64,000 nucleotides of DNA from Candidatus Latescibacterota bacterium (GCA_965261395.1 OZ253462.1:4928001-4992000), one strand, 5' to 3'; counted from the stretch's first letter, positions 1-64,000 are shown. The notes: generated by a model not told the origin, from the letters alone. A program made the numbers and translations.

Positions 1-633
1 GACGGCTGGCTCGATTTCTATGTCGGCACGGGCGCACCTTCCCTGCGCTCGGTGATGCCCAACCGCATGTTCCGCAATGCTGGCGGGCATGTCTTTCAGG
101 ACGTCACCGCCTCGGGCGGCTTCGGCCATTTGCAGAAAGGGCACGGGGTGGCCGTCGGCGATTTGGACAACGATGGCGACCAGGATATCTACGCGGTCAT
201 AGGTGGAGCCTATACGGGGGATATCTTCCAGAATGTCCTCTTCGAAAATCCCGGCCACGGGAACCGCTGGGTCACCTTGCTACTGGAGGGTACCCAGGCT
301 AACCGCAGTGCTATTGGAGCCCGCGTCGAGGTCCAAGTGGAAACTTCGGAGGGCACCCGATCAATCCACAGGATGGTGAGCAGCGGTGCCAGCTTCGGGG
401 CTTCGAGCCTGCAACAGGAAATCGGTCTGGGACAGGCCTCGGCCATCCAAGAAATCTCGGTGATCTGGCCGGGCGCAGATAAGATCCAACGCTTTGCGGA
501 TGTTCCGATGGACCGGGCTTATCGGGTGCGGCAAGGTGAAGCGACCTTAATCCCACTAGTGCGACGGTCTGTATCTCTGGCCCCAGAGCGAGATGGCGCT
601 ACCCAAGTCCACCACAGTCCTGCCCACGATTGA
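1..633 (+). CDS. CRTAC1-family FG-GAP/VCBS repeat protein with C-terminal ASPIC/UnbV domain (5' truncated by window edge)
   Basis: Frame open from base 1 (DGWLDFYVGTG...). FG-GAP motif GDLDNDGDQDIY; ASPIC/UnbV signature NRSAIGARV...GLG...I.WP. Confidence 0.85.
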   Translation, partial: DGWLDFYVGTGAPSLRSVMPNRMFRNAGGHVFQDVTASGGFGHLQKGHGVAVGDLDNDGDQDIYAVIGGAYTGDIFQNVLFENPGHGNRWVTLLLEGTQANRSAIGARVEVQVETSEGTRSIHRMVSSGASFGASSLQQEIGLGQASAIQEISVIWPGADKIQRFADVPMDRAYRVRQGEATLIPLVRRSVSLAPERDGATQVHHSPAHD

Positions 634-704
634 CGAGCCTGCTAAGTCAGCAAGGGGCTACTGAATGGCAACCCCAGAAATAATGACTTGCGTCAGGCGA
701 CAAT

Positions 705-938
705 TCAGTTATTCGTCCCTCCCATCGCTCCCTGCACGGCCCCAGCACGCGCCAAAACCGCCAGTACCTCCTCGCGCAGGGCCTCCGGCAAGTCCGCGAA
801 GTTGATCTGCCTAGCCCCGCCAGGCAACTCGGTCCGGCTCTTGTTCCACCCTTCTTCCGCTCGGCACCACCTGATTACCAAACCATTGCCCAAGCGGACA
901 AAATACGCCCCATCGTCTGTGTAGAGTGCCGCTTTCAT
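705..938 (-). CDS. Small hypothetical protein (77 aa)
   Basis: ATG preceded by purine-rich GAGAGAGGA on the minus strand. Protein-like composition; fills the gap between flanking genes. Confidence 0.65.
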   Translation of the reverse strand: MKAALYTDDGAYFVRLGNGLVIRWCRAEEGWNKSRTELPGGARQINFADLPEALREEVLAVLARAGAVQGAMGGTNN

Positions 939-1038
939 AGAGTTCCTCTCTCTGAATCACGTCGTTTACTTTCCTCGCCCGACTGCGTACTTTCTTTAAC
1001 TATTCCCAACGCAGCAGACAAATCACGTAGGACATCCA

Positions 1039-2733
1039 ATGCAGATTTCTGCCCTTCGGGCCTTGGCTAATTTCGGCGCACAGGTGCAGCAAGCCGCCGA
1101 GCGCCTGTCCGCCGAGCACGTCTATGAGCGCATTCTCGCGCGCGATCACACGGTCTGGCGACCCGACCCAACTGAGATTGCCAATCGGCTCGGGTGGCTC
1201 GACAGCCCGCGCGTCATGCGGGATGCGATCGGCCCCATTCGCCAATTTATCGACACTGTCCGCGCCGATGGCTACACCCACGCCCTGCTGTTGGGCATGG
1301 GTGGCTCTAGCCTCGCGCCGGAAGTCTTCCGTGCGGTCTTTGGCGTGGCCGATGGATTTCTCGATCTCTCAGTGCTCGACAGCACCCAGCCCGACACCGT
1401 CTTGGCCAAGGCGCGCGCCCTCGACCCAGCCCGCACCCTATTTCTCCCGGCCACCAAGTCCGGTGGCACCGTAGAGACGCTGTCTTTGCTCAAGTACTTC
1501 TACAACCGCACCGCGGACGCCCTCGGGCCAGCGGAGGCCGGGCGGCACTTCGCCGCCATCACCGACCCAGGCAGCGGCCTCGAAGCCCTCGCACAGCGCC
1601 TCGGCTTTCGCCACATCTTCCGCAACGACCCCAACATCGGCGGGCGCTACTCAGCCCTGTCGTACTATGGCTTGGTCGCGGCCGGTGCCATTGGCGCAGA
1701 TCTCTACCGCTTGCTCGACCGGGCCGAGCAAGCCCTCGCCGACCCGCAACCGGGCATCCAACTCGGTGCCTTTCTCGGCGCTGGTGCCCTCGCTGGCCGC
1801 GACAAGCTAACCCTCATCACTTCGCCAGCCGCCAGCGCGGTTGGCGCTTGGATCGAGCAACTCATCGCCGAGAGCACCGGCAAAGACGGCAAGGGCTTGC
1901 TACCTGTCGATCTAGAGCCTGAATGCGCAGCCCACACCTACGGGGATGATCGGCTCTTCGTCCATCTGCGGTTGGACGATGCGGCCGATGTCCGCGCCCA
2001 AGCTATTGCCGCGGCCGGGCACCCGATCTTGTGCCTCCAGCTAGCGGACGCCGACGATCTCGGCGCGGCCTTCTTTCACTGGGAAATTGCCACGTCCATC
2101 GCCGGATTTTTCCTCGACATCCACCCCTTCGACCAGCCCGATGTCGAGGCAGCCAAGGAACTGGCCCGCCAGATGGTGGCCGCCTACCAGCAGCGCGGCG
2201 AGTTGCCCGCCCCCGATCCCGACCTTGTCGATGGCCTCGCGCTATACGGACCAGTGCAGGGCACCACCCTGCCACAGGCCTTGGCGCGCTTTCTGGCAAG
2301 CGGCGAGCCAAGACGCGCGTACATTGCCCTGCAAGCTCACCTCCCGCCGACCCCAGAGACCACCGCCGCCCTCCAAGACTTGCGCCGTCAGCTACTAACA
2401 CACACCGGCCTAGCCACGACCCTCGGCTTTGGCCCGCGCTTCCTGCACTCAACCGGCCAACTGCACAAGGGCGACGCCGGGCGCGGGCTTTTTATGCAGC
2501 TAACGGCCGACTCAGCAGAGGACGCGCCGATTCCCGACGAAGCCGGAGCCTCGGACTCTAACATCACCTTCGGCGTCCTCACCCAAGCCCAAGCCCTCGG
2601 CGACCGCCAAGCTCTCGGCGATCAAGGGCGGGCCGTGCTCCGCATCCATCTAGGCACTGACATCGCCGCGGGCCTTGCCCAGTTGCGCCGCGCCCTAGAC
2701 CCGAACAACGATCCCACAGGAGAAGTCCAATGA
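1039..2733 (+). CDS. pgi: Glucose-6-phosphate isomerase (PGI half of the Tal/Pgi type, no transaldolase domain)
   Basis: Motifs [65 protein letters not shown]. Confidence 0.9.
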
Positions 2734-4184
2734 GCCGAGCAGACATCGGTCTAATCGGTCTAGCCGTAATGGGCGAAAACCTCGTCCTCAACATGGCTAG
2801 CCACGGTTTCACCGTTGCCGTTTACAACCGCACAACCGCCAAGGTCGATGCCTTTATGGCCGGTCGCGCCCATGGCAAATCCATCATCGGCACCCACTCG
2901 CCAGCCGAACTGCTTGCCCAGCTCAAAAAGCCGCGCCGCGTGATGCTAATGGTCCAAGCCGGCCAAGCCGTGGACCGCGTCATAGCCGAGCTCGTGCCCC
3001 TACTCGACCCAGGCGACATCCTCATCGACGGCGGCAACTCCAACTACCAAGACACGGCCCGCCGCACCCAAGAGCTAGCGGCCAAAGGCCTGCTCTACGT
3101 GGGCACCGGCGTCTCCGGTGGCGAGGAGGGCGCGCTCAAAGGTCCGAGCATCATGCCCGGCGGCAACCCCGCCGCCTGGCCCCACATCAAAGACCTCTTC
3201 CAAGCCATCGCCGCCAAAGTCGCCGACGGCAGCCCGTGTTGCGATTGGGTGGGACGCGACGGCGCCGGCCACTACGTGAAAATGGTCCACAACGGCATCG
3301 AGTACGGCGACATGCAGATGATCGCCGAGGCATACGCCCTAATGCGCGAGGCCCTCGGCATTGAGCCGCAGGCCCAGAGCGAAATTTTCAAGCAGTGGAA
3401 CGAGGGCGAGCTCGACAGCTACCTCATCGAGATCACCGGCGAGATACTCGCCAAGACAGACGACGAGACCGGCCAGCCGATGGTCGATGTAATACTCGAC
3501 ACGGCCGGCCAAAAGGGCACCGGCAAGTGGACCGGCATCGACGCCCTGCAATTGGGCGCTCCAGTAACCGCCATTACCGAGGCGGTCTTCAGCCGCGCCC
3601 TATCCTTCCTCAAAGACGAGCGCGTGGCTGCGGCCGGCGTTCTCCGAGGCCCAGACGCTTCGTTTACTGGTGACAAAGACACTTTCGTCGCAGACATCCG
3701 CCAAGCCCTGTACGCGGCCAAAATTTGCTCCTACGCCCAAGGCTATCAGTTGCTCGCCCTCGCCGCCCGCGAATACAGCTGGGAACTCAACTACGGCGGC
3801 ATCGCCCTGCTGTGGCGCGGCGGCTGCATCATTCGCGCCCAGTTTTTGGGCCGCATCAAGGAAGCCTTTGACGCCGATCCAACGCTGGCCAATCTGTTGC
3901 TCGCGCCGTACTTCAGCGCAGCACTTGCACAAACCCAAGCGTCTTGGCGCAGAGTCGTGGCCACGGCTGCGACCCTCGGCATACCCGTGCCGACCTTTGC
4001 CAGCGCCCTCGCGTACTACGACGGCTACCGCTCCGCCCGCCTGCCCGCCAATCTGCTCCAAGCCCAGCGCGACTACTTCGGTGCCCATACTTATGAGCGC
4101 ACCGACAAGCCGCGCGGCATCTTCTTCCACACCAACTGGACCGGGCGCGGGGGAACCACGGCATCGACGGCTTACAACGCCTAG
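2730..4184 (+). CDS. gnd: NADP-dependent 6-phosphogluconate dehydrogenase, decarboxylating
   Basis: Motifs [61 protein letters not shown] overlap with the pgi stop. Confidence 0.97.
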
Positions 4185-4438
4185 TCTAAAAAACGCTTGG
4201 CAAACGCTGCATTGACGCGCGTAATTCGTCGCATGCCGTCGGCGTTTTTGCGCGCTAGTGCCGATACAATCGCCCGTCCGTTTGTATCGTTTCGCTCTAT
4301 GTAAATAGGGCAAAACGCGCCCACCATCCCATGCGCATTCGCATAAAGTAAAAGCGCGAATAAGATAGACTCGCGCTTCTCGATTGCCCTTTTGCCGCGA
4401 CAAAATTTTTCCCTATACGATATGCCAAACCAACGTGC

Positions 4439-4464
4439 CAGTTCCGCAAAATTTTGCGGAACTG
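4439..4464. repeat. Perfect 26-bp palindrome CAGTTCCGCAAAATTTTGCGGAACTG in a long intergenic region
   Basis: Read directly: two 13-nt arms are exact reverse complements with no loop. Confidence 0.85.
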
Positions 4465-4719
4465 ATCGGTGCTAATGTCATCTAGACAGTCGCTAGTAAC
4501 TTAGGTTAAGAACAACCCCTATGGTCGTTCTTTGTTCGGATCATCACGAGGGCCTCGTCTCTATTGCACGGATAACAGACGAGGACGTCTGCTGTATCCC
4601 CTTTTGCCACCTTTCCACTAGACGTGCAATGCCACTTTAAAAGTATTTGCTAAATATTATATTTTTCTCTTAATTATTTTATATTAGATACACATTTACT
4701 CATGGTGAAAGGATCTTTC

Positions 4720-5187
4720 ATGCCTAACCTCGCAACTCTTTTGAAAGAGGAGATCAGCAAGATCGTCCGCAAAGAAGTGCAAGACCAAGTGCGCGAACTC
4801 CAGAAAACAGTGCGCGAACAACGCGATGCGCTCGCCCGTTTAGAAAAGCAAAGCGGCCCGGCAAAGGCAAAAGCCGCCGCCAAACCGGCCGCCACCAAAT
4901 CGGCTGCTGCCAAACCGGCCGCCGCCAAACCGGCCGCCGCCAAAGTCAGCAAAGCGCCCGCAGGCGATAAGAGAAAACAAATTCGGATCTCCCCGAATAC
5001 GATCAAGAAGCATCGCAAGCGCCTCAATCTCTCCCAAGCCGAACTCGGCGAACTGCTCAACGTTAGCACCAACACCGTTCTGCGCTGGGAAGCGGGCACA
5101 TCCAAACCGCGTAGCAAGCACCTTTCGGGACTTGGCCAACTCCGCTCCATGGGCCTGCGGGAAGTCAAGAAACAACTCGGCGAGTAA
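4720..5187 (+). CDS. XRE-family helix-turn-helix protein with N-terminal coiled coil and Ala/Lys/Pro-rich histone-H1-like linker (alternative start 4702)
   Basis: C-terminal IKKHRKRLNLSQAELGELLNVSTNTVLRWEAG..KP is an HTH_3 pattern; N-terminal MPNLATLLKEEISKIVRKEV; AAAKP repeats. Confidence 0.85.
   Translation: MPNLATLLKEEISKIVRKEVQDQVRELQKTVREQRDALARLEKQSGPAKAKAAAKPAATKSAAAKPAAAKPAAAKVSKAPAGDKRKQIRISPNTIKKHRKRLNLSQAELGELLNVSTNTVLRWEAGTSKPRSKHLSGLGQLRSMGLREVKKQLGE
4873..4947 (+). repeat. 5 x 15-bp in-frame tandem repeat encoding AAAKP-like units
   Basis: Units read directly: gccgccgccaaaccg / gccgccaccaaatcg / gctgctgccaaaccg / gccgccgccaaaccg / gccgccgccaaagtc. Confidence 0.85.
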
Positions 5188-5203
5188 CAGGCTTTACAGA
5201 ACG

Positions 5204-5245
5204 AATAAAACCCCCTAGTCCACGCGGACTAGGGGGTTTTTATTT
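5204..5245. terminator. Bidirectional rho-independent terminator between convergent HTH and GT2 genes
   Basis: AAAACCCCCTAGTCC-acgc-GGACTAGGGGGTTTT hairpin with A- and T-tracts on either side. Confidence 0.9.
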
Positions 5246-5253
5246 GACACCTA

Positions 5254-6075
5254 TCACTGCCAACGCGCCAAGTAGTCGCCCATCTGCTGCTGCAATTCCG
5301 CGTTGTCGTGCTTGACGGCTCCTCGCCAGACGATTCGCGCCTTGCGCAATAGCATGGCCTGCGCGGCCGCGACGCGCTCCGGTGCGAGCTGCGGCTCCTC
5401 GCGCAGCAGCTTGTCGAGCGCGTACACCCGGAAGCGATCCATCGCGTAGTGCGCCTGCGATAGTTGATCGGCGTGACCGCCGTATTTGCGGATGAGTTGC
5501 TCCGTCAAATAGACCACTTCATAGCGACAAGTAATCCGCAGCCAAAATTCGTAGTCCTCGCAGGCGGGCAGGCACTCGTCAAACATACCAATGTCCGCAA
5601 AGACCCGGCGGTGAATCGCAATCGACGAAGGCGACATAACACACAAGGGCAAGGCTTTATAGAAAATGTCGCCGCCGAATTTCTGGTGGTGTTTGTGGGG
5701 ATTGACCCGCACGCCATTGCGGATCCAGATCTCGTCGGTGTGGCAGACCAACAACCCGCTCTCGCGCAGGGCCGCTGCTTGGCGTGCGAGTTTATTGGGC
5801 AACCACTCGTCGTCCGAGTCGAGCAGGGCGATCCACTCGCCCTCCGCCGCCGCGATCCCGCGATTGCGCGCGGCGGAGACTCCGCTGTTTTCTTCCAAGA
5901 TCACTATTTTGACTGCACTGCCAAATTCCTCCCGCACCTGCTCGGGCGTACCATCGTCGGAGGCGTCGTCAACCACGATCACCTCAAAATCCGCCCCCTG
6001 CTGTGCCAGTACCGAACGGATCGCCCGGCCGACTAACGCGCGGCGGTTGTACACGGGAATGACCACCGAGAACAC
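5254..6075 (-). CDS. Glycosyltransferase family 2
   Basis: SVVIPVYNR, VVDDASDD, GVSAARNRG, LDSDD (DxD), CEDYEFWLR. Confidence 0.92.
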   Translation of the reverse strand: MFSVVIPVYNRRALVGRAIRSVLAQQGADFEVIVVDDASDDGTPEQVREEFGSAVKIVILEENSGVSAARNRGIAAAEGEWIALLDSDDEWLPNKLARQAAALRESGLLVCHTDEIWIRNGVRVNPHKHHQKFGGDIFYKALPLCVMSPSSIAIHRRVFADIGMFDECLPACEDYEFWLRITCRYEVVYLTEQLIRKYGGHADQLSQAHYAMDRFRVYALDKLLREEPQLAPERVAAAQAMLLRKARIVWRGAVKHDNAELQQQMGDYLARWQ

Positions 6076-6082
6076 AGCGGCC

Positions 6083-8209
6083 TCAGTTGCCGGCAGCGAG
6101 CGCGGCGGCCGCGTCTAGTTTTTCAACGACCATTTCTGACGTAATAACTTCGGGCAACACCAGCGGCTGGTCGATAAGACCGGCGGGAAAGATGACGTAC
6201 AGGGGCACCCCTGAACGCCCAAAGGCGCGCAAGAGCTGCGTGATCTCGGGATTGCGGTTGGTCCAATCGGCTTTGACTAAAGCCACATTGAGTGCGGCAA
6301 ACCGCTCGCGTACCACTTGCTGCGCCAACACCGCCCGCTCGTTGACTTTGCACGTCCAGCACCACTCGGCCGTAAAGTCGATAAAAACCATCTGCCCACC
6401 CGCGACCAACTCCTCGACACGGGCTGCACTAAACGGCTGCCAGTCTAGTTCAGACGCGGTGGTCTGCTCAGACAAGGTCTGTTCGGCAGCCAGCAACGGA
6501 TGGACAAAGATCGCATAGCTGCCCAAAACCAGCACTAGTGCCACCACTCGGGCCACCCTCTTTGAACGGTTGGGATGCTGGAAGCTGCCCCACTGACCCC
6601 AGACCCAGCAGGCCAGCCCCAGACCCAGCAAAAAGGCCCCCGTCCACACCACGCCTTCGACCCCGACCTGATTGCCCAAGACCCAGAGTAACCACAGCAC
6701 CGTGGCCATCAGCAAAAAGCCCATTAGCTGCTTGAACCACACCATCCAAGGGCCGGGTTTGGGCAAGCGCCCGATCCACGCCGGCTCAATCGCCAGCACC
6801 ACATACGGCAGTGCCATACCCGCGCCAATCGCCAAAAAGACCGCGACGACGACGAGGGCTGGCTGGGCGAAGGCAAACCCAAGCGCGGTGCCTAAAAAGG
6901 GCGCGGTGCAGGGCGTGGCCAGAATCGTCGCCAGCACGCCGTTGAGAAAGGATCCCGTCAATCCCTCGCGTCCATCTAGGCCCCCCAAGCCACTGGTCCC
7001 CGGAAGCAAAATTTCATAGACGCCGAAGAGACTTAGGGCCAACGCGAACACCAAGGCACTCATCGCCACCACAAAACCCGGGTACTGAAACTGAAAGCCC
7101 CAACCGATCTGCTCACCACTGCTTTTGACCAAGAGCACTGCTAGCGCCAGCGCCAAAAAAGTGGCCACAATACCGGCGCAAAACGCCCACCCTAGCTGCT
7201 GCACCCGCTTGGTCTCCTCGCCGGCTTGATTGACAAAGCCGAGCACCTTGAGCGAGATGACCGGCAACACGCAGGGCATTAAGTTGAGGATCAACCCACC
7301 CAGCGCCGCAAAGGCGATATAGACCCACAGCGACCGGGCGACCTCCCCGCTAGCCGCGCGATAATCCCGCTCCAAGATCCCCCCTCCCTGGCGCGGCGCA
7401 GCGCGCAAATCCAGCGCCAGCGTCCCGGCTTGCATCTCGCCATCTAGCCCATAGACGAGCACTCCGCGCAAAGTATCGACTTTGGCAGCCCCGTAGGGTT
7501 TGAGAGCAAGCACGAGGCGATCGGCAGCTAGACGCCGAGTGGAAAACGCAAAACCGTCGGCCGCCAGCGGGTAAAAGTCGGGCACCTGTTCGCCCTGCTC
7601 GAAAGATTTACCCTCGTGGGAAAGGCGCACGTCAACCTCTACAGCCCCTTCGCCCCGCACGGCGAGTTCTACCGCAATGCGCTCGTCCAACGCGCCCGGC
7701 ACCTGCGCCGCATAGCGATCAAATTGCGCCTGCTGAGTACTCGGCTTGCCGACGGAGGCCACCGGCAGCGCCAACGTCAACGACGCCTCGCCGGGGATGC
7801 ACAGTTCGCGGCACACCAGCCAAGAGACCTCGGCCGCAAGGCGCAGCGTATCCCCTGCGGCCAACTCCTTCGGTGCGGTAGCCTCGGCCATGAGCAGCAC
7901 TTCGTCGGCATACCCATAGACCACCAGTTCCCCCTGTTCCTCGAATTTGTTAGGCAAGGGCCATTGCAACGGTCCTGCCACAACACCGGCCGGTAGCTGC
8001 CACTCGACTTCGATCGGCAAGCCAGCGTCGCCGCTAAAAATCCAATAGGTATGCCACTTCTCCTCCATCTTCAGCTCGACCCCCAGCCGAAAGGGCTGGC
8101 CGGGTACCACGGCATCTACATCGGCCAAAAAATTGGCCTGCACCGGGTGATCGTCGGCATTGAGTTGCCCGCAGAGTACTAAAGTGAGAAGAAGGATGAG
8201 ATTGTACAT
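6083..8209 (-). CDS. dsbD: Thiol:disulfide interchange protein DsbD (N-terminal Ig-like domain, TM domain, C-terminal thioredoxin)
   Basis: WHTYW..GDAG and CRELCIP in the N-domain; LNLMPCVLPV and ATPCTAP TM cysteines; DFTAEWCWTC thioredoxin. Start moved to the signal-peptide Met at 8209. Confidence 0.9.
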   Translation of the reverse strand: MYNLILLLTLVLCGQLNADDHPVQANFLADVDAVVPGQPFRLGVELKMEEKWHTYWIFSGDAGLPIEVEWQLPAGVVAGPLQWPLPNKFEEQGELVVYGYADEVLLMAEATAPKELAAGDTLRLAAEVSWLVCRELCIPGEASLTLALPVASVGKPSTQQAQFDRYAAQVPGALDERIAVELAVRGEGAVEVDVRLSHEGKSFEQGEQVPDFYPLAADGFAFSTRRLAADRLVLALKPYGAAKVDTLRGVLVYGLDGEMQAGTLALDLRAAPRQGGGILERDYRAASGEVARSLWVYIAFAALGGLILNLMPCVLPVISLKVLGFVNQAGEETKRVQQLGWAFCAGIVATFLALALAVLLVKSSGEQIGWGFQFQYPGFVVAMSALVFALALSLFGVYEILLPGTSGLGGLDGREGLTGSFLNGVLATILATPCTAPFLGTALGFAFAQPALVVVAVFLAIGAGMALPYVVLAIEPAWIGRLPKPGPWMVWFKQLMGFLLMATVLWLLWVLGNQVGVEGVVWTGAFLLGLGLACWVWGQWGSFQHPNRSKRVARVVALVLVLGSYAIFVHPLLAAEQTLSEQTTASELDWQPFSAARVEELVAGGQMVFIDFTAEWCWTCKVNERAVLAQQVVRERFAALNVALVKADWTNRNPEITQLLRAFGRSGVPLYVIFPAGLIDQPLVLPEVITSEMVVEKLDAAAALAAGN

Positions 8210-8314
8210 GGGAGCCTCGAAGGAGAGATAAGGAGAAGTTCGGGAGATAGGTTCGTTACAGGTACACCGCCCAGCCCCCCCCACGAGAGGTGCCCCTACA
8301 TCAACGAGGGGAGT

Positions 8315-8932
8315 TCACCCGCGCAGCACGGCTTGGTGGATCTGCTCAATGTCGATTACGCGGCAACCGAAGCGGCGGGCGAAATCCACTAGCTGCTGGC
8401 CTTTGGCCATTGCGCCGTCGGGAGCCATCACTTCGGACATCACCGCCGCCGGAAAAAGTTCGGCCTGACGGGCCAATTCCACCGCACCCTCGGTGTGCCC
8501 CTGGCGGCTCAGCAACCCTTCTGGGCGGGCGGCTAAGGGCAACACGTGCCCAGGGATGACGATATCGTCGGGGCCGGTATCCGGCTGGAGGGCGCGCCGG
8601 ATGGACGTGGCACGATCTTCAGCCGAGACGCCGGTCTCAATCCCCTCTAGCGCGTCAAACGGCAGGCCAAAGCGCGGAGTCGTCCAGTCGGCGTTGTGCG
8701 GCTCAATCAGGCCGACGCCGAGCCGCGCCAGATGTTCCTCGGTCGTGGCTAGGTGCAGCATGCCACGCGCCTCTTTGAGCATTTGATTGATCGCGGCACC
8801 CGAAACGTATTCCGCGGCCACGATCAGATCGCCTTCGTCTTCCCGCTCGCGCGCATCCACTAAGACTAGGAACTTACCAGCGCGGAAATCCGCAATCGCC
8901 TCCTCCAACCGACAGAACATCGAATCTCCCAC
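8315..8932 (-). CDS. ribB: 3,4-dihydroxy-2-butanone 4-phosphate synthase (standalone, somewhat divergent)
   Basis: REDEGDL, TGVSAEDRA, PGHVLPL, RQGHTEGAV. Confidence 0.85.
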   Translation of the reverse strand: MGDSMFCRLEEAIADFRAGKFLVLVDAREREDEGDLIVAAEYVSGAAINQMLKEARGMLHLATTEEHLARLGVGLIEPHNADWTTPRFGLPFDALEGIETGVSAEDRATSIRRALQPDTGPDDIVIPGHVLPLAARPEGLLSRQGHTEGAVELARQAELFPAAVMSEVMAPDGAMAKGQQLVDFARRFGCRVIDIEQIHQAVLRG

Positions 8933-8934
8933 AG

Positions 8935-10056
8935 CTATTGCACCTGGTGCGCCATAAGCACCGCTTCGTCGAGTTCAATTCCCAAGCCGGGCGCGTCCGG
9001 CACCCGGATGTGGCCGTCTATTATGGTTTCTGCCGGCTGCACTAACTCGCCGCGCCAATCCACCTCGCCAAACGCGTATTCTAGCACCGTAAAGTTGGCA
9101 ACGGTCGCCGCCAAGTGTACCCCGGCCATCGTCGATACCGGGCCCGCCGGGCTGTGGGGCGCAATCGGCATCTGCGCCACCTCGGCCAGCGCGGCAATGC
9201 GGCGGCATTCGGTAATGCCGCCAGCGTGTTTGACATCCGGCATCAGCACATCCACTGCTCCTTGGGCGATGTAGGGCCAAAAGCCCTCGCGGCCGACGAG
9301 CGACTCTCCGCCGGCAATAGTCTGGCCCGAGTGCAGCCGCAACTGGCGCAGCGCATCGACTTGGTCGCGTGGCACCGGCTCCTCAAACCAGTAAAGATCG
9401 AGTGGACGCACTTTTTCGGCCATCTTAAAAGCCAACGCCAAGTCAAAGCGCTGATGGCAATCCACCAACAGCTCGATTTCGTTGCCAATGGCCTCCCGCG
9501 TCGCCACGAGCCGCGCGATTCCTTGGTCTGCATCGCGCTCGAGCCCACCGCGGTCCATCCGCCGCCAATGCACCTCGTCAAAGGGCGTGCTCTTGACGGC
9601 ACTAAAGCCGGCATCGACCGCTCGGCGCGCCGCATCGGCAAACCCCTGTGGACTGCGGTCGCGGGTGCCGCGATTGAGATTCGCGTATAATCGCACAGAA
9701 TCGCGCCGCTTGCCGCCCAGCAAGCGCCAAGCTGGCACCCCGAGCGCCTTGCTGGCTAAATCCCACAGCGCTTGGTCGATCGCGCTTCGCGCCGTGGCTC
9801 CGACGCGGCCGGTGTCGCCCGAGAAAATCGCCGACCCGCGCGCCATCTGTTCCCACAACACCTCTACTTGGGTCGGGTCCGCGCCCACCAACCGCGGCCC
9901 CAATTGCTCCAGCGCGGCCGCGACCAAGCCGTCGTTACCGCTCTGGCTCGCTTCGCCCAGCCCACTCAGCCCGGCGTCGGTGTGAACTTGCACGAAGATC
10001 CAATTGCCGCGATGCGATGCCGCTACCGAATGTAGTTCCAACCGAGTAATTTTCAC
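8935..10056 (-). CDS. Mandelate racemase/muconate lactonizing enzyme family (galactonate dehydratase-like) enolase
   Basis: TDAGLSGLGE, SAIDQALWDL, LVDCHQR, WFEEP, AGGE, MPDVKHAGGI, IAPH. GTG start at 10056 follows GGAGAGG. Confidence 0.88.
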   Translation of the reverse strand: MKITRLELHSVAASHRGNWIFVQVHTDAGLSGLGEASQSGNDGLVAAALEQLGPRLVGADPTQVEVLWEQMARGSAIFSGDTGRVGATARSAIDQALWDLASKALGVPAWRLLGGKRRDSVRLYANLNRGTRDRSPQGFADAARRAVDAGFSAVKSTPFDEVHWRRMDRGGLERDADQGIARLVATREAIGNEIELLVDCHQRFDLALAFKMAEKVRPLDLYWFEEPVPRDQVDALRQLRLHSGQTIAGGESLVGREGFWPYIAQGAVDVLMPDVKHAGGITECRRIAALAEVAQMPIAPHSPAGPVSTMAGVHLAATVANFTVLEYAFGEVDWRGELVQPAETIIDGHIRVPDAPGLGIELDEAVLMAHQVQ

Positions 10057-10198
10057 ATGACCTCTCCAGCGTAAAACTGCTTCCTCAGAAAACATAAAGA
10101 AGAGACGGCCTAGCCGCTACGCGCAGGGGGGTTCACGCGGTTCAACTAAGTCGTTATTATGTTTTTAGTTCACGCCTTCTTTCCCCGGAGGTGAAAGC

Positions 10199-12448
10199 AT
10201 GGATCTGTTCGACGCCGGACTGCGGGATCGCCAAGCGGCGGACCAACCCCTAGCCGCTCGCCTGCGGCCGCGCACTTTAGACGAATACGTCGGCCAAGAC
10301 CACATTCTCGGGCCGGGCCGCTTGCTGCGGCGCGCCATTGAGGCGGATCAACTCTCCTCGCTGATTTTCTACGGCCCGCCCGGCACGGGCAAAACCACGC
10401 TAGCCGCGGTCATCGCCCACACCACCCGCGCCCATTTTATTTCCATTAATGCCGTCTTGGCCGGGGTCGCCGACATTCGCCAAGCCGTCGATGAGGCCGG
10501 CCAATTGAGCAAGCTGCACAGCCGCAAAACCATCCTCTTCATCGACGAGGTCCACCGCTTCAACAAGGCCCAACAAGACGCGCTCCTACCCTGGGTCGAA
10601 AATGGCACCATCATCCTCATCGGCGCGACCACCGAGAATCCCTATTTCTCGGTCAACCGCCCCCTGCTTTCGCGCAGCCGGGTCTTTCAGCTACAGGGCC
10701 TTAGCTCCGCAGCTCTCGCGCGCATCGCCCAACAGGCACTCACCGACTCGCGCGGCTACGGCCATCTCTGCGTCGCCCTGCACCCCGACGCCCTCGCACA
10801 CCTGATCGACGTGGCCAACGGCGACGCCCGCGCCTTGCTCAACGCCTTGGAGCTAGCGGTCGAAACCACCGATCCAGACACCCAAGGGCAGATCGACATC
10901 GACCTCGCGGTGGCCGAGGAGTCCATCCAGCGTCGTGCCCTGCTCTACGACAAGGAGGGCGACTACCACTTCGACGCCATCAGCGCTTTTATCAAATCCA
11001 TGCGCGGCTCGGACCCAGACGCCACCCTCTACTGGCTGGCGCGGATGGTGTACGCCGGCGAAGACCCGCGCTTCCTCTTCCGCCGCATGCTCATCTTCGC
11101 CAGCGAGGACATCGGCCTCGCCGACGAGCACGCCCTCCAGGTCGTTATATCCGCGGCTGAATCCTTCGACCGCATCGGCCTGCCCGAGGGGCGCTTTCCA
11201 CTGGCCCATGCCGCCTTGTATTTGGCCACCGCGCCCAAGAGCAACTCGACTATGGCCTTCTTCGACGCGCTGGCGGCCGTGGAAAAAGAGCGCGAAGGCG
11301 AGGTGCCCACCCACCTCAAAGACGCCAGCCGCGACAGTGAGGGCTTTGGCCACGGTGCCGGCTATCTCTACCCCCACGCCTACCGCGAGCACTGGGTTGC
11401 CCAGCAGTACCTGCCCGCCGGTCTGCAGGGCCGCATCTTCTACCAGCCCTCGGACCAAGGCCGAGAAAAAGAAGCTGGCGATCGCGTCCGCCAACGTCGC
11501 GAGCTACAGCTCGCCGCCATGTTAGAAGCAGAGTCCGCCCCAGCCGAGATATTGTCCCTGTCCCCGGCTGACCAAGCGCGCGATCAATGGCTCAAGCGCG
11601 CCAGCGGCGACGTTGGCACCCAACTAGAGCGCACTCGCCAACGCCTCTTCGCCCCGCTCACGCTCGCGCACCACCACCTCATCCTCGACTTGGAGGCCGG
11701 CACGGGCCTGCTCACTTGGGAAGCCCTGCGGCGCGTGCCCGAAGGCGGCGTCTGGGCGCACACCAGCGACAAGATCGCGGCCGTGGCCCTGCACGAAACC
11801 GCCGCCCACCTAGCCGAGATCGAGCGGCCCCAAGTGCTGCAAGGCCCGTTCGCCACTCTCGCCGACCAGCTCGCCGCCTGCGCTCCCGATATTCTCTTTG
11901 ACGCCATCGTCGGGCGCAACGCCCTCGGCGCGCTAGCACAAAAGGCCGAAGTCGTCGCGGCCCTGCATCGCCACCTCGCCCCACAGGGTCGCGTCAGCTT
12001 GGTCGAGACCCTCTCGCGCCGGTCGCAACGCCTGTACCAGCTACTCGACTTGCAGCAGCTCGGCGACCTAGCCGAGCGACTCGTCGCCGCCGAAGAGGCC
12101 ATCTACGCCGTGCCCGACAACCCGCGAGTAAACTGGGATGCCGCAGATCTCGAACAGATGTTCGCGGCTGCGGGCTTTGGCGCGGTGCAGGTGCGGGTGG
12201 AAGCGGTCCAGTCGCAGCGGCACATCGAACCACGCCATCTCGGGCACTGGTTCAATCCCGGCGGCGAGAAACGGCACACGTACGCCCACCATCTGACCCA
12301 GCATCTCGACGACGGCGAACTGCAGCAGGTGCGCAAGCTCTTCGAGCGGAGCTTAGCCAACCGCTCAGTGACTTGGACGACGCCTCAGGTATTTATCATA
12401 GCGGAAGGGCAGCAAGGGATTGATGAGGGTGTAGCGCCTAAGAATTGA
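10199..12448 (+). CDS. rarA: Replication-associated recombination protein A (MgsA/RarA AAA+) with C-terminal SAM-methyltransferase-like domain
   Basis: [64 protein letters not shown]; C-terminal [11 protein letters not shown]. Confidence 0.92.
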
Positions 12449-12508
12449 TTTATGGCGTCTCACGGCTTACCTTATCCGCATTCCGCCACCTCTAACCCGC
12501 CGAATACC

Positions 12509-13723
12509 ATGATTGCCAAACGCCTAACCTGCCTGCTTCTATTGGGCCTCAGCGCCTGCAGCACCACCGAAGAGCAGGTCGTCGAACTTCTAGAACAGAT
12601 GGCTGCCAACCCGGTGGATTCGCCCGCCTATCAGCAATCCATCGACGAGTTGGCTGCCATTGGCCGTCCAGCTGCCCGCCAGCTCATCGCCCGCCTCAAC
12701 CCCGATCTGTACCTCGGCGAGAACTACCGCGAGTTCCGCGACGAACAGGAAAAGCTCCGCATCGGCTGCGCCCTAGCGTTGGGCCACATCAAGCCGCGCG
12801 GGGCCACGGCCGCGCTCAAGGATCGGATCACCATCGCTTACACCGACCGCGAGCGCATCGCCTGCCTGTGGGCCATGGGCCAAGTCGGCTACGTCCAAGA
12901 GGGCGTGGATGCGGCCAAAGTCCAGCTCGACGATCCCGATCCCATCATCCGCATTCACGCGGCCATTGCCCTGCTCAAGATGGACGACGAGCTCGGCACC
13001 AGCGAAATCGAAGCGGCCCTAGCTAGCAGCGACCCGAAGTTGGCCCAAACCGCCCTGCAAGGGCTAGAGGAATCCGGCTACTTCGGCGTCCCGCTGCTCG
13101 TGGAACTGAGCGACCGCGCCGGTCCTCACCAAGCCGCGCTGCGCTCGGTGATAGCCAAGGTCAAAGACCAGCTCATCGCCCAGCTAGAGGCTGAAGAGCC
13201 AGTCCACCGCCAGCGCGCCGCGCAAGCCCTCGGCTACATCGGTGACGAGAGTGCGGCCGCCGCCCTAGCCGATCTGCTGGCGGACCCGAGCAATCAAGTG
13301 CGCTTCAGCACGGCCGCCGCCCTAGCCACCATGGGACGCAGTGAAGGCATTGAGTTCCTCTTTGAGGCCCTGCGCAACACTGACTCCATCCTCCGCGCCA
13401 ATGCCGTCAAGTTCCTCATCAACGTTCAGCGGCAATCCGGCGCGGTCGAATCGCAACTTATCGCTGCTCTCAACGCCGAGGATCCGCTCGCCCGCGCGGG
13501 CGCGGCCCAAGTCTTGGGCCAAGCGCGCGTGCAGTCTGCCCTCAGCGCCCTGCTAGCCGCCACCATGGACGAGGTCGCCGATGTGCGTGCCAATGCGGCC
13601 ATTGCCCTCGGCCAAATCGGCGGTTCCCAAAGTCGTGCCCAGCTCGAAAAATTGCGCCACGACAGCGACGCCACCGTCTCCTACTACGCCGAGTGGGCCT
13701 TAGGTCAGCTCGGATCGAGTTGA
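12509..13723 (+). CDS. HEAT/PBS-lyase repeat lipoprotein
   Basis: Lipobox LSAC after a hydrophobic signal; repeats such as RQRAAQALGYIG, VRFSTAAALA, VRANAAIALGQIG. Confidence 0.85.
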   Translation: MIAKRLTCLLLLGLSACSTTEEQVVELLEQMAANPVDSPAYQQSIDELAAIGRPAARQLIARLNPDLYLGENYREFRDEQEKLRIGCALALGHIKPRGATAALKDRITIAYTDRERIACLWAMGQVGYVQEGVDAAKVQLDDPDPIIRIHAAIALLKMDDELGTSEIEAALASSDPKLAQTALQGLEESGYFGVPLLVELSDRAGPHQAALRSVIAKVKDQLIAQLEAEEPVHRQRAAQALGYIGDESAAAALADLLADPSNQVRFSTAAALATMGRSEGIEFLFEALRNTDSILRANAVKFLINVQRQSGAVESQLIAALNAEDPLARAGAAQVLGQARVQSALSALLAATMDEVADVRANAAIALGQIGGSQSRAQLEKLRHDSDATVSYYAEWALGQLGSS

Positions 13724-13743
13724 CCCTAACCCCCTCTCGCGCT

Positions 13744-14652
13744 ATGCAAAATGTCATTTGCCTGTTGTTCATCCTCTTGGCCCTGCCGCCGTTTGTCGCT
13801 CCTAGCCGCGCCGGCGAAACGCCCGAGACTATCCTCATCCGCCGAGCCCTCGCCAGCGACATCGCCGGGCATCGGCGAGCCGATACCGAGCTGGCCCTCA
13901 AGGCGTACCACCCGCACTTCGTCGCCTATCAGGGCCACGCCAACGGCGACCCTCGCGCTTGGACGGTCCTGCACGAAAACCGCGATGCATTCGCCGACCA
14001 GCTAGCTGCGGATCTCAGCGCCCAGCGCTACGAGGTTGCGCGCACGGTTCCCTTTATCGCGGTGCGCGCAACCCACGCCATTGCCACCAGTGTGGACTCC
14101 GGGCGCGTCGTCGATCGCCAGACTAGCGAGGCCGAGCTGGTTGTCGTCCACCGCTTCTGGACTTTTCTCAAGGAAGAAGATGACTGGCTGGCCACGGCCA
14201 TGGTCGCGGATTTGGGCGACACGCTCTTGCCCGCGGCCGGCGCGACCGCCAACGACGAGATCGCCGAGCTGTTGCAGAGCGAAAGCCAAGCGTGGGAAGC
14301 AGGTAGCGGTATCCCCGGCTTCTTCGACGCAGACTTTACGGGCTACGACGCCTTGGGTGCTTTCAAGCCGGCCTCCTATAAAATCGCCTTCAGCGGCAGC
14401 GAGGAACTGGAAAAGTGGCTCGATAAGCGGCTGCCCTACGTGCAGTACGACCTCGACCGCAAAGTCCTCCACACGGCCATAGGCCCTGCCGGCGACGAAG
14501 CATTGGCCGTCACGCGCGAAAAAGTGGCCGTCGAACACGTCAAAGGGCCAGCCAAACACCACCAAGAACGCTACGTGTTCTGGACGCTGAGCCGCCGCTC
14601 CGGCTCTTGGAAGATCACCAACATGGTCTTCAACTTGGGGCTTTCCGACTAG
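13744..14652 (+). CDS. Secreted protein with two NTF2/SnoaL-like domains
   Basis: Signal peptide; two similar halves ending in ...WTFLKEEDDWLATAMV and ...WTLSRRSGSWKITNMV, typical NTF2-like terminal strands. Confidence 0.6.
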   Translation: MQNVICLLFILLALPPFVAPSRAGETPETILIRRALASDIAGHRRADTELALKAYHPHFVAYQGHANGDPRAWTVLHENRDAFADQLAADLSAQRYEVARTVPFIAVRATHAIATSVDSGRVVDRQTSEAELVVVHRFWTFLKEEDDWLATAMVADLGDTLLPAAGATANDEIAELLQSESQAWEAGSGIPGFFDADFTGYDALGAFKPASYKIAFSGSEELEKWLDKRLPYVQYDLDRKVLHTAIGPAGDEALAVTREKVAVEHVKGPAKHHQERYVFWTLSRRSGSWKITNMVFNLGLSD

Positions 14653-14675
14653 CGTAGCGCGCGAGCGCAATTCTG

Positions 14676-16550
14676 ATGGAAAAACTGGTCTGGCTCCTGC
14701 TCTTTACCATCGGGTACTGGTCTTACTGCATCTTCTGGGGCATCAAAGGCGCTCGCCGGGCTAAGACGGCTTCGGATTACTTTATCGCCGGCCGCGGTAT
14801 CGGCCTATGGGTCTTTGTGCTGGCCGCCACCGCTACCTCCTTTAGCGGCTGGACCTTTGTCGGCCACCCCGGCACCATCTACAATGTCGGCTTGCCCTAC
14901 GCCTTTGCCTCCTTCTACGCCATCACCATCCCCTTTACCGGAGTGTTGTTCCTCAAGCGACAGTGGCTTTTGGGCCGGCGCTTCGGCTACATCACCCCGG
15001 GCGAGATGTTCAGTGACTACTATCGCACAGATGCGATGCGCTTCCTCACCGTTATCGTCGCCTTGGTCTTCAGCGTGCCCTATCTCGGCCTCCAGCTCAA
15101 GGCATCGGGCCTACTTTTCAACCGCCTGACGACCGGCACTCCGCTGGAGGGCAGCTTCATCGGCTCGGTCGAGGGTGGGGCGATTGTGCTCTCGGTCATC
15201 GTCTTTATCTACGTGGCATCCGGCGGGTTGCGCTCGGTCGCCTACGTGGACTGCGCCCAGTGCATTCTCCTCGCTTTCGGCATCGTCGTCCTCGGCTTTA
15301 TTGCCCTCGACTTAGTCGGCGGCTGGACGGCCTTTAAGGGAGGGTTGGCCACCCTCGCCCAGCAAAAACCCGATATGGTCGCCATTCCGACCCGACCGGA
15401 GTCAGACTCCTTCCTCGAACGGGTCGGCACCATGTTTTTCGATACCCAAGGCGGCCCTTGGACCGGCCTGATGATCCTGACCTATATGTTCGCCTTAATG
15501 GGCATCCAATCGTCACCGGCCTTTTCGATGTGGGCCTTTGCCAATCGCGATCCTCGGCCTTTTCCCTGGCAACAGGTTTTCGCCTCTTCACTGATCATCG
15601 GCGGCATCCTGTTCTTTTTTACCGCTTTCCAAGGCTTAGGCGTCCGGCTCCTCGATATGGAACTGGTCCCGGGGACTAAACCCCTCGGCCTGCCGGCATC
15701 CGATCACTTGGTTCCCTACCTGATCGACACCTTAGCCGACAGCTTCCCCTTCCTCTTGGGGCTTTTGGCCGTTTGCGCGCTAGCCGCGATGCAATCAACC
15801 GGCGCCGCCTATATGTCCACCGCCAGCGGCATTATCACCCGTGATCTCTACCGCCATTTCTTCAACAAAGAGGCATCGCATTCGGCTCAGGTCTTTGTCG
15901 GCCGCTTGAGCGTGGCCATCGTCGTCAGCCTAGCCCTGCTAGTCGGCCTAGCCTCCGGCGACCTGCTCGTCTTGCTGGGGGGGTTGGCCGTTTCGTATGG
16001 CTTCCAGATGTGGCCGGCGCTGCTGGGTATCTGCTATATCCGCTTCTTCACCCCCAAGGGCATTGTCGCCGGTCTCATCGCCGGCCTCATCGCCGTTACC
16101 TTCACCTATATAACTGAGTTGGGCGGGCTTATCGGCATTGGCCGCTATCCGCTCACACTCCACAGCGCCGGTTGGGGCATCCTCTTTAATATGGGTATTG
16201 TCGTTGTTGTCAGTTTTTTCACCCAGCCCAAAGAAACCAGCCATCTGACCCACCGCGATCGCTACCACCACTTCCTCAAAGAGTACACTGCCCTGCCCGA
16301 GGCCAAAAAGAAATGGAAAACGCCGGTCTGGATTCTGACGGTAGTTTGGTTCCTCTGTGCCATCGGCCCCTTTGCGGTCCTCGGCAATCAGACCGATCCC
16401 GCCCATTGGCCCTTGGGCATCCCCTCGCTGTGGGTATGGCAAATCGCTTGGTGGATCATCGGCTGTTTTATGATGTATTTGCTGGCCTTTAAGCTGGAAA
16501 TGTCCACCGTCCCCACCCGCGAGGTCGAATCTCCGCCGCAAGAAGTCTAA
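14676..16550 (+). CDS. Sodium:solute symporter family protein
   Basis: DYFIAGR, ATSFSGWTFVGHPG, GGLRSVAYVD, LAAMQST; many TM segments. Confidence 0.92.
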   Translation: MEKLVWLLLFTIGYWSYCIFWGIKGARRAKTASDYFIAGRGIGLWVFVLAATATSFSGWTFVGHPGTIYNVGLPYAFASFYAITIPFTGVLFLKRQWLLGRRFGYITPGEMFSDYYRTDAMRFLTVIVALVFSVPYLGLQLKASGLLFNRLTTGTPLEGSFIGSVEGGAIVLSVIVFIYVASGGLRSVAYVDCAQCILLAFGIVVLGFIALDLVGGWTAFKGGLATLAQQKPDMVAIPTRPESDSFLERVGTMFFDTQGGPWTGLMILTYMFALMGIQSSPAFSMWAFANRDPRPFPWQQVFASSLIIGGILFFFTAFQGLGVRLLDMELVPGTKPLGLPASDHLVPYLIDTLADSFPFLLGLLAVCALAAMQSTGAAYMSTASGIITRDLYRHFFNKEASHSAQVFVGRLSVAIVVSLALLVGLASGDLLVLLGGLAVSYGFQMWPALLGICYIRFFTPKGIVAGLIAGLIAVTFTYITELGGLIGIGRYPLTLHSAGWGILFNMGIVVVVSFFTQPKETSHLTHRDRYHHFLKEYTALPEAKKKWKTPVWILTVVWFLCAIGPFAVLGNQTDPAHWPLGIPSLWVWQIAWWIIGCFMMYLLAFKLEMSTVPTREVESPPQEV

Positions 16551-16551
16551 G

Positions 16552-18246
16552 GTGCGCTCCGCTTTTCCCTTTCTCCGCCTGCTGCTAGCGCTCGGCGCAG
16601 CTCTGCTCGGCGCACTGCTCCTGCCTGATCAAGGCGCAACGAGCGGACTGAGCCTCTTTCCGCCCGCCACGGCCATCCTCGTCGCCGTCGCCACCGGCCG
16701 CCTGATCTTGGGACTAGGGTTGGCAATCGTCGGCGGGGCGTTCATTTCTCTGCCGGCAGACGTCCCACTCTACGCGATCCCGTTCCGCGGCTTAGAGCGT
16801 GCCCTCATAGATTTTGTCTGGGCCCCGCTACGCGACTCCTTCCAGCTCTTCATCCTCGGCTTCATCGCCTCACTCATCGGCATGGTGCGCGTCATCTCGC
16901 TGGCCGGCGGCACTCGTGGCATCGCCGACCTGTTAGTCGCCCGAGCCGCGGGTGCGCGCTCGGCCCGGTTGGCCACCGCGCTGTTGGGGCTGGCAGTCTT
17001 TTTCGACGATTACGCCAACACGCTCGTCGTCGGCACCACCATGCGCCCTATCGCCGATCGCTTCCGCATCTCGCGCGAAAAGCTGGCCTTTCTCGTCGAT
17101 TCCACCGCCGCTCCTGTGGCTGGCATCGCCCTCGTCAGTACCTGGATCGGCTTTGAGGTGGGGCTCTTCGACAGCGCGATGGAGCAAGTCGGCGCTGGTA
17201 TTTCCGGCTACGAGTTGTTCTTCCGCGCCCTGCCGGCCCGCTTCTACTGCCTGCTAACCCTAGCCTTCGTGCTGTGTTCCACCGTCGCCGGCCGCGATTT
17301 TGGCCCCATGCTCAAAGCCGAGCAACGCGCCCAGCGAACGGGCCAAGTCCTCGCGCCAGGCCACCGCCCGATGACCGGCGACGCCTCCCAACTCCCCGAG
17401 CACCCCGGCCTCCGCGCCCATTGGGCCGTGGCCGTAGGTCCCGTCTTCCTCGTGGTCGCGGGCGTACTCGGGGGGATGCATCTAGACGCCAGCCAAGCAC
17501 CGGCCGTGGTGGCCGCCCGCGCCGAACACGGCTTTTTCGGACGGCTCTACTGGACCCAGGTTTTCGCCAACGCCGACGGAGCCAAAGTGATGTTCCTATC
17601 GGCCTTAGCCGGCTCGGCTCTCGCGGCAGTCTTGGCCCTAACCCGCCGCGAGGAAGCAAGCCCTAGACGCCCGCTCGGCCTAGTGGAGGTCTGCAAAACC
17701 TGGGCGAGCGGCATTACGGGCTTTTCCTATGCTCTAGTGATATTGATCTTGGCTTGGGCGATCAAAGAGACCTGCGAGGCCGTCGAGACTTCGGCCTATA
17801 TCGTCGGGGCGCTCTCCGGCTTTCTCGACCCACACTTCCTCCCCCTCCTCGTCTTCCTACTTGCCGCGGTGGTCGCCTTCTCCATCGGCACCTCGTGGAC
17901 GACCATGGCCGTACTCTTGCCGACCATAATCCCAGTAGCCTACGACTTGGGCGGCATAGAGCTGACGGTCCTCGTCGCCGCCGCCGTGTTGGACGGCGCG
18001 ATCTTCGGCGACCATTGCTCCCCCATCAGCGACACCACCGTCCTCTCCAGCATTGCTGCCGCCTGCGACCACTTAGCCCACGTCCGCACCCAGATACCCT
18101 ACGCCCTGACGACAATGACGATCGCCGGGCTTTGCGGCTACTTGGGCAGCACCTTGCTGTGGTCTCCGACCACCGGCCTGGCCGTGGGGCTATGCCTGAT
18201 TGTCGCAGTGATCTTTGTAGTGGGAAGAAAAACAGACGCCGATTGA
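16552..18246 (+). CDS. Na+/H+ antiporter NhaC-family protein
   Basis: FFDDYAN, ISREKLAFLVDSTAAP, GTSW, GAIFGDHCSPISDTTVLSS, HVRTQIPYA. Confidence 0.9.
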   Translation: MRSAFPFLRLLLALGAALLGALLLPDQGATSGLSLFPPATAILVAVATGRLILGLGLAIVGGAFISLPADVPLYAIPFRGLERALIDFVWAPLRDSFQLFILGFIASLIGMVRVISLAGGTRGIADLLVARAAGARSARLATALLGLAVFFDDYANTLVVGTTMRPIADRFRISREKLAFLVDSTAAPVAGIALVSTWIGFEVGLFDSAMEQVGAGISGYELFFRALPARFYCLLTLAFVLCSTVAGRDFGPMLKAEQRAQRTGQVLAPGHRPMTGDASQLPEHPGLRAHWAVAVGPVFLVVAGVLGGMHLDASQAPAVVAARAEHGFFGRLYWTQVFANADGAKVMFLSALAGSALAAVLALTRREEASPRRPLGLVEVCKTWASGITGFSYALVILILAWAIKETCEAVETSAYIVGALSGFLDPHFLPLLVFLLAAVVAFSIGTSWTTMAVLLPTIIPVAYDLGGIELTVLVAAAVLDGAIFGDHCSPISDTTVLSSIAAACDHLAHVRTQIPYALTTMTIAGLCGYLGSTLLWSPTTGLAVGLCLIVAVIFVVGRKTDAD

Positions 18247-18278
18247 CTTTGTCGTGAGATTTGCCGCTAAGGGACTGA

Positions 18279-18779
18279 CTACCACCCCGCCGTCGTCCGA
18301 TCTACCAATTCCTCTAACACCATGTCCAACGCCCGCTCCACTGCCGGATCCCGCCCATCCTCCTCGGCCAACGCTGCATCATACGTCCCCCAACCCTCTA
18401 GCTCGGCCAACGTCAACAACACCTCCCCATCCTCTACCCTCACCAGTTCGGCCGCTACCAAGACCGCAAACCGGTACTGCTCGGTCTGCTCGGCCGTCGT
18501 ATAAGTAAAGGGGCGGTCCTCAATCGAGATCACATTGAGTTGCAAGAGGGCATCGGCGCTCTCTTCGTCAACCACTCGCAACTGGCCGTCCTCGGCGTAG
18601 GCATCAATGGCGCGTTCAGTTAGACTCTCGGCCACGGCAAACTCCGAGGTTTGGTTGTCGGCCACGGGTATGCCAATGCTGCGGATGCCGCCTAGTAGGC
18701 CGCCGGAAGTCGAGTAATAAGCGCATCCTCCGATGCAGAGCGCGGCCAGCGCGGCTCTAATCGGCTGGCTTATTCGCAT
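18279..18779 (-). CDS. lptE: LPS-assembly lipoprotein LptE-like
   Basis: Lipobox (LCIGGC) then AYYSTSG..GIRSIGIP..DNQT.EF...LT, as in FCB-type LptE. The last in-frame ATG of the repeat array is taken as the start. Confidence 0.7.
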   Translation of the reverse strand: MRISQPIRAALAALCIGGCAYYSTSGGLLGGIRSIGIPVADNQTSEFAVAESLTERAIDAYAEDGQLRVVDEESADALLQLNVISIEDRPFTYTTAEQTEQYRFAVLVAAELVRVEDGEVLLTLAELEGWGTYDAALAEEDGRDPAVERALDMVLEELVDRTTAGW

Positions 18780-19350
18780 CGTCCTCGGCTGGCTTATTCG
18801 CATCGTCCTCGGCTGGCTTATTCGCATCGTCCTCGGCTGGCTTGCCCGCATCGTCCTCGGCTGGCTTGCTCGCATCGTCCTCGGCTGGCTTGCTCGCATC
18901 GTCCTCGGCTGGCTTGCTCGCATCGTCCTCGACCGCCGCCAGCGACCGCGCTCCGTCGCCCACGGCAATGGGCTGGTTCTGGGGTCGTCCCCGGACATCG
19001 GTCCCCCGCACCTCCAACCGCTGCCACTGCTCTTGGCCCGAGGCGCGGGCCACCGAGTGCTCGACCATCATCGTGCTCAATGGCCGGGTATCGCCTACCA
19101 CCGGCACCTCGCCTACGACGGGCGAGCGCACTGTACACAGGCGTGCCTGCACGTGGGTGGCGAGCACTCGCGCCTTGACCACTTCCCAGCGGCCCAGCGA
19201 CTCCCCGCTGTCTGGGTCCTCGATCTCCCCGTGCAAGGCGAAAATGGCAAAGGCCATCCCCTCGTGGACACCCTGCTCTCTACCGACGTTGAGCACCAGA
19301 GTTGTGTCGTCGATAACGGCGGCTACCTTGCCTTCAATAGGTGTGCTCAT
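18757..19350 (-). CDS. Hypothetical protein (FlgT C-terminal-like beta domain) with acidic repeat tail
   Basis: GKVAAV...LVLNVG.EQGV.EG..F.I....EIEDPDSGE.LG pattern; SD AGGAG before the ATG; C-terminal (DDASKPAE)n. Confidence 0.7.
   Translation of the reverse strand: MSTPIEGKVAAVIDDTTLVLNVGREQGVHEGMAFAIFALHGEIEDPDSGESLGRWEVVKARVLATHVQARLCTVRSPVVGEVPVVGDTRPLSTMMVEHSVARASGQEQWQRLEVRGTDVRGRPQNQPIAVGDGARSLAAVEDDASKPAEDDASKPAEDDASKPAEDDAGKPAEDDANKPAEDDANKPAEDDANKPAD
18761..18928 (-). repeat. 7 x 24-bp tandem repeat spanning the overlap of two genes
   Basis: Unit tcggctggct(ta/tg)(tt/cc/ct)cgcatcgtcc counted seven times; no spacers. Confidence 0.95.
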
Positions 19351-19364
19351 GCGGCTGTACTCCT

Positions 19365-19402
19365 AAAAAAAACCGGCCCGCGCTCGCTAGCTGCGGACCG
19401 GT
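19365..19402 (-). terminator. Probable intrinsic terminator downstream of the M23 gene
   Basis: Imperfect GC stem ACCGGCCCGC...GCGGACCGGT next to a poly-A run (U-tract on the minus strand). Confidence 0.5.
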
Positions 19403-19461
19403 CTCGATATGCTTGGTAGAAGTTGGCTCCGACCGTGCGGTCGGCGAGTGAAGCGTTTGAT

Positions 19462-20469
19462 TCACTCGCCTGAGGCCCACATATCGCCCTCACTGATGTC
19501 GAAGATAAAGTCTTCTGGATTCTGGTATCCTCGGTGTTTGCCCAACTGGTGGTCCCGCAAGCGCACTGCATAGTGCAAGTGGGGGCCGGTAGAGCGGCCC
19601 GTGCTACCCATGACCCCGATCTGCTGCCCACGCGCCACCTGCTGCCCCTGCTTAACCAAGATTTTGTCCAAGTGGCCGTATTCGGTCTGATAGCCGCCCT
19701 GGCGTGCATAGGGCTGGCCCTGCTCGTCGAGCTCCTTTTTTCGATGATCAATAATAACCGTATCGCCGAGGTATTTATCCTTCGCGGCGTAGCTTACAAA
19801 GCCATCGGCCGTCGCGTAGATGGGCAGCCCCCTACGGCCGGCCAAATCGACGCCGCTGTGGAAGGCCCGGCGCCCAGTAAATGGGTCAATGCGCCATCCA
19901 AAGGACGACGACCGCCAAGTCCTCCCCCCGTGAACTGGTGAAAGTGTGGGCAAGTATTGGACGTTGGTCTCTTCGAATTTGCGCTCGATTTCCTCAAAGC
20001 TCTCGGCCTGTAGATTGACCATCCGCTTCAGGTGGTCGAGGCGCACGCTCAACTCGCGCATCATCATCTGCTTTTGGGACGGCAAGGACGTGAACTCCTC
20101 GGACAAATCTTCCACACCCCCAACACCACCCAATTCCCCATCCACAGCGAGCGGCTCCATTTCGTGGTGGGCGCGCAGCCTATCTTCAGTGGCCTTGAGC
20201 TGATCCATGGCCTCCCCGAGCTGCTGCACATCCTCGTGGGTCTGCTCTAAGCGGTGTATCAAGGTTTTGTTTTCGTCCCGCAAGGCCAGCAGCACTTTCT
20301 GATCACCCGGCCGATGATAACCCTGTGCGTAGGCGTAATAACCGAATACTCCCACAAAACCCAATCCTCCCAGCAGAATCAGCCATAAGACGCTGGGAAA
20401 GAAACCGTACTCGCGAATCTGACCATCTCGGGGGGAGATGACGATAAAAGTACAGCGCTTGCCCAGCAT
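19462..20469 (-). CDS. M23-family metallopeptidase (membrane anchor + coiled coil + LytM domain)
   Basis: SSFGWRIDPFTG, HSGVD (HxxxD), YGHL, GSTGRSTGPHLHY (HxH). Confidence 0.92.
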   Translation of the reverse strand: MLGKRCTFIVISPRDGQIREYGFFPSVLWLILLGGLGFVGVFGYYAYAQGYHRPGDQKVLLALRDENKTLIHRLEQTHEDVQQLGEAMDQLKATEDRLRAHHEMEPLAVDGELGGVGGVEDLSEEFTSLPSQKQMMMRELSVRLDHLKRMVNLQAESFEEIERKFEETNVQYLPTLSPVHGGRTWRSSSFGWRIDPFTGRRAFHSGVDLAGRRGLPIYATADGFVSYAAKDKYLGDTVIIDHRKKELDEQGQPYARQGGYQTEYGHLDKILVKQGQQVARGQQIGVMGSTGRSTGPHLHYAVRLRDHQLGKHRGYQNPEDFIFDISEGDMWASGE

Positions 20470-20589
20470 ATTAGCTATTATTCCTCATAGTTTACAGCAC
20501 CCTTTGCGACGTAGGTATTGGATATTGCTTGAGTTAAACTTCGTTAAGTTATAGACGTGGCGGCGAAAAGTCAATCGCCAAATTCCTCT

Positions 20590-21339
20590 ATGCTCTTGGC
20601 TATCGACATCGGCAACACCTGCATCGACATCGGTCTTTTGGCCGGTGACTCGACCGTTTTTCACCACAAATTTCCCACGGTCCCCCCGGTCGATGGAGGC
20701 TTACAACGCCTGCTTGCACCGCTTGCCGCACCCCCGGTCGGCGTGGTCATCGGGTCGGTCGTCGCGGAATTGGGAGCTGCATACGCAGAGGCGTGTCGCG
20801 GCCTCTCCTCTGGCCCCGTCCTCCAAGCGCGCAGCACGTGGGATTGGGGCCTGCACATCGACTACGACGACCCCGCTCGGCTTGGTGTTGACCGCCTCGC
20901 CGCAGCCGCGGCCGCCCATCGAGCAGCCACGGTCGGACGGGCGGCCGTGGTCGTCGATGCTGGCACCGCGCTAACGGTCGATGCCATCGACGCCGAAGGC
21001 ACCTTTCGCGGCGGCGCCATTGCCCTTGGGCTGCGCCTCGGATTAAACGCCCTCAGCACGGGCACCAGCTTCTTGCCCCAAGTCGAGTTAGCGACCACAA
21101 CGCCCCTGTTGGGAAAAAACACCACGGACGGGCTGGGATCGGGGGCATTGCACGGATCGGCCGCGCTCGTCGAGGGCCTCTGCGTGCGCATGGCCGCGGT
21201 CTTAGACAGCCCCATCGCGATCTTCCTCACCGGCGGCGACGCCCCCCTGCTTCAGCCGCATATCGCTGCGGTTCATACTTGCGATCCAGACCTCGTCCTC
21301 CGCGGCTTGGCCCTCGCGTACAGACAGCGCACTTCTTGA
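20590..21339 (+). CDS. coaX: Type III pantothenate kinase
   Basis: LAIDIGNT, LGVDR, VVDAGTALTVD, GGAI, LTGGDA, DLVLRGL. Confidence 0.92.
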   Translation: MLLAIDIGNTCIDIGLLAGDSTVFHHKFPTVPPVDGGLQRLLAPLAAPPVGVVIGSVVAELGAAYAEACRGLSSGPVLQARSTWDWGLHIDYDDPARLGVDRLAAAAAAHRAATVGRAAVVVDAGTALTVDAIDAEGTFRGGAIALGLRLGLNALSTGTSFLPQVELATTTPLLGKNTTDGLGSGALHGSAALVEGLCVRMAAVLDSPIAIFLTGGDAPLLQPHIAAVHTCDPDLVLRGLALAYRQRTS

Positions 21340-21408
21340 CTCGATACCAGCCCGTCCATAGTATCCTTAACAGCAACTCGGTACGCCCCACTGACCAAGG
21401 AGTGTCGC

Positions 21409-23283
21409 TTGTTCATTTTGCGCATTTCGCTACTGTTCACCTTCGTCGCGTCCGCCTCCGACCTGCGGGCCGAGCGCTCCGTTGAAGATGAATACAAAGC
21501 CCTGTTGTGGAAGACGGCCCAGACCATTCATCAGTACTACTTTGAAGAAGTGCACCCCGATTCCCTCGTGCAGGCGGCTGCGCGCGGGATATTCAATACC
21601 TTGGATCCAGCCTCGGAATACACGCTCAATGGCCGCGCCCAAGTCGACGGCGAGAGCACTACAAGGCAGCTAAACCACCGCCTCTACACCCTCATGCAGA
21701 TGGCCCAAGCCATTGACGAGGATGCCTTTTATCCCGTTACCGCAGATACGCTAATCCGCTTTGGCATCGCTGGGATGATGGAAATTCTCGATCCCTATTC
21801 GGTCTTTTTGGAAAAGCGCAACCTCGACAATTTCAATATCCAGACCCAAGGCAAATACGGGGGGCTGGGCTTCCGCATCCAAGTCGTCTATCCCGACAGC
21901 GCAATTGCCGTATGGGCCCTCGTACACGACCAGACTCCAGCGGCCCTAGCTGGCGTCAAGTCGGGCGACCTCATCACCGCGATCAACAACACTTCCACCA
22001 AGGGCATGTCGGCCGGCGTGGCCGCCGACAGCATGCGCGGCCTGCCCGGCACCTCCGTGACCCTGACCCTAGAGCGCGCCGACCGCCCCACCCCCTTTGA
22101 CCTGACGATCGAACGCCAAGAAGTGCAGATGAACAGCGTCTCCTTGGCCACCCTCTTCCCCGGCTACACTGGCTACATCAAGCTCGACAGCTTCCAAAAA
22201 GGGTCGAGCCGGGAGATGTTCAACGCCATCGTCGAGCTAGAGGAACAAGGCATGGAGCGGCTGATCTTCGACCTGCGCAACAACGGCGGCGGGTACCTCG
22301 AAGAAGCCGTGCATATCGCCGACCTCTTCCTGCCCCGCGACCACCTCGTGGTCTTTACCGCGGGCCGCGCCTTCCAAGACACGGCCAGATACGCGACCCG
22401 CGAGGACGCCCTGCTGCACGACACACCCCTCATCGTCTTGGTCAATCACCAGTCCGCTTCGGCATCCGAGATCGTCGCCGGTGCCGTTCAAGACTGGGAC
22501 CGCGGACTGGTGCTGGGGACTACGACCGTGGGCAAGGGATCCGTTCAGCAGGTCGTCCCCATCGACGACCGCGCCGAGCTCAAGCTGACCATGGCCGCTT
22601 GGCACACGCCTTCGGGCCGCTCCATCGACAAGCGCATGCGCAAGGACTCCACCCTCGTGCGCGGGTACGACAAGGCGTTCAAGACCCTCCGGCTCGAGCG
22701 CATCGTCCACGGCGGCGGCGGCATCGTCCCAGACATGGAGGTGCCTGGGCGCAGCGGCAGCCGCCTCTACGGACAGCTCAGCGGCTTCTACAACCTCAAC
22801 AACCAATTCTTCTACTACGCTCGCGAGCATCGGCTCAACTATCCAGACCTAACTCCAGACTTCGTCGTCGGCCCAGAGGACCTAGCTGCTTTCCGCGCCT
22901 TTGCCGAAAACCGCAGCTTTGACTACATCAGCGAGCTCGAAGCCCAAGTCGAGGAATTGGACAAGATCTCCGAAGACGAGGAGTACAACCAGCTCGCCAA
23001 GCCACTCAGTCACCTGAGCGACGAAATCGACAAAATCGAGGAAAAACACTGGCAGGAGAACGAAGAACTGATCGCTTGGCGGCTCACCTTCGACATCCTC
23101 GAAAAGGCATTCGGGAATCAAGTGGCCGAAGCGTACAATGTCACCGTGGATCCCCAAGTGCTGGAGGCACGCCGCATCATCGCCGACCCGAGCGAGTACC
23201 AGATGTGGTTCGACAAGGGGGAAATAGGCGCACCAGAAGAGGATTCCATCGTCCAAGAAGACGGCAGCGGCGATCTCCAGTAG
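21409..23283 (+). CDS. ctpA: S41-family carboxyl-terminal processing protease (PDZ + catalytic domain)
   Basis: LDPYS, YGGLG, DLRNNGGG, SASASEIVAGAVQD, TVGKGSVQ, TPSGRSI, GGGIVPD. Confidence 0.9.
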   Translation: MFILRISLLFTFVASASDLRAERSVEDEYKALLWKTAQTIHQYYFEEVHPDSLVQAAARGIFNTLDPASEYTLNGRAQVDGESTTRQLNHRLYTLMQMAQAIDEDAFYPVTADTLIRFGIAGMMEILDPYSVFLEKRNLDNFNIQTQGKYGGLGFRIQVVYPDSAIAVWALVHDQTPAALAGVKSGDLITAINNTSTKGMSAGVAADSMRGLPGTSVTLTLERADRPTPFDLTIERQEVQMNSVSLATLFPGYTGYIKLDSFQKGSSREMFNAIVELEEQGMERLIFDLRNNGGGYLEEAVHIADLFLPRDHLVVFTAGRAFQDTARYATREDALLHDTPLIVLVNHQSASASEIVAGAVQDWDRGLVLGTTTVGKGSVQQVVPIDDRAELKLTMAAWHTPSGRSIDKRMRKDSTLVRGYDKAFKTLRLERIVHGGGGIVPDMEVPGRSGSRLYGQLSGFYNLNNQFFYYAREHRLNYPDLTPDFVVGPEDLAAFRAFAENRSFDYISELEAQVEELDKISEDEEYNQLAKPLSHLSDEIDKIEEKHWQENEELIAWRLTFDILEKAFGNQVAEAYNVTVDPQVLEARRIIADPSEYQMWFDKGEIGAPEEDSIVQEDGSGDLQ

Positions 23284-23302
23284 GAGCTTGTATTCTTGCG
23301 GC

Positions 23303-24526
23303 ATGAATCGCTTTAGAGGGCCTGTTCCCTACCTCGCCGCGGGCCTTTTAATTCACGTCTTTTTCCTCGCCGCGCTCGACACCGACCTCCTCCGGCCCCT
23401 CTTCAACGACGCCTCCCACACCCGCCGCGGCTTTGATTTCGGGGTTTTCTATTTGGCGGGCCAAGCCCTAGCCGAAGGCCGCGACATCTACTCGGTGTCG
23501 GGTGCCTTCGGCTTCCGCTATCTGCCGGCCTTTGCCTTAGTCGCCAGCCTTTTCGCCCACTTTCAGCCCCTCACTGCATACCTCCTGCACCTCTGCTGCA
23601 CTGAGCTTTTTCTCGCCGCCAACCTCTATCTGACTTGGCGGTGGGTCGAAGAGCCGCGCCGGGGCTTGGCCTTGTTTATGTGGTTGGCGTACTCGCCTTA
23701 TTTTCTCGAACTCTACATGGGGCAAGTCAGCTTCTGGGCGGCCTCGCTGCTCTTTTGGCTCATCGTCGGCCTCCATAGCGGTCGGAAGTGGGCGGCCGGT
23801 TTCTGTTGGATGGGTGCCCTCTTAGTCAAACCCAACGCCCTCATCCTCGCGCCCGCGCTTTTGAGGCTCCGCGCCTGGCGCGTCCTCGCCTTGGGGCTGC
23901 TGGCAGGCTCGCTTACTTCGCTGCCCTACTTCCTCCTGCATTCAGATAGCTTGGCGGCCTTTTTCGCCGCCAATGTCCATGGTGCTCCCGTCCAAGGTGC
24001 CCTCACCCACGCCGGCAATCTCGGGCTGCAAGGCGGTCTGGTCAGCGGGGCCGCCCAGCTAGCCGGGCGGCCCCTGGCCGAGCTGACGACCCTCGCGGAC
24101 CTTCCCCTCGCCGGCCGCGCAGTCATCTATTTCTCGCAGGTCGCCATCCTCGTCGCAGCACTGGTAGCCACCTTGCGCAGACGCGATGCCCTGCCGCTGC
24201 TCGCGCTGTGGATGTGTACCTTTTTTTTCGTTTACAAAGACGTTTGGGAGCACCACTACGTCTTCCTCCAGCCCGTACTCGTGAGCTTGTATGCGCATTC
24301 AAGTTCTTCCAAGCTCTTGTGGATATTTGCTTTTATCGCTCTGCCAACGCCCTTTGTCTTCTTCGACATCGAGCCTGGGGTCTATGGGCCTATCGACCCT
24401 GAACGCACGTGGGGGCCGGTCGCTTCCATCGCCTATCGCAGTACCAAACTCATTCCCCTCGGCTGCCTGTGGTACGGGCTGTGCCGCACGTGCTTGGCCG
24501 CTACGCCCGCACCAGCCAAGCCTTGA
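23303..24526 (+). CDS. Polytopic GT-C glycosyltransferase family 87 (DUF2029)-like protein
   Basis: DFGVFYLAG...IY...FRYLP, GQV, LVKP, VWEHHYV; multiple TM helices. Confidence 0.75.
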   Translation: MNRFRGPVPYLAAGLLIHVFFLAALDTDLLRPLFNDASHTRRGFDFGVFYLAGQALAEGRDIYSVSGAFGFRYLPAFALVASLFAHFQPLTAYLLHLCCTELFLAANLYLTWRWVEEPRRGLALFMWLAYSPYFLELYMGQVSFWAASLLFWLIVGLHSGRKWAAGFCWMGALLVKPNALILAPALLRLRAWRVLALGLLAGSLTSLPYFLLHSDSLAAFFAANVHGAPVQGALTHAGNLGLQGGLVSGAAQLAGRPLAELTTLADLPLAGRAVIYFSQVAILVAALVATLRRRDALPLLALWMCTFFFVYKDVWEHHYVFLQPVLVSLYAHSSSSKLLWIFAFIALPTPFVFFDIEPGVYGPIDPERTWGPVASIAYRSTKLIPLGCLWYGLCRTCLAATPAPAKP

Positions 24527-24598
24527 TATTGGCATGCCGGAGCCGTATTATATTTTATTCTATATTGTTTTTAGTTTCAGCCTTTTCCCGTCTGTCTT

Positions 24599-25486
24599 AT
24601 GGCATCTGACTCCAAGCGCCGCCTCCCACCCTGGCTCAAGGCTAAAGCACCAGGCCACCCCAATTACATCGCCCTAAAAAACCTGCTCGCCGATTTACAG
24701 CTAAACACCGTATGCGAGAGTGCCCAGTGCCCCAACATCGGCGAGTGCTGGAGCCAGCGCACGGCGACCTTTATGATTTTGGGCGATGTCTGCACTCGCA
24801 ACTGCGGGTTTTGCGCGATCAAGACGGGCCGCCCCCTCAGGCTCGACGAAGGGGAGCCTGAGCGAGTCGCCGCTGCCATTGCTCACCTCGGGCTAGACCA
24901 CGCGGTGATTACCTCGGTCAATCGCGACGAACTGCCAGACGGCGGGGCGCGCATCTTCGCCCGGACGATCTCGGCAGTACATCACCTTTGCCCCGAGACG
25001 AGCGTCGAAGTCCTGATCCCGGACTTCAAGGGTGACTGGCAGGCCCTAGCCACCATCCTCGCGGCCGACCCGGATATCCTCAACCACAACATCGAGACTC
25101 CGCCGCGCCTCTACCCCACCATGCGCCCCCAAGCCCAGTACGGCCGCTCGCTGGAGCTCCTCGACCGGGCTCGCAAGATGAATCCTGCCCCCACCAAGTC
25201 CGGCATGATGTTGGGTGCCGGCGAAACCAAAAGTGAAATAGCCCGGAGCATCCAAGACCTAGCGGATGTCGGCTGCGCCATCCTGACTTTGGGCCAATAC
25301 CTAAGCCCGTCCGCCCACCACGTGCCCGTAGAGCGCTTCGTCCACCCAGACGAGTTCGCGACGTGGCGGTGCTTTGCCCTTGGTCTGGGCTTCCGCCACG
25401 TCGAGTCCGGCCCACTGGTGCGCAGTTCGTACCACGCCGCCAGCCAAGTCGAACAGGTGCGGGCCGCCACCGCCACTCCCTCTTGA
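24599..25486 (+). CDS. lipA: Lipoyl synthase
   Basis: CESAQCPNIGEC, CTRNCGFC, ITSVNRDEL, HNIET, GQYL, GPLVRSSYHA. Confidence 0.97.
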   Translation: MASDSKRRLPPWLKAKAPGHPNYIALKNLLADLQLNTVCESAQCPNIGECWSQRTATFMILGDVCTRNCGFCAIKTGRPLRLDEGEPERVAAAIAHLGLDHAVITSVNRDELPDGGARIFARTISAVHHLCPETSVEVLIPDFKGDWQALATILAADPDILNHNIETPPRLYPTMRPQAQYGRSLELLDRARKMNPAPTKSGMMLGAGETKSEIARSIQDLADVGCAILTLGQYLSPSAHHVPVERFVHPDEFATWRCFALGLGFRHVESGPLVRSSYHAASQVEQVRAATATPS

Positions 25487-25495
25487 GAGAAGCCG

Positions 25496-26500
25496 ATGAA
25501 CCTAGAGAAAAAGGCTATACCCGAATATCTGCAACGCAAGAAACTACTCGCCGACAGGGGCCCGATCCGCATCCAGACCTTGAGCAACGAGTTGAAAAAT
25601 AGGGTGTACTACGTGGCGTCACCCAATCAGGCTTGGATCGTCAAGCAAGCGCACTCGCGCGTCCAAATCAAGGAGCGCTGGTGGATCAATCGGCGGCGCA
25701 TCTTCGCCGAGAAGAGCTGCATCGAGCTGTTGGCGCAATTCCTCGCTCCCGAGATCCTGCCGGAAGTCTTGCTCGAAGACCGCACGGACTTCATCCTCGT
25801 GACAACCCCACCACCGCACAACGCCCTATCGTGGGAAAGCGACTTGATCAACGGCCGCATTGACCTGCAAATCGCCGTCCAGTGCGGCGAGCTACTGGCC
25901 ACCGTCCACAACGAAACAGCCGGCGCGGCCGAGGTCGCGGCCAAGTTTGCAGACACCAAGGCATTTGAGCAATTGCGCATCGACCCTCATTACAACTACG
26001 TCGCCAAGGCCTATCCCGATCTCAAAAAGGCCATTGCCGTCCACACTAACCGCCTGCTCAACGAGGGATTTTGCCTCGTCTTGGGCGACCTACGGCCCCG
26101 CAATATATGGGTCGCCAACGGCCAGCCCTATTGGGTCGATTTTGCCACCGCCCACTACGGCTACCCTGCCTTTGACCTCGCCTTCTACACGGCCGATATG
26201 TGCATCAAGGCCATGCAGAACACCGCCCAAAAAGCCGCCTATTTAGAGGCCGTCAATGTATTCTGGAACAGCTATTTTCAGAGCGCGAGCTACGAGAAGG
26301 CCGAGGAAGTCAAACACCAAGCCGTACGCGACCTCGGCTGCCTGCTGTTGAGCGCAACCGACGGCCGCCGGCCAGTAGGGCTCGATGACGAGCGCATCAT
26401 CGGGCTCTCTCGGCGCATTGCCCAGAGCCTGATTTTAACGGGGTTGGGGCGAATCGAGGACGTCACCGAGTTTGTCAATCGGACCCTGATCGACGGCTAG
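25496..26500 (+). CDS. Aminoglycoside-phosphotransferase / methylthioribose-kinase-like fold protein
   Basis: IVKQA, F.QLRIDP, LVLGDLRPRNI, VDF...YGYPAFDLAF. Confidence 0.7.
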   Translation: MNLEKKAIPEYLQRKKLLADRGPIRIQTLSNELKNRVYYVASPNQAWIVKQAHSRVQIKERWWINRRRIFAEKSCIELLAQFLAPEILPEVLLEDRTDFILVTTPPPHNALSWESDLINGRIDLQIAVQCGELLATVHNETAGAAEVAAKFADTKAFEQLRIDPHYNYVAKAYPDLKKAIAVHTNRLLNEGFCLVLGDLRPRNIWVANGQPYWVDFATAHYGYPAFDLAFYTADMCIKAMQNTAQKAAYLEAVNVFWNSYFQSASYEKAEEVKHQAVRDLGCLLLSATDGRRPVGLDDERIIGLSRRIAQSLILTGLGRIEDVTEFVNRTLIDG

Positions 26501-27233
26501 TCCGCTGCAAATCCCCGCTGCTAGATCGGATGTGCACCGCCATCGCCTGTCGCGCGGCCTCCGCATCCCGCCGCTGCAATGCCTCCAAGATCTGGTGGTG
26601 TTCCGCCAGCGAAAGTTCGGCCCGAGGGCCAGCCAGCGACGGCTCCGCTAAGCTTTCCTTGATCCATTCTTGTAGGTAGTTGCGCGTGGTTTCGAGCAAG
26701 CTGTAGAGGATGGAATTGTGCGTGGCTCGGGCAATGAGTAGGTGGAACTGCAAATCGCTAGCGAGGAAGCGTCCCTCGTCGGCCAGTCCCCCGGCCATGC
26801 CGGCCAGCGTGTCGGCAATAGCCTCCAAGTCAGCGGGCGTGGCCCGCTCGGCCGCCAAATAGGCGTTTTGCGACTCGAGCATCATCCGCGTCTCGCTCAG
26901 GTCTTGAAGCTTCTTGCCGTCGAGCAAAAACCCCCACTGCAGTGCCCGCTCCACGTATTGGCCCTTGTCGCAGACAAAGGTGCCCTCGCCCACGCGGCCG
27001 TCGAGCAGGCCCATCATGGACAACGAGCGCAGAGCTTCGCGCAGCGAGGAGCGCCCAACCTGAAAGCGCTTGCACAGCTCCCGTTCCGGCGGCAGCCTAT
27101 CGCCGGGCTTGAGGACGTTGCGCTCGATTAAGTCCGCTATCTGCGCGATGATCCCGTCGCTTACAGACGTGCGCTGCACCGGGCGCATGGCCGCGGCTGC
27201 GGCTTTCTTAGCAGAGTGGGCCAAGGTATTCAA
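26475..27233 (-). CDS. FadR/GntR-family transcriptional regulator (alternative start 27188)
   Basis: LKPGDRLPPERELC.RFQVGRSSLREAL...GEGTFV; FCD domain with D..FH...ATHN and EH..I. Confidence 0.93.
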   Translation of the reverse strand: MNTLAHSAKKAAAAAMRPVQRTSVSDGIIAQIADLIERNVLKPGDRLPPERELCKRFQVGRSSLREALRSLSMMGLLDGRVGEGTFVCDKGQYVERALQWGFLLDGKKLQDLSETRMMLESQNAYLAAERATPADLEAIADTLAGMAGGLADEGRFLASDLQFHLLIARATHNSILYSLLETTRNYLQEWIKESLAEPSLAGPRAELSLAEHHQILEALQRRDAEAARQAMAVHIRSSSGDLQRTSRRSGSD

Positions 27234-27261
27234 TCGCGGATGGCGGAAAAAATATTTGCCG

Positions 27262-27274
27262 ATGGTCAGACCAT
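27262..27274. promoter_or_regulatory. Probable FadR-type operator ATGGTCAGACCAT between the divergent regulator and the corrinoid operon
   Basis: Perfect palindrome around a central A; matches the TGGT-N3-ACCA form of FadR-subfamily boxes (PdhR/LldR type). Confidence 0.7.
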
Positions 27275-27326
27275 TAGCTATTTTGACTAAACAGTACTCA
27301 ACCTAGCGCTTTGCTGTCAAGAGGAA

Positions 27327-27968
27327 ATGCAGATGGCACAAACTTTGGACCTTGGCTCGCGCGTCGAATTGGTCTCCATGGACCCCCACTTCGACGACAT
27401 TTCCATCGCCCTCTATTGCCCGGACGGACCCGGCCTCCCCTGTTACCAAGTCCACACCTACAGCCGGCGGCCCGGCGCGGCCGAGCGCGTCGCTGGAGTC
27501 GCCCGCGCCATGCAGGTGCTCGGGGGCATGGAACAAACGAGCGCCGGCCCCCTCAGCTTTTCCTGCGGCCACGCCCATCGGCTCGCGGTCAAGCGGATCT
27601 TCCTAGAGGCTTGCAAGCTGCCGCCGGCGCAGCCCATTGAGCCGCGTCCGCTGCACATCTTCGACAAAAAGGCCAACGCCACCATTGCCGTCGCCAGCCT
27701 CGGGCAGGGCCTATATGAGGCCCGCGCCACCGAATCGGTCCAAGGCGTAGAACGCCGCGTCACCACCATCGCCCGCGGCCTAATCCGCCTCGGCGAAATG
27801 GACGAGGTCGCCGACCAACCCAACCAAGCTCAGTTCGGCTGCGGCGAGGCACATGACGCCTTGATCGGCCTCTTGCTCGTCCGCGCCCCCAACGTGCGAG
27901 CTGCCGTGCGCGAGGCCGAATCCCTAGCCAACCGCGGCGTGCTCTCAGCCCCCAGCGCCCAGGAATAA
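27327..27968 (+). CDS. Hypothetical protein with duplicated F-x-C-G-x-A-H motif, first gene of the corrinoid operon
   Basis: SD GAGG; 10-nt gap to the next gene; internal twofold repeat. Confidence 0.8.
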   Translation: MQMAQTLDLGSRVELVSMDPHFDDISIALYCPDGPGLPCYQVHTYSRRPGAAERVAGVARAMQVLGGMEQTSAGPLSFSCGHAHRLAVKRIFLEACKLPPAQPIEPRPLHIFDKKANATIAVASLGQGLYEARATESVQGVERRVTTIARGLIRLGEMDEVADQPNQAQFGCGEAHDALIGLLLVRAPNVRAAVREAESLANRGVLSAPSAQE

Positions 27969-27978
27969 GGAGTCTATC

Positions 27979-29013
27979 ATGCCCACTTCGATGACCAGCC
28001 GCGAACGCGTCCTCGCCGCCCTCGCCCGCCAGCCTGTGGACCGCACCCCGCTCTGCAACCCGACCTCGTTGGCCACCGTCGAATTGATGGACCTCGTCGA
28101 TGCCCCCTTCCCCGCGGCCAACCGCGAGCCCGAACTCATGGCGCGGCTGGCTGCCACCGGCTACACCGAGTTGGGCTTTGACACCATCATGCCGGTCTTC
28201 ACCATCATTCAAGAGTCCTCGGCCCTCGGGTGCAAAATTCAGTGGGAGCAAAAGGACAATTGGCCCACTGTCCGCATGAACGAGCCAATCTGGCACGAGC
28301 CAGACGACATCAAAATCCCCGCCGACCTCTGCACGCACCCGGACACGGCCTGCGTCACCGAGGCGATCAAGATTCTGCGCAAGGAATACGGCGACGAAGT
28401 TGCCATCGTCGGCAAGACCATGGGTCCTTGGTCGCTGGCTTACCACTGCTTCGGGGTCGAGCCTTTTCTGCTGCTGTCGCTCGACGACCCCGGCAAGACC
28501 AAGCTCTGCCTCGACCGCATGAAAGAGATCACCATCCAATTTGGGCAGGCGCAAATCGAGGCCGGTGCCGACGCCTTGACCCTGCCCGACCACGCCACCG
28601 GCGACCTCGTCAGCGGTGAGTACTACGAGCGCTATTTGCGCGACCTGCACATCGAGTTTGCCGAGCGGCTGTCCGTGCCCATCATCCTCCATATCTGCGG
28701 TCGCACGGTTGACCGCATGGAGTACATCGCTCAAACCGGCATGGCGGCCTTCCACTACGACTCCAAGAACACGCCCGAAGAATCCACCCAAATCGTGCGT
28801 GACCGCATCTCGTTAGTAGGCAACATCAACAACCCCGAGACCCTCTTTTCCAAAGGGCCGGAAGTCGTCAGCGCCGAAGTCGTGCGCAACCTTGAAGCCG
28901 GCGTCCAGCTCATCGGCCCAGAGTGCGCCATCCCCTTGCAGACCTCCATCGAAAACCTCAAGGCCATCCCCCGCACAGTGCACGAGTGGCACCGGGACCA
29001 AGCTCGCAACTAG
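27979..29013 (+). CDS. MtaA/CmuA-family methyltransferase (URO-D fold, Zn-binding)
   Basis: MTSRERVLAAL, GPWSLA, AQIEAGAD, LHICG (H-x-C), GNINN, GPECAIP. Confidence 0.88.
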   Translation: MPTSMTSRERVLAALARQPVDRTPLCNPTSLATVELMDLVDAPFPAANREPELMARLAATGYTELGFDTIMPVFTIIQESSALGCKIQWEQKDNWPTVRMNEPIWHEPDDIKIPADLCTHPDTACVTEAIKILRKEYGDEVAIVGKTMGPWSLAYHCFGVEPFLLLSLDDPGKTKLCLDRMKEITIQFGQAQIEAGADALTLPDHATGDLVSGEYYERYLRDLHIEFAERLSVPIILHICGRTVDRMEYIAQTGMAAFHYDSKNTPEESTQIVRDRISLVGNINNPETLFSKGPEVVSAEVVRNLEAGVQLIGPECAIPLQTSIENLKAIPRTVHEWHRDQARN

Positions 29014-29026
29014 AAGAAGAGACCCC

Positions 29027-29782
29027 ATGGCAGACATCACCGACATCGCCAACGAATTTATCCGCGAAGAGATCGAAGAGTTCATCGAGCGCGACGAAGA
29101 GCGCGAGCGCATCATCAGCCTCTTTGCCCAAGCCAGCGAACAGATGCAAAACATCGCCGCGGCCCTCATCGACGGTGAGCACCTAACAGTCGACGAGTTG
29201 ACCGGCCAAGCCATTGCCTCGGGCGTGGAGGCCACCGAAGTCATGGACAACGGGCTGATCGCCGGCATGGCTATCGTCGGCATCAAATTCCGCGAAAACT
29301 TCATCTTCGTCCCCGAAGTGTTAGCCTGCGCCCGCGCCATGAAGGCCGGCATGGCCCACATCGAGCCTATTCTCTCGGCCTCGGGCGTCGAGCCGGTCGG
29401 CGTTGTGATCATGGGCACGGTCAAGGGCGATCTCCACGACATCGGCAAAAACTTGTGCATTATGATGCTGCGCGGGTCCGGCTTCGTCGTCCACGACCTC
29501 GGCGTAGATACCTCCGAAGACCAGTTCATCGACGCAGTCGAAGAGCACGGAGCCCCGCTCTTGGGCATGTCGGCCCTGCTGACCACCACCATGCCGAACA
29601 TGGGCAAGACCATCGAGGCCTTCATCGACGCCGACTTGCGCGACGACGTCAAAATCATGGTCGGCGGCGCACCCGTGACCCAGGAATTCGCCGACGACAT
29701 GGGTGCCGACGGCTATGGCAAAGACGCCCTCGCCTGTGTGGCCTTGGCCAAGGACTTGCTGAACGAAATTGAGGACGAGTAG
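29027..29782 (+). CDS. Corrinoid (B12-binding) methyl-carrier protein, MtaC/MttC-like
   Basis: GLIAGM..VG, FVPEVL, GTVKGDLHDIGKNL (DxHxxG), SALLTTTM, VGGAPVT, GADGY. Confidence 0.95.
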   Translation: MADITDIANEFIREEIEEFIERDEERERIISLFAQASEQMQNIAAALIDGEHLTVDELTGQAIASGVEATEVMDNGLIAGMAIVGIKFRENFIFVPEVLACARAMKAGMAHIEPILSASGVEPVGVVIMGTVKGDLHDIGKNLCIMMLRGSGFVVHDLGVDTSEDQFIDAVEEHGAPLLGMSALLTTTMPNMGKTIEAFIDADLRDDVKIMVGGAPVTQEFADDMGADGYGKDALACVALAKDLLNEIEDE

Positions 29783-29797
29783 CGCACCCAGCCTCCC

Positions 29798-31690
29798 ATG
29801 ACCCAAATCGACCCCCAAGAGTATCAAAAGAGCCTCGACCGCCTGTCGGGCATCCTCGCGGGCATCGCCACCCATGCCGACGAACAGGCGACCTTCCGCT
29901 GCCCGTACAAGAACCGCTTCGACCAGTGCACCGCCCGCTTCGGCTGCCGCAACCAGCGCAAGCCGCAAAAACCGGACGGGCTGTTCCAGTGCGGCGGCGA
30001 CGACCAACTCGATTACCGCTCGGCCTGGGAATCGGCTCAACGCCCGTCCACACCCGGTCGCGGGCAAATCCGCTGCGACAACACCTCCTACCCGCTGTCC
30101 ACTGGCGGCACCCTCTTCGACTACGCGGACCAGCTCGGCGCCCGAGTGCCCACCTCCTGCGGACGCACCGGCCATTGCCACGAGTGCATCGTCGAGGTCA
30201 CAAGCGGCGCACAAGCCCTTAGCGCACCAACGCCGGCCGAGGACTTCCTCCGTGGCGAGTTCCGGCTCGCCTGCCAAGCCAAAGTCGAAGACGCCGATGT
30301 CGATATCGAGTTCGCACCGCTTTTTCGCACGCCCCGGATACTGACCCAGACCGTGGACCGCCCCGCCGAGATTGACCCCGTAGTCCAGCGGCGAGGACAA
30401 GCTATCTACTACGGCGACGAGGAAATCGACGAGTACCGCGGCCACATCTACGGGTTAGCCATCGACTTGGGCACCACCACCATCGTCCTCGACTTAGTTG
30501 ATCTAGAAACGGGCGAGAGCGTGCAGTTGAGCGCGTTTGAAAACCCGCAGCGCTTTGGCGGCAGCGACATCATGCACCGCATTTCCTACGACGGGCAACA
30601 CCCTGGCGAACTGCGCCAATCCCTAGTCAAGGCGCTCAACCACGAGATCGAGAACCTCTGCCGGCGCGGCGGCTTTGTGCGGCAGGAGATTTACGAGATC
30701 GCAATCGCCGGCAACTCGACGATGCGCGACATCCTCTTTCGCCTCGACGTGCAGAGCATCGGCCAAAAACCCTACAAATCGAGCATTGAGCACGAATATC
30801 TAAACGGCGAACGCACCGCGACCAGCCTAGTCGAAAAGACCCGCCGCCTCGGCCTGAAGGCCAATCCCAAAGCGCGCGCGTACTCTCTGCCGCTGATTGC
30901 CAGCCACGTCGGGGCAGATGTAGCCGCCGACTTAGTCGCCGTCGATATGGACCTTACCAGCGAGAGCGCGATGCTAGTCGATGTGGGCACCAATACCGAA
31001 GTCGTCGTCGCGCACCAAGGCCGTCTCGTCGCGGCCTCCTGCCCGGCCGGCCCGGCCTTTGAGGGCGGCGGCATCACCTATGGTATGCCCGGCTGCGACG
31101 GAGCTATTGAGTCCATCCGCTGGGACGGCACGCGCTGGCAGTGGGAAACCATCGGTGACACCGCGCCGGCGGGACTGTGCGGTTCCGGGCTAATCGACCT
31201 CCTCGCCGAGTTGCGCCGCCACGATTTAATGGCCCCCAAGGGCGTCTTCGCCGACAAAAAGCGCCAGTTTGAGCTAGTCCCCGAACGCGGTATCACCTTC
31301 TCGCGCCTCGACGCCTCCAACCTCGCCCAAGCCAAAGCCGCTAATTTCTGCGGCCAGTACATCGTCTTGCGGACCTTGGGCCTGAATCCAGGCGACGTGC
31401 AACAACTCTATCTCGCCGGCGGCTTTGCCAACTACGTCGATGTCCAAGCCGCCATCGACATCGGCTTTTTGGCCCCCGTGCCCACAGCGCGCATCGCCAA
31501 GGTGGGCAACGCCGCCGTCCAAGGCGCGCGCGAAGTGCTGCTCTCCGCCGGCAAACGCGCCCGCATCGAAGCACTGGCCAAGCGCATTGAGCACGTCGAG
31601 TTGGAGACGACCCCCGACTTTTTTGAGCTCTTCGTCGAGGGCTGCCAATTCAAACCCATGCCCCTAAAACTGACCGCTGCCTCTGTCTGA
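29798..31690 (+). CDS. ASKHA-domain reductive activator of corrinoid proteins (RACo/RamA-like) with [2Fe-2S] domain and Cys-rich N-terminal extension
   Basis: SCGRTGHCHEC...RLACQ; IDLGTTT, NPQ.FG.D, GNSTM, VGAD, DVGTNTE, AGPAFEG, GLCGSG, LAGGF, GNAA. Confidence 0.92.
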   Translation: MTQIDPQEYQKSLDRLSGILAGIATHADEQATFRCPYKNRFDQCTARFGCRNQRKPQKPDGLFQCGGDDQLDYRSAWESAQRPSTPGRGQIRCDNTSYPLSTGGTLFDYADQLGARVPTSCGRTGHCHECIVEVTSGAQALSAPTPAEDFLRGEFRLACQAKVEDADVDIEFAPLFRTPRILTQTVDRPAEIDPVVQRRGQAIYYGDEEIDEYRGHIYGLAIDLGTTTIVLDLVDLETGESVQLSAFENPQRFGGSDIMHRISYDGQHPGELRQSLVKALNHEIENLCRRGGFVRQEIYEIAIAGNSTMRDILFRLDVQSIGQKPYKSSIEHEYLNGERTATSLVEKTRRLGLKANPKARAYSLPLIASHVGADVAADLVAVDMDLTSESAMLVDVGTNTEVVVAHQGRLVAASCPAGPAFEGGGITYGMPGCDGAIESIRWDGTRWQWETIGDTAPAGLCGSGLIDLLAELRRHDLMAPKGVFADKKRQFELVPERGITFSRLDASNLAQAKAANFCGQYIVLRTLGLNPGDVQQLYLAGGFANYVDVQAAIDIGFLAPVPTARIAKVGNAAVQGAREVLLSAGKRARIEALAKRIEHVELETTPDFFELFVEGCQFKPMPLKLTAASV

Positions 31691-31697
31691 GAAGGCC

Positions 31698-33269
31698 ATG
31701 CGAGAGACCACCACTCTGCGCCATCTGCTAGAGGAGACCGACCGCTTTATCACCTGCGTCGAACTGGTCACTTCCCGGGGCACCTTGGCCGACCGCAGTG
31801 GCAAGCGGGTGCTGGAGATGGCCCGCACTCTAGCTGCCGATCCGCGCTTTGACGCCCTCTCGATTACCGACAATCCCGGTGGCAATCCCATGATCACCGC
31901 GGACGCGCTGGGCACTCCGCTCAAAGAGGGCGGCCAAGAAGTCATCATCCACCTCTCCTGCAAGGATTTCAACCGCAACGGGCTGCTGGGCCAAGCCTGG
32001 AAGCTGGCCAATGGGGGCTTCGACAATATTCTCACTTTGTCGGGCGATTACCCCATCGCCGGATACCAAGGCCAAGCCGGCGGCGTGTTCGACATCGATT
32101 CAGTCGGCCTATTGCAATTGCTCGCCGACATGAACGAGGGGCGCTTTGAGGATGCCTCGCCGGGCCACAAGCCGCGTCCCTTAAAACCCACCCGCTTTTT
32201 TCTCGGTGCCGCAGTCAACAACCACAAGCGGCTCGAAGCCGAGGTCATGCCGCAGTATTTCAAGCTGGCCAAAAAGATCCGCACCGGCGCCCGCTTCATC
32301 ATCAGCCAAATCGGCTACGACGCCCGCAAGCAGGACGAGCTGCTCAAGTACATGGCCCTGCACAACCTCCAAGTTCCGGTCATCGCCAATGTCTTCGTCT
32401 TGTCCGAGGGCGTGGCCCGCTTTTTCCACTCCGGCCGCATCCCCGGCGTCGAGGTCACCGACGAATTGCTCGCCGTGGCGCAAAAGCAAGCCGCCTCCCC
32501 CGATAAGGGCAGGGCCTTCTTCCTCGAATTCGCCGCTCAGCAGTGCGCCATTGCCCAGGGCCTAGGCTACCGCGGCGTGTACTTGGGAGGCCACATCGGG
32601 GTCGAGGAATACGGCCGCATTTTGGAACTAGCCGCACAGTACGCCCCAGACGACTGGCGCGATTTTGCCCGCCAGATCCGCTACTCGCGCCCCGGCGAAT
32701 TCTTCTACTTTGAAGAAGACCCCGACACCGGCTTGGCCTCCGCCCAAGTTAACCAAACCTATCTCGACTCAAAGACGCCCAACGGTCGGCAAAAAGCTCG
32801 CCGCCAAGCCTCCCTAATGTACAGGATAAATCGCCAGATCCACGATCGAGTCTTTGAGCCGGGCAAGGCCCTGTTCCGCCTAGGGACCGCCCTGTCGCGC
32901 AAAGCCGATGAGGGGAAACTGCAAAAGCCCCTGCACACCGTGGAGCACGCGCTCAAAATCGCGGCCTTTGACTGCCGCGACTGCGGCGATTGCTCGCTGC
33001 CGGACATCGCCTATTTGTGCCCGGAATCGCAGTGTGTCAAAAATCAGCGCAACGGCCCCTGCGGCGGCACGCGCCAAGGCAAGTGCGAAGTCGGCGACAA
33101 GGACTGCATCTGGGCGCGCGCGTACGATCGCCTCAAAGGCTATGGCGAAGAGGAACAAATGCTCGGCGACACAACCGTCATCAAGGACGCGGCCTTACAG
33201 GGCACCAGTGCCTGGGCCAACGCCTTTTTGCAAAGGGATCACCGTGGGAAGAAGAAAGATTCTCAGTAA
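31698..33269 (+). CDS. metF: Methylenetetrahydrofolate reductase fused to C-terminal Cys-rich MetV/MTHFR_C domain
   Basis: SITDNPGG, HLSCKDFNR, LSGDYP, DIDSV, KKIRTGA.FIISQ; C-terminal CRDCGDC...CPESQCVKNQRNGPCGG...CE...CIW. Confidence 0.88.
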   Translation: MRETTTLRHLLEETDRFITCVELVTSRGTLADRSGKRVLEMARTLAADPRFDALSITDNPGGNPMITADALGTPLKEGGQEVIIHLSCKDFNRNGLLGQAWKLANGGFDNILTLSGDYPIAGYQGQAGGVFDIDSVGLLQLLADMNEGRFEDASPGHKPRPLKPTRFFLGAAVNNHKRLEAEVMPQYFKLAKKIRTGARFIISQIGYDARKQDELLKYMALHNLQVPVIANVFVLSEGVARFFHSGRIPGVEVTDELLAVAQKQAASPDKGRAFFLEFAAQQCAIAQGLGYRGVYLGGHIGVEEYGRILELAAQYAPDDWRDFARQIRYSRPGEFFYFEEDPDTGLASAQVNQTYLDSKTPNGRQKARRQASLMYRINRQIHDRVFEPGKALFRLGTALSRKADEGKLQKPLHTVEHALKIAAFDCRDCGDCSLPDIAYLCPESQCVKNQRNGPCGGTRQGKCEVGDKDCIWARAYDRLKGYGEEEQMLGDTTVIKDAALQGTSAWANAFLQRDHRGKKKDSQ

Positions 33270-33315
33270 AGCTGGATTATCGACTAGCCCGTTACATCCC
33301 GCGCAGGCCCATCCG

Positions 33316-34974
33316 ATGATGCTCTTCCAACAACTAGTGCGCTACCTGTGGGTCGCCTGCTTGGGCACCGCAAGTGGCTGCGACCTCTTGCCGAAACCGC
33401 CCGTAGCGGAAGTAGGGCCTTACCAGATCACCGCCTCTGCGCTGCGGACTTTCGTCGCCGAATGGGCGGGGAGCAGACCCAGCTCGCAGACCGCCGAGCA
33501 AGCCCGTCGGCATTATCTGCAGACCATGATCGACGCCCGTCTATTGCTGGTAGAAGCTCGTTCCCGCGGAATCGATACCACACAGGCCGTGCGCGCAACG
33601 GTTCAGGACGCAATCGACAACCAGGTCAGCGCCCTCTATCGGGCCCGCGAAATCACGGATGCAATCGCAATTCCCGAAGACGAGATTCGCGCCTATTTCG
33701 ACGATGAGGGGTATGGCCTAGAGCGCAAAGTCAGCGGCATACTGGTGGAGAGCCAGAGTGAGGCTGATTCGGTTTTGACCCTATTGCGCGCCGGACGGCC
33801 CTTTGCAGAAGTAGCTGCTGCCTACTCCATAGATGCGCGCTCGGCCCGCCAAGGCGGCGAGCTGGGGTTCATAGGGCGCGACATGGCACCGCGGATCCAC
33901 ATCCCACCGGAGGTTTTCCGCACCCTTCCCCTCGGCACAATCTCGGAACCCATGTACACGGGCAAGTACTGGAACATTGTGCGCTTCACCGAAGAGCGGC
34001 CCGCCTCCTACGACAAGTATCGGGACTCCATCAAAAGGCAGCTCTTTGCAGAGCGATCTGCCCAAGCCACAAGGGAACACCTCGAACTGCTCCAGAACGC
34101 CTCTGAGGTGCGGCTGCGCGAAGAGGCCCTGCAACAGCTAGTAACCGCCTACCGACTACAGGACCTTTCCCCACTGACCGCGGAATCGCTTCCCCTATAT
34201 ACTTTTGACGAAGGCGAGATCACCGTGGCAGCAGCGGTGAAGGTTTTGCAGGAACAAAACATCGGCTCCGGGTTCGCCGACAGCGTTCAGGCAGCCTCCA
34301 CGCTCAAGCGCATCGTACTGAATCCCTTCCTCATCAAAGAGGCCGCACGGCGGGCCGGCTACTACCAAAAACCCGCAATCCAGCGGCTAAAAAAGACCAA
34401 AGAAGAGGAAGCCTTGCTCAACGGTCTCAAAGAGACTATAACGCGGGGAATAGATATATCCGACGCCGACGTGCGCCGCTACTACGACAGCCACCCCGAA
34501 ATTTTTAGCCACGAACCTGCCCTATGGGTTGAGGAACTACTCCTGCCCAGTGCCGACGAGGCTCAAGAAAAGAGCGCGCTGCTAGAAGGTGGTACTCCTT
34601 TTGCCGACCTAGCGGGCAAAAGCTTGCGGTCAGACGCTATTGAGAAGGCCAATCGATTCCATTTCCACCCGCTGGAGAAGGCCGTCTATCCCAAGCTGAT
34701 GGCGGCGGTCGAGGATGCACCCGAGGGCGAACTCGTCGGACCAGTAGCCGTCGAAGGAGGCTTTTCCCTCTTTCGCGTACTCGACCATGAGGATGCCTCC
34801 ATCGAACCCTATGAACAGGTTCGGAGGCGGGCCGCCGCCCTGCTGCGCCTAGAGCGGGAGCACTGGCACCTGCAAGCTCTGTTGAAGAAATTGCGAGAAA
34901 AGTACGCCGCCCAGATCAAGATCGACGAAGCGCGCCTGCGCGAAGCCGTACCCGACAGTCTCCTGCGACGCTAA
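33316..34974 (+). CDS. SurA/PrsA-like peptidyl-prolyl isomerase lipoprotein with two parvulin domains
   Basis: Lipobox-like TASGC; FAEVAAAYSID..SARQGGELGF; second domain PFADLA.KS...LVGPV...GGFSLFRV. Start trimmed from the 32908 ORF. Confidence 0.8.
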   Translation: MMLFQQLVRYLWVACLGTASGCDLLPKPPVAEVGPYQITASALRTFVAEWAGSRPSSQTAEQARRHYLQTMIDARLLLVEARSRGIDTTQAVRATVQDAIDNQVSALYRAREITDAIAIPEDEIRAYFDDEGYGLERKVSGILVESQSEADSVLTLLRAGRPFAEVAAAYSIDARSARQGGELGFIGRDMAPRIHIPPEVFRTLPLGTISEPMYTGKYWNIVRFTEERPASYDKYRDSIKRQLFAERSAQATREHLELLQNASEVRLREEALQQLVTAYRLQDLSPLTAESLPLYTFDEGEITVAAAVKVLQEQNIGSGFADSVQAASTLKRIVLNPFLIKEAARRAGYYQKPAIQRLKKTKEEEALLNGLKETITRGIDISDADVRRYYDSHPEIFSHEPALWVEELLLPSADEAQEKSALLEGGTPFADLAGKSLRSDAIEKANRFHFHPLEKAVYPKLMAAVEDAPEGELVGPVAVEGGFSLFRVLDHEDASIEPYEQVRRRAAALLRLEREHWHLQALLKKLREKYAAQIKIDEARLREAVPDSLLRR

Positions 34975-35152
34975 CAAGCTGTCTGGCAATTCCTAGTGCA
35001 GCTCCAACTCAGCATCCACCGAGATTGTCAGACAGCTTCTAAATCCCTTTACTCAGCCCTGCCAAATTGGTATTCTACACACAAAGTTGATGGGCCAGGA
35101 CCACCTGACCCGTTGAGTAGAGACCCGCCGCCTGCCCAATCAGGAGGTAGCC

Positions 35153-38100
35153 ATGGGACATTCCAGCAAACGACTCGTCCAGTCGTCGCCTCTTTTCTGC
35201 GCCTTGATTTTTTGTCTGAGTTTTCTCGCTGACGGGCGGGAAGCACTCGCCCAGCGCAGCAAAGGATATCGGGTTACCAACAGCAGCATCGTCGTCGAGA
35301 CCGCCGGGCACTGGCGCAACTGGCAGCTACCCGTCCATGCCGTCGATGTACTACCTGAAGGAGGGGTTCGACCCCACCGCTCGCGCCAGCGCTACAATAT
35401 CCTCGACGACCAAGCTACCTTTACCCGCCCCCTGAACGATTTCAGGCGCAAGAAAAACCAGCACGCCATCCTCAATATCGACAGCACCTTCACGCTCGAC
35501 GTACAGGGCAACGTCATTACCGACAAAAAAGACAACCCTCTCTATACCTACTTCGCCCGGCCGGGTATCAGCCGGGTAGGCTCCAATCCGCAAGCAGCGA
35601 AAAACATCCTCGATGGTGATCCGAACACCTACTGGGAACCGGACCGCAACGATCCCCTCGACGACTGGTGGATCGAGGTGGACTTGGGCAGGGTCGTGGC
35701 CGTCGATGAGATTTTGTTGCACTTCGCAAGCGAAGAGCTCGGCGACCCATTCCTGGGCTTCAGGGTTCTAATAGCGACCGACCAAGAAGCCATCATAGAA
35801 GACGCCGCCGAAGTGGACCTAGACCGCATCGGCGGCACGCAGGCACCCAACCGAGACCAGCGCGACTTCAGCTTCGCGGCACCCAACCGAGACCAGCGGG
35901 ATCTCAACTTCCCACTGGAGCAGCCTGAGAGTTCTCCTAGCTGGCGCGGCAGGCTGGTGCAGACCATTCGCATCGTCGTCACCGATACCCGCGCCGGCCG
36001 CGGCACCGAAGTCGATGAAGAGCAGTGGCTAGCGCTCGACCCGTCAGACCGGGGCGACATCGTCTACTTTGTCAAGGACCAGCAGGGTTTTGAGGAACGC
36101 TTGGACCAGAGCCGCCTCGAAGAGCCAGTAGAGACTTTCTACGACAACTTGCCACCCGAAAGGCAGGGAGCTAAAAAATTCTTCATCCGCGAGCGGCCCC
36201 GCCTAGCCGATATCGAGGTTTGGGGCTTTGGCGACAACATCAGCCCGGGGATCGTCAAGGGCGGCGGCAGCCTCTTTCTCTCAGGAGAAAATTTCTCGCC
36301 CGGCCCGGGTTTCGACGGCGACTACAATACCAATTTTATACACCTAGTCTGGTCTCCACTCATTGAGCGCGGCGTGCTGACCGTCGATATGGGTGCTTCC
36401 TTCTTCCTCGACGCCATAGCGGTTTCGACTTCGGGGCGGCGGCGCTTTATCGACGGCTATATCATGCGCGGCTCGGATGGCTCGCGGGATTCCTCCGGCC
36501 GTTTGAAGTGGCACCGCATCAGCCCGCGAGAACGCGAGGACAACAGCGTTGACCGCTACGAGCACCTCCTCGACTCGTATGAAGGGATCGAACTCCGTTT
36601 CCTCGAAATGACCGTCGTCTCCGTGGATCCCCGCCGCCGCGGCGGCTACAATACGGGAGCCGATATCGGCGAATATCAGATCTTTTCCCAAGGCTACCCC
36701 GCCGAGGTAGTGTTGACCTCGGACCTGATCGAATTGCCAGCCATTCGCAACTTCGGTCGCATCACCTACGAAAGCGAGGTCCCACCCGGCACCAACCTCG
36801 AAATTCGCACCCGATCCGGCGATCTGCTGGGCAAAATCATTCGCTACTTCGACAAATCCGGTACCGAACTCACCTTTGATTCCTGGGACGGCTTGCTCGG
36901 TAGCTACAAGGGGCCGATCGATACCTCCTTTGTGCCCGCCAGTGGCTGGAGTCCTTGGAGCCGAACTTATCAGCAGTCGGGAGATCGCGTCACTTCGCCG
37001 GGGTTGCGCAAGTTCATGCAGATCCAAGTCAAAATGGAGACCACAGACCGCAATATTGCCGCGACGGTCAACTCCATAGACATCGAACTCGTCAATCCGG
37101 TAGCCTCCAACATAGTGGCCGAGCTATGGCCGTATGAGGTAAAGGTGCCAGGACGGACCGATACCTTCGAGGTCTTTGTCCAGTCCCAGTTTATAGAGTC
37201 GCCCGCCTCCTCGCGCAGCGTCGGCTTCGACGAAATCCTCCTCGCCATGCCTCCTTCCCAAGATCTGCAACTTCTCGAAGTAGGCATCCAAGACAGCGGG
37301 GTTGGATCGGAGCGGATCTTCTCGCCCTCGGGAGACCCCACCCTCTTTGCCGATGGGGACGGCAGCCAACTCAAACTGCTGAATCCTAACTCCGATTCGC
37401 TCTGGGTGCGCCTGCCCGAATCTCTCAACGCGCTGGTGGACGCTCCCCGCATTTACAACCGCCTCACCTCCGAGGGCGAGCAAGTGCCGGTGACCGCAGA
37501 CGGCCTGTCGCTAACGGACGCAGCCTATGGCCTGCTCGAGGTAGAGGAACAGGGCGATGTCCGCTATTTCCGCCGCACCGTAGACGCCCAAGACGGGATC
37601 ACTCTGTCCGAGGTTTCCCAAGACGCCTACCAAGGACTCGATGCCGACCAGCAGGGTCCGATTCGCTACTTCCGCATCCTGCTCGGCGGTGGTGCCCAAT
37701 TTCCCTTTGATGCAGCGGGAGACTCGCTCGATGTGACGGCCTACAACCGCCTATCCTCCACCTCCCGGGGCATCGTGGTCGCTGCGGGGGCTCTAACGCG
37801 ACTGCGCTTTGCCGCCCCCGTCTTTGTCAACGGCACTACCTTGGAAATGGCCGTGCGCAACACCGGCGGCGGTGCCAATATGGCCGCGCCTTGGCAAAGC
37901 GTCGAAGCCGGCGACGCCACAGCGCTGATAGGCAGCAATGCTCTTTCGATCAACCTGCCACTCGACGCCAAGGCGATTGACGAGTTCCGCATCACTCCCA
38001 ATCCGTTTACTCCCAACGGCGATGGCATAAACGACGAGACTGAAATCCGCTTCTCTGTCTTCAAGCTCACCGCCCCACGACAGGCCCAGGTGCGGGTTTA

Positions 38101-38293
38101 CACGCTGGCGGGTCGCCCGATTTGGGAGCATACCCAGATGCTGCAAAGCGGTCGCGTCAGCGTTTTCTGGGATGGAACAGACCTGAACGGCCGCAAGGTG
38201 CCGCCTGGGCTATACATTTGCCAAGTGAATCTCGACACAGATCGGGAAAGTCGCTCGGCGACGCGGACGCGCTTACTCTCCATCGCCTATTAG
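35153..38293 (+). CDS. Large secreted protein with discoidin/F5-8C-like domains and C-terminal FlgD-Ig (CHU_C-like) domain; paralog A
   Basis: SD AGGAGG; signal peptide; ILDGDPNTYW...WIEVDLGR; PNPFTPNGDGINDE...VYTLAGR...WDGTDLNGRKVPPGLY; ends IAY. Confidence 0.85.
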   Translation: MGHSSKRLVQSSPLFCALIFCLSFLADGREALAQRSKGYRVTNSSIVVETAGHWRNWQLPVHAVDVLPEGGVRPHRSRQRYNILDDQATFTRPLNDFRRKKNQHAILNIDSTFTLDVQGNVITDKKDNPLYTYFARPGISRVGSNPQAAKNILDGDPNTYWEPDRNDPLDDWWIEVDLGRVVAVDEILLHFASEELGDPFLGFRVLIATDQEAIIEDAAEVDLDRIGGTQAPNRDQRDFSFAAPNRDQRDLNFPLEQPESSPSWRGRLVQTIRIVVTDTRAGRGTEVDEEQWLALDPSDRGDIVYFVKDQQGFEERLDQSRLEEPVETFYDNLPPERQGAKKFFIRERPRLADIEVWGFGDNISPGIVKGGGSLFLSGENFSPGPGFDGDYNTNFIHLVWSPLIERGVLTVDMGASFFLDAIAVSTSGRRRFIDGYIMRGSDGSRDSSGRLKWHRISPREREDNSVDRYEHLLDSYEGIELRFLEMTVVSVDPRRRGGYNTGADIGEYQIFSQGYPAEVVLTSDLIELPAIRNFGRITYESEVPPGTNLEIRTRSGDLLGKIIRYFDKSGTELTFDSWDGLLGSYKGPIDTSFVPASGWSPWSRTYQQSGDRVTSPGLRKFMQIQVKMETTDRNIAATVNSIDIELVNPVASNIVAELWPYEVKVPGRTDTFEVFVQSQFIESPASSRSVGFDEILLAMPPSQDLQLLEVGIQDSGVGSERIFSPSGDPTLFADGDGSQLKLLNPNSDSLWVRLPESLNALVDAPRIYNRLTSEGEQVPVTADGLSLTDAAYGLLEVEEQGDVRYFRRTVDAQDGITLSEVSQDAYQGLDADQQGPIRYFRILLGGGAQFPFDAAGDSLDVTAYNRLSSTSRGIVVAAGALTRLRFAAPVFVNGTTLEMAVRNTGGGANMAAPWQSVEAGDATALIGSNALSINLPLDAKAIDEFRITPNPFTPNGDGINDETEIRFSVFKLTAPRQAQVRVYTLAGRPIWEHTQMLQSGRVSVFWDGTDLNGRKVPPGLYICQVNLDTDRESRSATRTRLLSIAY
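35842..35913 (+). repeat. 36-bp in-frame tandem duplication (APNRDQRDFSFA / APNRDQRDLNFP)
   Basis: ggcacccaaccgagaccagcg occurs at 35842 and 35878. Confidence 0.85.
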
Positions 38294-38381
38294 GATTGTT
38301 TGACAGACAAGCGGTTTTGCCATACTTAGTTTTGGTTGTGGGATATTGGTAGTTGTGATCTACTGTTCTGAGGAGGTCGTC

Positions 38382-41063
38382 GTGAAGCGAACGAAAAGCA
38401 CCCGCTCGTTTGTGCTAGCTGTTATGGTCCCATGTTGTCTCCTGTCGCTCCCCCAGCTTGGCACAGCCCAAGAATACGGTGCTCGTCTGGGAACCATCCA
38501 GCCAGACGGCGGAGTTTCCTTCGAGCCTCAAGGGCCTGGGGTCCTCTTCGGTGCCCTCGATCCGGCCAAGCGGAGGTGGTACGTGCCCCAGGAGCTCTAC
38601 AACGAGTACCGGTGGAGCCAATGGGAGTACTCCAACTATGCGCGCCGACACTATGAGCGCTACGTCAGAATCACCACCGAGGGCGATTCCTACTACGACC
38701 TCTACGGCAACTTCGTCACTCGTGGTTGGCTCATCTTTAACAACTCCCAATCTCAGCCCCAGCAGTTCGGCTCCTCGGTCCTCAAAGGCGACAGGTTCCA
38801 AGGCTGGTTCAGCGGCCTGTTGGTCTCGGCCGACGCCAAGGGCCAGCACCACTACTCGGTGACTATCGGCGACAATATCCGCACCACACTTACACCTATG
38901 ACCTTTTCCAAGCCCCGCTGGGACGGCGTCCAGTTCGACTACGCCGCTGACAAGTACCAAGGCACGCTCATTTACTCGCGCCTCAGCCAGCCCGGTGGCA
39001 GCACCACCCGTGACCAAGAAGTCCTCGCCACCAACGCCACCTCCATGATCGGCGGGCGCGGCACTGTGCAGGTGGGCGACTTCGCCACCCTAGGCTTGAC
39101 GGCCGTCAACTCCCACCAGTCCAACACCCTCATCAGCGGCTTCAGGGGCAACCCCGTCACCGGCAAACTCACTATCGACCAGAACCAGACGATTTCCTTC
39201 ATCGAAATCGTGCTACGCGACGACTCGCCCGAAGACCAAGTCGGCGGTGCTGCTTTCTTCCCCACTGGCTCCGATATCATCATTACCTACAACAACGGCA
39301 CGGTGGATCGGGGCAAGGATATCCGCTTCGAGCCGATCATCGAGGGCGGCTTTATCCGCCGAGGCTTCCTCTCGGCCGATGGCACCGAGGAAATCCGCCT
39401 GCGCTACGACTTCGACAGCCCAGCTTTTGTCAATCGTTCATCTGGGGCTAAGGAGGAAATCAAAAACGTCGAGTTCCGTCTAGTGCTGGGCAATGACTAC
39501 CAAGTCTGGGTCTCTTCGAACAACCAACTCAACGTCTCGGATGTCTCGGTGCTCTTACTAGTCGCCCAAGCCGAGGGCAATGTCCAAGACAACACCAACT
39601 TGCAGGTCGTCAGCTTCGAGTACGGTTTGCCCACGGCGACCCAAATCTGGGGTGCCACTCTCGAATTAGAAGAAGCTCTGGGCTTCAACTTCTACGGTGA
39701 ATACGACTTGAGTTACTCGTATGTCCAGTACCCCAACGTACTGCGCAAGAGCCACTTGGCCTCCTCGGGCCTTCGCGGCGACCGGGCGGCACCAGCTTGG
39801 ATGGTCAATCTCTCGCGCAACACGTATCCCTGGTTTGTCTTCGGCGAGGCCTACAGCATGGATCCGCGCTACAACACCAGGACCTTCACCACGCTGAGTT
39901 CCGGCTTTATTGACTACGAGGATGAGCGCGTCCACGTAGTCGAGCTCGTCGAGGACAACGATGACCAAGACCGCTATCCCGACACCGTGCGCAAGGACTG
40001 GCGTGCCGGCGACCAAGAAGTCTATCCCGGCTGGGACGAGAACAACGACTTCATCTCCGACTTCAACCAAAACGACAATCGCTTCCTCTCCAACTCCGTA
40101 CCCGACTACGAAGAGCCTTTCCTCCGCCACAACGTCGACCGTCCCGAGTTTCTCTTCGGCATCGATCTCAACAACAATGTCTGGATTGACCGCTTTGAAA
40201 ACGACGAGGCTCCCGACTACCCCTACAAGAAGGACCATCGGGGGTTCAACGTGTACGGCGGTATACACCTGACGCCAGAGGTCCGGCTGATGGCCGGGGT
40301 TCTGCGCGAAGATATCATCTCCTCGAATCAAAAAAACCGCGTTGACTACGTGCTTTTCACCCTCGACAAATCCACGCCTAACTGGGGCCGCTTTCGCTTC
40401 TTTGAGATGCTCAAGTCGGTCGAAGACGACATTCCCGACGACCTGCAGCAGTGGTTGCCCAACGCCAATATCCGCACCGGCGAGTCCACCAAAATCGAGG
40501 ACCCCCTCATCGCTCGCGACACCTATATCAACGCCCTGTGGTTGGGCCACGACTATCAGCACGGTGGCTTCATCGCCAAGAACTTCCTCAAATACGATAC
40601 GTATTACCAGCGCCTCGACGAAGACCAACGCGCCCCCTTAGGCTTGCGCCAGCGCGACTTTTTCTTTGGCTTCATCAACAAGGTGAGCTACCGCCTCGAC
40701 CTAGGCCGACTCTGGGTCGAGCCGCGCTGGAAGAGCGAGTACCGCAAACAGACCATCGACCTACTTTCGCAGGAAAGACGGACCGAACTTGCCGAGATCG
40801 GCGGTTTCCTACTGGGCTTTCCCATGCTCCAGCACACGACTCTGCAGCTCGGCTTGGAGTTCACCTTCGTCAACGATTTCGAGCGCGACCTCAACGACTT
40901 CAACAGCATCGTCGGGGCTGCCCAGTTCACTAATGTATCCGACTATCTGGGCTACAAGCTCACCACGCAGATGGGCATGCGGATAGACCGCCGCAACCCC
41001 AAGGACGGCGAATCGGAAACCATCACCGAAAGCTTCATCGCCGTTTACGCTGGCCTGCAATAA
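38382..41063 (+). CDS. Large exported hypothetical protein, probable outer-membrane beta-barrel with Asp-rich Ca-binding-like loops
   Basis: GTG after GAGGAGG; signal peptide; alternating aromatic/hydrophobic strands in the C-terminal third; EDNDDQDRYPD, WDENNDFISD, IDLNNN motifs. Confidence 0.7.
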   Translation: MKRTKSTRSFVLAVMVPCCLLSLPQLGTAQEYGARLGTIQPDGGVSFEPQGPGVLFGALDPAKRRWYVPQELYNEYRWSQWEYSNYARRHYERYVRITTEGDSYYDLYGNFVTRGWLIFNNSQSQPQQFGSSVLKGDRFQGWFSGLLVSADAKGQHHYSVTIGDNIRTTLTPMTFSKPRWDGVQFDYAADKYQGTLIYSRLSQPGGSTTRDQEVLATNATSMIGGRGTVQVGDFATLGLTAVNSHQSNTLISGFRGNPVTGKLTIDQNQTISFIEIVLRDDSPEDQVGGAAFFPTGSDIIITYNNGTVDRGKDIRFEPIIEGGFIRRGFLSADGTEEIRLRYDFDSPAFVNRSSGAKEEIKNVEFRLVLGNDYQVWVSSNNQLNVSDVSVLLLVAQAEGNVQDNTNLQVVSFEYGLPTATQIWGATLELEEALGFNFYGEYDLSYSYVQYPNVLRKSHLASSGLRGDRAAPAWMVNLSRNTYPWFVFGEAYSMDPRYNTRTFTTLSSGFIDYEDERVHVVELVEDNDDQDRYPDTVRKDWRAGDQEVYPGWDENNDFISDFNQNDNRFLSNSVPDYEEPFLRHNVDRPEFLFGIDLNNNVWIDRFENDEAPDYPYKKDHRGFNVYGGIHLTPEVRLMAGVLREDIISSNQKNRVDYVLFTLDKSTPNWGRFRFFEMLKSVEDDIPDDLQQWLPNANIRTGESTKIEDPLIARDTYINALWLGHDYQHGGFIAKNFLKYDTYYQRLDEDQRAPLGLRQRDFFFGFINKVSYRLDLGRLWVEPRWKSEYRKQTIDLLSQERRTELAEIGGFLLGFPMLQHTTLQLGLEFTFVNDFERDLNDFNSIVGAAQFTNVSDYLGYKLTTQMGMRIDRRNPKDGESETITESFIAVYAGLQ

Positions 41064-41073
41064 CTTTGGCCTT

Positions 41074-43344
41074 ATGGCCCCGAGCTTGCAGATCGGTCGC
41101 CGCGAACTTTGGACCTGTGCCCTCATTGTCCTGTTGTCCTTGGGCCTGCGTCTCTGCTATCTAAACGAACTCTCCCCCAGCCTGCTTTTCGCCGTTCCGG
41201 TCGTCGATGCCCGGACCTATGTCGATGACGCCCGCTACCTCAGCGAGGTCTCTTGGGCTGGGCGACCGACGCCCTTTTGGCAACCGCCGCTCTATCCCTA
41301 TCTGCTCGGCCTCCTCTTCTCTATAAGCGGCGAAGACTACTACCTGCCCCGCCTACTCCAAGCCCTATTCGGTGCGCTCGTCTGTGGATGTACCTATCTG
41401 CTCGGTCTCCGTCTCTTTCCCCCAGCCGTGGCGCTCGGCGCGGGTTTGGCCGCCGCTTTCTATGGCCCGCTGATTTATTTTGGCGGCGAATTACTGCCCA
41501 CCATCCCGGCCATCCTCCTCGACTTGGCTCTGCTGCTCTTGCTGCTCACCGCTCCCCTAAAGCAGCGCTGGCCGTGGCTGATCGCCGGTCTGGCACTGGG
41601 TCTGGCCGCCTTAGCGGTGTCCAATATTCTCCTTTTCGCGCCGGTATTGCTTGCTTGGCTCTGGTTTTCTCAGGGGAACTTTGTCCAGCGAGGCGCCTTG
41701 TTGCTCCTCGGCATCGCGCTGGTCATTGCCCCGGTCGCGTTGCGCAATCACCTAATCGGCGACGACTGGGTACTCATCTCGCACAACGCCGGGATCAATT
41801 TCTATATTGGCAACAACCCCGACTACCAGCGCACAGTCGATACCCGTCCTGGCAGGGCTTGGCTCCAGCTAACGGAAATGCCCGAACGCGAAGCCGGCAT
41901 TGAACGCCCATCGGCTAAATCCCGTTTCTTCTCCGCCCGTTCTTGGGATTTCGCCGCAGCGAATCCGCTCGACTATGCGTGGCTACAGCTTTACAAGCTC
42001 TATCTGTTTTGGCACGGCGATGAAATAAAGCGCAACATAGATCCATATTTCGCCCGCCGCGACTCAGTGCTTTTAGCCGCCCTGTTGTGGAAAAAGGGCG
42101 TCGCCTTCCCCTTCGGATTAGTAGCCCCGTTCGCCCTCTTAGGTCTAGTGCTTTTTACGCGCACCTCGGCGGGCAAGACTGAGCAGGGGCATCTCTTCTT
42201 GCTATTCACTCTGACGTACATGGTCTCGGTGGTGCTCTTCTTCGTTACCGCGCGCTATCGGCTGCCCGTCGTGCCCTTGCTTTTACTCTACGCCGGTTTC
42301 GGGATGTATTCACTATGGAAAGAAACACAGTACCGCAGGAAGGCCTTGGTGGCTTTGCCCCTTCTGTTGCTGGTAGCCAATATCGGCGCCGGGGCTATGG
42401 ACGAGGAGGGCGAACCTCAGCAGCACTTCTGGCTGGGCTATGCCTACGAGCGCAAAGGTATGCCGGCCAATGCCATGCGCGAATACAGGTGGGTCCTCAA
42501 CCAGCTCCCCGACCACGACGACGCGCTCTTGCGCCTAGCGGCCCTCTACATTGACGAAAAGGAATACCACAAGGCCGTCGATCTCTACCGAAAATATCTG
42601 GAGTTCTACCCCGAGGCGGACCGAGTCCGCTACTTTCTCGGCAATGCCCTGTTGCACATGCGCTACTACGAGGACGCCATCGCCACCTACGAGCAGGTCG
42701 CCGAAAAGCGCCCCAACTGGGCGGCCATCTACGGCCGAATCGGCTATGCCCACGCCATGGCGGGCCAACTCGGCCAAGCAGCCGATGCCTATCGCCGCAC
42801 CCTGGCGCTGCACCCCGACTCTACCTTAGTGCGTTACCAGTTAGCCCGGCTCCATGAGACAGAAGGCCAATTGCAGGCCGCTGCCGCTGAGTACCGCACT
42901 CTGCTGGAGCAAGCCCCTACCGAACCCGAGTACCGCATCCGCCTAGCTGATCTGCTCGTCGAGGAGGCAACCACAGGACAAACGACCGCGCTTCTAGAGC
43001 AGACGCTCCAAGCCCAGAGGGCCGAGGCCCTTTTGCGCCAAGCTATCGACCTAGATCCAAACCGCGTCGAGGGCTACTGGAGCATGGGCCTACTCTTGGC
43101 TCGACAGAACCGCTATCCCGAGGCCCTAGTATTCTTTGAGAAAATTGCCGCACTCGCACCGCAGGATCCCCAAGTACACGCCTGTCTGGGCAATCTTTAC
43201 GAGCGCCTCGGCAGAGAGGCAAAAGCGCAGGAGCGCTTCGATAAATACGACCAGCTCAAGCGGAAACGGCGTCTGCAGGACAAGGCGAGGGCAGAAGTAG
43301 AAAAGAATTTAGAACTGGTGCAGAAGATACTCGGACAGCGATAG
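41074..43344 (+). CDS. GT-C (ArnT/PMT-like, family 39-type) membrane protein fused to a TPR array
   Basis: DARTY, PFWQPPLYPYLL, LRNH, GINFYIGNNP, RYRLPVVP; C-terminal TPRs. Confidence 0.8.
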   Translation: MAPSLQIGRRELWTCALIVLLSLGLRLCYLNELSPSLLFAVPVVDARTYVDDARYLSEVSWAGRPTPFWQPPLYPYLLGLLFSISGEDYYLPRLLQALFGALVCGCTYLLGLRLFPPAVALGAGLAAAFYGPLIYFGGELLPTIPAILLDLALLLLLLTAPLKQRWPWLIAGLALGLAALAVSNILLFAPVLLAWLWFSQGNFVQRGALLLLGIALVIAPVALRNHLIGDDWVLISHNAGINFYIGNNPDYQRTVDTRPGRAWLQLTEMPEREAGIERPSAKSRFFSARSWDFAAANPLDYAWLQLYKLYLFWHGDEIKRNIDPYFARRDSVLLAALLWKKGVAFPFGLVAPFALLGLVLFTRTSAGKTEQGHLFLLFTLTYMVSVVLFFVTARYRLPVVPLLLLYAGFGMYSLWKETQYRRKALVALPLLLLVANIGAGAMDEEGEPQQHFWLGYAYERKGMPANAMREYRWVLNQLPDHDDALLRLAALYIDEKEYHKAVDLYRKYLEFYPEADRVRYFLGNALLHMRYYEDAIATYEQVAEKRPNWAAIYGRIGYAHAMAGQLGQAADAYRRTLALHPDSTLVRYQLARLHETEGQLQAAAAEYRTLLEQAPTEPEYRIRLADLLVEEATTGQTTALLEQTLQAQRAEALLRQAIDLDPNRVEGYWSMGLLLARQNRYPEALVFFEKIAALAPQDPQVHACLGNLYERLGREAKAQERFDKYDQLKRKRRLQDKARAEVEKNLELVQKILGQR

Positions 43345-43353
43345 AATCCGCGT

Positions 43354-45471
43354 TCAATACGCCACGCCCACTAGCCGGGACTGCCCATCTTGTTGTGCGT
43401 CCCCTTCTATCGCCAACCGCACAATATAGAGCCCCGGCGGAACTAGCTGCCCCTGAGCATCGAGTCCGTCCCACGTCTTGTCTTCGTAGCGGCCATTGCG
43501 TTCGGGGGCGTCGTGGATGAGGCGGATTAGCCGGCCGCTCAGATCGTAAACGGCGATCTCTACTGGGCGGGCAACATCCAAAGCGAGCAAGTTATAGTAC
43601 ACTCTGGCCACATCGTTGATCTGATCCCCGTTGGGGGTGAAGACCGCGGGCGCGATCGCCATCCTGTCTAACAAACGGCCTCTGCGCAGTATCGAGGGAC
43701 TCAATACCGTGGTGCCGGATAGATCGGCATCGTCGCCTGCGGCCAGTGGTGCCGCATCGCCCGAAACGACAGCTTGGGATATACTCCTCTCTTCATCGGA
43801 AAGCCGAACCGCCGCGATAAAGTTGGTGCTATAAGTCAGCACCTCGGTCTGAAAATAGATTTTTATTAGCGCGTTGCCTTCTTGCAGGAAGGGAATCCGC
43901 ACCGAGAATCTGTCGTCGTCTACCGCGAGAATTTGGAATCCGTCAACGCGGGTCGTGTCTTCAAGCCCAGCAAAGACGCGTTCGGCGACGAGTTGTCCGG
44001 TGTCATCCACCAACTCCAGGCGGTCTATGCTCTCTACTCGGGCAGGGGTGAATATCTCTATGGTGTCAAAACCGCGCAGGCCGGCCGTCTCCAAGACCGG
44101 GCGCACGGCGTACGTGAAGGTCGTGTTTTCGGCTATCCGAACCTCGCGCGGAAAAATCTCGCCGATGATTTCGTCGGCAAAAGGAGGGGTCAGGACCTCA
44201 AAACTCAGGGATTTCAGCCCCCGGGCCGCCTCTAGGTCATCGCTCTGAAAAAGAACTTGGAACTGGAAGTACCGGTTCGGGCTAGGAGAGGCGATTGGAA
44301 TCCCAGGGCCGTTGGCCGCACTCGCGGGATAGGGTGTGCTGAACGGACTCCAGTTGATTAGATCGTCCCTGATGAGGCCGGGGTTCCACTGGCGGCCAAG
44401 GGCGTCGGCCTTGGGCAGCGTCTCGTACTCAGCTAGTTCCATCTCCCGGGTCGGGTCCTCCAAAGAGAGCGGAATCTCCTCGGCGTCGCGCTGAGCCGCT
44501 AGCAGCCGCGTGAAGACAAAGGGCGTGGCGTCGTTAGCCGTGCGGGTGCGGATCTGCAGACGGGAAAACACCTCGGGGCCGACGACTTCTTCTACCCAAC
44601 GCATATCGCCCCAGAGCGCGGGCTGGCCGGCGTCGAATATATCCGAAATGTACTGAGCTTCGGAGAGAAAGCCCGTGCCGTAAACCTCGAATTCGTCAAT
44701 CTCGAAGTTGACCGTAGAGGTGGCTCGCAGGCGTACAAACTGGACGTAACTGGGCGGGTCTATGGGCACATCGACGACGGGATTTTCGTTGTCGACGTGC
44801 AACAGCAGTGGATCCCAGATCAAACTGCCGTCGTTGGTCAGGCTGATCCCGTCGTTGGTGAAAAGCTCGAAGGCCCGCAGGAAGTCGTTGTGAAAGGGCG
44901 TGGTTGGGGATTTGTGCACGGTATTGCGCGGATAGAAGCGAATGCGATTGACGCCAAAACGCCCCCCCAAGTTGAGGATTACCAGCGCGCCCAGCGCGTT
45001 GAAATTCTTGCGCTCAAACGCCTTCTTTTCACCGCCTTCCTCGCTAGTGAGCAACTCCTCCAAGGACAGTAGGAGGTCGTTGCGATCAAAGATACCACCA
45101 CTGGCGACGCCTGCCTCGCGCCCAAAGTCGAAGACGTTAGGCGCGTCTATGTCACCGCCCCGCGTCACCGTGTTGTTGGCGATGTTTTCGCCTTCTTCTA
45201 TGCGCAGGGGAAAGATACCACGAGGAAAATCGGGATGCGCGAATTCGACTAGATTCCCAGGCGCGTTGCCCACTAGCAGGCGGTTGGGGTTGAGGGGCGA
45301 GCGATGCTCTGCGTCGATGACCGCCACGGCGGAGCTTCCTTCGCCCCGCCAATCCAACTCGCCGCCCTCCCCCAAGGTAACGGTGTCGAGGGCGAAAACG
45401 GGGGCACAAACGATCGCTAATAACCCTGATGCTAGGGCGAAAATACGCGAAAAATAGCCCGATACACGCAT
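43354..45471 (-). CDS. Secreted FlgD-Ig domain protein; paralog B
   Basis: Signal peptide; LGGRFGVNRIRFYPR, EFEVYG.GF, IRTRT, WSPFS, GEIFP; VFTPNGDQIND...YDLSGR...WDG.D.QGQLVPPGLY; ends VAY. Confidence 0.85.
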   Translation of the reverse strand: MRVSGYFSRIFALASGLLAIVCAPVFALDTVTLGEGGELDWRGEGSSAVAVIDAEHRSPLNPNRLLVGNAPGNLVEFAHPDFPRGIFPLRIEEGENIANNTVTRGGDIDAPNVFDFGREAGVASGGIFDRNDLLLSLEELLTSEEGGEKKAFERKNFNALGALVILNLGGRFGVNRIRFYPRNTVHKSPTTPFHNDFLRAFELFTNDGISLTNDGSLIWDPLLLHVDNENPVVDVPIDPPSYVQFVRLRATSTVNFEIDEFEVYGTGFLSEAQYISDIFDAGQPALWGDMRWVEEVVGPEVFSRLQIRTRTANDATPFVFTRLLAAQRDAEEIPLSLEDPTREMELAEYETLPKADALGRQWNPGLIRDDLINWSPFSTPYPASAANGPGIPIASPSPNRYFQFQVLFQSDDLEAARGLKSLSFEVLTPPFADEIIGEIFPREVRIAENTTFTYAVRPVLETAGLRGFDTIEIFTPARVESIDRLELVDDTGQLVAERVFAGLEDTTRVDGFQILAVDDDRFSVRIPFLQEGNALIKIYFQTEVLTYSTNFIAAVRLSDEERSISQAVVSGDAAPLAAGDDADLSGTTVLSPSILRRGRLLDRMAIAPAVFTPNGDQINDVARVYYNLLALDVARPVEIAVYDLSGRLIRLIHDAPERNGRYEDKTWDGLDAQGQLVPPGLYIVRLAIEGDAQQDGQSRLVGVAY

Positions 45472-45603
45472 GGCAGCACTCCAATGTAACCGAGACGGCG
45501 GCGGCTGTTGGCAGCCAGCGCTTGTAAAATGACTTTTGGAACCGAGTTGATATCGCTTTATTATATATAAAATCTCGTCCCCCAGTTCAAGGAAGGATGA
45601 GCC

Positions 45604-47727
45604 ATGCCTAGATTTTTGTCTTTCTGTGTCTGCACGGTCCTATTCGCCGCTGCTCAGGTAAACGCCCGCACCGAATACCATCTGGGCGGTGCGGACGGCC
45701 CGTCCTGGCAGGACGTTCGCAGCCAAGCCGAAGTGGGGGCGTATCTGGTCTATGACGCCAACGGCGAGTTGCTCAAGAGCATCGCTGTGGGCACGGCCCC
45801 GCAAGAGACGGGTGGGGATACCCTCGTCGATTTTTCCGACAGCTCCATCCGCCCCCGCTTCATCGATCCGCTCGAAAATTTGGCCCTGACCGATCTAAGC
45901 GCCGCGTCGAACGAAGTCCCCCTGAATTTCACTGGGGGGGAGGTCAGCGTATCCTACGGCAATGGGACTTCGGCTTACAATTGCCTCTTCGCCGGCAACA
46001 ACGCCCCCCTCAACAAGCTCATGCTCGACGCCAATCCCGTATCCGCCCAGTTCCGTCCCTTCTCGCAGGACCCTAACAAAGCACCGGGCATCGGCTTAGG
46101 GCGCCCTTTCTACGATGTCATCATATTCGATTTCGGTGCCAATGTGCCGATTAACCGCATTCGCTTCTATCCGCGCCTCAGCCAAGAGGAAGACCGCCTA
46201 CTGATCGAAAATTTTGCCGAGCCCAAACCTCCCCTTGAGTCTTTTGGCGAAGACAGCTTCGCTGATAATTTCGTGGGCTGGTTTGATATCCGCATGGGCG
46301 ACGCTTCGCTGCCCTTCCAAGACGGTGCGTGCGGGCGCACGCCCGGCAGGCGCTGGATTAAAAGGAACGACCCCTTGCTGACCGTGCTGCACTCCACCCG
46401 CGAAAACCTCGACGTGGTGACCGATCTGCGCTTCAAGAGGCAGTCCATCCGCTTTCTCACCTTCCAAGCCTTTCCCTTGGGCAACTGGGAACTCGCCGAG
46501 TTTGAAATCTACGGCGAGGGCTTTGTCGAAGAGATGACTTACATCACCCAGATCTTGGACTTCGGCCGCCCGATTAGCTGGGGCCAGATCCGCTGGAACG
46601 GCGAGTTGCCCGAGGGCGTACGGGCGGAGATCCGCACCCGCACTGGGCATACCCCCGACCCCAAACTCTACTTCGCCCCCAACAACAACGGCGATCTAGA
46701 CCAAATCACCCTGAAGGAGTACTTAAAGATCGACGCGCTGTCCCGCCTGCCCACCGAGTATGATACCGAAAATTGGAGTTTCTGGTCGCCGCCCTACGAT
46801 TTCGCGGCCGGCTTGCGCGACGAGACTTTGCCCGCCGAAGCCTGGCAAGACGGCACTCCCCTGCTCTCGCCAGGGCCTAGCCGCTATATTCAGATCGCCG
46901 TTAAATTTCTTTCTGCCCCCTTTGCCGCCCCCCGGCTGGATCAGCTCTCACTACAGTTGAGTGAGGCACCTTCGGCCCAAGAAGTCGTCGGCGAGATTTG
47001 GCCCATCGAAGTGGACTCCTTCGAACCTACCACCTTCACCTATGTGGTGCTGCCCTCCTTCGAGACGGACAATATCGGCTTCAACCACCTAGAAATTCTC
47101 ACTCACGCCCGGGTCGATACTATCGAAGCGGTCGTACTCGACGGGACCAGAGTGGATCCTAGCCTCTTCCCCTATGAGATCCTCGATGACCGGATCGTGA
47201 TCGAATTTCCAGAGATAAAGGGCGAAGAGGATAGCTTCAAGCAGTTGGAGGTGATCTTCAACGCGCCCGTGCTGAGCTTCGGCACCGAATTCAGTAGCTG
47301 GGTTTTCAACAGCGAGGACCCCGATCAGATCCGCCAGCAGGTCCGGCCTGGCAACGCCACCTTTCGTTTTTCCGGCGATGTTCTCGCCGTTAAAACTCCG
47401 GTGGGCGGCAATTTGCTGGTCAATGTGGAAGTCGGCCCCAACCCCTTTACGCCCAATGGCGACGGCCTCAACGAGACGCTAACTATCTCCTACAGTTTGC
47501 GCGAGGTGGCAACGGATCGCACGGTCTCTGTGCATATCTACAATCTAGCCGGGCAAGAGGTGGCCACATTGCCCCCAACGCGGTCTCGCAGCGGGCAGTT
47601 CCGCCAAGAGTGGGACGGCACCGACGCCAACGGCCAGCGCGTCCCTCCGGGGCTCTACCTATACGAACTATCTCTCGATGTCGAGCAAGGAGACAGAAAA
47701 ATGGGGTTCCTCGCGGTGGCGTATTAA
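45604..47727 (+). CDS. Secreted FlgD-Ig domain protein; paralog C
   Basis: Signal peptide; DFGANVPINRIRFYPR, EFEIYG.GF, IRTRTG, WSFWS, GEIWP; PNPFTPNGDGLNE...YNLAG...WDGTDANGQRVPPGLY; ends VAY. Confidence 0.85.
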   Translation: MPRFLSFCVCTVLFAAAQVNARTEYHLGGADGPSWQDVRSQAEVGAYLVYDANGELLKSIAVGTAPQETGGDTLVDFSDSSIRPRFIDPLENLALTDLSAASNEVPLNFTGGEVSVSYGNGTSAYNCLFAGNNAPLNKLMLDANPVSAQFRPFSQDPNKAPGIGLGRPFYDVIIFDFGANVPINRIRFYPRLSQEEDRLLIENFAEPKPPLESFGEDSFADNFVGWFDIRMGDASLPFQDGACGRTPGRRWIKRNDPLLTVLHSTRENLDVVTDLRFKRQSIRFLTFQAFPLGNWELAEFEIYGEGFVEEMTYITQILDFGRPISWGQIRWNGELPEGVRAEIRTRTGHTPDPKLYFAPNNNGDLDQITLKEYLKIDALSRLPTEYDTENWSFWSPPYDFAAGLRDETLPAEAWQDGTPLLSPGPSRYIQIAVKFLSAPFAAPRLDQLSLQLSEAPSAQEVVGEIWPIEVDSFEPTTFTYVVLPSFETDNIGFNHLEILTHARVDTIEAVVLDGTRVDPSLFPYEILDDRIVIEFPEIKGEEDSFKQLEVIFNAPVLSFGTEFSSWVFNSEDPDQIRQQVRPGNATFRFSGDVLAVKTPVGGNLLVNVEVGPNPFTPNGDGLNETLTISYSLREVATDRTVSVHIYNLAGQEVATLPPTRSRSGQFRQEWDGTDANGQRVPPGLYLYELSLDVEQGDRKMGFLAVAY

Positions 47728-47761
47728 TGAATTCTGTAGGCGTGCTATAGGCGAGACTTGT

Positions 47762-47790
47762 TTGACATTTTTTTGTGATTGTCTTAGGGT
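47762..47790 (+). promoter_or_regulatory. Sigma70-like promoter upstream of the CBM9-like gene
   Basis: TTGACA at 47762, 17-nt spacer, TAGGGT at 47785. Confidence 0.55.
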
Positions 47791-47941
47791 ATAGCCAAAT
47801 TTTGTCAGTCACAGCCAAACTATCCACAAGCCGGTCGTTGAAAGGAGGTTTTCTCGACAGGCGATTTATTCGCAACGCATCCCTCTACTCAAATCTGGTC
47901 CCATGACCGATATCCCCATATTCTGAGGAGATTTTCTCAAC

Positions 47942-48829
47942 ATGCAAAAAATCGCAAAAGGACTGATGATCCTGCTAGTATCGGCTGGGCTCGCTAGCGC
48001 CCACAACCCTCCGGGTGAATTGTTCTTTCTCTTTCAGTTCCCCGATAGCGCTGTGCCGACCATAGACGGCGACCTTTCCGACTGGAATATCGTTCCAGAC
48101 AGACCCTATGTGATCCGCAGCGACAAGCTCTACGACCCAGCTCAGTTCAACGAAGCGGGTCGCGGCGAGCTCGATCTCAGCGACTTCAACCCGCTGCACA
48201 TCCTCGGTTGGAACGAAAGTTTCAACAAGCTCTACTTCGCCAACCAAGTATTTGACAACATCCACAATATCGACCGCGAAGATCCGGCCCGCCATTGGGA
48301 TGACGACAACTGGGAGGTCGAAGTCAACCCGACCCACCTAGCCGCCGACGAGCAGAATCTCACCGCCGAGCCGGTAAACCGGATTGCCTATAAATGGGTC
48401 GTGCCGCCGCTCGAAGGCGTCTATCAGTCGCTCGAGCCCATCGGCAACCTAGCTTGGCTTTCGGACGGGGGCGACTTTACTTCGTACGGCTGGTCTTTCG
48501 ATGGCGATCAGTTCGGCGAAAGCACCTATTACTATGAACTAGGTATTACGCCGATTGCCGAGATTCCCCGGGAGGGTGCCACGCCCGACAATATCGAGAT
48601 TTACGACCTCGAAGAGGACGATATCATCCACATCTCGATCAACAACGGCGATATTGACGCGCCCCAGTCCGACCACGCCTATAATGGTTTCTGGGGCACC
48701 ACCCCGGAGAGCAGCAATATCGCGCTCAACGACTTTGTCCTCGCTCCGATCGAAGAGGGCATTGACTTTTCGGAGACGAGTGTCGAAGCAACCAGTTGGG
48801 GCCAGCTCAAGAGTAGCTTGGGCCGATAA
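47942..48829 (+). CDS. Secreted acidic protein with CBM9/DOMON-like domain and C-terminal TSVEATSWGQLK motif
   Basis: SD GAGGAG; signal peptide (LASA); PTIDGDLSDW...GWN...KLYF...D...WDDD.WEV, a CBM9-like pattern. Confidence 0.7.
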   Translation: MQKIAKGLMILLVSAGLASAHNPPGELFFLFQFPDSAVPTIDGDLSDWNIVPDRPYVIRSDKLYDPAQFNEAGRGELDLSDFNPLHILGWNESFNKLYFANQVFDNIHNIDREDPARHWDDDNWEVEVNPTHLAADEQNLTAEPVNRIAYKWVVPPLEGVYQSLEPIGNLAWLSDGGDFTSYGWSFDGDQFGESTYYYELGITPIAEIPREGATPDNIEIYDLEEDDIIHISINNGDIDAPQSDHAYNGFWGTTPESSNIALNDFVLAPIEEGIDFSETSVEATSWGQLKSSLGR

Positions 48830-48846
48830 ACCCACCTGTTAGCTCC

Positions 48847-51822
48847 TTACTCACCTCCAAGTCCCCGTTTCGCTTCTGTCTGCGAAACGGGGACTTTCTT
48901 TTTGACGAGCTTTTCGCGGGCTAAGCGCAACTGATCCGCCACTCGAGGATAGCGAGGATCCAACCGCAGTACGGCCTCCCACTCGCGAATGGCCGCTGCG
49001 TACTGCCCCTGTGCGGCATACACCTGTGCCAGAGCGTCGCGAGCCTCGACTAGAGTGGGATCGACATTCAGGACCATCTTGAAGGCCTCCACGGCCTGAT
49101 CCAAGTCGCCCCGTTGGGCATAGGCCATACCTAATTTAGTCCGCACTGCCTGCATACCTGACTGCAACACCAGAGCCCGATGATAGGCGGCGATAGCCCG
49201 TTCATAGTTGCGGAGCTGGTGATAGGCCTGGCCCAGATCGGCAAAGGCCCCCACCATATCCGGCTGTAGCTCGCAGGCTCGTTCATAGGCCTCAATCGCG
49301 GCTTGCAATTCGTTCTTGTAGTGCAGTGCGGCACCCAAGCCGTAATGAGCCGGCGCATAGCTAGAATCGATGGCGATGACCTGACGAAAAGTGGTAAGGG
49401 CCTCCTCAATGCGCCCCTGGGCCATGTAGGCTTCGCCCAACAGATGGCGAGATTCGATATCGCCTGGGAAGGCGACTAGGTTCTCCAGATGGCGCTGCAC
49501 TTTGTCTTGTACAGGCCGCAACTGCGCGAAAATTTGCCGCTGCCGCGCGGCCGCCTGCTCCCTCCCCTGGCGCTCATAGATACGGGCTAAATTCAGGTGT
49601 GGATGCGGCTGCCACGGTGCCTGGCGCACTGCGTGCTCAAAGGCCGAGATCGCCGCCGTCAGATTTTCACTGCGGAGCTGGGCCAGTCCCAGTCGGTTAT
49701 AGTTCTCCCACTCAGGGTCCAGTGCCACAGCGCGCTCAAGTAACTGAATGGCCCTGTCTTTGCGGTTGAGGTCCATATAGACCACTCCCAAAAGCGGATA
49801 GACCTGTGCCCACGACGAATCGCGGGCCACCACCTCTTCCAAAACCGCCGCTGCCTCCTCGGCTCGGCCCAACCCCGAATAGAGTGCAATACCCAAGGAG
49901 TAGTAGGTTTTGAGATCATCCGGCTCCATGCGGATAGACGTTTTTAAGGCGTCAATCGCCTCCTCGTAGCGCCCCTGTCTGTACCGTTCGATTCCCACTT
50001 TATAGTGGTCTGCGGCAGTCTGGTCGTCCCCTGCTGCGTAGTGGGGGACAGCCGGCTGGCTGGCTATTTGGACTGGCTGCTCACGTGCTATCAAGTCCTC
50101 TGTATCCGCCGGCCCGACATAACTAGAAACTATGCCCTCTTCCCCTTCCTGCACCACCAAGTAGCGCCGAGTCTCCGGTCGCTCCAATACCTGCACCCGG
50201 CCACTAGGCCAACGGATCTCTACGCTCTCCACTTCCTCGGCCGCTCCCAACCCGAAGAGCACCCGGCCGTCGCTTTGCGATAAGTACCCGACTCCGCGCT
50301 GTACTTCTCGCATCTGCTGTCCATTATCCGCAAAAAGTGCGACCCGTGCCCCCTGTGCATCGCGGTTGCTCTCCGTGCCCACCAGCTCTAGCCCCAGCCA
50401 ATTGCTACGGCTCCCGCCGCGATTGTGCAAAAGAGTCGGCGCGTCGTTCAGGTTCATTACCAGTAGGTCCAGATCGCCGTCATTATCGTAGTCGCCCAGT
50501 GCCCCGCCGCGACTGACCTTTTCTTCGGCAAAGCCCCGCCCAACCATAGCCCCTACTTCGACAAACGTCCCACCCGCATTCTGGTAGAGCAAGTTTCGCT
50601 GAGCGTAGCGCAGTCCCGAAGGATGCTGGGCGACTTGGGGGTAGATGTGCCCGTTGACCGCGAACAGGTCCAGCCAGCCATCGTTGTCGTAGTCGAAAAA
50701 GCCCGTGCTCCAGCCTAGGTAGGGCCGCACCTCACCTCCCAACCCTGTCGCCGCAGTGAAATCGACGAAGTTGCCGTCTCCCTGATTCTGATACAGCGTG
50801 TTGACGTCGTCCGAAAAGTGGGTCATGTACAGATCCAGATCGCCATCGTTGTCGTAGTCGCCGGCCGCCGCACCCATGCCGGCCTGCGCCCGTCCATCCT
50901 CGCTGTAAGCCGCCCCAGCAAAGGCCGCCACTTCCGCCAGTTGCCAATGTCCGTCGTTGCGATAGAGCAGGTTGGGGTAGCCGTCGTTGGCCACATAGAG
51001 GTCCTGGTCACCGTCGTTGTCGCTGTCGAAAAAAACCACCCCCAAGGATGCCTGCTTGTCTGAGTCAATCCCCGTCGTCTGGCTCATATCCGCAAAGCCG
51101 AACCCGCCCTCGTTGCGGTAGAGCACGTTGGCCTGGGGCACCATGCCGTGCGGACCGCAATAGACGTCCAGCCCCTTGAAGCCACTACAGAGCTGGCCGC
51201 CGCCGGGTGGGTTTTCCAAGTCGAAGACCAAATAGTTAGCCGCGTATAGATCCAAGAATCCGTCCGCATCCACGTCTCCAAACGCCGCGCTGGTCCCCCA
51301 GCCTCCGTCCTCCACCCCCAACTCGACCACGACAAACCTGCCCCCGTCGTTGCGATAGAGCACATTGGGGCCCCAATAGGTGATGTACAGGTCCACATCG
51401 CCATCGTTGTCGTAATCCCCCACTGCGCACCCCATTCCCCAACCCGTCCGCCGCAGATCAGCCTCGTCGGTTTTGTCTTGGAAGATGCGCCCATTGGCTC
51501 CTTCGGTGTTGCGGTAGAGCCGATTGGTGGGATTCAAAGAATCGGCCTCCACCTGCGTACTATTGACCAAGAATAGATCGAGATACCCATCGCCATCGTA
51601 GTCGAAAAAGGCGGCACCCGACGACATCGATTCGAGAATATAGTGCTGCTCTGCGCTACCGGAGACCTGGCGAAAATCGAGACCGACGGCCTCGGTCACA
51701 TCGACGAACTGCACTCCGGGAATCACCGTTTCGACTTCTGCTTCTGGCTCGCATCCTACTCCCAACATCAGGCTTACAAGCCCAATGCCGGCGATCCATC
51801 TACGTATCAGTTTCATTACCAT
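48847..51822 (-). CDS. CRTAC1-family FG-GAP + ASPIC/UnbV lipoprotein with C-terminal TPR array
   Basis: Lipobox LGVGC; repeated DYDNDGD.DL; NRDAQGARV...GYLSQ...FGLG...IRWPSG; many TPRs. Confidence 0.9.
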   Translation of the reverse strand: MVMKLIRRWIAGIGLVSLMLGVGCEPEAEVETVIPGVQFVDVTEAVGLDFRQVSGSAEQHYILESMSSGAAFFDYDGDGYLDLFLVNSTQVEADSLNPTNRLYRNTEGANGRIFQDKTDEADLRRTGWGMGCAVGDYDNDGDVDLYITYWGPNVLYRNDGGRFVVVELGVEDGGWGTSAAFGDVDADGFLDLYAANYLVFDLENPPGGGQLCSGFKGLDVYCGPHGMVPQANVLYRNEGGFGFADMSQTTGIDSDKQASLGVVFFDSDNDGDQDLYVANDGYPNLLYRNDGHWQLAEVAAFAGAAYSEDGRAQAGMGAAAGDYDNDGDLDLYMTHFSDDVNTLYQNQGDGNFVDFTAATGLGGEVRPYLGWSTGFFDYDNDGWLDLFAVNGHIYPQVAQHPSGLRYAQRNLLYQNAGGTFVEVGAMVGRGFAEEKVSRGGALGDYDNDGDLDLLVMNLNDAPTLLHNRGGSRSNWLGLELVGTESNRDAQGARVALFADNGQQMREVQRGVGYLSQSDGRVLFGLGAAEEVESVEIRWPSGRVQVLERPETRRYLVVQEGEEGIVSSYVGPADTEDLIAREQPVQIASQPAVPHYAAGDDQTAADHYKVGIERYRQGRYEEAIDALKTSIRMEPDDLKTYYSLGIALYSGLGRAEEAAAVLEEVVARDSSWAQVYPLLGVVYMDLNRKDRAIQLLERAVALDPEWENYNRLGLAQLRSENLTAAISAFEHAVRQAPWQPHPHLNLARIYERQGREQAAARQRQIFAQLRPVQDKVQRHLENLVAFPGDIESRHLLGEAYMAQGRIEEALTTFRQVIAIDSSYAPAHYGLGAALHYKNELQAAIEAYERACELQPDMVGAFADLGQAYHQLRNYERAIAAYHRALVLQSGMQAVRTKLGMAYAQRGDLDQAVEAFKMVLNVDPTLVEARDALAQVYAAQGQYAAAIREWEAVLRLDPRYPRVADQLRLAREKLVKKKVPVSQTEAKRGLGGE
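48859..48903 (+). terminator. Intrinsic terminator for the 47942 gene, lying inside the 3' end of the convergent gene
   Basis: 15-bp stem AAGTCCCCGTTTCGC / GCGAAACGGGGACTT followed by TCTTTTT. Confidence 0.85.
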
Positions 51823-51982
51823 AGCGGCTTCTGCGGCTTCTATAGTCTGTAATTAGAGGAAGTGGCTCTGGTCACTGCCCAAAATACGCAATAACGTGCA
51901 AAAATAAACCCATCGTCTGTCATTGCGATTGACCGTATATTTTTTGTAGAAAACAGGCATCTACCCAAACACCGAATAACTC

Positions 51983-54196
51983 ATGCGAAATCCCCTAGGC
52001 TTCCTTGCCCTCAACCCCCTATATGCGATGGTCCTGGCCCTCGCATCAGCCCTCGCTCCGCCGACCTTCGCCGACGTACGATTGCCCAAGATATTTGGCG
52101 ATCACATGGTATTGCAGCGCGATAGCCCCCTGCCCGTCTGGGGTTGGGCTGAGCCTGGGGAACAGGTCAGCGTCGAATTTCTCGACCAAGTCACCAGTAC
52201 CAGCGCCAATGCTCAAGGCGAGTGGAAGGTAGAATTGCCACCAACCAAAGCCGGTGGCCCCCATGCGCTGACAGTAACAGGCACCAACAGCATTGAATTG
52301 CAGGACGTGCTCGTCGGCGAGGTGTGGCTCTGCTCGGGGCAATCGAATATGGAAATGGGCGTCGGGCTCTGCCTCAACCCAGAAGCGGAAATCGCCGCCG
52401 CCGACCATCCACAGCTCCGTCTCTTCCAGATTTCCAAGAAACTCAACGCTGAACCGCAAAAGGATGTCGAGGCCGACTGGACCCGCTGTACCCCGGAGAC
52501 CATTGCCAAGGGTGGCTGGGGCGGGTTTTCGGCTACTGCCTATTATTTTGGTCGCCACTTGCAGCACGAGCTCGACGTGCCCATCGGCCTAATTCAGGCA
52601 GCTTGGGGCGGCACCCGCATTGAACCCTGGATCCCGCCCGCCGGTTTTGCCGCAGTACCCGCGGTGAGCGATATCTACGAGCAGCTACAACTGCAAAATC
52701 CACGCAGCGACCAGTACAAAGAGCGCCTAGACACGGTATTGGACGAAGTCGAAGACTGGCTCCGCGCGGCCCGCACGGCGCGACAAAGCGAAGCACCAGT
52801 AGCGGAAATGCCGACCTATCCCCTCGAACTCCTGCCGCCAAACGGCCCGCAGCAACCCGCCGTGCTCTACAACGCCATGATCCACCCCCTCGTCCCATTT
52901 GCCTTGCGCGGTGCCATCTGGTACCAAGGCGAGTCCAACCACACCGAAGGCATGCTCTATACCGAGAAAATGAAGGCGCTCATTGAGGGCTGGCGCAGCC
53001 TTTGGCCGGGCGGGGCGTTCCCGTTCTACTATGTGCAGATCGCCCCCTTCGCCTATGGCGGCGAACCACCCAGCCTACTACCCAAATTCTGGGAAGCGCA
53101 AACGGCCGCGCTGGCAATTCCCCACACCGGCATGGCTGTCATCCACGATGTCGGCGATCTCGGCGATATTCACCCCAAAAACAAGCAGGAGGTCGGGCGG
53201 CGCTTGGCACTAATGGCATTGGCCAAGACCTATGGCCAAGAGCTGATCTACTCAGGTCCACTCTACCGCTCACTGCGGATCAAAGACGACAAAATCTATT
53301 TGCGCTTTTACCACAGCAGCGGCCTGAAGACGCGCGACGGTGCTCCGCCGGATCATTTTACAGTGATCGACCAAGAACGCGGCGGATTCGTCAACGCAAG
53401 GGCCGCAATAGTTGGAGATGAAATCGTCGTCTCGGCACCGGGAGTCGCAAACCCAATCGCGGTGCGCTTTGCTTGGCACAAGCTGGCCGAACCCAACCTG
53501 ATCAACGCCGCCGGCCTACCCGCCGCCCCATTCCGCGCTGGCACCGTGCCCCAACGCGATCTGCTCGAAATGGAAGTGCCCGAAGCGGGCGACTATAGCC
53601 TCGTTTACGACCTCGATCTGGCCAATCTCGGCGTGGATATCCACTACGACGTCGACAATAGTGCCGCGATCACCGCGCCTTTTGACCGCATCGCCTATTT
53701 TGTGGAATTGCAACCCAGCGATGGCGAAATGCGCTTTCTATACGTTTCGCTGGATGCCTTTACCGACGATCTCAAAATGATTGGCGTGCCGACCTTAGTC
53801 TCGGGTGCCCACTTCCAACAACCCGGCACCCGAATAAACGTCTGGTCCAACACGGGCGTGCAAAACGGCATCGGCCTGGAAGGAGGCCGCATCGAATTCT
53901 GGCCCAACAACTACACCCCAGCCAACGCTGCTGCCGTGCCCGGCGCCTCTCAGCAGAGCTACGACTTTGGCGACCAACCAATAGACCCCGCCGATGGCTA
54001 TGGCAGTATGCAGCTACACAACGCCACGGCTGAACAGACGCTCTTTGCCATCAACCACTGGCGCCGAGGCGAGCGCACTGATATCGGCATTGGCAATCGG
54101 GCTGAGAAAAACTCCGATTGGACTTTTGCCGGCAATGCCCAGAGCTACTCTGCCAAAAGACTGAGAGTACTGGTGCGGAATCTCGATAGACGATGA
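51983..54196 (+). CDS. Sialate O-acetylesterase (SASA) family protein with extra C-terminal domain
   Basis: DHMVLQR, GEVWLCSGQSNM, WGGTRIE.W, WYQGESN, DIHPKNK, NLIN..GLPA.PFR. Confidence 0.9.
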   Translation: MRNPLGFLALNPLYAMVLALASALAPPTFADVRLPKIFGDHMVLQRDSPLPVWGWAEPGEQVSVEFLDQVTSTSANAQGEWKVELPPTKAGGPHALTVTGTNSIELQDVLVGEVWLCSGQSNMEMGVGLCLNPEAEIAAADHPQLRLFQISKKLNAEPQKDVEADWTRCTPETIAKGGWGGFSATAYYFGRHLQHELDVPIGLIQAAWGGTRIEPWIPPAGFAAVPAVSDIYEQLQLQNPRSDQYKERLDTVLDEVEDWLRAARTARQSEAPVAEMPTYPLELLPPNGPQQPAVLYNAMIHPLVPFALRGAIWYQGESNHTEGMLYTEKMKALIEGWRSLWPGGAFPFYYVQIAPFAYGGEPPSLLPKFWEAQTAALAIPHTGMAVIHDVGDLGDIHPKNKQEVGRRLALMALAKTYGQELIYSGPLYRSLRIKDDKIYLRFYHSSGLKTRDGAPPDHFTVIDQERGGFVNARAAIVGDEIVVSAPGVANPIAVRFAWHKLAEPNLINAAGLPAAPFRAGTVPQRDLLEMEVPEAGDYSLVYDLDLANLGVDIHYDVDNSAAITAPFDRIAYFVELQPSDGEMRFLYVSLDAFTDDLKMIGVPTLVSGAHFQQPGTRINVWSNTGVQNGIGLEGGRIEFWPNNYTPANAAAVPGASQQSYDFGDQPIDPADGYGSMQLHNATAEQTLFAINHWRRGERTDIGIGNRAEKNSDWTFAGNAQSYSAKRLRVLVRNLDRR

Positions 54197-54392
54197 CTCC
54201 CAAGCGTGAGGACGACAGGAATTGACCAAGAACGAGGGAGGCGATACCTTAAAAAGCTTTAGCTTCTTGGACGAGATCACAGCGATTTTCTTACCGGTGA
54301 ATCGCTCCCCCATCCATTAAGAAGCCTATCTTCATTCAATTCATGCAACAACGCCCATCCCAATCACCAATTCACCCAAATACGGAATTCCA

Positions 54393-55421
54393 ATGAACAT
54401 CCCTGGTACGGACCGTCCCTTCGTCGTCATCGGCGAAAACATCCACACCACCCGCGTCATCTTGCGCAAGGGCAAGCTCATCGGCGCAGACCCCCAAGGC
54501 ATCGAATCGGTGCGCTTCCGCGACGCCAACAACAAGCGCCGTTTCCTCCAAATTCCCGCAGCAGTCAAAACGACCCAAGACTACGAGGAAGGCCGCGTCA
54601 AACACCTCAAGATCGCCGTGCAACAAGCCATGCTCGGCAACGTGGATGCCCTCGACTATATCCGCCGCCAAGTACAGCGCCAAGAAGCGGCCGGCACCGA
54701 TTTCCTCGACCTCAATGTCGATGAGATATCCCTCAAGCCCGCAGAGCGGCAAGAGGCCATGCGCTGGTTGGTGCAGGCGGTATCGGCCATGTCGCAGACG
54801 CCTCTGGCCATCGACTCCTCCCAGCTAGATACCCTCGCCGTCGGCCTCGAAGCTGGTGCCGACCTCCCCCAGCGCCTACTGCTCAACTCCGCGTCTTTAG
54901 AGCGGCCCGAAGCCCTAGAGCTGGCCAAACAATACAACGCCCAAGTCATCATCACCGCGGCGGGCGAGTCCGGCATGCCGCAAAGCGCCGAGGAACGAAT
55001 TGACCACGCTCGGCGCATGGTCGATAAGGCACAGGCACTGGATCTGCCGCTTGCTGACCTCTACATCGACCCCCTGATCTTTCCCATCTCGGTTGACGCT
55101 CAATTCGGCCACCACGCCTTTGACGCCATCCGCCAACTGCGCGGCGAGCTAGGTGCCGACATTCACATCACCGGTGGCTTCTCCAACGTCTCCTTCGGTC
55201 TGCCCTGCCGCCACCTGATCAACGATGCCTTCCTGCTGCTGGCCGTCGAGGCCGGTGCCGACAGCGCGATCATGGATCCGACCACCACCTTCCTAGCCGA
55301 CATCTTTGCCACCGATCGCCAAGCCCGCCCCTACCAACTAGCCGAGGATATGCTACTAGGCCGAGACGAGTACTGCGCCGCCTTCCTCCGCGCCTATCGC
55401 AAGGGCGAACTCGCCGCCTAG
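54393..55421 (+). CDS. Pterin-binding methyltetrahydrofolate:corrinoid methyltransferase (AcsE / MetH-Fol domain-like)
   Basis: VIGENI, LDLNVD, IDSS, LLNS, YIDPL, GFSNVSFGLP.R.LIN..FL. Confidence 0.88.
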   Translation: MNIPGTDRPFVVIGENIHTTRVILRKGKLIGADPQGIESVRFRDANNKRRFLQIPAAVKTTQDYEEGRVKHLKIAVQQAMLGNVDALDYIRRQVQRQEAAGTDFLDLNVDEISLKPAERQEAMRWLVQAVSAMSQTPLAIDSSQLDTLAVGLEAGADLPQRLLLNSASLERPEALELAKQYNAQVIITAAGESGMPQSAEERIDHARRMVDKAQALDLPLADLYIDPLIFPISVDAQFGHHAFDAIRQLRGELGADIHITGGFSNVSFGLPCRHLINDAFLLLAVEAGADSAIMDPTTTFLADIFATDRQARPYQLAEDMLLGRDEYCAAFLRAYRKGELAA

Positions 55422-55523
55422 CGCGTTGGTCATTGTTGTCCTTATCCCGTAGATTAAAAATTGAGTTTAGGACGGGATTTGTTGCCGTCGGCCTGCAGAT
55501 CGCCAACGGAAAGGAGGGTCGAT

Positions 55524-56441
55524 ATGCGGAAAAACAAAATCTGTACCTTTGCTGCTCTGCTGTCTTTGACCCTCACCGCTTGCAGCAAAGAAATATCCCA
55601 TACCGAGTTGGTCGCCGATTTAAGCAAAGATCACATCGTCCACACGTTGGGCGGCCAACGCCCAGCCCTCTTGGTCCTCCCAGCCGATCACGACCCCGAA
55701 ACGCCTCTTCCGCTAGTACTCATCCTGCACGGCTTCACCAGCCATTCAGCCCAGCACGACCGCTATTTCGGCCTCTCGCAGCGGGTGAACGACGATCGCT
55801 TCGCCCTCATTATGGCCAATGGCACGCGCGATCCCGATGACAATCGCTTTTGGAACGCCACGGATTTCTGCTGCGACCTCCACAACACCCAAGTCGATGA
55901 CGTGACATACCTTTCCGGGCTACTCGAAGAGGCCGCCACGCATATCGCCGTAGAGCGCATCTTCGCCTTCGGGCACTCCAACGGCGGCTTCATGTCCTAC
56001 CGACTCGCCTGCGAAGGGATCCCAAAGCTAGCCGCCATTGCCAGCCTCGCCGGTACTTCCTTTAGCGACCCTTCCCGTTGTGCCTTCGCATCCCCGGTCT
56101 CGGTGCTACAAATCCACGGCACAGCCGACGAGACCGTGGCCTACGACGGAAGCGCGGGGGAGCAGGAGTACGCGGGCGCAGAAGAAGTCGCGCTGCGCTG
56201 GGCCGCACTCGCCCGCTGCGACCTCACCGATCCAGAAACCCTCCCACCGCTCGACCTCGACCAAGACCTCGACGGCCCCGAAACCGTCCGCACCCGCTAC
56301 CGCACGGGCTGCCGCAACGACGTCACCATCGAGTTGTGGACCATAGAGCAAGGCTCGCACGTACCGCGCTTTGTGCCGGACTTTGGCCAACGCTTGCTCG
56401 AATGGCTGTTCAGCGCCTCCCGTACCGACACCCTGTCCTAG
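55524..56441 (+). CDS. Alpha/beta-hydrolase lipoprotein (PHB depolymerase/LpqC-like esterase)
   Basis: SD AGGAGG; lipobox LTAC; PLVLILHG, WNA..CC, VDDV, GHSNGG nucleophile, IHGTAD, GSH. Confidence 0.88.
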   Translation: MRKNKICTFAALLSLTLTACSKEISHTELVADLSKDHIVHTLGGQRPALLVLPADHDPETPLPLVLILHGFTSHSAQHDRYFGLSQRVNDDRFALIMANGTRDPDDNRFWNATDFCCDLHNTQVDDVTYLSGLLEEAATHIAVERIFAFGHSNGGFMSYRLACEGIPKLAAIASLAGTSFSDPSRCAFASPVSVLQIHGTADETVAYDGSAGEQEYAGAEEVALRWAALARCDLTDPETLPPLDLDQDLDGPETVRTRYRTGCRNDVTIELWTIEQGSHVPRFVPDFGQRLLEWLFSASRTDTLS

Positions 56442-56456
56442 ACGGAGACAAGCCCC

Positions 56457-57446
56457 GTGTCCCCTTTCCTCCAGCGTCTCGACGACCCGCGCCCCCTCTT
56501 GTACGACGGCGGCTTTGGTTCCCAGCTCTTCGCCCGCCAAATCGAGCTGACCAACTCCACCCTCGCCAACGAAAGCCATCCAGAAGCGGTCGTCGATATC
56601 CACGCCGACTACATCGCCGCGGGTGCCGACTGCATTGGCACCAACACCTTTGTTGCCTCCGAGCTGCATCTGGACATGGCCGGCAAAGACCCAGGTCAGG
56701 CCAGCGAACTGGCGCGGCGCGGGGCCGAGCTAGCACAGCGCGCCCGGGAACTCGGCGAGCGAAACGTCTTCATCGCTGGCTCCATCGGCCCCTCCCCCGG
56801 GGCCATCGAAGCCGACGCGGGCAGTACGGATTTCGGCATTGCCAACGACAAGGTCCGCGCCGCGCATCAGCGCATCAGCGACGCGCTCTACGAAGGTGGG
56901 GTCGATTTTTTCTCCGTTGAGACCCAGTTTTCAGCCGTCGAAGCGGCCATGATCTGCGACATTGCCCGCCAGAGTGGCCTGCCCATTGCCGTCAACCTCG
57001 CGCTTAAATACACTCGGGACCGCAAAACCAAGCAGATCGTCTATCGCACCGATTGGGGGCACTCGGCCGCCAACCTGTTGGACGTGCTCGCTTCGGGCCA
57101 ATACTCCGAAGGCGACAACCTCCTCGACCACGTCCACCTCGTCGGGGTCAACTGCGGCGCCGAAACCCGGCGCAGCGAGCACACCGGCATGCCATACGCC
57201 CTCCACGGCGTCGAGCAGTTTAAGGCCGCTATGCAGGAGCGCGGCCTCGCCAAGAAGCTGATGACCTATCCCAACGCCGGCATGCCTCGGCTCAACAGCG
57301 CCCTCCGCACCATCTACTCGCAAAGCCCCGAGGAAATGGCCGCGTATATCCCAGATTTAGCGACCGCTGGCGTCCAGATCATCGGCGGCTGCTGCGGCAC
57401 CACACCCGACCACATCCGCGCCTTTCGCCAAGCACTTGACTCATGA
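56457..57446 (+). CDS. Homocysteine S-methyltransferase domain protein (standalone MetH Hcy domain)
   Basis: DGGFGS, H..YI.AGAD...TNTF, AGSIGP, GVD...ET, GVNC, PNAG.P, IGGCCGTTPDHI (Zn ligands). Confidence 0.92.
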   Translation: MSPFLQRLDDPRPLLYDGGFGSQLFARQIELTNSTLANESHPEAVVDIHADYIAAGADCIGTNTFVASELHLDMAGKDPGQASELARRGAELAQRARELGERNVFIAGSIGPSPGAIEADAGSTDFGIANDKVRAAHQRISDALYEGGVDFFSVETQFSAVEAAMICDIARQSGLPIAVNLALKYTRDRKTKQIVYRTDWGHSAANLLDVLASGQYSEGDNLLDHVHLVGVNCGAETRRSEHTGMPYALHGVEQFKAAMQERGLAKKLMTYPNAGMPRLNSALRTIYSQSPEEMAAYIPDLATAGVQIIGGCCGTTPDHIRAFRQALDS

Positions 57447-57724
57447 TTCAATACCAAGTTCTCTACTGGCGCGACATTCCCGCGCAAATCAAGCTCTTTG
57501 TCGGCCGCCGGCCGCGCTCGCATACCTTGCCCGCCCGCTTCCAGCTCGCGATCGATCGCATCGCCATGCAGGAGGGCCTAGTGGGCACCGACGCCTATCT
57601 AGACCAGTGGCACTGGTCCGCAAAGCAAGAGCGCGCCGGCACACCCGAAGACGTGCTACAAACGATCTTGCGCGAAACCGAAGAGGAGGGCGACCGCATC
57701 CTCGCCGAGTATAAACGATCATGA
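57443..57724 (+). CDS. Small 'Virulence_fact' (CvfC N-terminal-like) family protein
   Basis: YWRDIPAQ...LP.RFQ.AIDR.AM..G..GTDAYL.QW pattern; ATGA-coupled to both neighbours. Confidence 0.75.
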
Positions 57725-59601
57725 TTTACGACAAAGCGTATCAAGTCATCGTCGTCGGCGGCGGCCACGCCGGTACCGAGGCCGCACTCGCCGCGGCGCG
57801 CATGGGAGCCGAGACCCTGCTCCTAACTATGAACTTGGACACCATTGGCCAGCTATCCTGCAACCCGGCTATCGGCGGGATCGGCAAGGGACACATCGTC
57901 AAGGAAATCGACGCGCTCGGCGGCCAGATGGCCGTCAACATCGACCGCACTGGCATCCAATTCCGCCGCCTCAACACTTCGCGCGGACCAGCCGTGCGCG
58001 CCTCGCGGGCGCAAGCCGACAAAAAGGACTACCAATTTGAATTGAAGTACACCTGCGAACAGCAGGAGCATCTCGACATCCGCCAAGGCATGATGGAGAG
58101 CTTGCTGATCGAGGACGGAGCCGTCCAAGGCGTCGGCGTCAAGGGCGGTATCGCCTACCGCGGGCGCACCGTCATCCTCACGACCGGCACCTTCCTCCGA
58201 GGCAAAATCCACGTCGGCGATTTCTCCTATAGCGCCGGGCGCGCCGGTGAGACCGCGGCCGAAAAGGCCGCCGAGGGCTTGGTCGCACTCGGTTTTGAGA
58301 CTGGCCGGCTCAAAACCGGCACCCCACCGCGCGTCAACGGCCGCACCCTCGACTTTGCTGCGTTCGACGAACAGCCCGGCGACGACCCACCGCGCCCCTT
58401 TTCCTATGCGGTGCAAAAAATCACCCAGCCGCAAATGCCCTGCTGGATCACCTACACCAACGCCCACACCCACCAGATCGTCCAAGACAACCTATCGCGC
58501 TCGGCCATGTACAGCGGGCGCATCGAGGGCATCGGCCCGCGCTACTGCCCCTCCATAGAGGACAAAATCGCGCGCTTTGCCGACAAGGAGCGGCACCAAG
58601 TTTTCGTCGAGCCAGAGGGGCGTCGCACTCTTGAGTTTTATCTCAACGGCCTATCGATGAGCCTGCCGGAAGCCCTGCAACACCAGATCGTGCGCTCCCT
58701 GCCCGGCCTCGAACGGGCCGAGATCATGCGCCCGGCGTACGCGGTCGAATACGATTACGCCCCGCCGACCCAGCTCTACCCGCACCTAGAGACCAAGCGC
58801 GTGGCCAATCTCTTCTTCGCCGGCCAGATCAACGGCACCACCGGCTATGAAGAAGCCGCGGCCCAGGGGATCATGGCCGGCATCAACGCCGTGCTCAAGG
58901 CTCGCGGCGAAGACCCGCTCGTGCTCACGCGCGCCGATGCCTACATCGGCGTCCTCATCGACGACCTCGTGACCAAAGGCACCCTCGAACCGTACCGCAT
59001 CTTCACCTCGCGCGCCGAGTACCGCCTGCTCTTGCGCGAAGACAACGCCGACGACCGACTGATGGCCAAGGGCCGAGCGCTGGGGTTGGTCGGCGACGAC
59101 CTGTGGCATCGGTTTCAAACCAAGCGGCAACAGGTCGCTGCCGAGCGCGAACGCCTACAGCACGAGCGCGTCAAACCGACCGAAAAGGTGCGGGAAGTCT
59201 TGGCGCGGCAGGGCACCGCTCCCATCACCGAATCGACCTCGCTCGCCGAGTTGCTGCGCCGCCCCCAACTCACCTACGACCACCTCTGCGAATTCGCCCC
59301 GCCGCCACAACCCCTTTCCCCAGACGCGGCCGAACACGTCGAGGCCGAGATCAAATACGCGGGGTACATCAAGCGCCAAGAGACCCAAGCGCAAAAGCTC
59401 AAGCGCCTCGAATCCATGCGCCTGCCGACCGATTTTGACTTTGCCGTTCCCGGACTGAACATTTCGACCGAGGCGCGCCAAAAGCTCGCGGCGATCCGCC
59501 CGCAGACCCTAGGACAGGCTTCGCGCATTTCCGGGGTTTCGCCCGCGGATCTCGCTTCGCTCATGGTCTTCTTGCACGCCCGCACCCAATCCGCCAGCTA
59601 G
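57721..59601 (+). CDS. mnmG: tRNA uridine-5-carboxymethylaminomethyl modification enzyme
   Basis: [73 protein letters not shown]. Confidence 0.98.
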
Positions 59602-59605
59602 CGGA

Positions 59606-59646
59606 CAAAAAAACGCCCCTGCACGGCAACAGCAGTGCAAGAGCGT
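59606..59646 (-). terminator. Possible terminator between convergent mnmG and nuclease genes
   Basis: A-run followed by the imperfect stem ACGC..TGCAC / GTGCA..GCGT. Confidence 0.4.
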
Positions 59647-59673
59647 CCAAGCGCGGCGCGGCGAGAGCGCCCC

Positions 59674-60375
59674 TTATCCTTCGGACTCTAGCTCGCTGAT
59701 GCGGTCGCGGACCTTGGCCGCCTGCTCGTAGGCCTCTTGGGCGATGAGGTAGTCCAAGTGCGCCTTGAGCTGCTCCAACTGGCTTATCGGCTCGCCCGTC
59801 TGCGGATCCACAAACGCCTCCGACTGCTTCGCGGCACTTTCGTGCTCAGTTGCTTCATCCTCTGCGGGCGCATCTGGATCCTCCTCGGGTACAGCCGCTT
59901 GTTCGCCCTCGGCCCCTTCGCGCTGGTCGGAGTGCTCCAGCGGCTGGCCAGCCGCCTCCATTACCTCTGGGGTCATGAAGAGCGGCACGCCCAAGAGCGT
60001 GGCCAAGATCATGCCGTCGCTGGGGCGGCAGTCGAGGTAGAAGGACTGGCCCTGGGCCTGGACCAGCAGGTAGGCGTGGAAAACGTCTTCTTTGAGTGTG
60101 TGGACCACCAGCTTGTGGACCACAGCGTTGATTCGCTTGAGCAGGTTGCACAACAGATCGTGCGGCAACGGCCGCGGCAAGGCAATTTTGCGGATGGCCA
60201 TGGCGAGGGCTTGACCCTCAAAATGGCCGATCGTGATGGGCACCACAGTGTTTTCCGTGCCCTTGATCAAGACCAAAAACTTCTGCGGGATGCCCAAGCC
60301 CTGCTCCGCGTCTGGATAGGGGTACATGTCGAAAATGTACACCGGAATTAGATGGCTTTCTTCGTCTTTCATCAC
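59674..60375 (-). CDS. Bifunctional nuclease (DUF151) domain protein with C-terminal UvrB/C (UVR) motif
   Basis: PITIG.FE.QA, PRPL.HDL, DCRPSD; C-terminal EAYEQAAKVRDRI. Confidence 0.88.
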   Translation of the reverse strand: MMKDEESHLIPVYIFDMYPYPDAEQGLGIPQKFLVLIKGTENTVVPITIGHFEGQALAMAIRKIALPRPLPHDLLCNLLKRINAVVHKLVVHTLKEDVFHAYLLVQAQGQSFYLDCRPSDGMILATLLGVPLFMTPEVMEAAGQPLEHSDQREGAEGEQAAVPEEDPDAPAEDEATEHESAAKQSEAFVDPQTGEPISQLEQLKAHLDYLIAQEAYEQAAKVRDRISELESEG

Positions 60376-60445
60376 TCCCGTACCCTCGTATAGATTGCTG
60401 TATTCGTCAGTAATATAGGCTTTTGCCGGGCAAATACAATTTTCT

Positions 60446-61165
60446 TTAGATCAAGCCGCGCTCCTTCAAGCTAAGGAAATCGTCGCTGCCGATGATGAGG
60501 TGGTCGAGCACGTCAATGCCCATGATTTCGCCGGCCTGCACCAAGCGCCGCGTCAGGTTGATGTCGTCCTGGCTGGGCGACACGTCGCCGGAGGGATGGT
60601 TGTGCGCCAAGATCAAGCTGGCCGCAGCCTGCGATACGGCCGTGCGAAAGACCTCGCGCGGATGCACGATAGCCGAAGATAGACTGCCGATGGACACGAC
60701 CTCCTTGTGGATCACCTGATTGCGGGCGTTGAGATACAGGCAGAGGAAGTGCTCGCGCTGCTGATCCTTGATATCGGACAGCATCGACAGTGCGTCGCCG
60801 GGCGCACTAATCACCGGCCGCACCCCTAAGCCCTTGTGCAACCCGCGACGTGCCAGTTCAAACGCCGCGACTAAGACCCCGGACTTGGCCTTGCCCAGCC
60901 CCTTAATCCGGCTCAATTCCCCTATATCCATATCCACCAGCGATTCCTTGGGGTAATCGGCGAGGATGCCCTCGGCTAAGTCCATCACGTGCCGACCGCG
61001 ATACCCCGTCCCCAAGGCCACGGCCAACAGCTCTTGATCCTTGAGCGCCTGCGGACCCAAGCGCGCGAGCCGCTCCCTTGGCAGTTCGTCGGGGCGGAAG
61101 AGTGGCCCCTCGCCCACGGTGCGGGCGGCAAAGTCGTAGTCAATGGGCTGAGTTTGCGTTGGCAC
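60446..61165 (-). CDS. radC: RadC-family JAB/MPN domain protein (full length with HhH)
   Basis: PRERL..LG..AL.D.ELLA, IKGLG.AK, REHF, VHPREVF, AHNHPSGD..PS..D, LDHLIIG. GTG start at 61165 follows AGGAGG. Confidence 0.93.
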   Translation of the reverse strand: MPTQTQPIDYDFAARTVGEGPLFRPDELPRERLARLGPQALKDQELLAVALGTGYRGRHVMDLAEGILADYPKESLVDMDIGELSRIKGLGKAKSGVLVAAFELARRGLHKGLGVRPVISAPGDALSMLSDIKDQQREHFLCLYLNARNQVIHKEVVSIGSLSSAIVHPREVFRTAVSQAAASLILAHNHPSGDVSPSQDDINLTRRLVQAGEIMGIDVLDHLIIGSDDFLSLKERGLI

Positions 61166-61338
61166 GGTGCGTTCCTCCTTGGGCAAAGCTGTAGCAAAAA
61201 AACCACGCGACTGTAGCGTCCAGCTCCCACGAGCCACCGGGCACTAGACGCAACCGACGTAATAAGCAGAATCTGTGCCAGCACCTTGCTTTGCCCCGAC
61301 CCCCCTCCTATATTTTTTCGCATTACCCCCCATTGCCG

Positions 61339-63777
61339 ATGTCTAACCCACGCTTGGTCCTAGCCCCAACCCCGCTTTACCGCCTGCTGCTCGCCGCACT
61401 GAGCGGGGCCTTACTCTCGTTGGCCTTTCCCAGTCACCCTGACCACCCTCTCGCCTTTCTCTATCATCCGGTCTGGGCCCATTTTGCGCTGGTGCCTTTG
61501 CTGCTCGCACTGCAAGGTCGCGGCTTCAAAGCCGGCTTTGCCTCGGGTTGGATCAGCGGCTTGGTCTGGAATCTGCTGTCCCTGTACTGGGTGGCCTATA
61601 CCCAAGGCGGGGGCCTCGCCGTGGTCGGGGGCACCGGGCTGATGGCCGCTTATTTGGGCCTTTTTACTGGTCTCTGCATCGGGCTGTTCAACGTGCTCGC
61701 CGCGCGGTGGGGCGCAAAGGCACTCGTGCTGCTGCCTTTGTTGTGGACCGGGCAGGAATATCTGCTCTCCCTCGGGGAGTTGGGGTTTCCCTGGCTCTTG
61801 CTGGGGCACAGCCAAGCAGCCCTGCCCCACTTCATCCAGTACGCCACCTGGACCGGCGTCTTTGGCGTCTCCTGTTGGGTCGTCGGCCTCAACGCGCTGT
61901 TTTACTTGGCGCTCGTCGAGCGGCGCGTCTTCCTCGGGGGCGTTGCCTTGGGCTATCTCTTGCCTTGGCTCCACGCTCAGAGCGCGCTGGCTGCGCCCGT
62001 TCCGGCCGAGGGCCTGCGCATCGGCCTGATCCAACCGAACACCACGTACGCCGACAAGTGGGGGCCCAACGGGCTGGAGCGCACTTTTTCAACCCTCGCC
62101 GCGCTCTCGCGCCAAGCGGCCAAGCGCGATCCCGAACTGCTGGTCTGGCCCGAAACCGCCTTGCCGTGCGATCCCGTGCGCCGGGCTGGTTGCCGAGGCC
62201 GCGTCCAAGCGCTCGTCGAGGAGCTGGACATTTCCCTGCTGACCGGCGCGCCGCACGCGAACTACAACGCGGCCTTCTTCGTACAACCTGGGGCCACAGC
62301 CCTGCCTTCGTACGCCAAGATGCACTTAGTGCCCTTTGGCGAGCGAACGCCCTACCGAGACGCCATCCCCTTGCTGCGCGACATCGACTGGTCCCGCCTG
62401 ACCGGCGACCTCGGCCCGGCGGAATTTTCGCGCGGCACGGAGCACGCGGTTTTTGCCCATCCCCGACACCCCTTTGCCGTACTCATCTGCTTTGAGTCTA
62501 TCTTTCCCGATCTGGTGCGCCAGCACGTAGCGGCTGGGGCTCGCGTGCTGGTCAACATTACCAATGACTCGTGGTTTGGCCGCAGCGCGGGACCCTACCA
62601 ACACGCCCTCATCAACGCCATGCGCGCCGTTGAAAACCGCACGGCCATCGCCCGCGCCGCCACCTCCGGCATCTCCCTGTTCATCGACCCGTTTGGCCGC
62701 ACCTACGAGGCGACCGACCTCTTCACACCCGCGATCGCGGTCGCCACCGTGCCGGTCGGCCAGCCTACGACTTTCTACACCCGGCACGGCGACTTCTTCG
62801 CCTGGGGCTGCCTACTGATCTCCCTAGGTGCCTTCGCCGCCCTTTTCCGCAAGCCGCGACCCACCCGCGAGGCAGCAGAAGCTGACCTCGACTCAGAAGT
62901 TCAACACGAACCAGAAGCTGACCTCGATCCAGAAGCTAACCATGACCCAGACCCGCCCCGGGAAAACAACATGCCCTTTCTCGACCACCTCGAAGAACTT
63001 CGCTGGCGCATTCTCAAGGCTCTAGGTGCGCTCGTCGTAGGCGCGGCGATTTGCTTCGCCCTCTCCGACTCAATCGTGCAGATCTTGACCCGGCCGTACG
63101 AAGAAGCCGTCTTCAGCTTGGAGAACCAGCAATCCTCGGGCGCGGTGCAGTTGGTGCGCCAGTGGTTGGGCCTGTCCGATGCTGCGCCGGAGCCGGACGC
63201 GCCAATCGCCGACCTGCCTCCGGCGCGTCGTCTGCAATCCCTCCGACCCATGACCTACTTCTTCATCAGTCTGCAAATCGCCTTTGTTGGCGGGCTGCTA
63301 TTGGCGCTGCCCGCCCTCTTCTACCAAGCCTGGCGCTTTGTCGCCCCAGGGCTTTTGCAGCGCGAGAAACGGCTCATGGTGCCCATTATCTCGCTGAGCG
63401 TCTTCTGCTTTTCGGTCGGCGCGATGATCGCCTATTACATCGTCCTCCCGCTCGGGCTGCGCTTTTTTCTCTCGCTAGAGCCGCCCGACATGACCTCGCA
63501 ATGGGCGGCCGACGAGTACATCGGCTTTGTGCTGCGGCTGATCGCCGGCTTTGGCATTGTCTTTGAGATGCCGGTGCTGTCGCTCTTTTTGGCCAAGGTC
63601 GGCGTGCTGACCGCCGCGCGGATGCGCCACATTCGCCGCTATGCCATCATCGGCATCTTCGTCCTCGGCGCGATCTTCACACCGCCCGACCCAGTCTCCC
63701 AGATCCTGATGGCCCTGCCCCTGCTCCTGCTCTACGAAATCAGCATCTGGGTCTGCAAAATCTCCGAGCGCAAATAA
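61339..63777 (+). CDS. lnt-tatC: Apolipoprotein N-acyltransferase fused in frame to twin-arginine translocase subunit TatC
   Basis: Lnt: GFPW..LG.SQ, VWPETA, YAKMHLVPFGE, LICFES, NITNDSWFG, RAVEN. TatC from 62971: MPFLDHLEELRWR, YQAWRFVAPGL..EK, FEMP, RRYAI, FTPPDPVSQ, LYEISI. No stop between them. Confidence 0.9.
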   Translation: MSNPRLVLAPTPLYRLLLAALSGALLSLAFPSHPDHPLAFLYHPVWAHFALVPLLLALQGRGFKAGFASGWISGLVWNLLSLYWVAYTQGGGLAVVGGTGLMAAYLGLFTGLCIGLFNVLAARWGAKALVLLPLLWTGQEYLLSLGELGFPWLLLGHSQAALPHFIQYATWTGVFGVSCWVVGLNALFYLALVERRVFLGGVALGYLLPWLHAQSALAAPVPAEGLRIGLIQPNTTYADKWGPNGLERTFSTLAALSRQAAKRDPELLVWPETALPCDPVRRAGCRGRVQALVEELDISLLTGAPHANYNAAFFVQPGATALPSYAKMHLVPFGERTPYRDAIPLLRDIDWSRLTGDLGPAEFSRGTEHAVFAHPRHPFAVLICFESIFPDLVRQHVAAGARVLVNITNDSWFGRSAGPYQHALINAMRAVENRTAIARAATSGISLFIDPFGRTYEATDLFTPAIAVATVPVGQPTTFYTRHGDFFAWGCLLISLGAFAALFRKPRPTREAAEADLDSEVQHEPEADLDPEANHDPDPPRENNMPFLDHLEELRWRILKALGALVVGAAICFALSDSIVQILTRPYEEAVFSLENQQSSGAVQLVRQWLGLSDAAPEPDAPIADLPPARRLQSLRPMTYFFISLQIAFVGGLLLALPALFYQAWRFVAPGLLQREKRLMVPIISLSVFCFSVGAMIAYYIVLPLGLRFFLSLEPPDMTSQWAADEYIGFVLRLIAGFGIVFEMPVLSLFLAKVGVLTAARMRHIRRYAIIGIFVLGAIFTPPDPVSQILMALPLLLLYEISIWVCKISERK
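62876..62947 (+). repeat. 4 x 18-bp degenerate tandem repeat forming the acidic Lnt-TatC linker
   Basis: Units read directly: cagaagctgacctcgact / cagaagttcaacacgaac / cagaagctgacctcgatc / cagaagctaaccatgacc. Confidence 0.8.
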
Positions 63778-63931
63778 ATTCTCTTCATCCGCCTCGGCGG
63801 GCGGCTACAACCCCAAAACGCTATCCGCATTTGCAGAAGACCTGACCTATGGACGGGATTTCCAAGGTTGCCAGGTGGCAGCAGAGGTGCGTTGAGGGGT
63901 TAAAAGAAGACGAGAGATGGGAGATGGAGAT

Positions 63932-64000
63932 ATGGACACAGCCGTTCGATTCATGCTCGCGTCGATTGCGCTCCTCGCAATAGTCAACCACGCGCACGCA
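63932..64000 (+). CDS. 5' start of a secreted protein (truncated by window edge)
   Basis: GGAGA then ATG; MDTAVRFMLASIALLAIVNHAHA is a signal peptide ending A-H-A. Confidence 0.5.
   Translation, partial: MDTAVRFMLASIALLAIVNHAHA

Follow-up and report, generated by a model that had tools for sequence, protein, structure and literature searches.

Nine consecutive genes in a 64,000-nucleotide stretch of a Candidatus Latescibacterota chromosome (hereafter the window) raise the question of whether they form a single cell-surface system and, if so, what such a system would do. A preliminary description placed the nine genes at 33316..54196 and proposed that they encode a modular outer-membrane complex for glycans. 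All nine open reading frames were found at these positions and the described products were borne out, as follows:

33316..34974, plus strand: PPI, a two-parvulin, lipoprotein-like chaperone of the SurA/PrsA type (Pfam Rotamase_2, Rotamase)
35153..38293, plus strand: A, a 1046-aa secreted multi-beta-sandwich protein (Pfam F5_F8_type_C, CBM32-like; CHU_C, T9SS-type CTD)
38382..41063, plus strand: BAR, a predicted giant outer-membrane beta-barrel of ~890 aa (AF2 model, fold matches)
41074..43344, plus strand: GT-C, a PMT_2-type membrane glycosyltransferase with C-terminal TPRs (Pfam PMT_2 and TPR families)
43354..45471, minus strand: B, a 705-aa paralog of C with a T9SS-type CTD (homology to C; CHU_C below cut-off)
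45604..47727, plus strand: C, a 707-aa secreted lectin-like protein (AF2 model, fold matches, Pfam CHU_C and FlgD_ig)
47942..48829, plus strand: a 295-aa CBM9-like exported protein (paralog alignment, signal peptide)
48859..48896, no strand assigned: a strong hairpin terminator at the point where the CBM9-like and CRT genes converge (15-bp stem with 9 GC pairs, then a T-run)
48847..51822, minus strand: CRT, an FG-GAP/UnbV_ASPIC/TPR lipoprotein-like protein (Pfam)
51983..54196, plus strand: a SASA-family carbohydrate esterase (Pfam SASA)

The terminator proposed after the CBM9-like gene is real, and the separate promoter claimed for the same gene was not upheld, with 3 promoter-like sites in the region against 6.9 expected.

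Recurrence and extent of the cassette

A paralog search of the window's own genome returned 46 BAR paralogs, found in 32 cassettes that together occupy 7.4% of the chromosome. At least one A, B or C paralog is present in 31 of the 32 cassettes, PPI in 23 and all six core types in 18, and the genome holds in total 30 paralogs of PPI (23 within cassettes), 42 of class A, 38 of class B and 25 of the CBM9-like protein. Synteny is kept in 75/75 examined loci from other Latescibacterota genomes, where we found A in 68, B in 67, GT-C in 62, C in 58, the CBM9-like gene in 56 and PPI in 55. This recurrence is far beyond chance, and the window carries one of about 32 diverged copies in the genome of a multiplied, Latescibacterota-specific cassette. 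All copies are intact and their divergence is ancient (23-75% identity), and the identity of BAR correlates with that of its partners (Spearman rho 0.64 to 0.84, n from 17 to 27), indicating divergence as a unit.

The recurring unit is nevertheless smaller than the nine-gene system first described: seven genes recur (PPI, A, B, C, BAR, GT-C/TPR and CBM9-like), whereas CRT and the esterase do not belong to it. CRT, with Pfam matches to FG-GAP_3, UnbV_ASPIC and TPRs, has 53 paralogs in the genome, 18 of them within 5 kb of cassettes, and was found in 15 of the 75 external loci; it is an accessory, occasional neighbour and not core. The esterase (SASA 64.0 bits, cut-off 24.8) has one weak paralog in the genome, appeared in none of the 75 loci, and is a locus-specific neighbour outside the recurring unit. 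No characterised system accounts for the gene set, and a literature search found no publication describing the cassette.

The barrel and its partner proteins

The window's BAR has no Pfam or NCBIfam match, SLH and PorP_SprF included. None of 36 members of its family exceeded a Pfam cut-off (one weak SlpA_C match, E 0.0027), and the family profile drew no matches at E up to 1 among PDB sequences. By sequence profile, BAR thus appears to lie outside every described barrel family tested (TBDT, usher, LptD, SlpA, PorV and others). Its AF2 model, of moderate quality (pLDDT 71.4, pTM 0.64), displays long beta hairpins throughout, with a beta-sandwich inserted at about residues 268-467. A loop rich in Asp and Asn (~525-615) is invariant and the N-terminal segment is conserved; pLDDT stays below 50 for this loop and for the first ~100 residues. 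VIA fold matches comprised FimD (Z 9.8), SlpA (Z 8.6), AlgE (Z 8.1), LptD (Z 7.0) and porins, with further matches to the polysaccharide secretin 4y25 (Z 5.7), PelBC (Z 5.4), MtrB (Foldseek E 3e-5) and TBDTs. Foldseek returned membrane barrels only through rank 21 and mostly so below, at low TM-scores to known barrels (0.14 to 0.29). With a signal peptide, long hairpins in the model, and top fold matches that are all outer-membrane barrels, the prediction for BAR, made with moderate confidence, is a large barrel in the outer membrane, as the preliminary description had suggested; it would have roughly 24-30 strands.

BAR resembles in fold the 24 to 26-strand barrels of the LptD/LptE, MtrB/MtrA/MtrC and FimD usher systems, and it shares with FimD a beta-sandwich inserted within the barrel, a likeness in position along the sequence. 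In contrast, LptD, MtrB and FimD have no sequence relation to BAR, and the nine genes contain no match to a PapD-type chaperone, pilin, LptE or cytochrome. A chaperone-usher pilus, suggested only by the fold likeness to FimD, was therefore rejected.

The claim that A, B and C are three paralogs is well founded for B and C, which are clearly homologous (33% identity over 593 residues, E 2e-66), and extends to A, which has two parts in common with C, the CTD (34%) and a module in the middle of the protein (E 3e-12). In Pfam searches, A matched F5_F8_type_C at 38.3 bits (cut-off 28.2) and CHU_C at 33.8 (cut-off 27), C matched CHU_C at 47.7 and FlgD_ig at 50.4 bits, and B reached 24.5 bits for CHU_C, under the cut-off of 27. 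The AF2 model of C (pLDDT 86, pTM 0.73) begins with a beta domain, followed by CBM32 (~88-307), more beta-sandwiches, an Ig-like domain at 459-600 and, at 601-707, the T9SS CTD; its best Foldseek match is the archaeal S-layer protein 7ptp (E 7e-9). The CBM32 domain gave a VIA match to 4a42_B (Z 13.7, rmsd 2.2), and the C-family profile retrieved CBM32 7jnb from the PDB (E 8e-13). The CBM32/F5_F8_type_C jelly roll was thus recognized in A by Pfam and in the C family by profile and fold, and sugar binding is putative. In the C model, residues 601-707 can be superposed on the CTDs of PorU (6za2_B; Z 13.1, rmsd 2.2, 98 aligned, 24% identity) and PorZ (Z 11.0), supporting the proposed T9SS-like nature of this domain. 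The more specific resemblance to type-B CTDs stood in part: CHU_C is above cut-off for A and C, but the type-B model TIGR04131 (cut-off 35 bits) scored 21.6 for A, 22.4 for B and 31.0 for C, below cut-off for all three.

PPI carries two parvulin domains (Rotamase_2 71.6 bits, cut-off 27; Rotamase 43.9, cut-off 21.7) and a weak SurA_N_3 match (19.4 bits, cut-off 27). The peptidylprolyl isomerase models of NCBIfam all scored below their cut-offs, and because the equivalogs scored far below, PPI falls outside all named orthologous groups. Its longest open reading frame starts at 32908, and the signal peptide starts at 33316, with a lipobox-like ...TASGC read by eye. GT-C matched PMT_2 (42.0 bits, cut-off 26.1) followed by TPR families; found in just 7 of the 32 cassettes of its own genome compared to 62 of the 75 external loci, it is a subfamily-specific cassette member.

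The window copy of the 295-aa CBM9-like protein gave no Pfam or NCBIfam match, CBM9_1 included. CBM9_1 (PF06452) matched 4 of 17 paralogs at E up to 0.1 (best E 2e-4), a precomputed PF06452 match is present in 9 of 88 homologues, and the profile found CBM9 1i82 in the PDB at E 0.1, matches that only weakly suggest the label. The 17 aligned paralogs show a His right after the AxA signal-peptide site in 16 cases, a conserved DxDHSG and a conserved C-terminal motif, TAVExxSWGxIK.

Secretion machinery and genes beside the cassettes

A profile search of the genome for parts of the type IX secretion system recovered SprA (594.9 bits, 2164-aa frame), PorU (618.4 bits, cut-off 420) and, adjacent to PorU, PorV (61.8 bits). 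The same CTD is carried by at least 50 further open reading frames of the genome. For GldK, L, M and N, none of the four models TIGR03513, TIGR03517, TIGR03523 and TIGR03525 had a match in the genome, searches in which the control genomes were also silent except for GldK, and PorP/SprF (PF11751) was without a match genome-wide, with the control genomes likewise silent. While SprA is nearly phylum-wide in Latescibacterota, 35 of the 81 Latescibacterota genomes sampled have no BAR, among them all 30 from two families that keep SprA. The cassette is therefore dispensable, and its absence from these two families indicates that it is a user of the T9SS and not one of its components.

Genes flanking the cassettes were surveyed by scanning 125 of 237 neighbours. 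Transporters, sulfatases and sugar-acid enzymes are common among them, including ABC binding proteins and permeases, SSF symporters, three sulfatases together with FGE, GFO/IDH/MocA oxidoreductases, MR_MLE enzymes and UxuA. DUF6785, a polytopic protein with at least nine hydrophobic segments, has 56 copies in the genome, and at 16 of the 32 cassettes a copy sits no more than 6 kb away, whereas 2000 random trials averaged 6.1 such cassettes and never exceeded 14. Around the window's own cassette, no copy occurs inside 143 kb. The anticipated recurrence with variable CAZyme neighbours was thus seen for the recurrence itself, with sulfatases nearby, but classical CAZymes are scarce and glycoside hydrolases rare among the scanned neighbours, for which reason we treat glycan uptake conditionally below.

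Possible functions of the cassette

The reading that we favor, and to which we give roughly an even chance, is that the cassette would be a T9SS-dependent, non-Sus module for the capture and uptake of glycans or glycoconjugates. A, B and C would be exported by Sec, possibly glycosylated in the periplasm where the GT-C/TPR enzyme is present, and then carried through the outer membrane by the T9SS as directed by their CTDs. At the surface, they would form three different lectin-like subunits with CBM32-type domains, held at or on the co-encoded BAR, while the lipoprotein parvulin chaperone PPI may help BAR, or the proteins that go with it, to fold or insert. The CBM9-like protein, which bears an N-terminal His and a C-terminal tag, would act on the periplasmic side or within the barrel. 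The captured glycan or glycoconjugate would then pass through BAR to inner-membrane transporters, often the neighbouring DUF6785, ABC or SSF proteins. An energy source for import through BAR is not apparent, which weighs against this reading, as do the rare glycoside hydrolases, the lack of DUF6785 at the window cassette, the low TM-scores of BAR, the TIGR04131 scores and the dispensability of the cassette. Overall, recurrence, the predicted barrel, the CTD and the T9SS parts favor the modular outer-membrane glycan system of the preliminary description, its extent is seven genes and not nine, its likeness to type B is borne out in part, and the physical complex it proposed is putative.

The cassette resembles the Sus-like PULs of Bacteroidota in its many diverged copies per genome, its large predicted outer-membrane barrel accompanied by putative surface proteins with carbohydrate-binding modules, and its variable transporter, sulfatase, esterase and catabolic neighbours. 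Unlike them, it has no consistent sensor/regulator pair and few glycoside hydrolases nearby, and its binding proteins are predicted T9SS cargo instead of lipoproteins. In line with the preliminary description, which recognized no SusC/SusD or TonB-dependent receptor, none of the nine proteins has a Plug, TonB_dep_Rec or SusD match in Pfam. None of the 22 Plug-domain proteins of the genome lies inside a cassette, and a Sus-like PUL was rejected.

Another comparison is offered by T9SS type-B CTD cargo with its cognate PorP/SprF barrel, such as SprB/SprF of Flavobacterium johnsoniae. Here too, cargo with a CHU_C-like CTD adjoins a dedicated barrel gene in a genome that encodes SprA, PorU and PorV. 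PorP/SprF, however, is a Pfam family of ~273 positions that gave no match in a search with silent controls, and the ~890-aa BAR belongs to no known family. The cassette also differs in that three cargo classes go with each barrel, along with the parvulin chaperone, the CBM9-like protein and often GT-C/TPR, in a unit multiplied 32-fold and with TIGR04131 below cut-off. In a rival reading, BAR would be no more than the outer-membrane anchor of its cognate cargo, a stand-in for PorP/SprF, for which no match was seen (controls silent). The cassettes would then supply a range of adhesins that bind particles, host matrix or other cells, with no transport through the barrel, as the strings of CBM32 and Ig-like beta-sandwiches typical of adhesins and the CHU_C-type CTD beside a barrel gene would suggest. 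We consider display alone rather unlikely. BAR, at ~890 aa and with its predicted strand number, far exceeds the needs of an anchor. The conserved exported CBM9-like partner and the dedicated chaperone suggest more than display, as do the inner-membrane transporter families and catabolic genes enriched beside the cassettes.

Transport in the opposite direction appears improbable. In such a scheme, GT-C/TPR and the barrel would bring a glycoconjugate or exopolysaccharide to the surface or assemble it there, like AlgK/AlgE, PgaA, BcsC or PelBC, with A, B and C as organisers. BAR does adjoin GT-C/TPR in 62/75 external loci and matches AlgE, 4y25 and PelBC in fold, but these barrel matches are generic (Z < 10), GT-C is infrequent in the cassettes of the window's own genome, and Pfam recognized no cytoplasmic glycosyltransferase, synthase, flippase or polymerase among the nine genes. 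Equally hard to credit is a variable surface coat directed against phages or hosts, in which BAR would be an S-layer-type base like Deinococcus SlpA (SDBC complex) and A, B and C the coat subunits: the SlpA barrel is the best Foldseek match of BAR (8agd and 7zgx, E 4e-6), one of 36 BAR members has the weak SlpA_C match and C best matches an archaeal S-layer protein, but the TM-scores are 0.15 to 0.17 (0.17 for SlpA), BAR has no SLH match, SlpA is a single abundant gene rather than a multi-copy cassette, and the ancient divergence of intact copies fits substrate-specialised loci better than switchable variants.

Returning to capture and uptake, a more detailed version can be drawn, which we put forward tentatively and as rather less likely than its general form. 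It would be a Latescibacterota import machine unrelated to SusCD or TBDTs, in which a ~24-30-strand barrel is capped by a T9SS-delivered lectin hetero-trimer of A, B and C, served by the parvulin chaperone and feeding DUF6785 permeases. The N-terminal His of the mature CBM9-like protein would form a metal site, either a histidine brace or a haem ligand, and the short tail TAVExxSWGxIK of this protein would serve for docking or sorting as a tag of a new kind. The cassette may be Latescibacterota's own means of capturing food polymers.

Gene content of the 21-kb block

The window comprises bases 4,928,001 to 4,992,000 of its host genome, which is a single contig of 6.55 Mb, and nine long ORFs lie between 33.3 and 54.2 kb, at the coordinates assigned to them in the preliminary description. 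The proteins were scanned with Pfam and NCBIfam models and counted in a paralog census against all 23,000 six-frame ORFs of at least 80 aa, in which matches were kept when their coverage extended beyond the common C-terminal domain or the TPRs.

Genes of the block and number of paralogs in the host genome
PPI: start 33316; lipoprotein-like chaperone with two parvulin domains (Pfam, NCBIfam); 30 paralogs
A: 1046 aa; lectin-like protein with a terminal CHU_C/FlgD_ig-type domain and additionally an F5/8 type C domain (Pfam); 42 class A paralogs
B: 705 aa; lectin-like protein with a terminal CHU_C/FlgD_ig-type domain; 38 class B paralogs
C: 707 aa; lectin-like protein with a terminal CHU_C/FlgD_ig-type domain; 64 class C paralogs
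BAR: 38382 to 41063 (+); about 890 aa, predicted giant outer-membrane beta-barrel without any family match (Pfam, NCBIfam); 46 paralogs
GT-C/TPR: PMT_2-type GT-C enzyme joined to TPRs; 12 paralogs
CBM9-like: 47942 to 48829; 295-aa exported protein without a match in the Pfam and NCBIfam scans; 25 paralogs
CRT: FG-GAP/UnbV_ASPIC/TPR protein (Pfam); 53 paralogs
SASA: SASA-family esterase (Pfam); 1 in the genome (itself only)

Read from 33316, PPI carries a signal peptide and, by eye, a lipobox-like ...TASGC; the start of its longest ORF is at 32908. B and C are clear paralogs (33% identity over 593 residues, E 2e-66), and A and C have the C-terminal domain and a middle module in common. Plug, TonB-dependent receptor and SusD domains were found by the Pfam scan in none of the nine window proteins, and a chaperone-usher reading was rejected because none of the nine genes matched a PapD-type chaperone or pilin family. 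A terminator with a 15-bp stem lies 3' of the CBM9-like gene; the promoter of its own that had been proposed for this gene is unsupported, promoter-like sites being fewer than in shuffled sequence.

The block splits a set of corrinoid-dependent methyl-transfer genes, which flank it at 27979 to 33269 (URO-D-like, B12-binding, RACo, MTHFR) and at 54393 to 57446 (pterin-binding protein, homocysteine S-methyltransferase). GC content is 0.58 inside the block against about 0.62 outside. Despite this drop, the idea that the block entered the corrinoid methyl-transfer cluster recently was rejected, since the upstream junction (B12-binding, RACo, MTHFR, then PPI) is common to the two closest genomes (loci L090 and L091), and the placement of the block thus predates their split from the window genome. 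Elsewhere in the window, a single 828-aa ORF at 61291 to 63777 (+) joins LNT_N and CN_hydrolase (apolipoprotein N-acyltransferase) to a complete TatC, an unusual candidate fusion.

Recurrence within the genome and across the phylum

Grouping the 46 BAR genes gives 32 cassettes, which sum to 483,768 bp or 7.4% of the chromosome. At least one A, B or C paralog is found in 31 of them (B in 28, C in 27, A in 25), PPI in 23, the CBM9-like gene in 18 and GT-C in 7, with all six core types present in 18 of the 32. Two layouts recur, namely, the window type PPI-A-BAR-GT-C-B-C-(BAR)-CBM9-like and a second arrangement, CBM9-like-C-A-B-BAR-BAR-PPI. Identity to the window BAR tracks the identity of the partners (Spearman rho 0.84 for A, 0.82 for CBM9-like, 0.79 for B, 0.73 for C and 0.64 for PPI; n 17 to 27), and this co-variation indicates that the cassette was duplicated and diverged as a block. 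One cassette (L033, G000:C1:373476-392553) also contains three small proteins matching Receptor L domains, and another (L047) has an LRR protein between its core genes; these are eukaryote-like repeat proteins.

A profile built from 36 BAR sequences found relatives in at least 576 of 658 pattern-matched stretches from species-representative genomes. Among the best 75 loci, titles are almost all Latescibacterota, the exceptions being some MAGs labelled Gemmatimonadetes, Gemmatimonadota or Gemmatimonadaceae, one Handelsmanbacteria, one unclassified "uncultured bacterium" and one Woeseia bin. Searching these 75 loci, several of which are cut off by contig ends, with the nine window proteins (tblastn) recovered A in 68, B in 67, GT-C in 62, C in 58, CBM9-like in 56, PPI in 55 and CRT in 15, in the gene order of the window; SASA was found in 0/75. 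The preliminary description had proposed a nine-gene cell-surface system; what it observed was confirmed, and its interpretation is supported in part, the unit that recurs consisting of PPI, A, B, C, BAR, GT-C and CBM9-like.

Of 81 genomes sampled widely across the phylum, 46 contain BAR, including 14/14 other sampled genomes of the window's own family; in two other families of the same class, BAR was found at E 1e-20 in 0/24 and 0/6 genomes. SprA, a component of the type IX secretion system (T9SS), was detected in 75 of the same 81 genomes, among them all 30 BAR-less genomes of these two families. It follows that the cassette makes use of the T9SS as an accessory and does not belong to its core. 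The 30 genomes that keep SprA and have no BAR (sister families f2 and f3; e.g., G007 and G051) are mostly of good quality, at 82 to 100% completeness with 26/30 at 95% or more, and the absence of BAR from both families looks like a lineage-wide loss, or an acquisition after the split.

The predicted barrel, its T9SS-type partners and a C-terminal motif

An AlphaFold2 model of BAR, based on the 36-sequence alignment (mean pLDDT 71.4, pTM 0.64), consists of long beta hairpins. Its best Foldseek matches were the Deinococcus SlpA barrel (E 4e-6), MtrB and TonB-dependent transporters, at low TM-scores of 0.14 to 0.29, and in an independent fold search the FimD usher ranked highest (Z 9.8, 311 residues aligned), ahead of SlpA (8.6), AlgE (8.1), porins and LptD (7.0). 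We read BAR as a predicted large outer-membrane barrel, with roughly 24 to 30 strands as estimated from the strand list of the model. The model also has an inserted beta-sandwich at about residues 268 to 467. An Asp/Asn-rich loop at about residues 525 to 615 holds many invariant positions, and the N-terminal segment is strongly conserved, with low model confidence there. No member of the BAR alignment matched Pfam above cut-off, and the BAR profile found no PDB sequence. The family comprises 732 representatives (50% clustering, E up to 0.001), and all 120 close relatives among the matches listed are unnamed or "hypothetical"; judged by sequence comparison, BAR belongs to no described family.

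The model of C, standing for A, B and C (pLDDT 86, pTM 0.73), shows a CBM32 jelly roll at residues 88 to 307 (4a42_B: Z 13.7, rmsd 2.2, 123 aligned), an Ig-like sandwich at 459 to 600, and a tail (601 to 707) that superposes on the C-terminal domains of PorU (6za2_B: Z 13.1, rmsd 2.2, 24% identity) and PorZ (Z 11.0). Independently of the model, the sequence profile of C hits CBM32 domains (7jnb, E 8e-13), FlgD and the tail of PorU, and no catalytic fold appeared among the top fold matches. A predicted complex of BAR (residues 95 to 893) with the C-terminal domain of C (598 to 707) scored 0.00 in two runs, a result that carries no weight on binding in either direction.

Of the T9SS components, SprA (594.9 bits, in a 2164-aa frame) and PorU (618.4 bits versus a cut-off of 420) are encoded in the genome, with PorV adjoining PorU. 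Among 220 first-look candidates, at least 50 other ORFs match solely the C-terminal ~100 positions of PorU, so the PorU-type tail is a genome-wide sorting signal; 144 of its bearers are class A, B and C members. A, B and C all fall below the cut-off of the type-B model TIGR04131. Models for GldL, GldM, GldN and PorP/SprF found no match in the genome, and the GldK model none at E 1e-20. As control genomes were silent too for the former, these nulls mean that Bacteroidota-trained models fail to recognise such proteins here, nothing more; in Latescibacterota, the motor of the T9SS may have diverged beyond recognition or may be of another kind.

The CBM9-like protein matches CBM9 weakly. A signal peptide ending in AxA, with His as the very next residue, is seen in 16 of 17 paralogs; a DxDHSG motif contains another His that is near-invariant, and every copy ends with TAVExxSWGxIK plus 3 to 8 residues. 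Among 80 full-length public homologues, the AxAH pattern is present in 67 and the C-terminal motif in 70. If cleavage occurs as it looks, the mature protein would begin with histidine, which suggests a possible metal or haem site. A strict pattern of the motif ends 41 ORFs genome-wide, 23 of them CBM9-like and 18 other, mostly small proteins (roughly 80 to 450 aa). Of these ORFs, 24 are no more than 6 kb from a cassette, and such an ORF accompanies 23 of 32 cassettes. No NCBIfam model matched the motif, which looks like an undescribed docking or sorting tag.

Genomic neighbours and putative function

Within 5 kb of the 32 cassettes lie 237 unlabelled ORFs, of which 125 were scanned with Pfam. 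These 125 include four DUF6785/DUF6784 proteins, many TPR-only proteins, three sulfatases with one formylglycine-generating enzyme, ABC binding proteins and permeases, two SSF symporters, GFO/IDH/MocA oxidoreductases, MR_MLE enzymes, UxuA, PhyH oxygenases, GDSL esterases, M28 and S58 peptidases and just one GH2-like fragment. DUF6785/DUF6784 (PF20581/PF20580; e.g., C1:3360933-3362441), a family of polytopic membrane proteins with at least 9 hydrophobic segments, has 56 genomic copies; DUF6785 occurs within 6 kb of 16 of the 32 cassettes, where 2000 random placements gave 6.1 on average and 14 at most. The window cassette is an exception, its nearest DUF6785 gene lying at a distance of 143 kb. 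Plug-domain transporters number 22 in the genome, and no cassette contains any of them.

These facts best fit a surface module. Each unit brings together T9SS cargo of three lectin-like kinds, one giant barrel or two, a dedicated helper for folding and a small partner that is exported, and has been copied and diversified dozens of times beside transporter and catabolic genes. What the analysis establishes is the gene content, the folds, the recurrence, the divergence as a block, the T9SS components and the enrichment of neighbours, while a location at the cell surface, attachment to BAR, the direction of transport and the class of substrate are inferred. The GT-C/TPR enzyme, confined to a subfamily of cassettes, probably glycosylates exported proteins, by analogy with PMT/TMTC-type enzymes.

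Among known systems, the pattern is closest to nutrient-acquisition loci such as polysaccharide utilisation loci (PULs), and we therefore favour capture and import, a function to which we give about an even chance. Pure adhesion or anchoring is rather unlikely, and outward biogenesis of a glycoconjugate or a variable coat are each improbable. The capture-and-import module would work like T9SS type-B cargo with a cognate barrel and resembles a PUL in genomic logic, yet it is a member of neither; no PorP/SprF-type barrel, SusC, SusD or Plug domain was found in it. In summary, we regard the cassette as a previously undescribed form of T9SS-dependent surface machinery, specific to this phylum, that behaves like a PUL at the genome level and has a putative function.

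Latescibacterota are widespread, uncultured degraders, and we know of no established route by which polymers cross their outer membrane. In the parts consulted, Youssef et al. 2015 (PMC4454575) assume outer-membrane uptake via non-specific porins, and Chen et al. 2020 (PMC7081726) mention no outer-membrane system. Our literature searches found no paper that pairs Latescibacter* and "type IX secretion" and no mention of DUF6785, DUF6784 or PF20581; among the papers listed by broader searches, nothing dealt with the cassette. The cassette offers a testable context for DUF6785 and for the new C-terminal motif, and BAR adds a large outer-membrane protein family without a Pfam model or solved relative. 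A T9SS role of this kind would widen the known scope of the system from secretion of enzymes and adhesins to the building of repeated, barrel-centred surface machines, and a module that fills 7% of the genome and is kept in most of the phylum probably has a central place in how these cells live.
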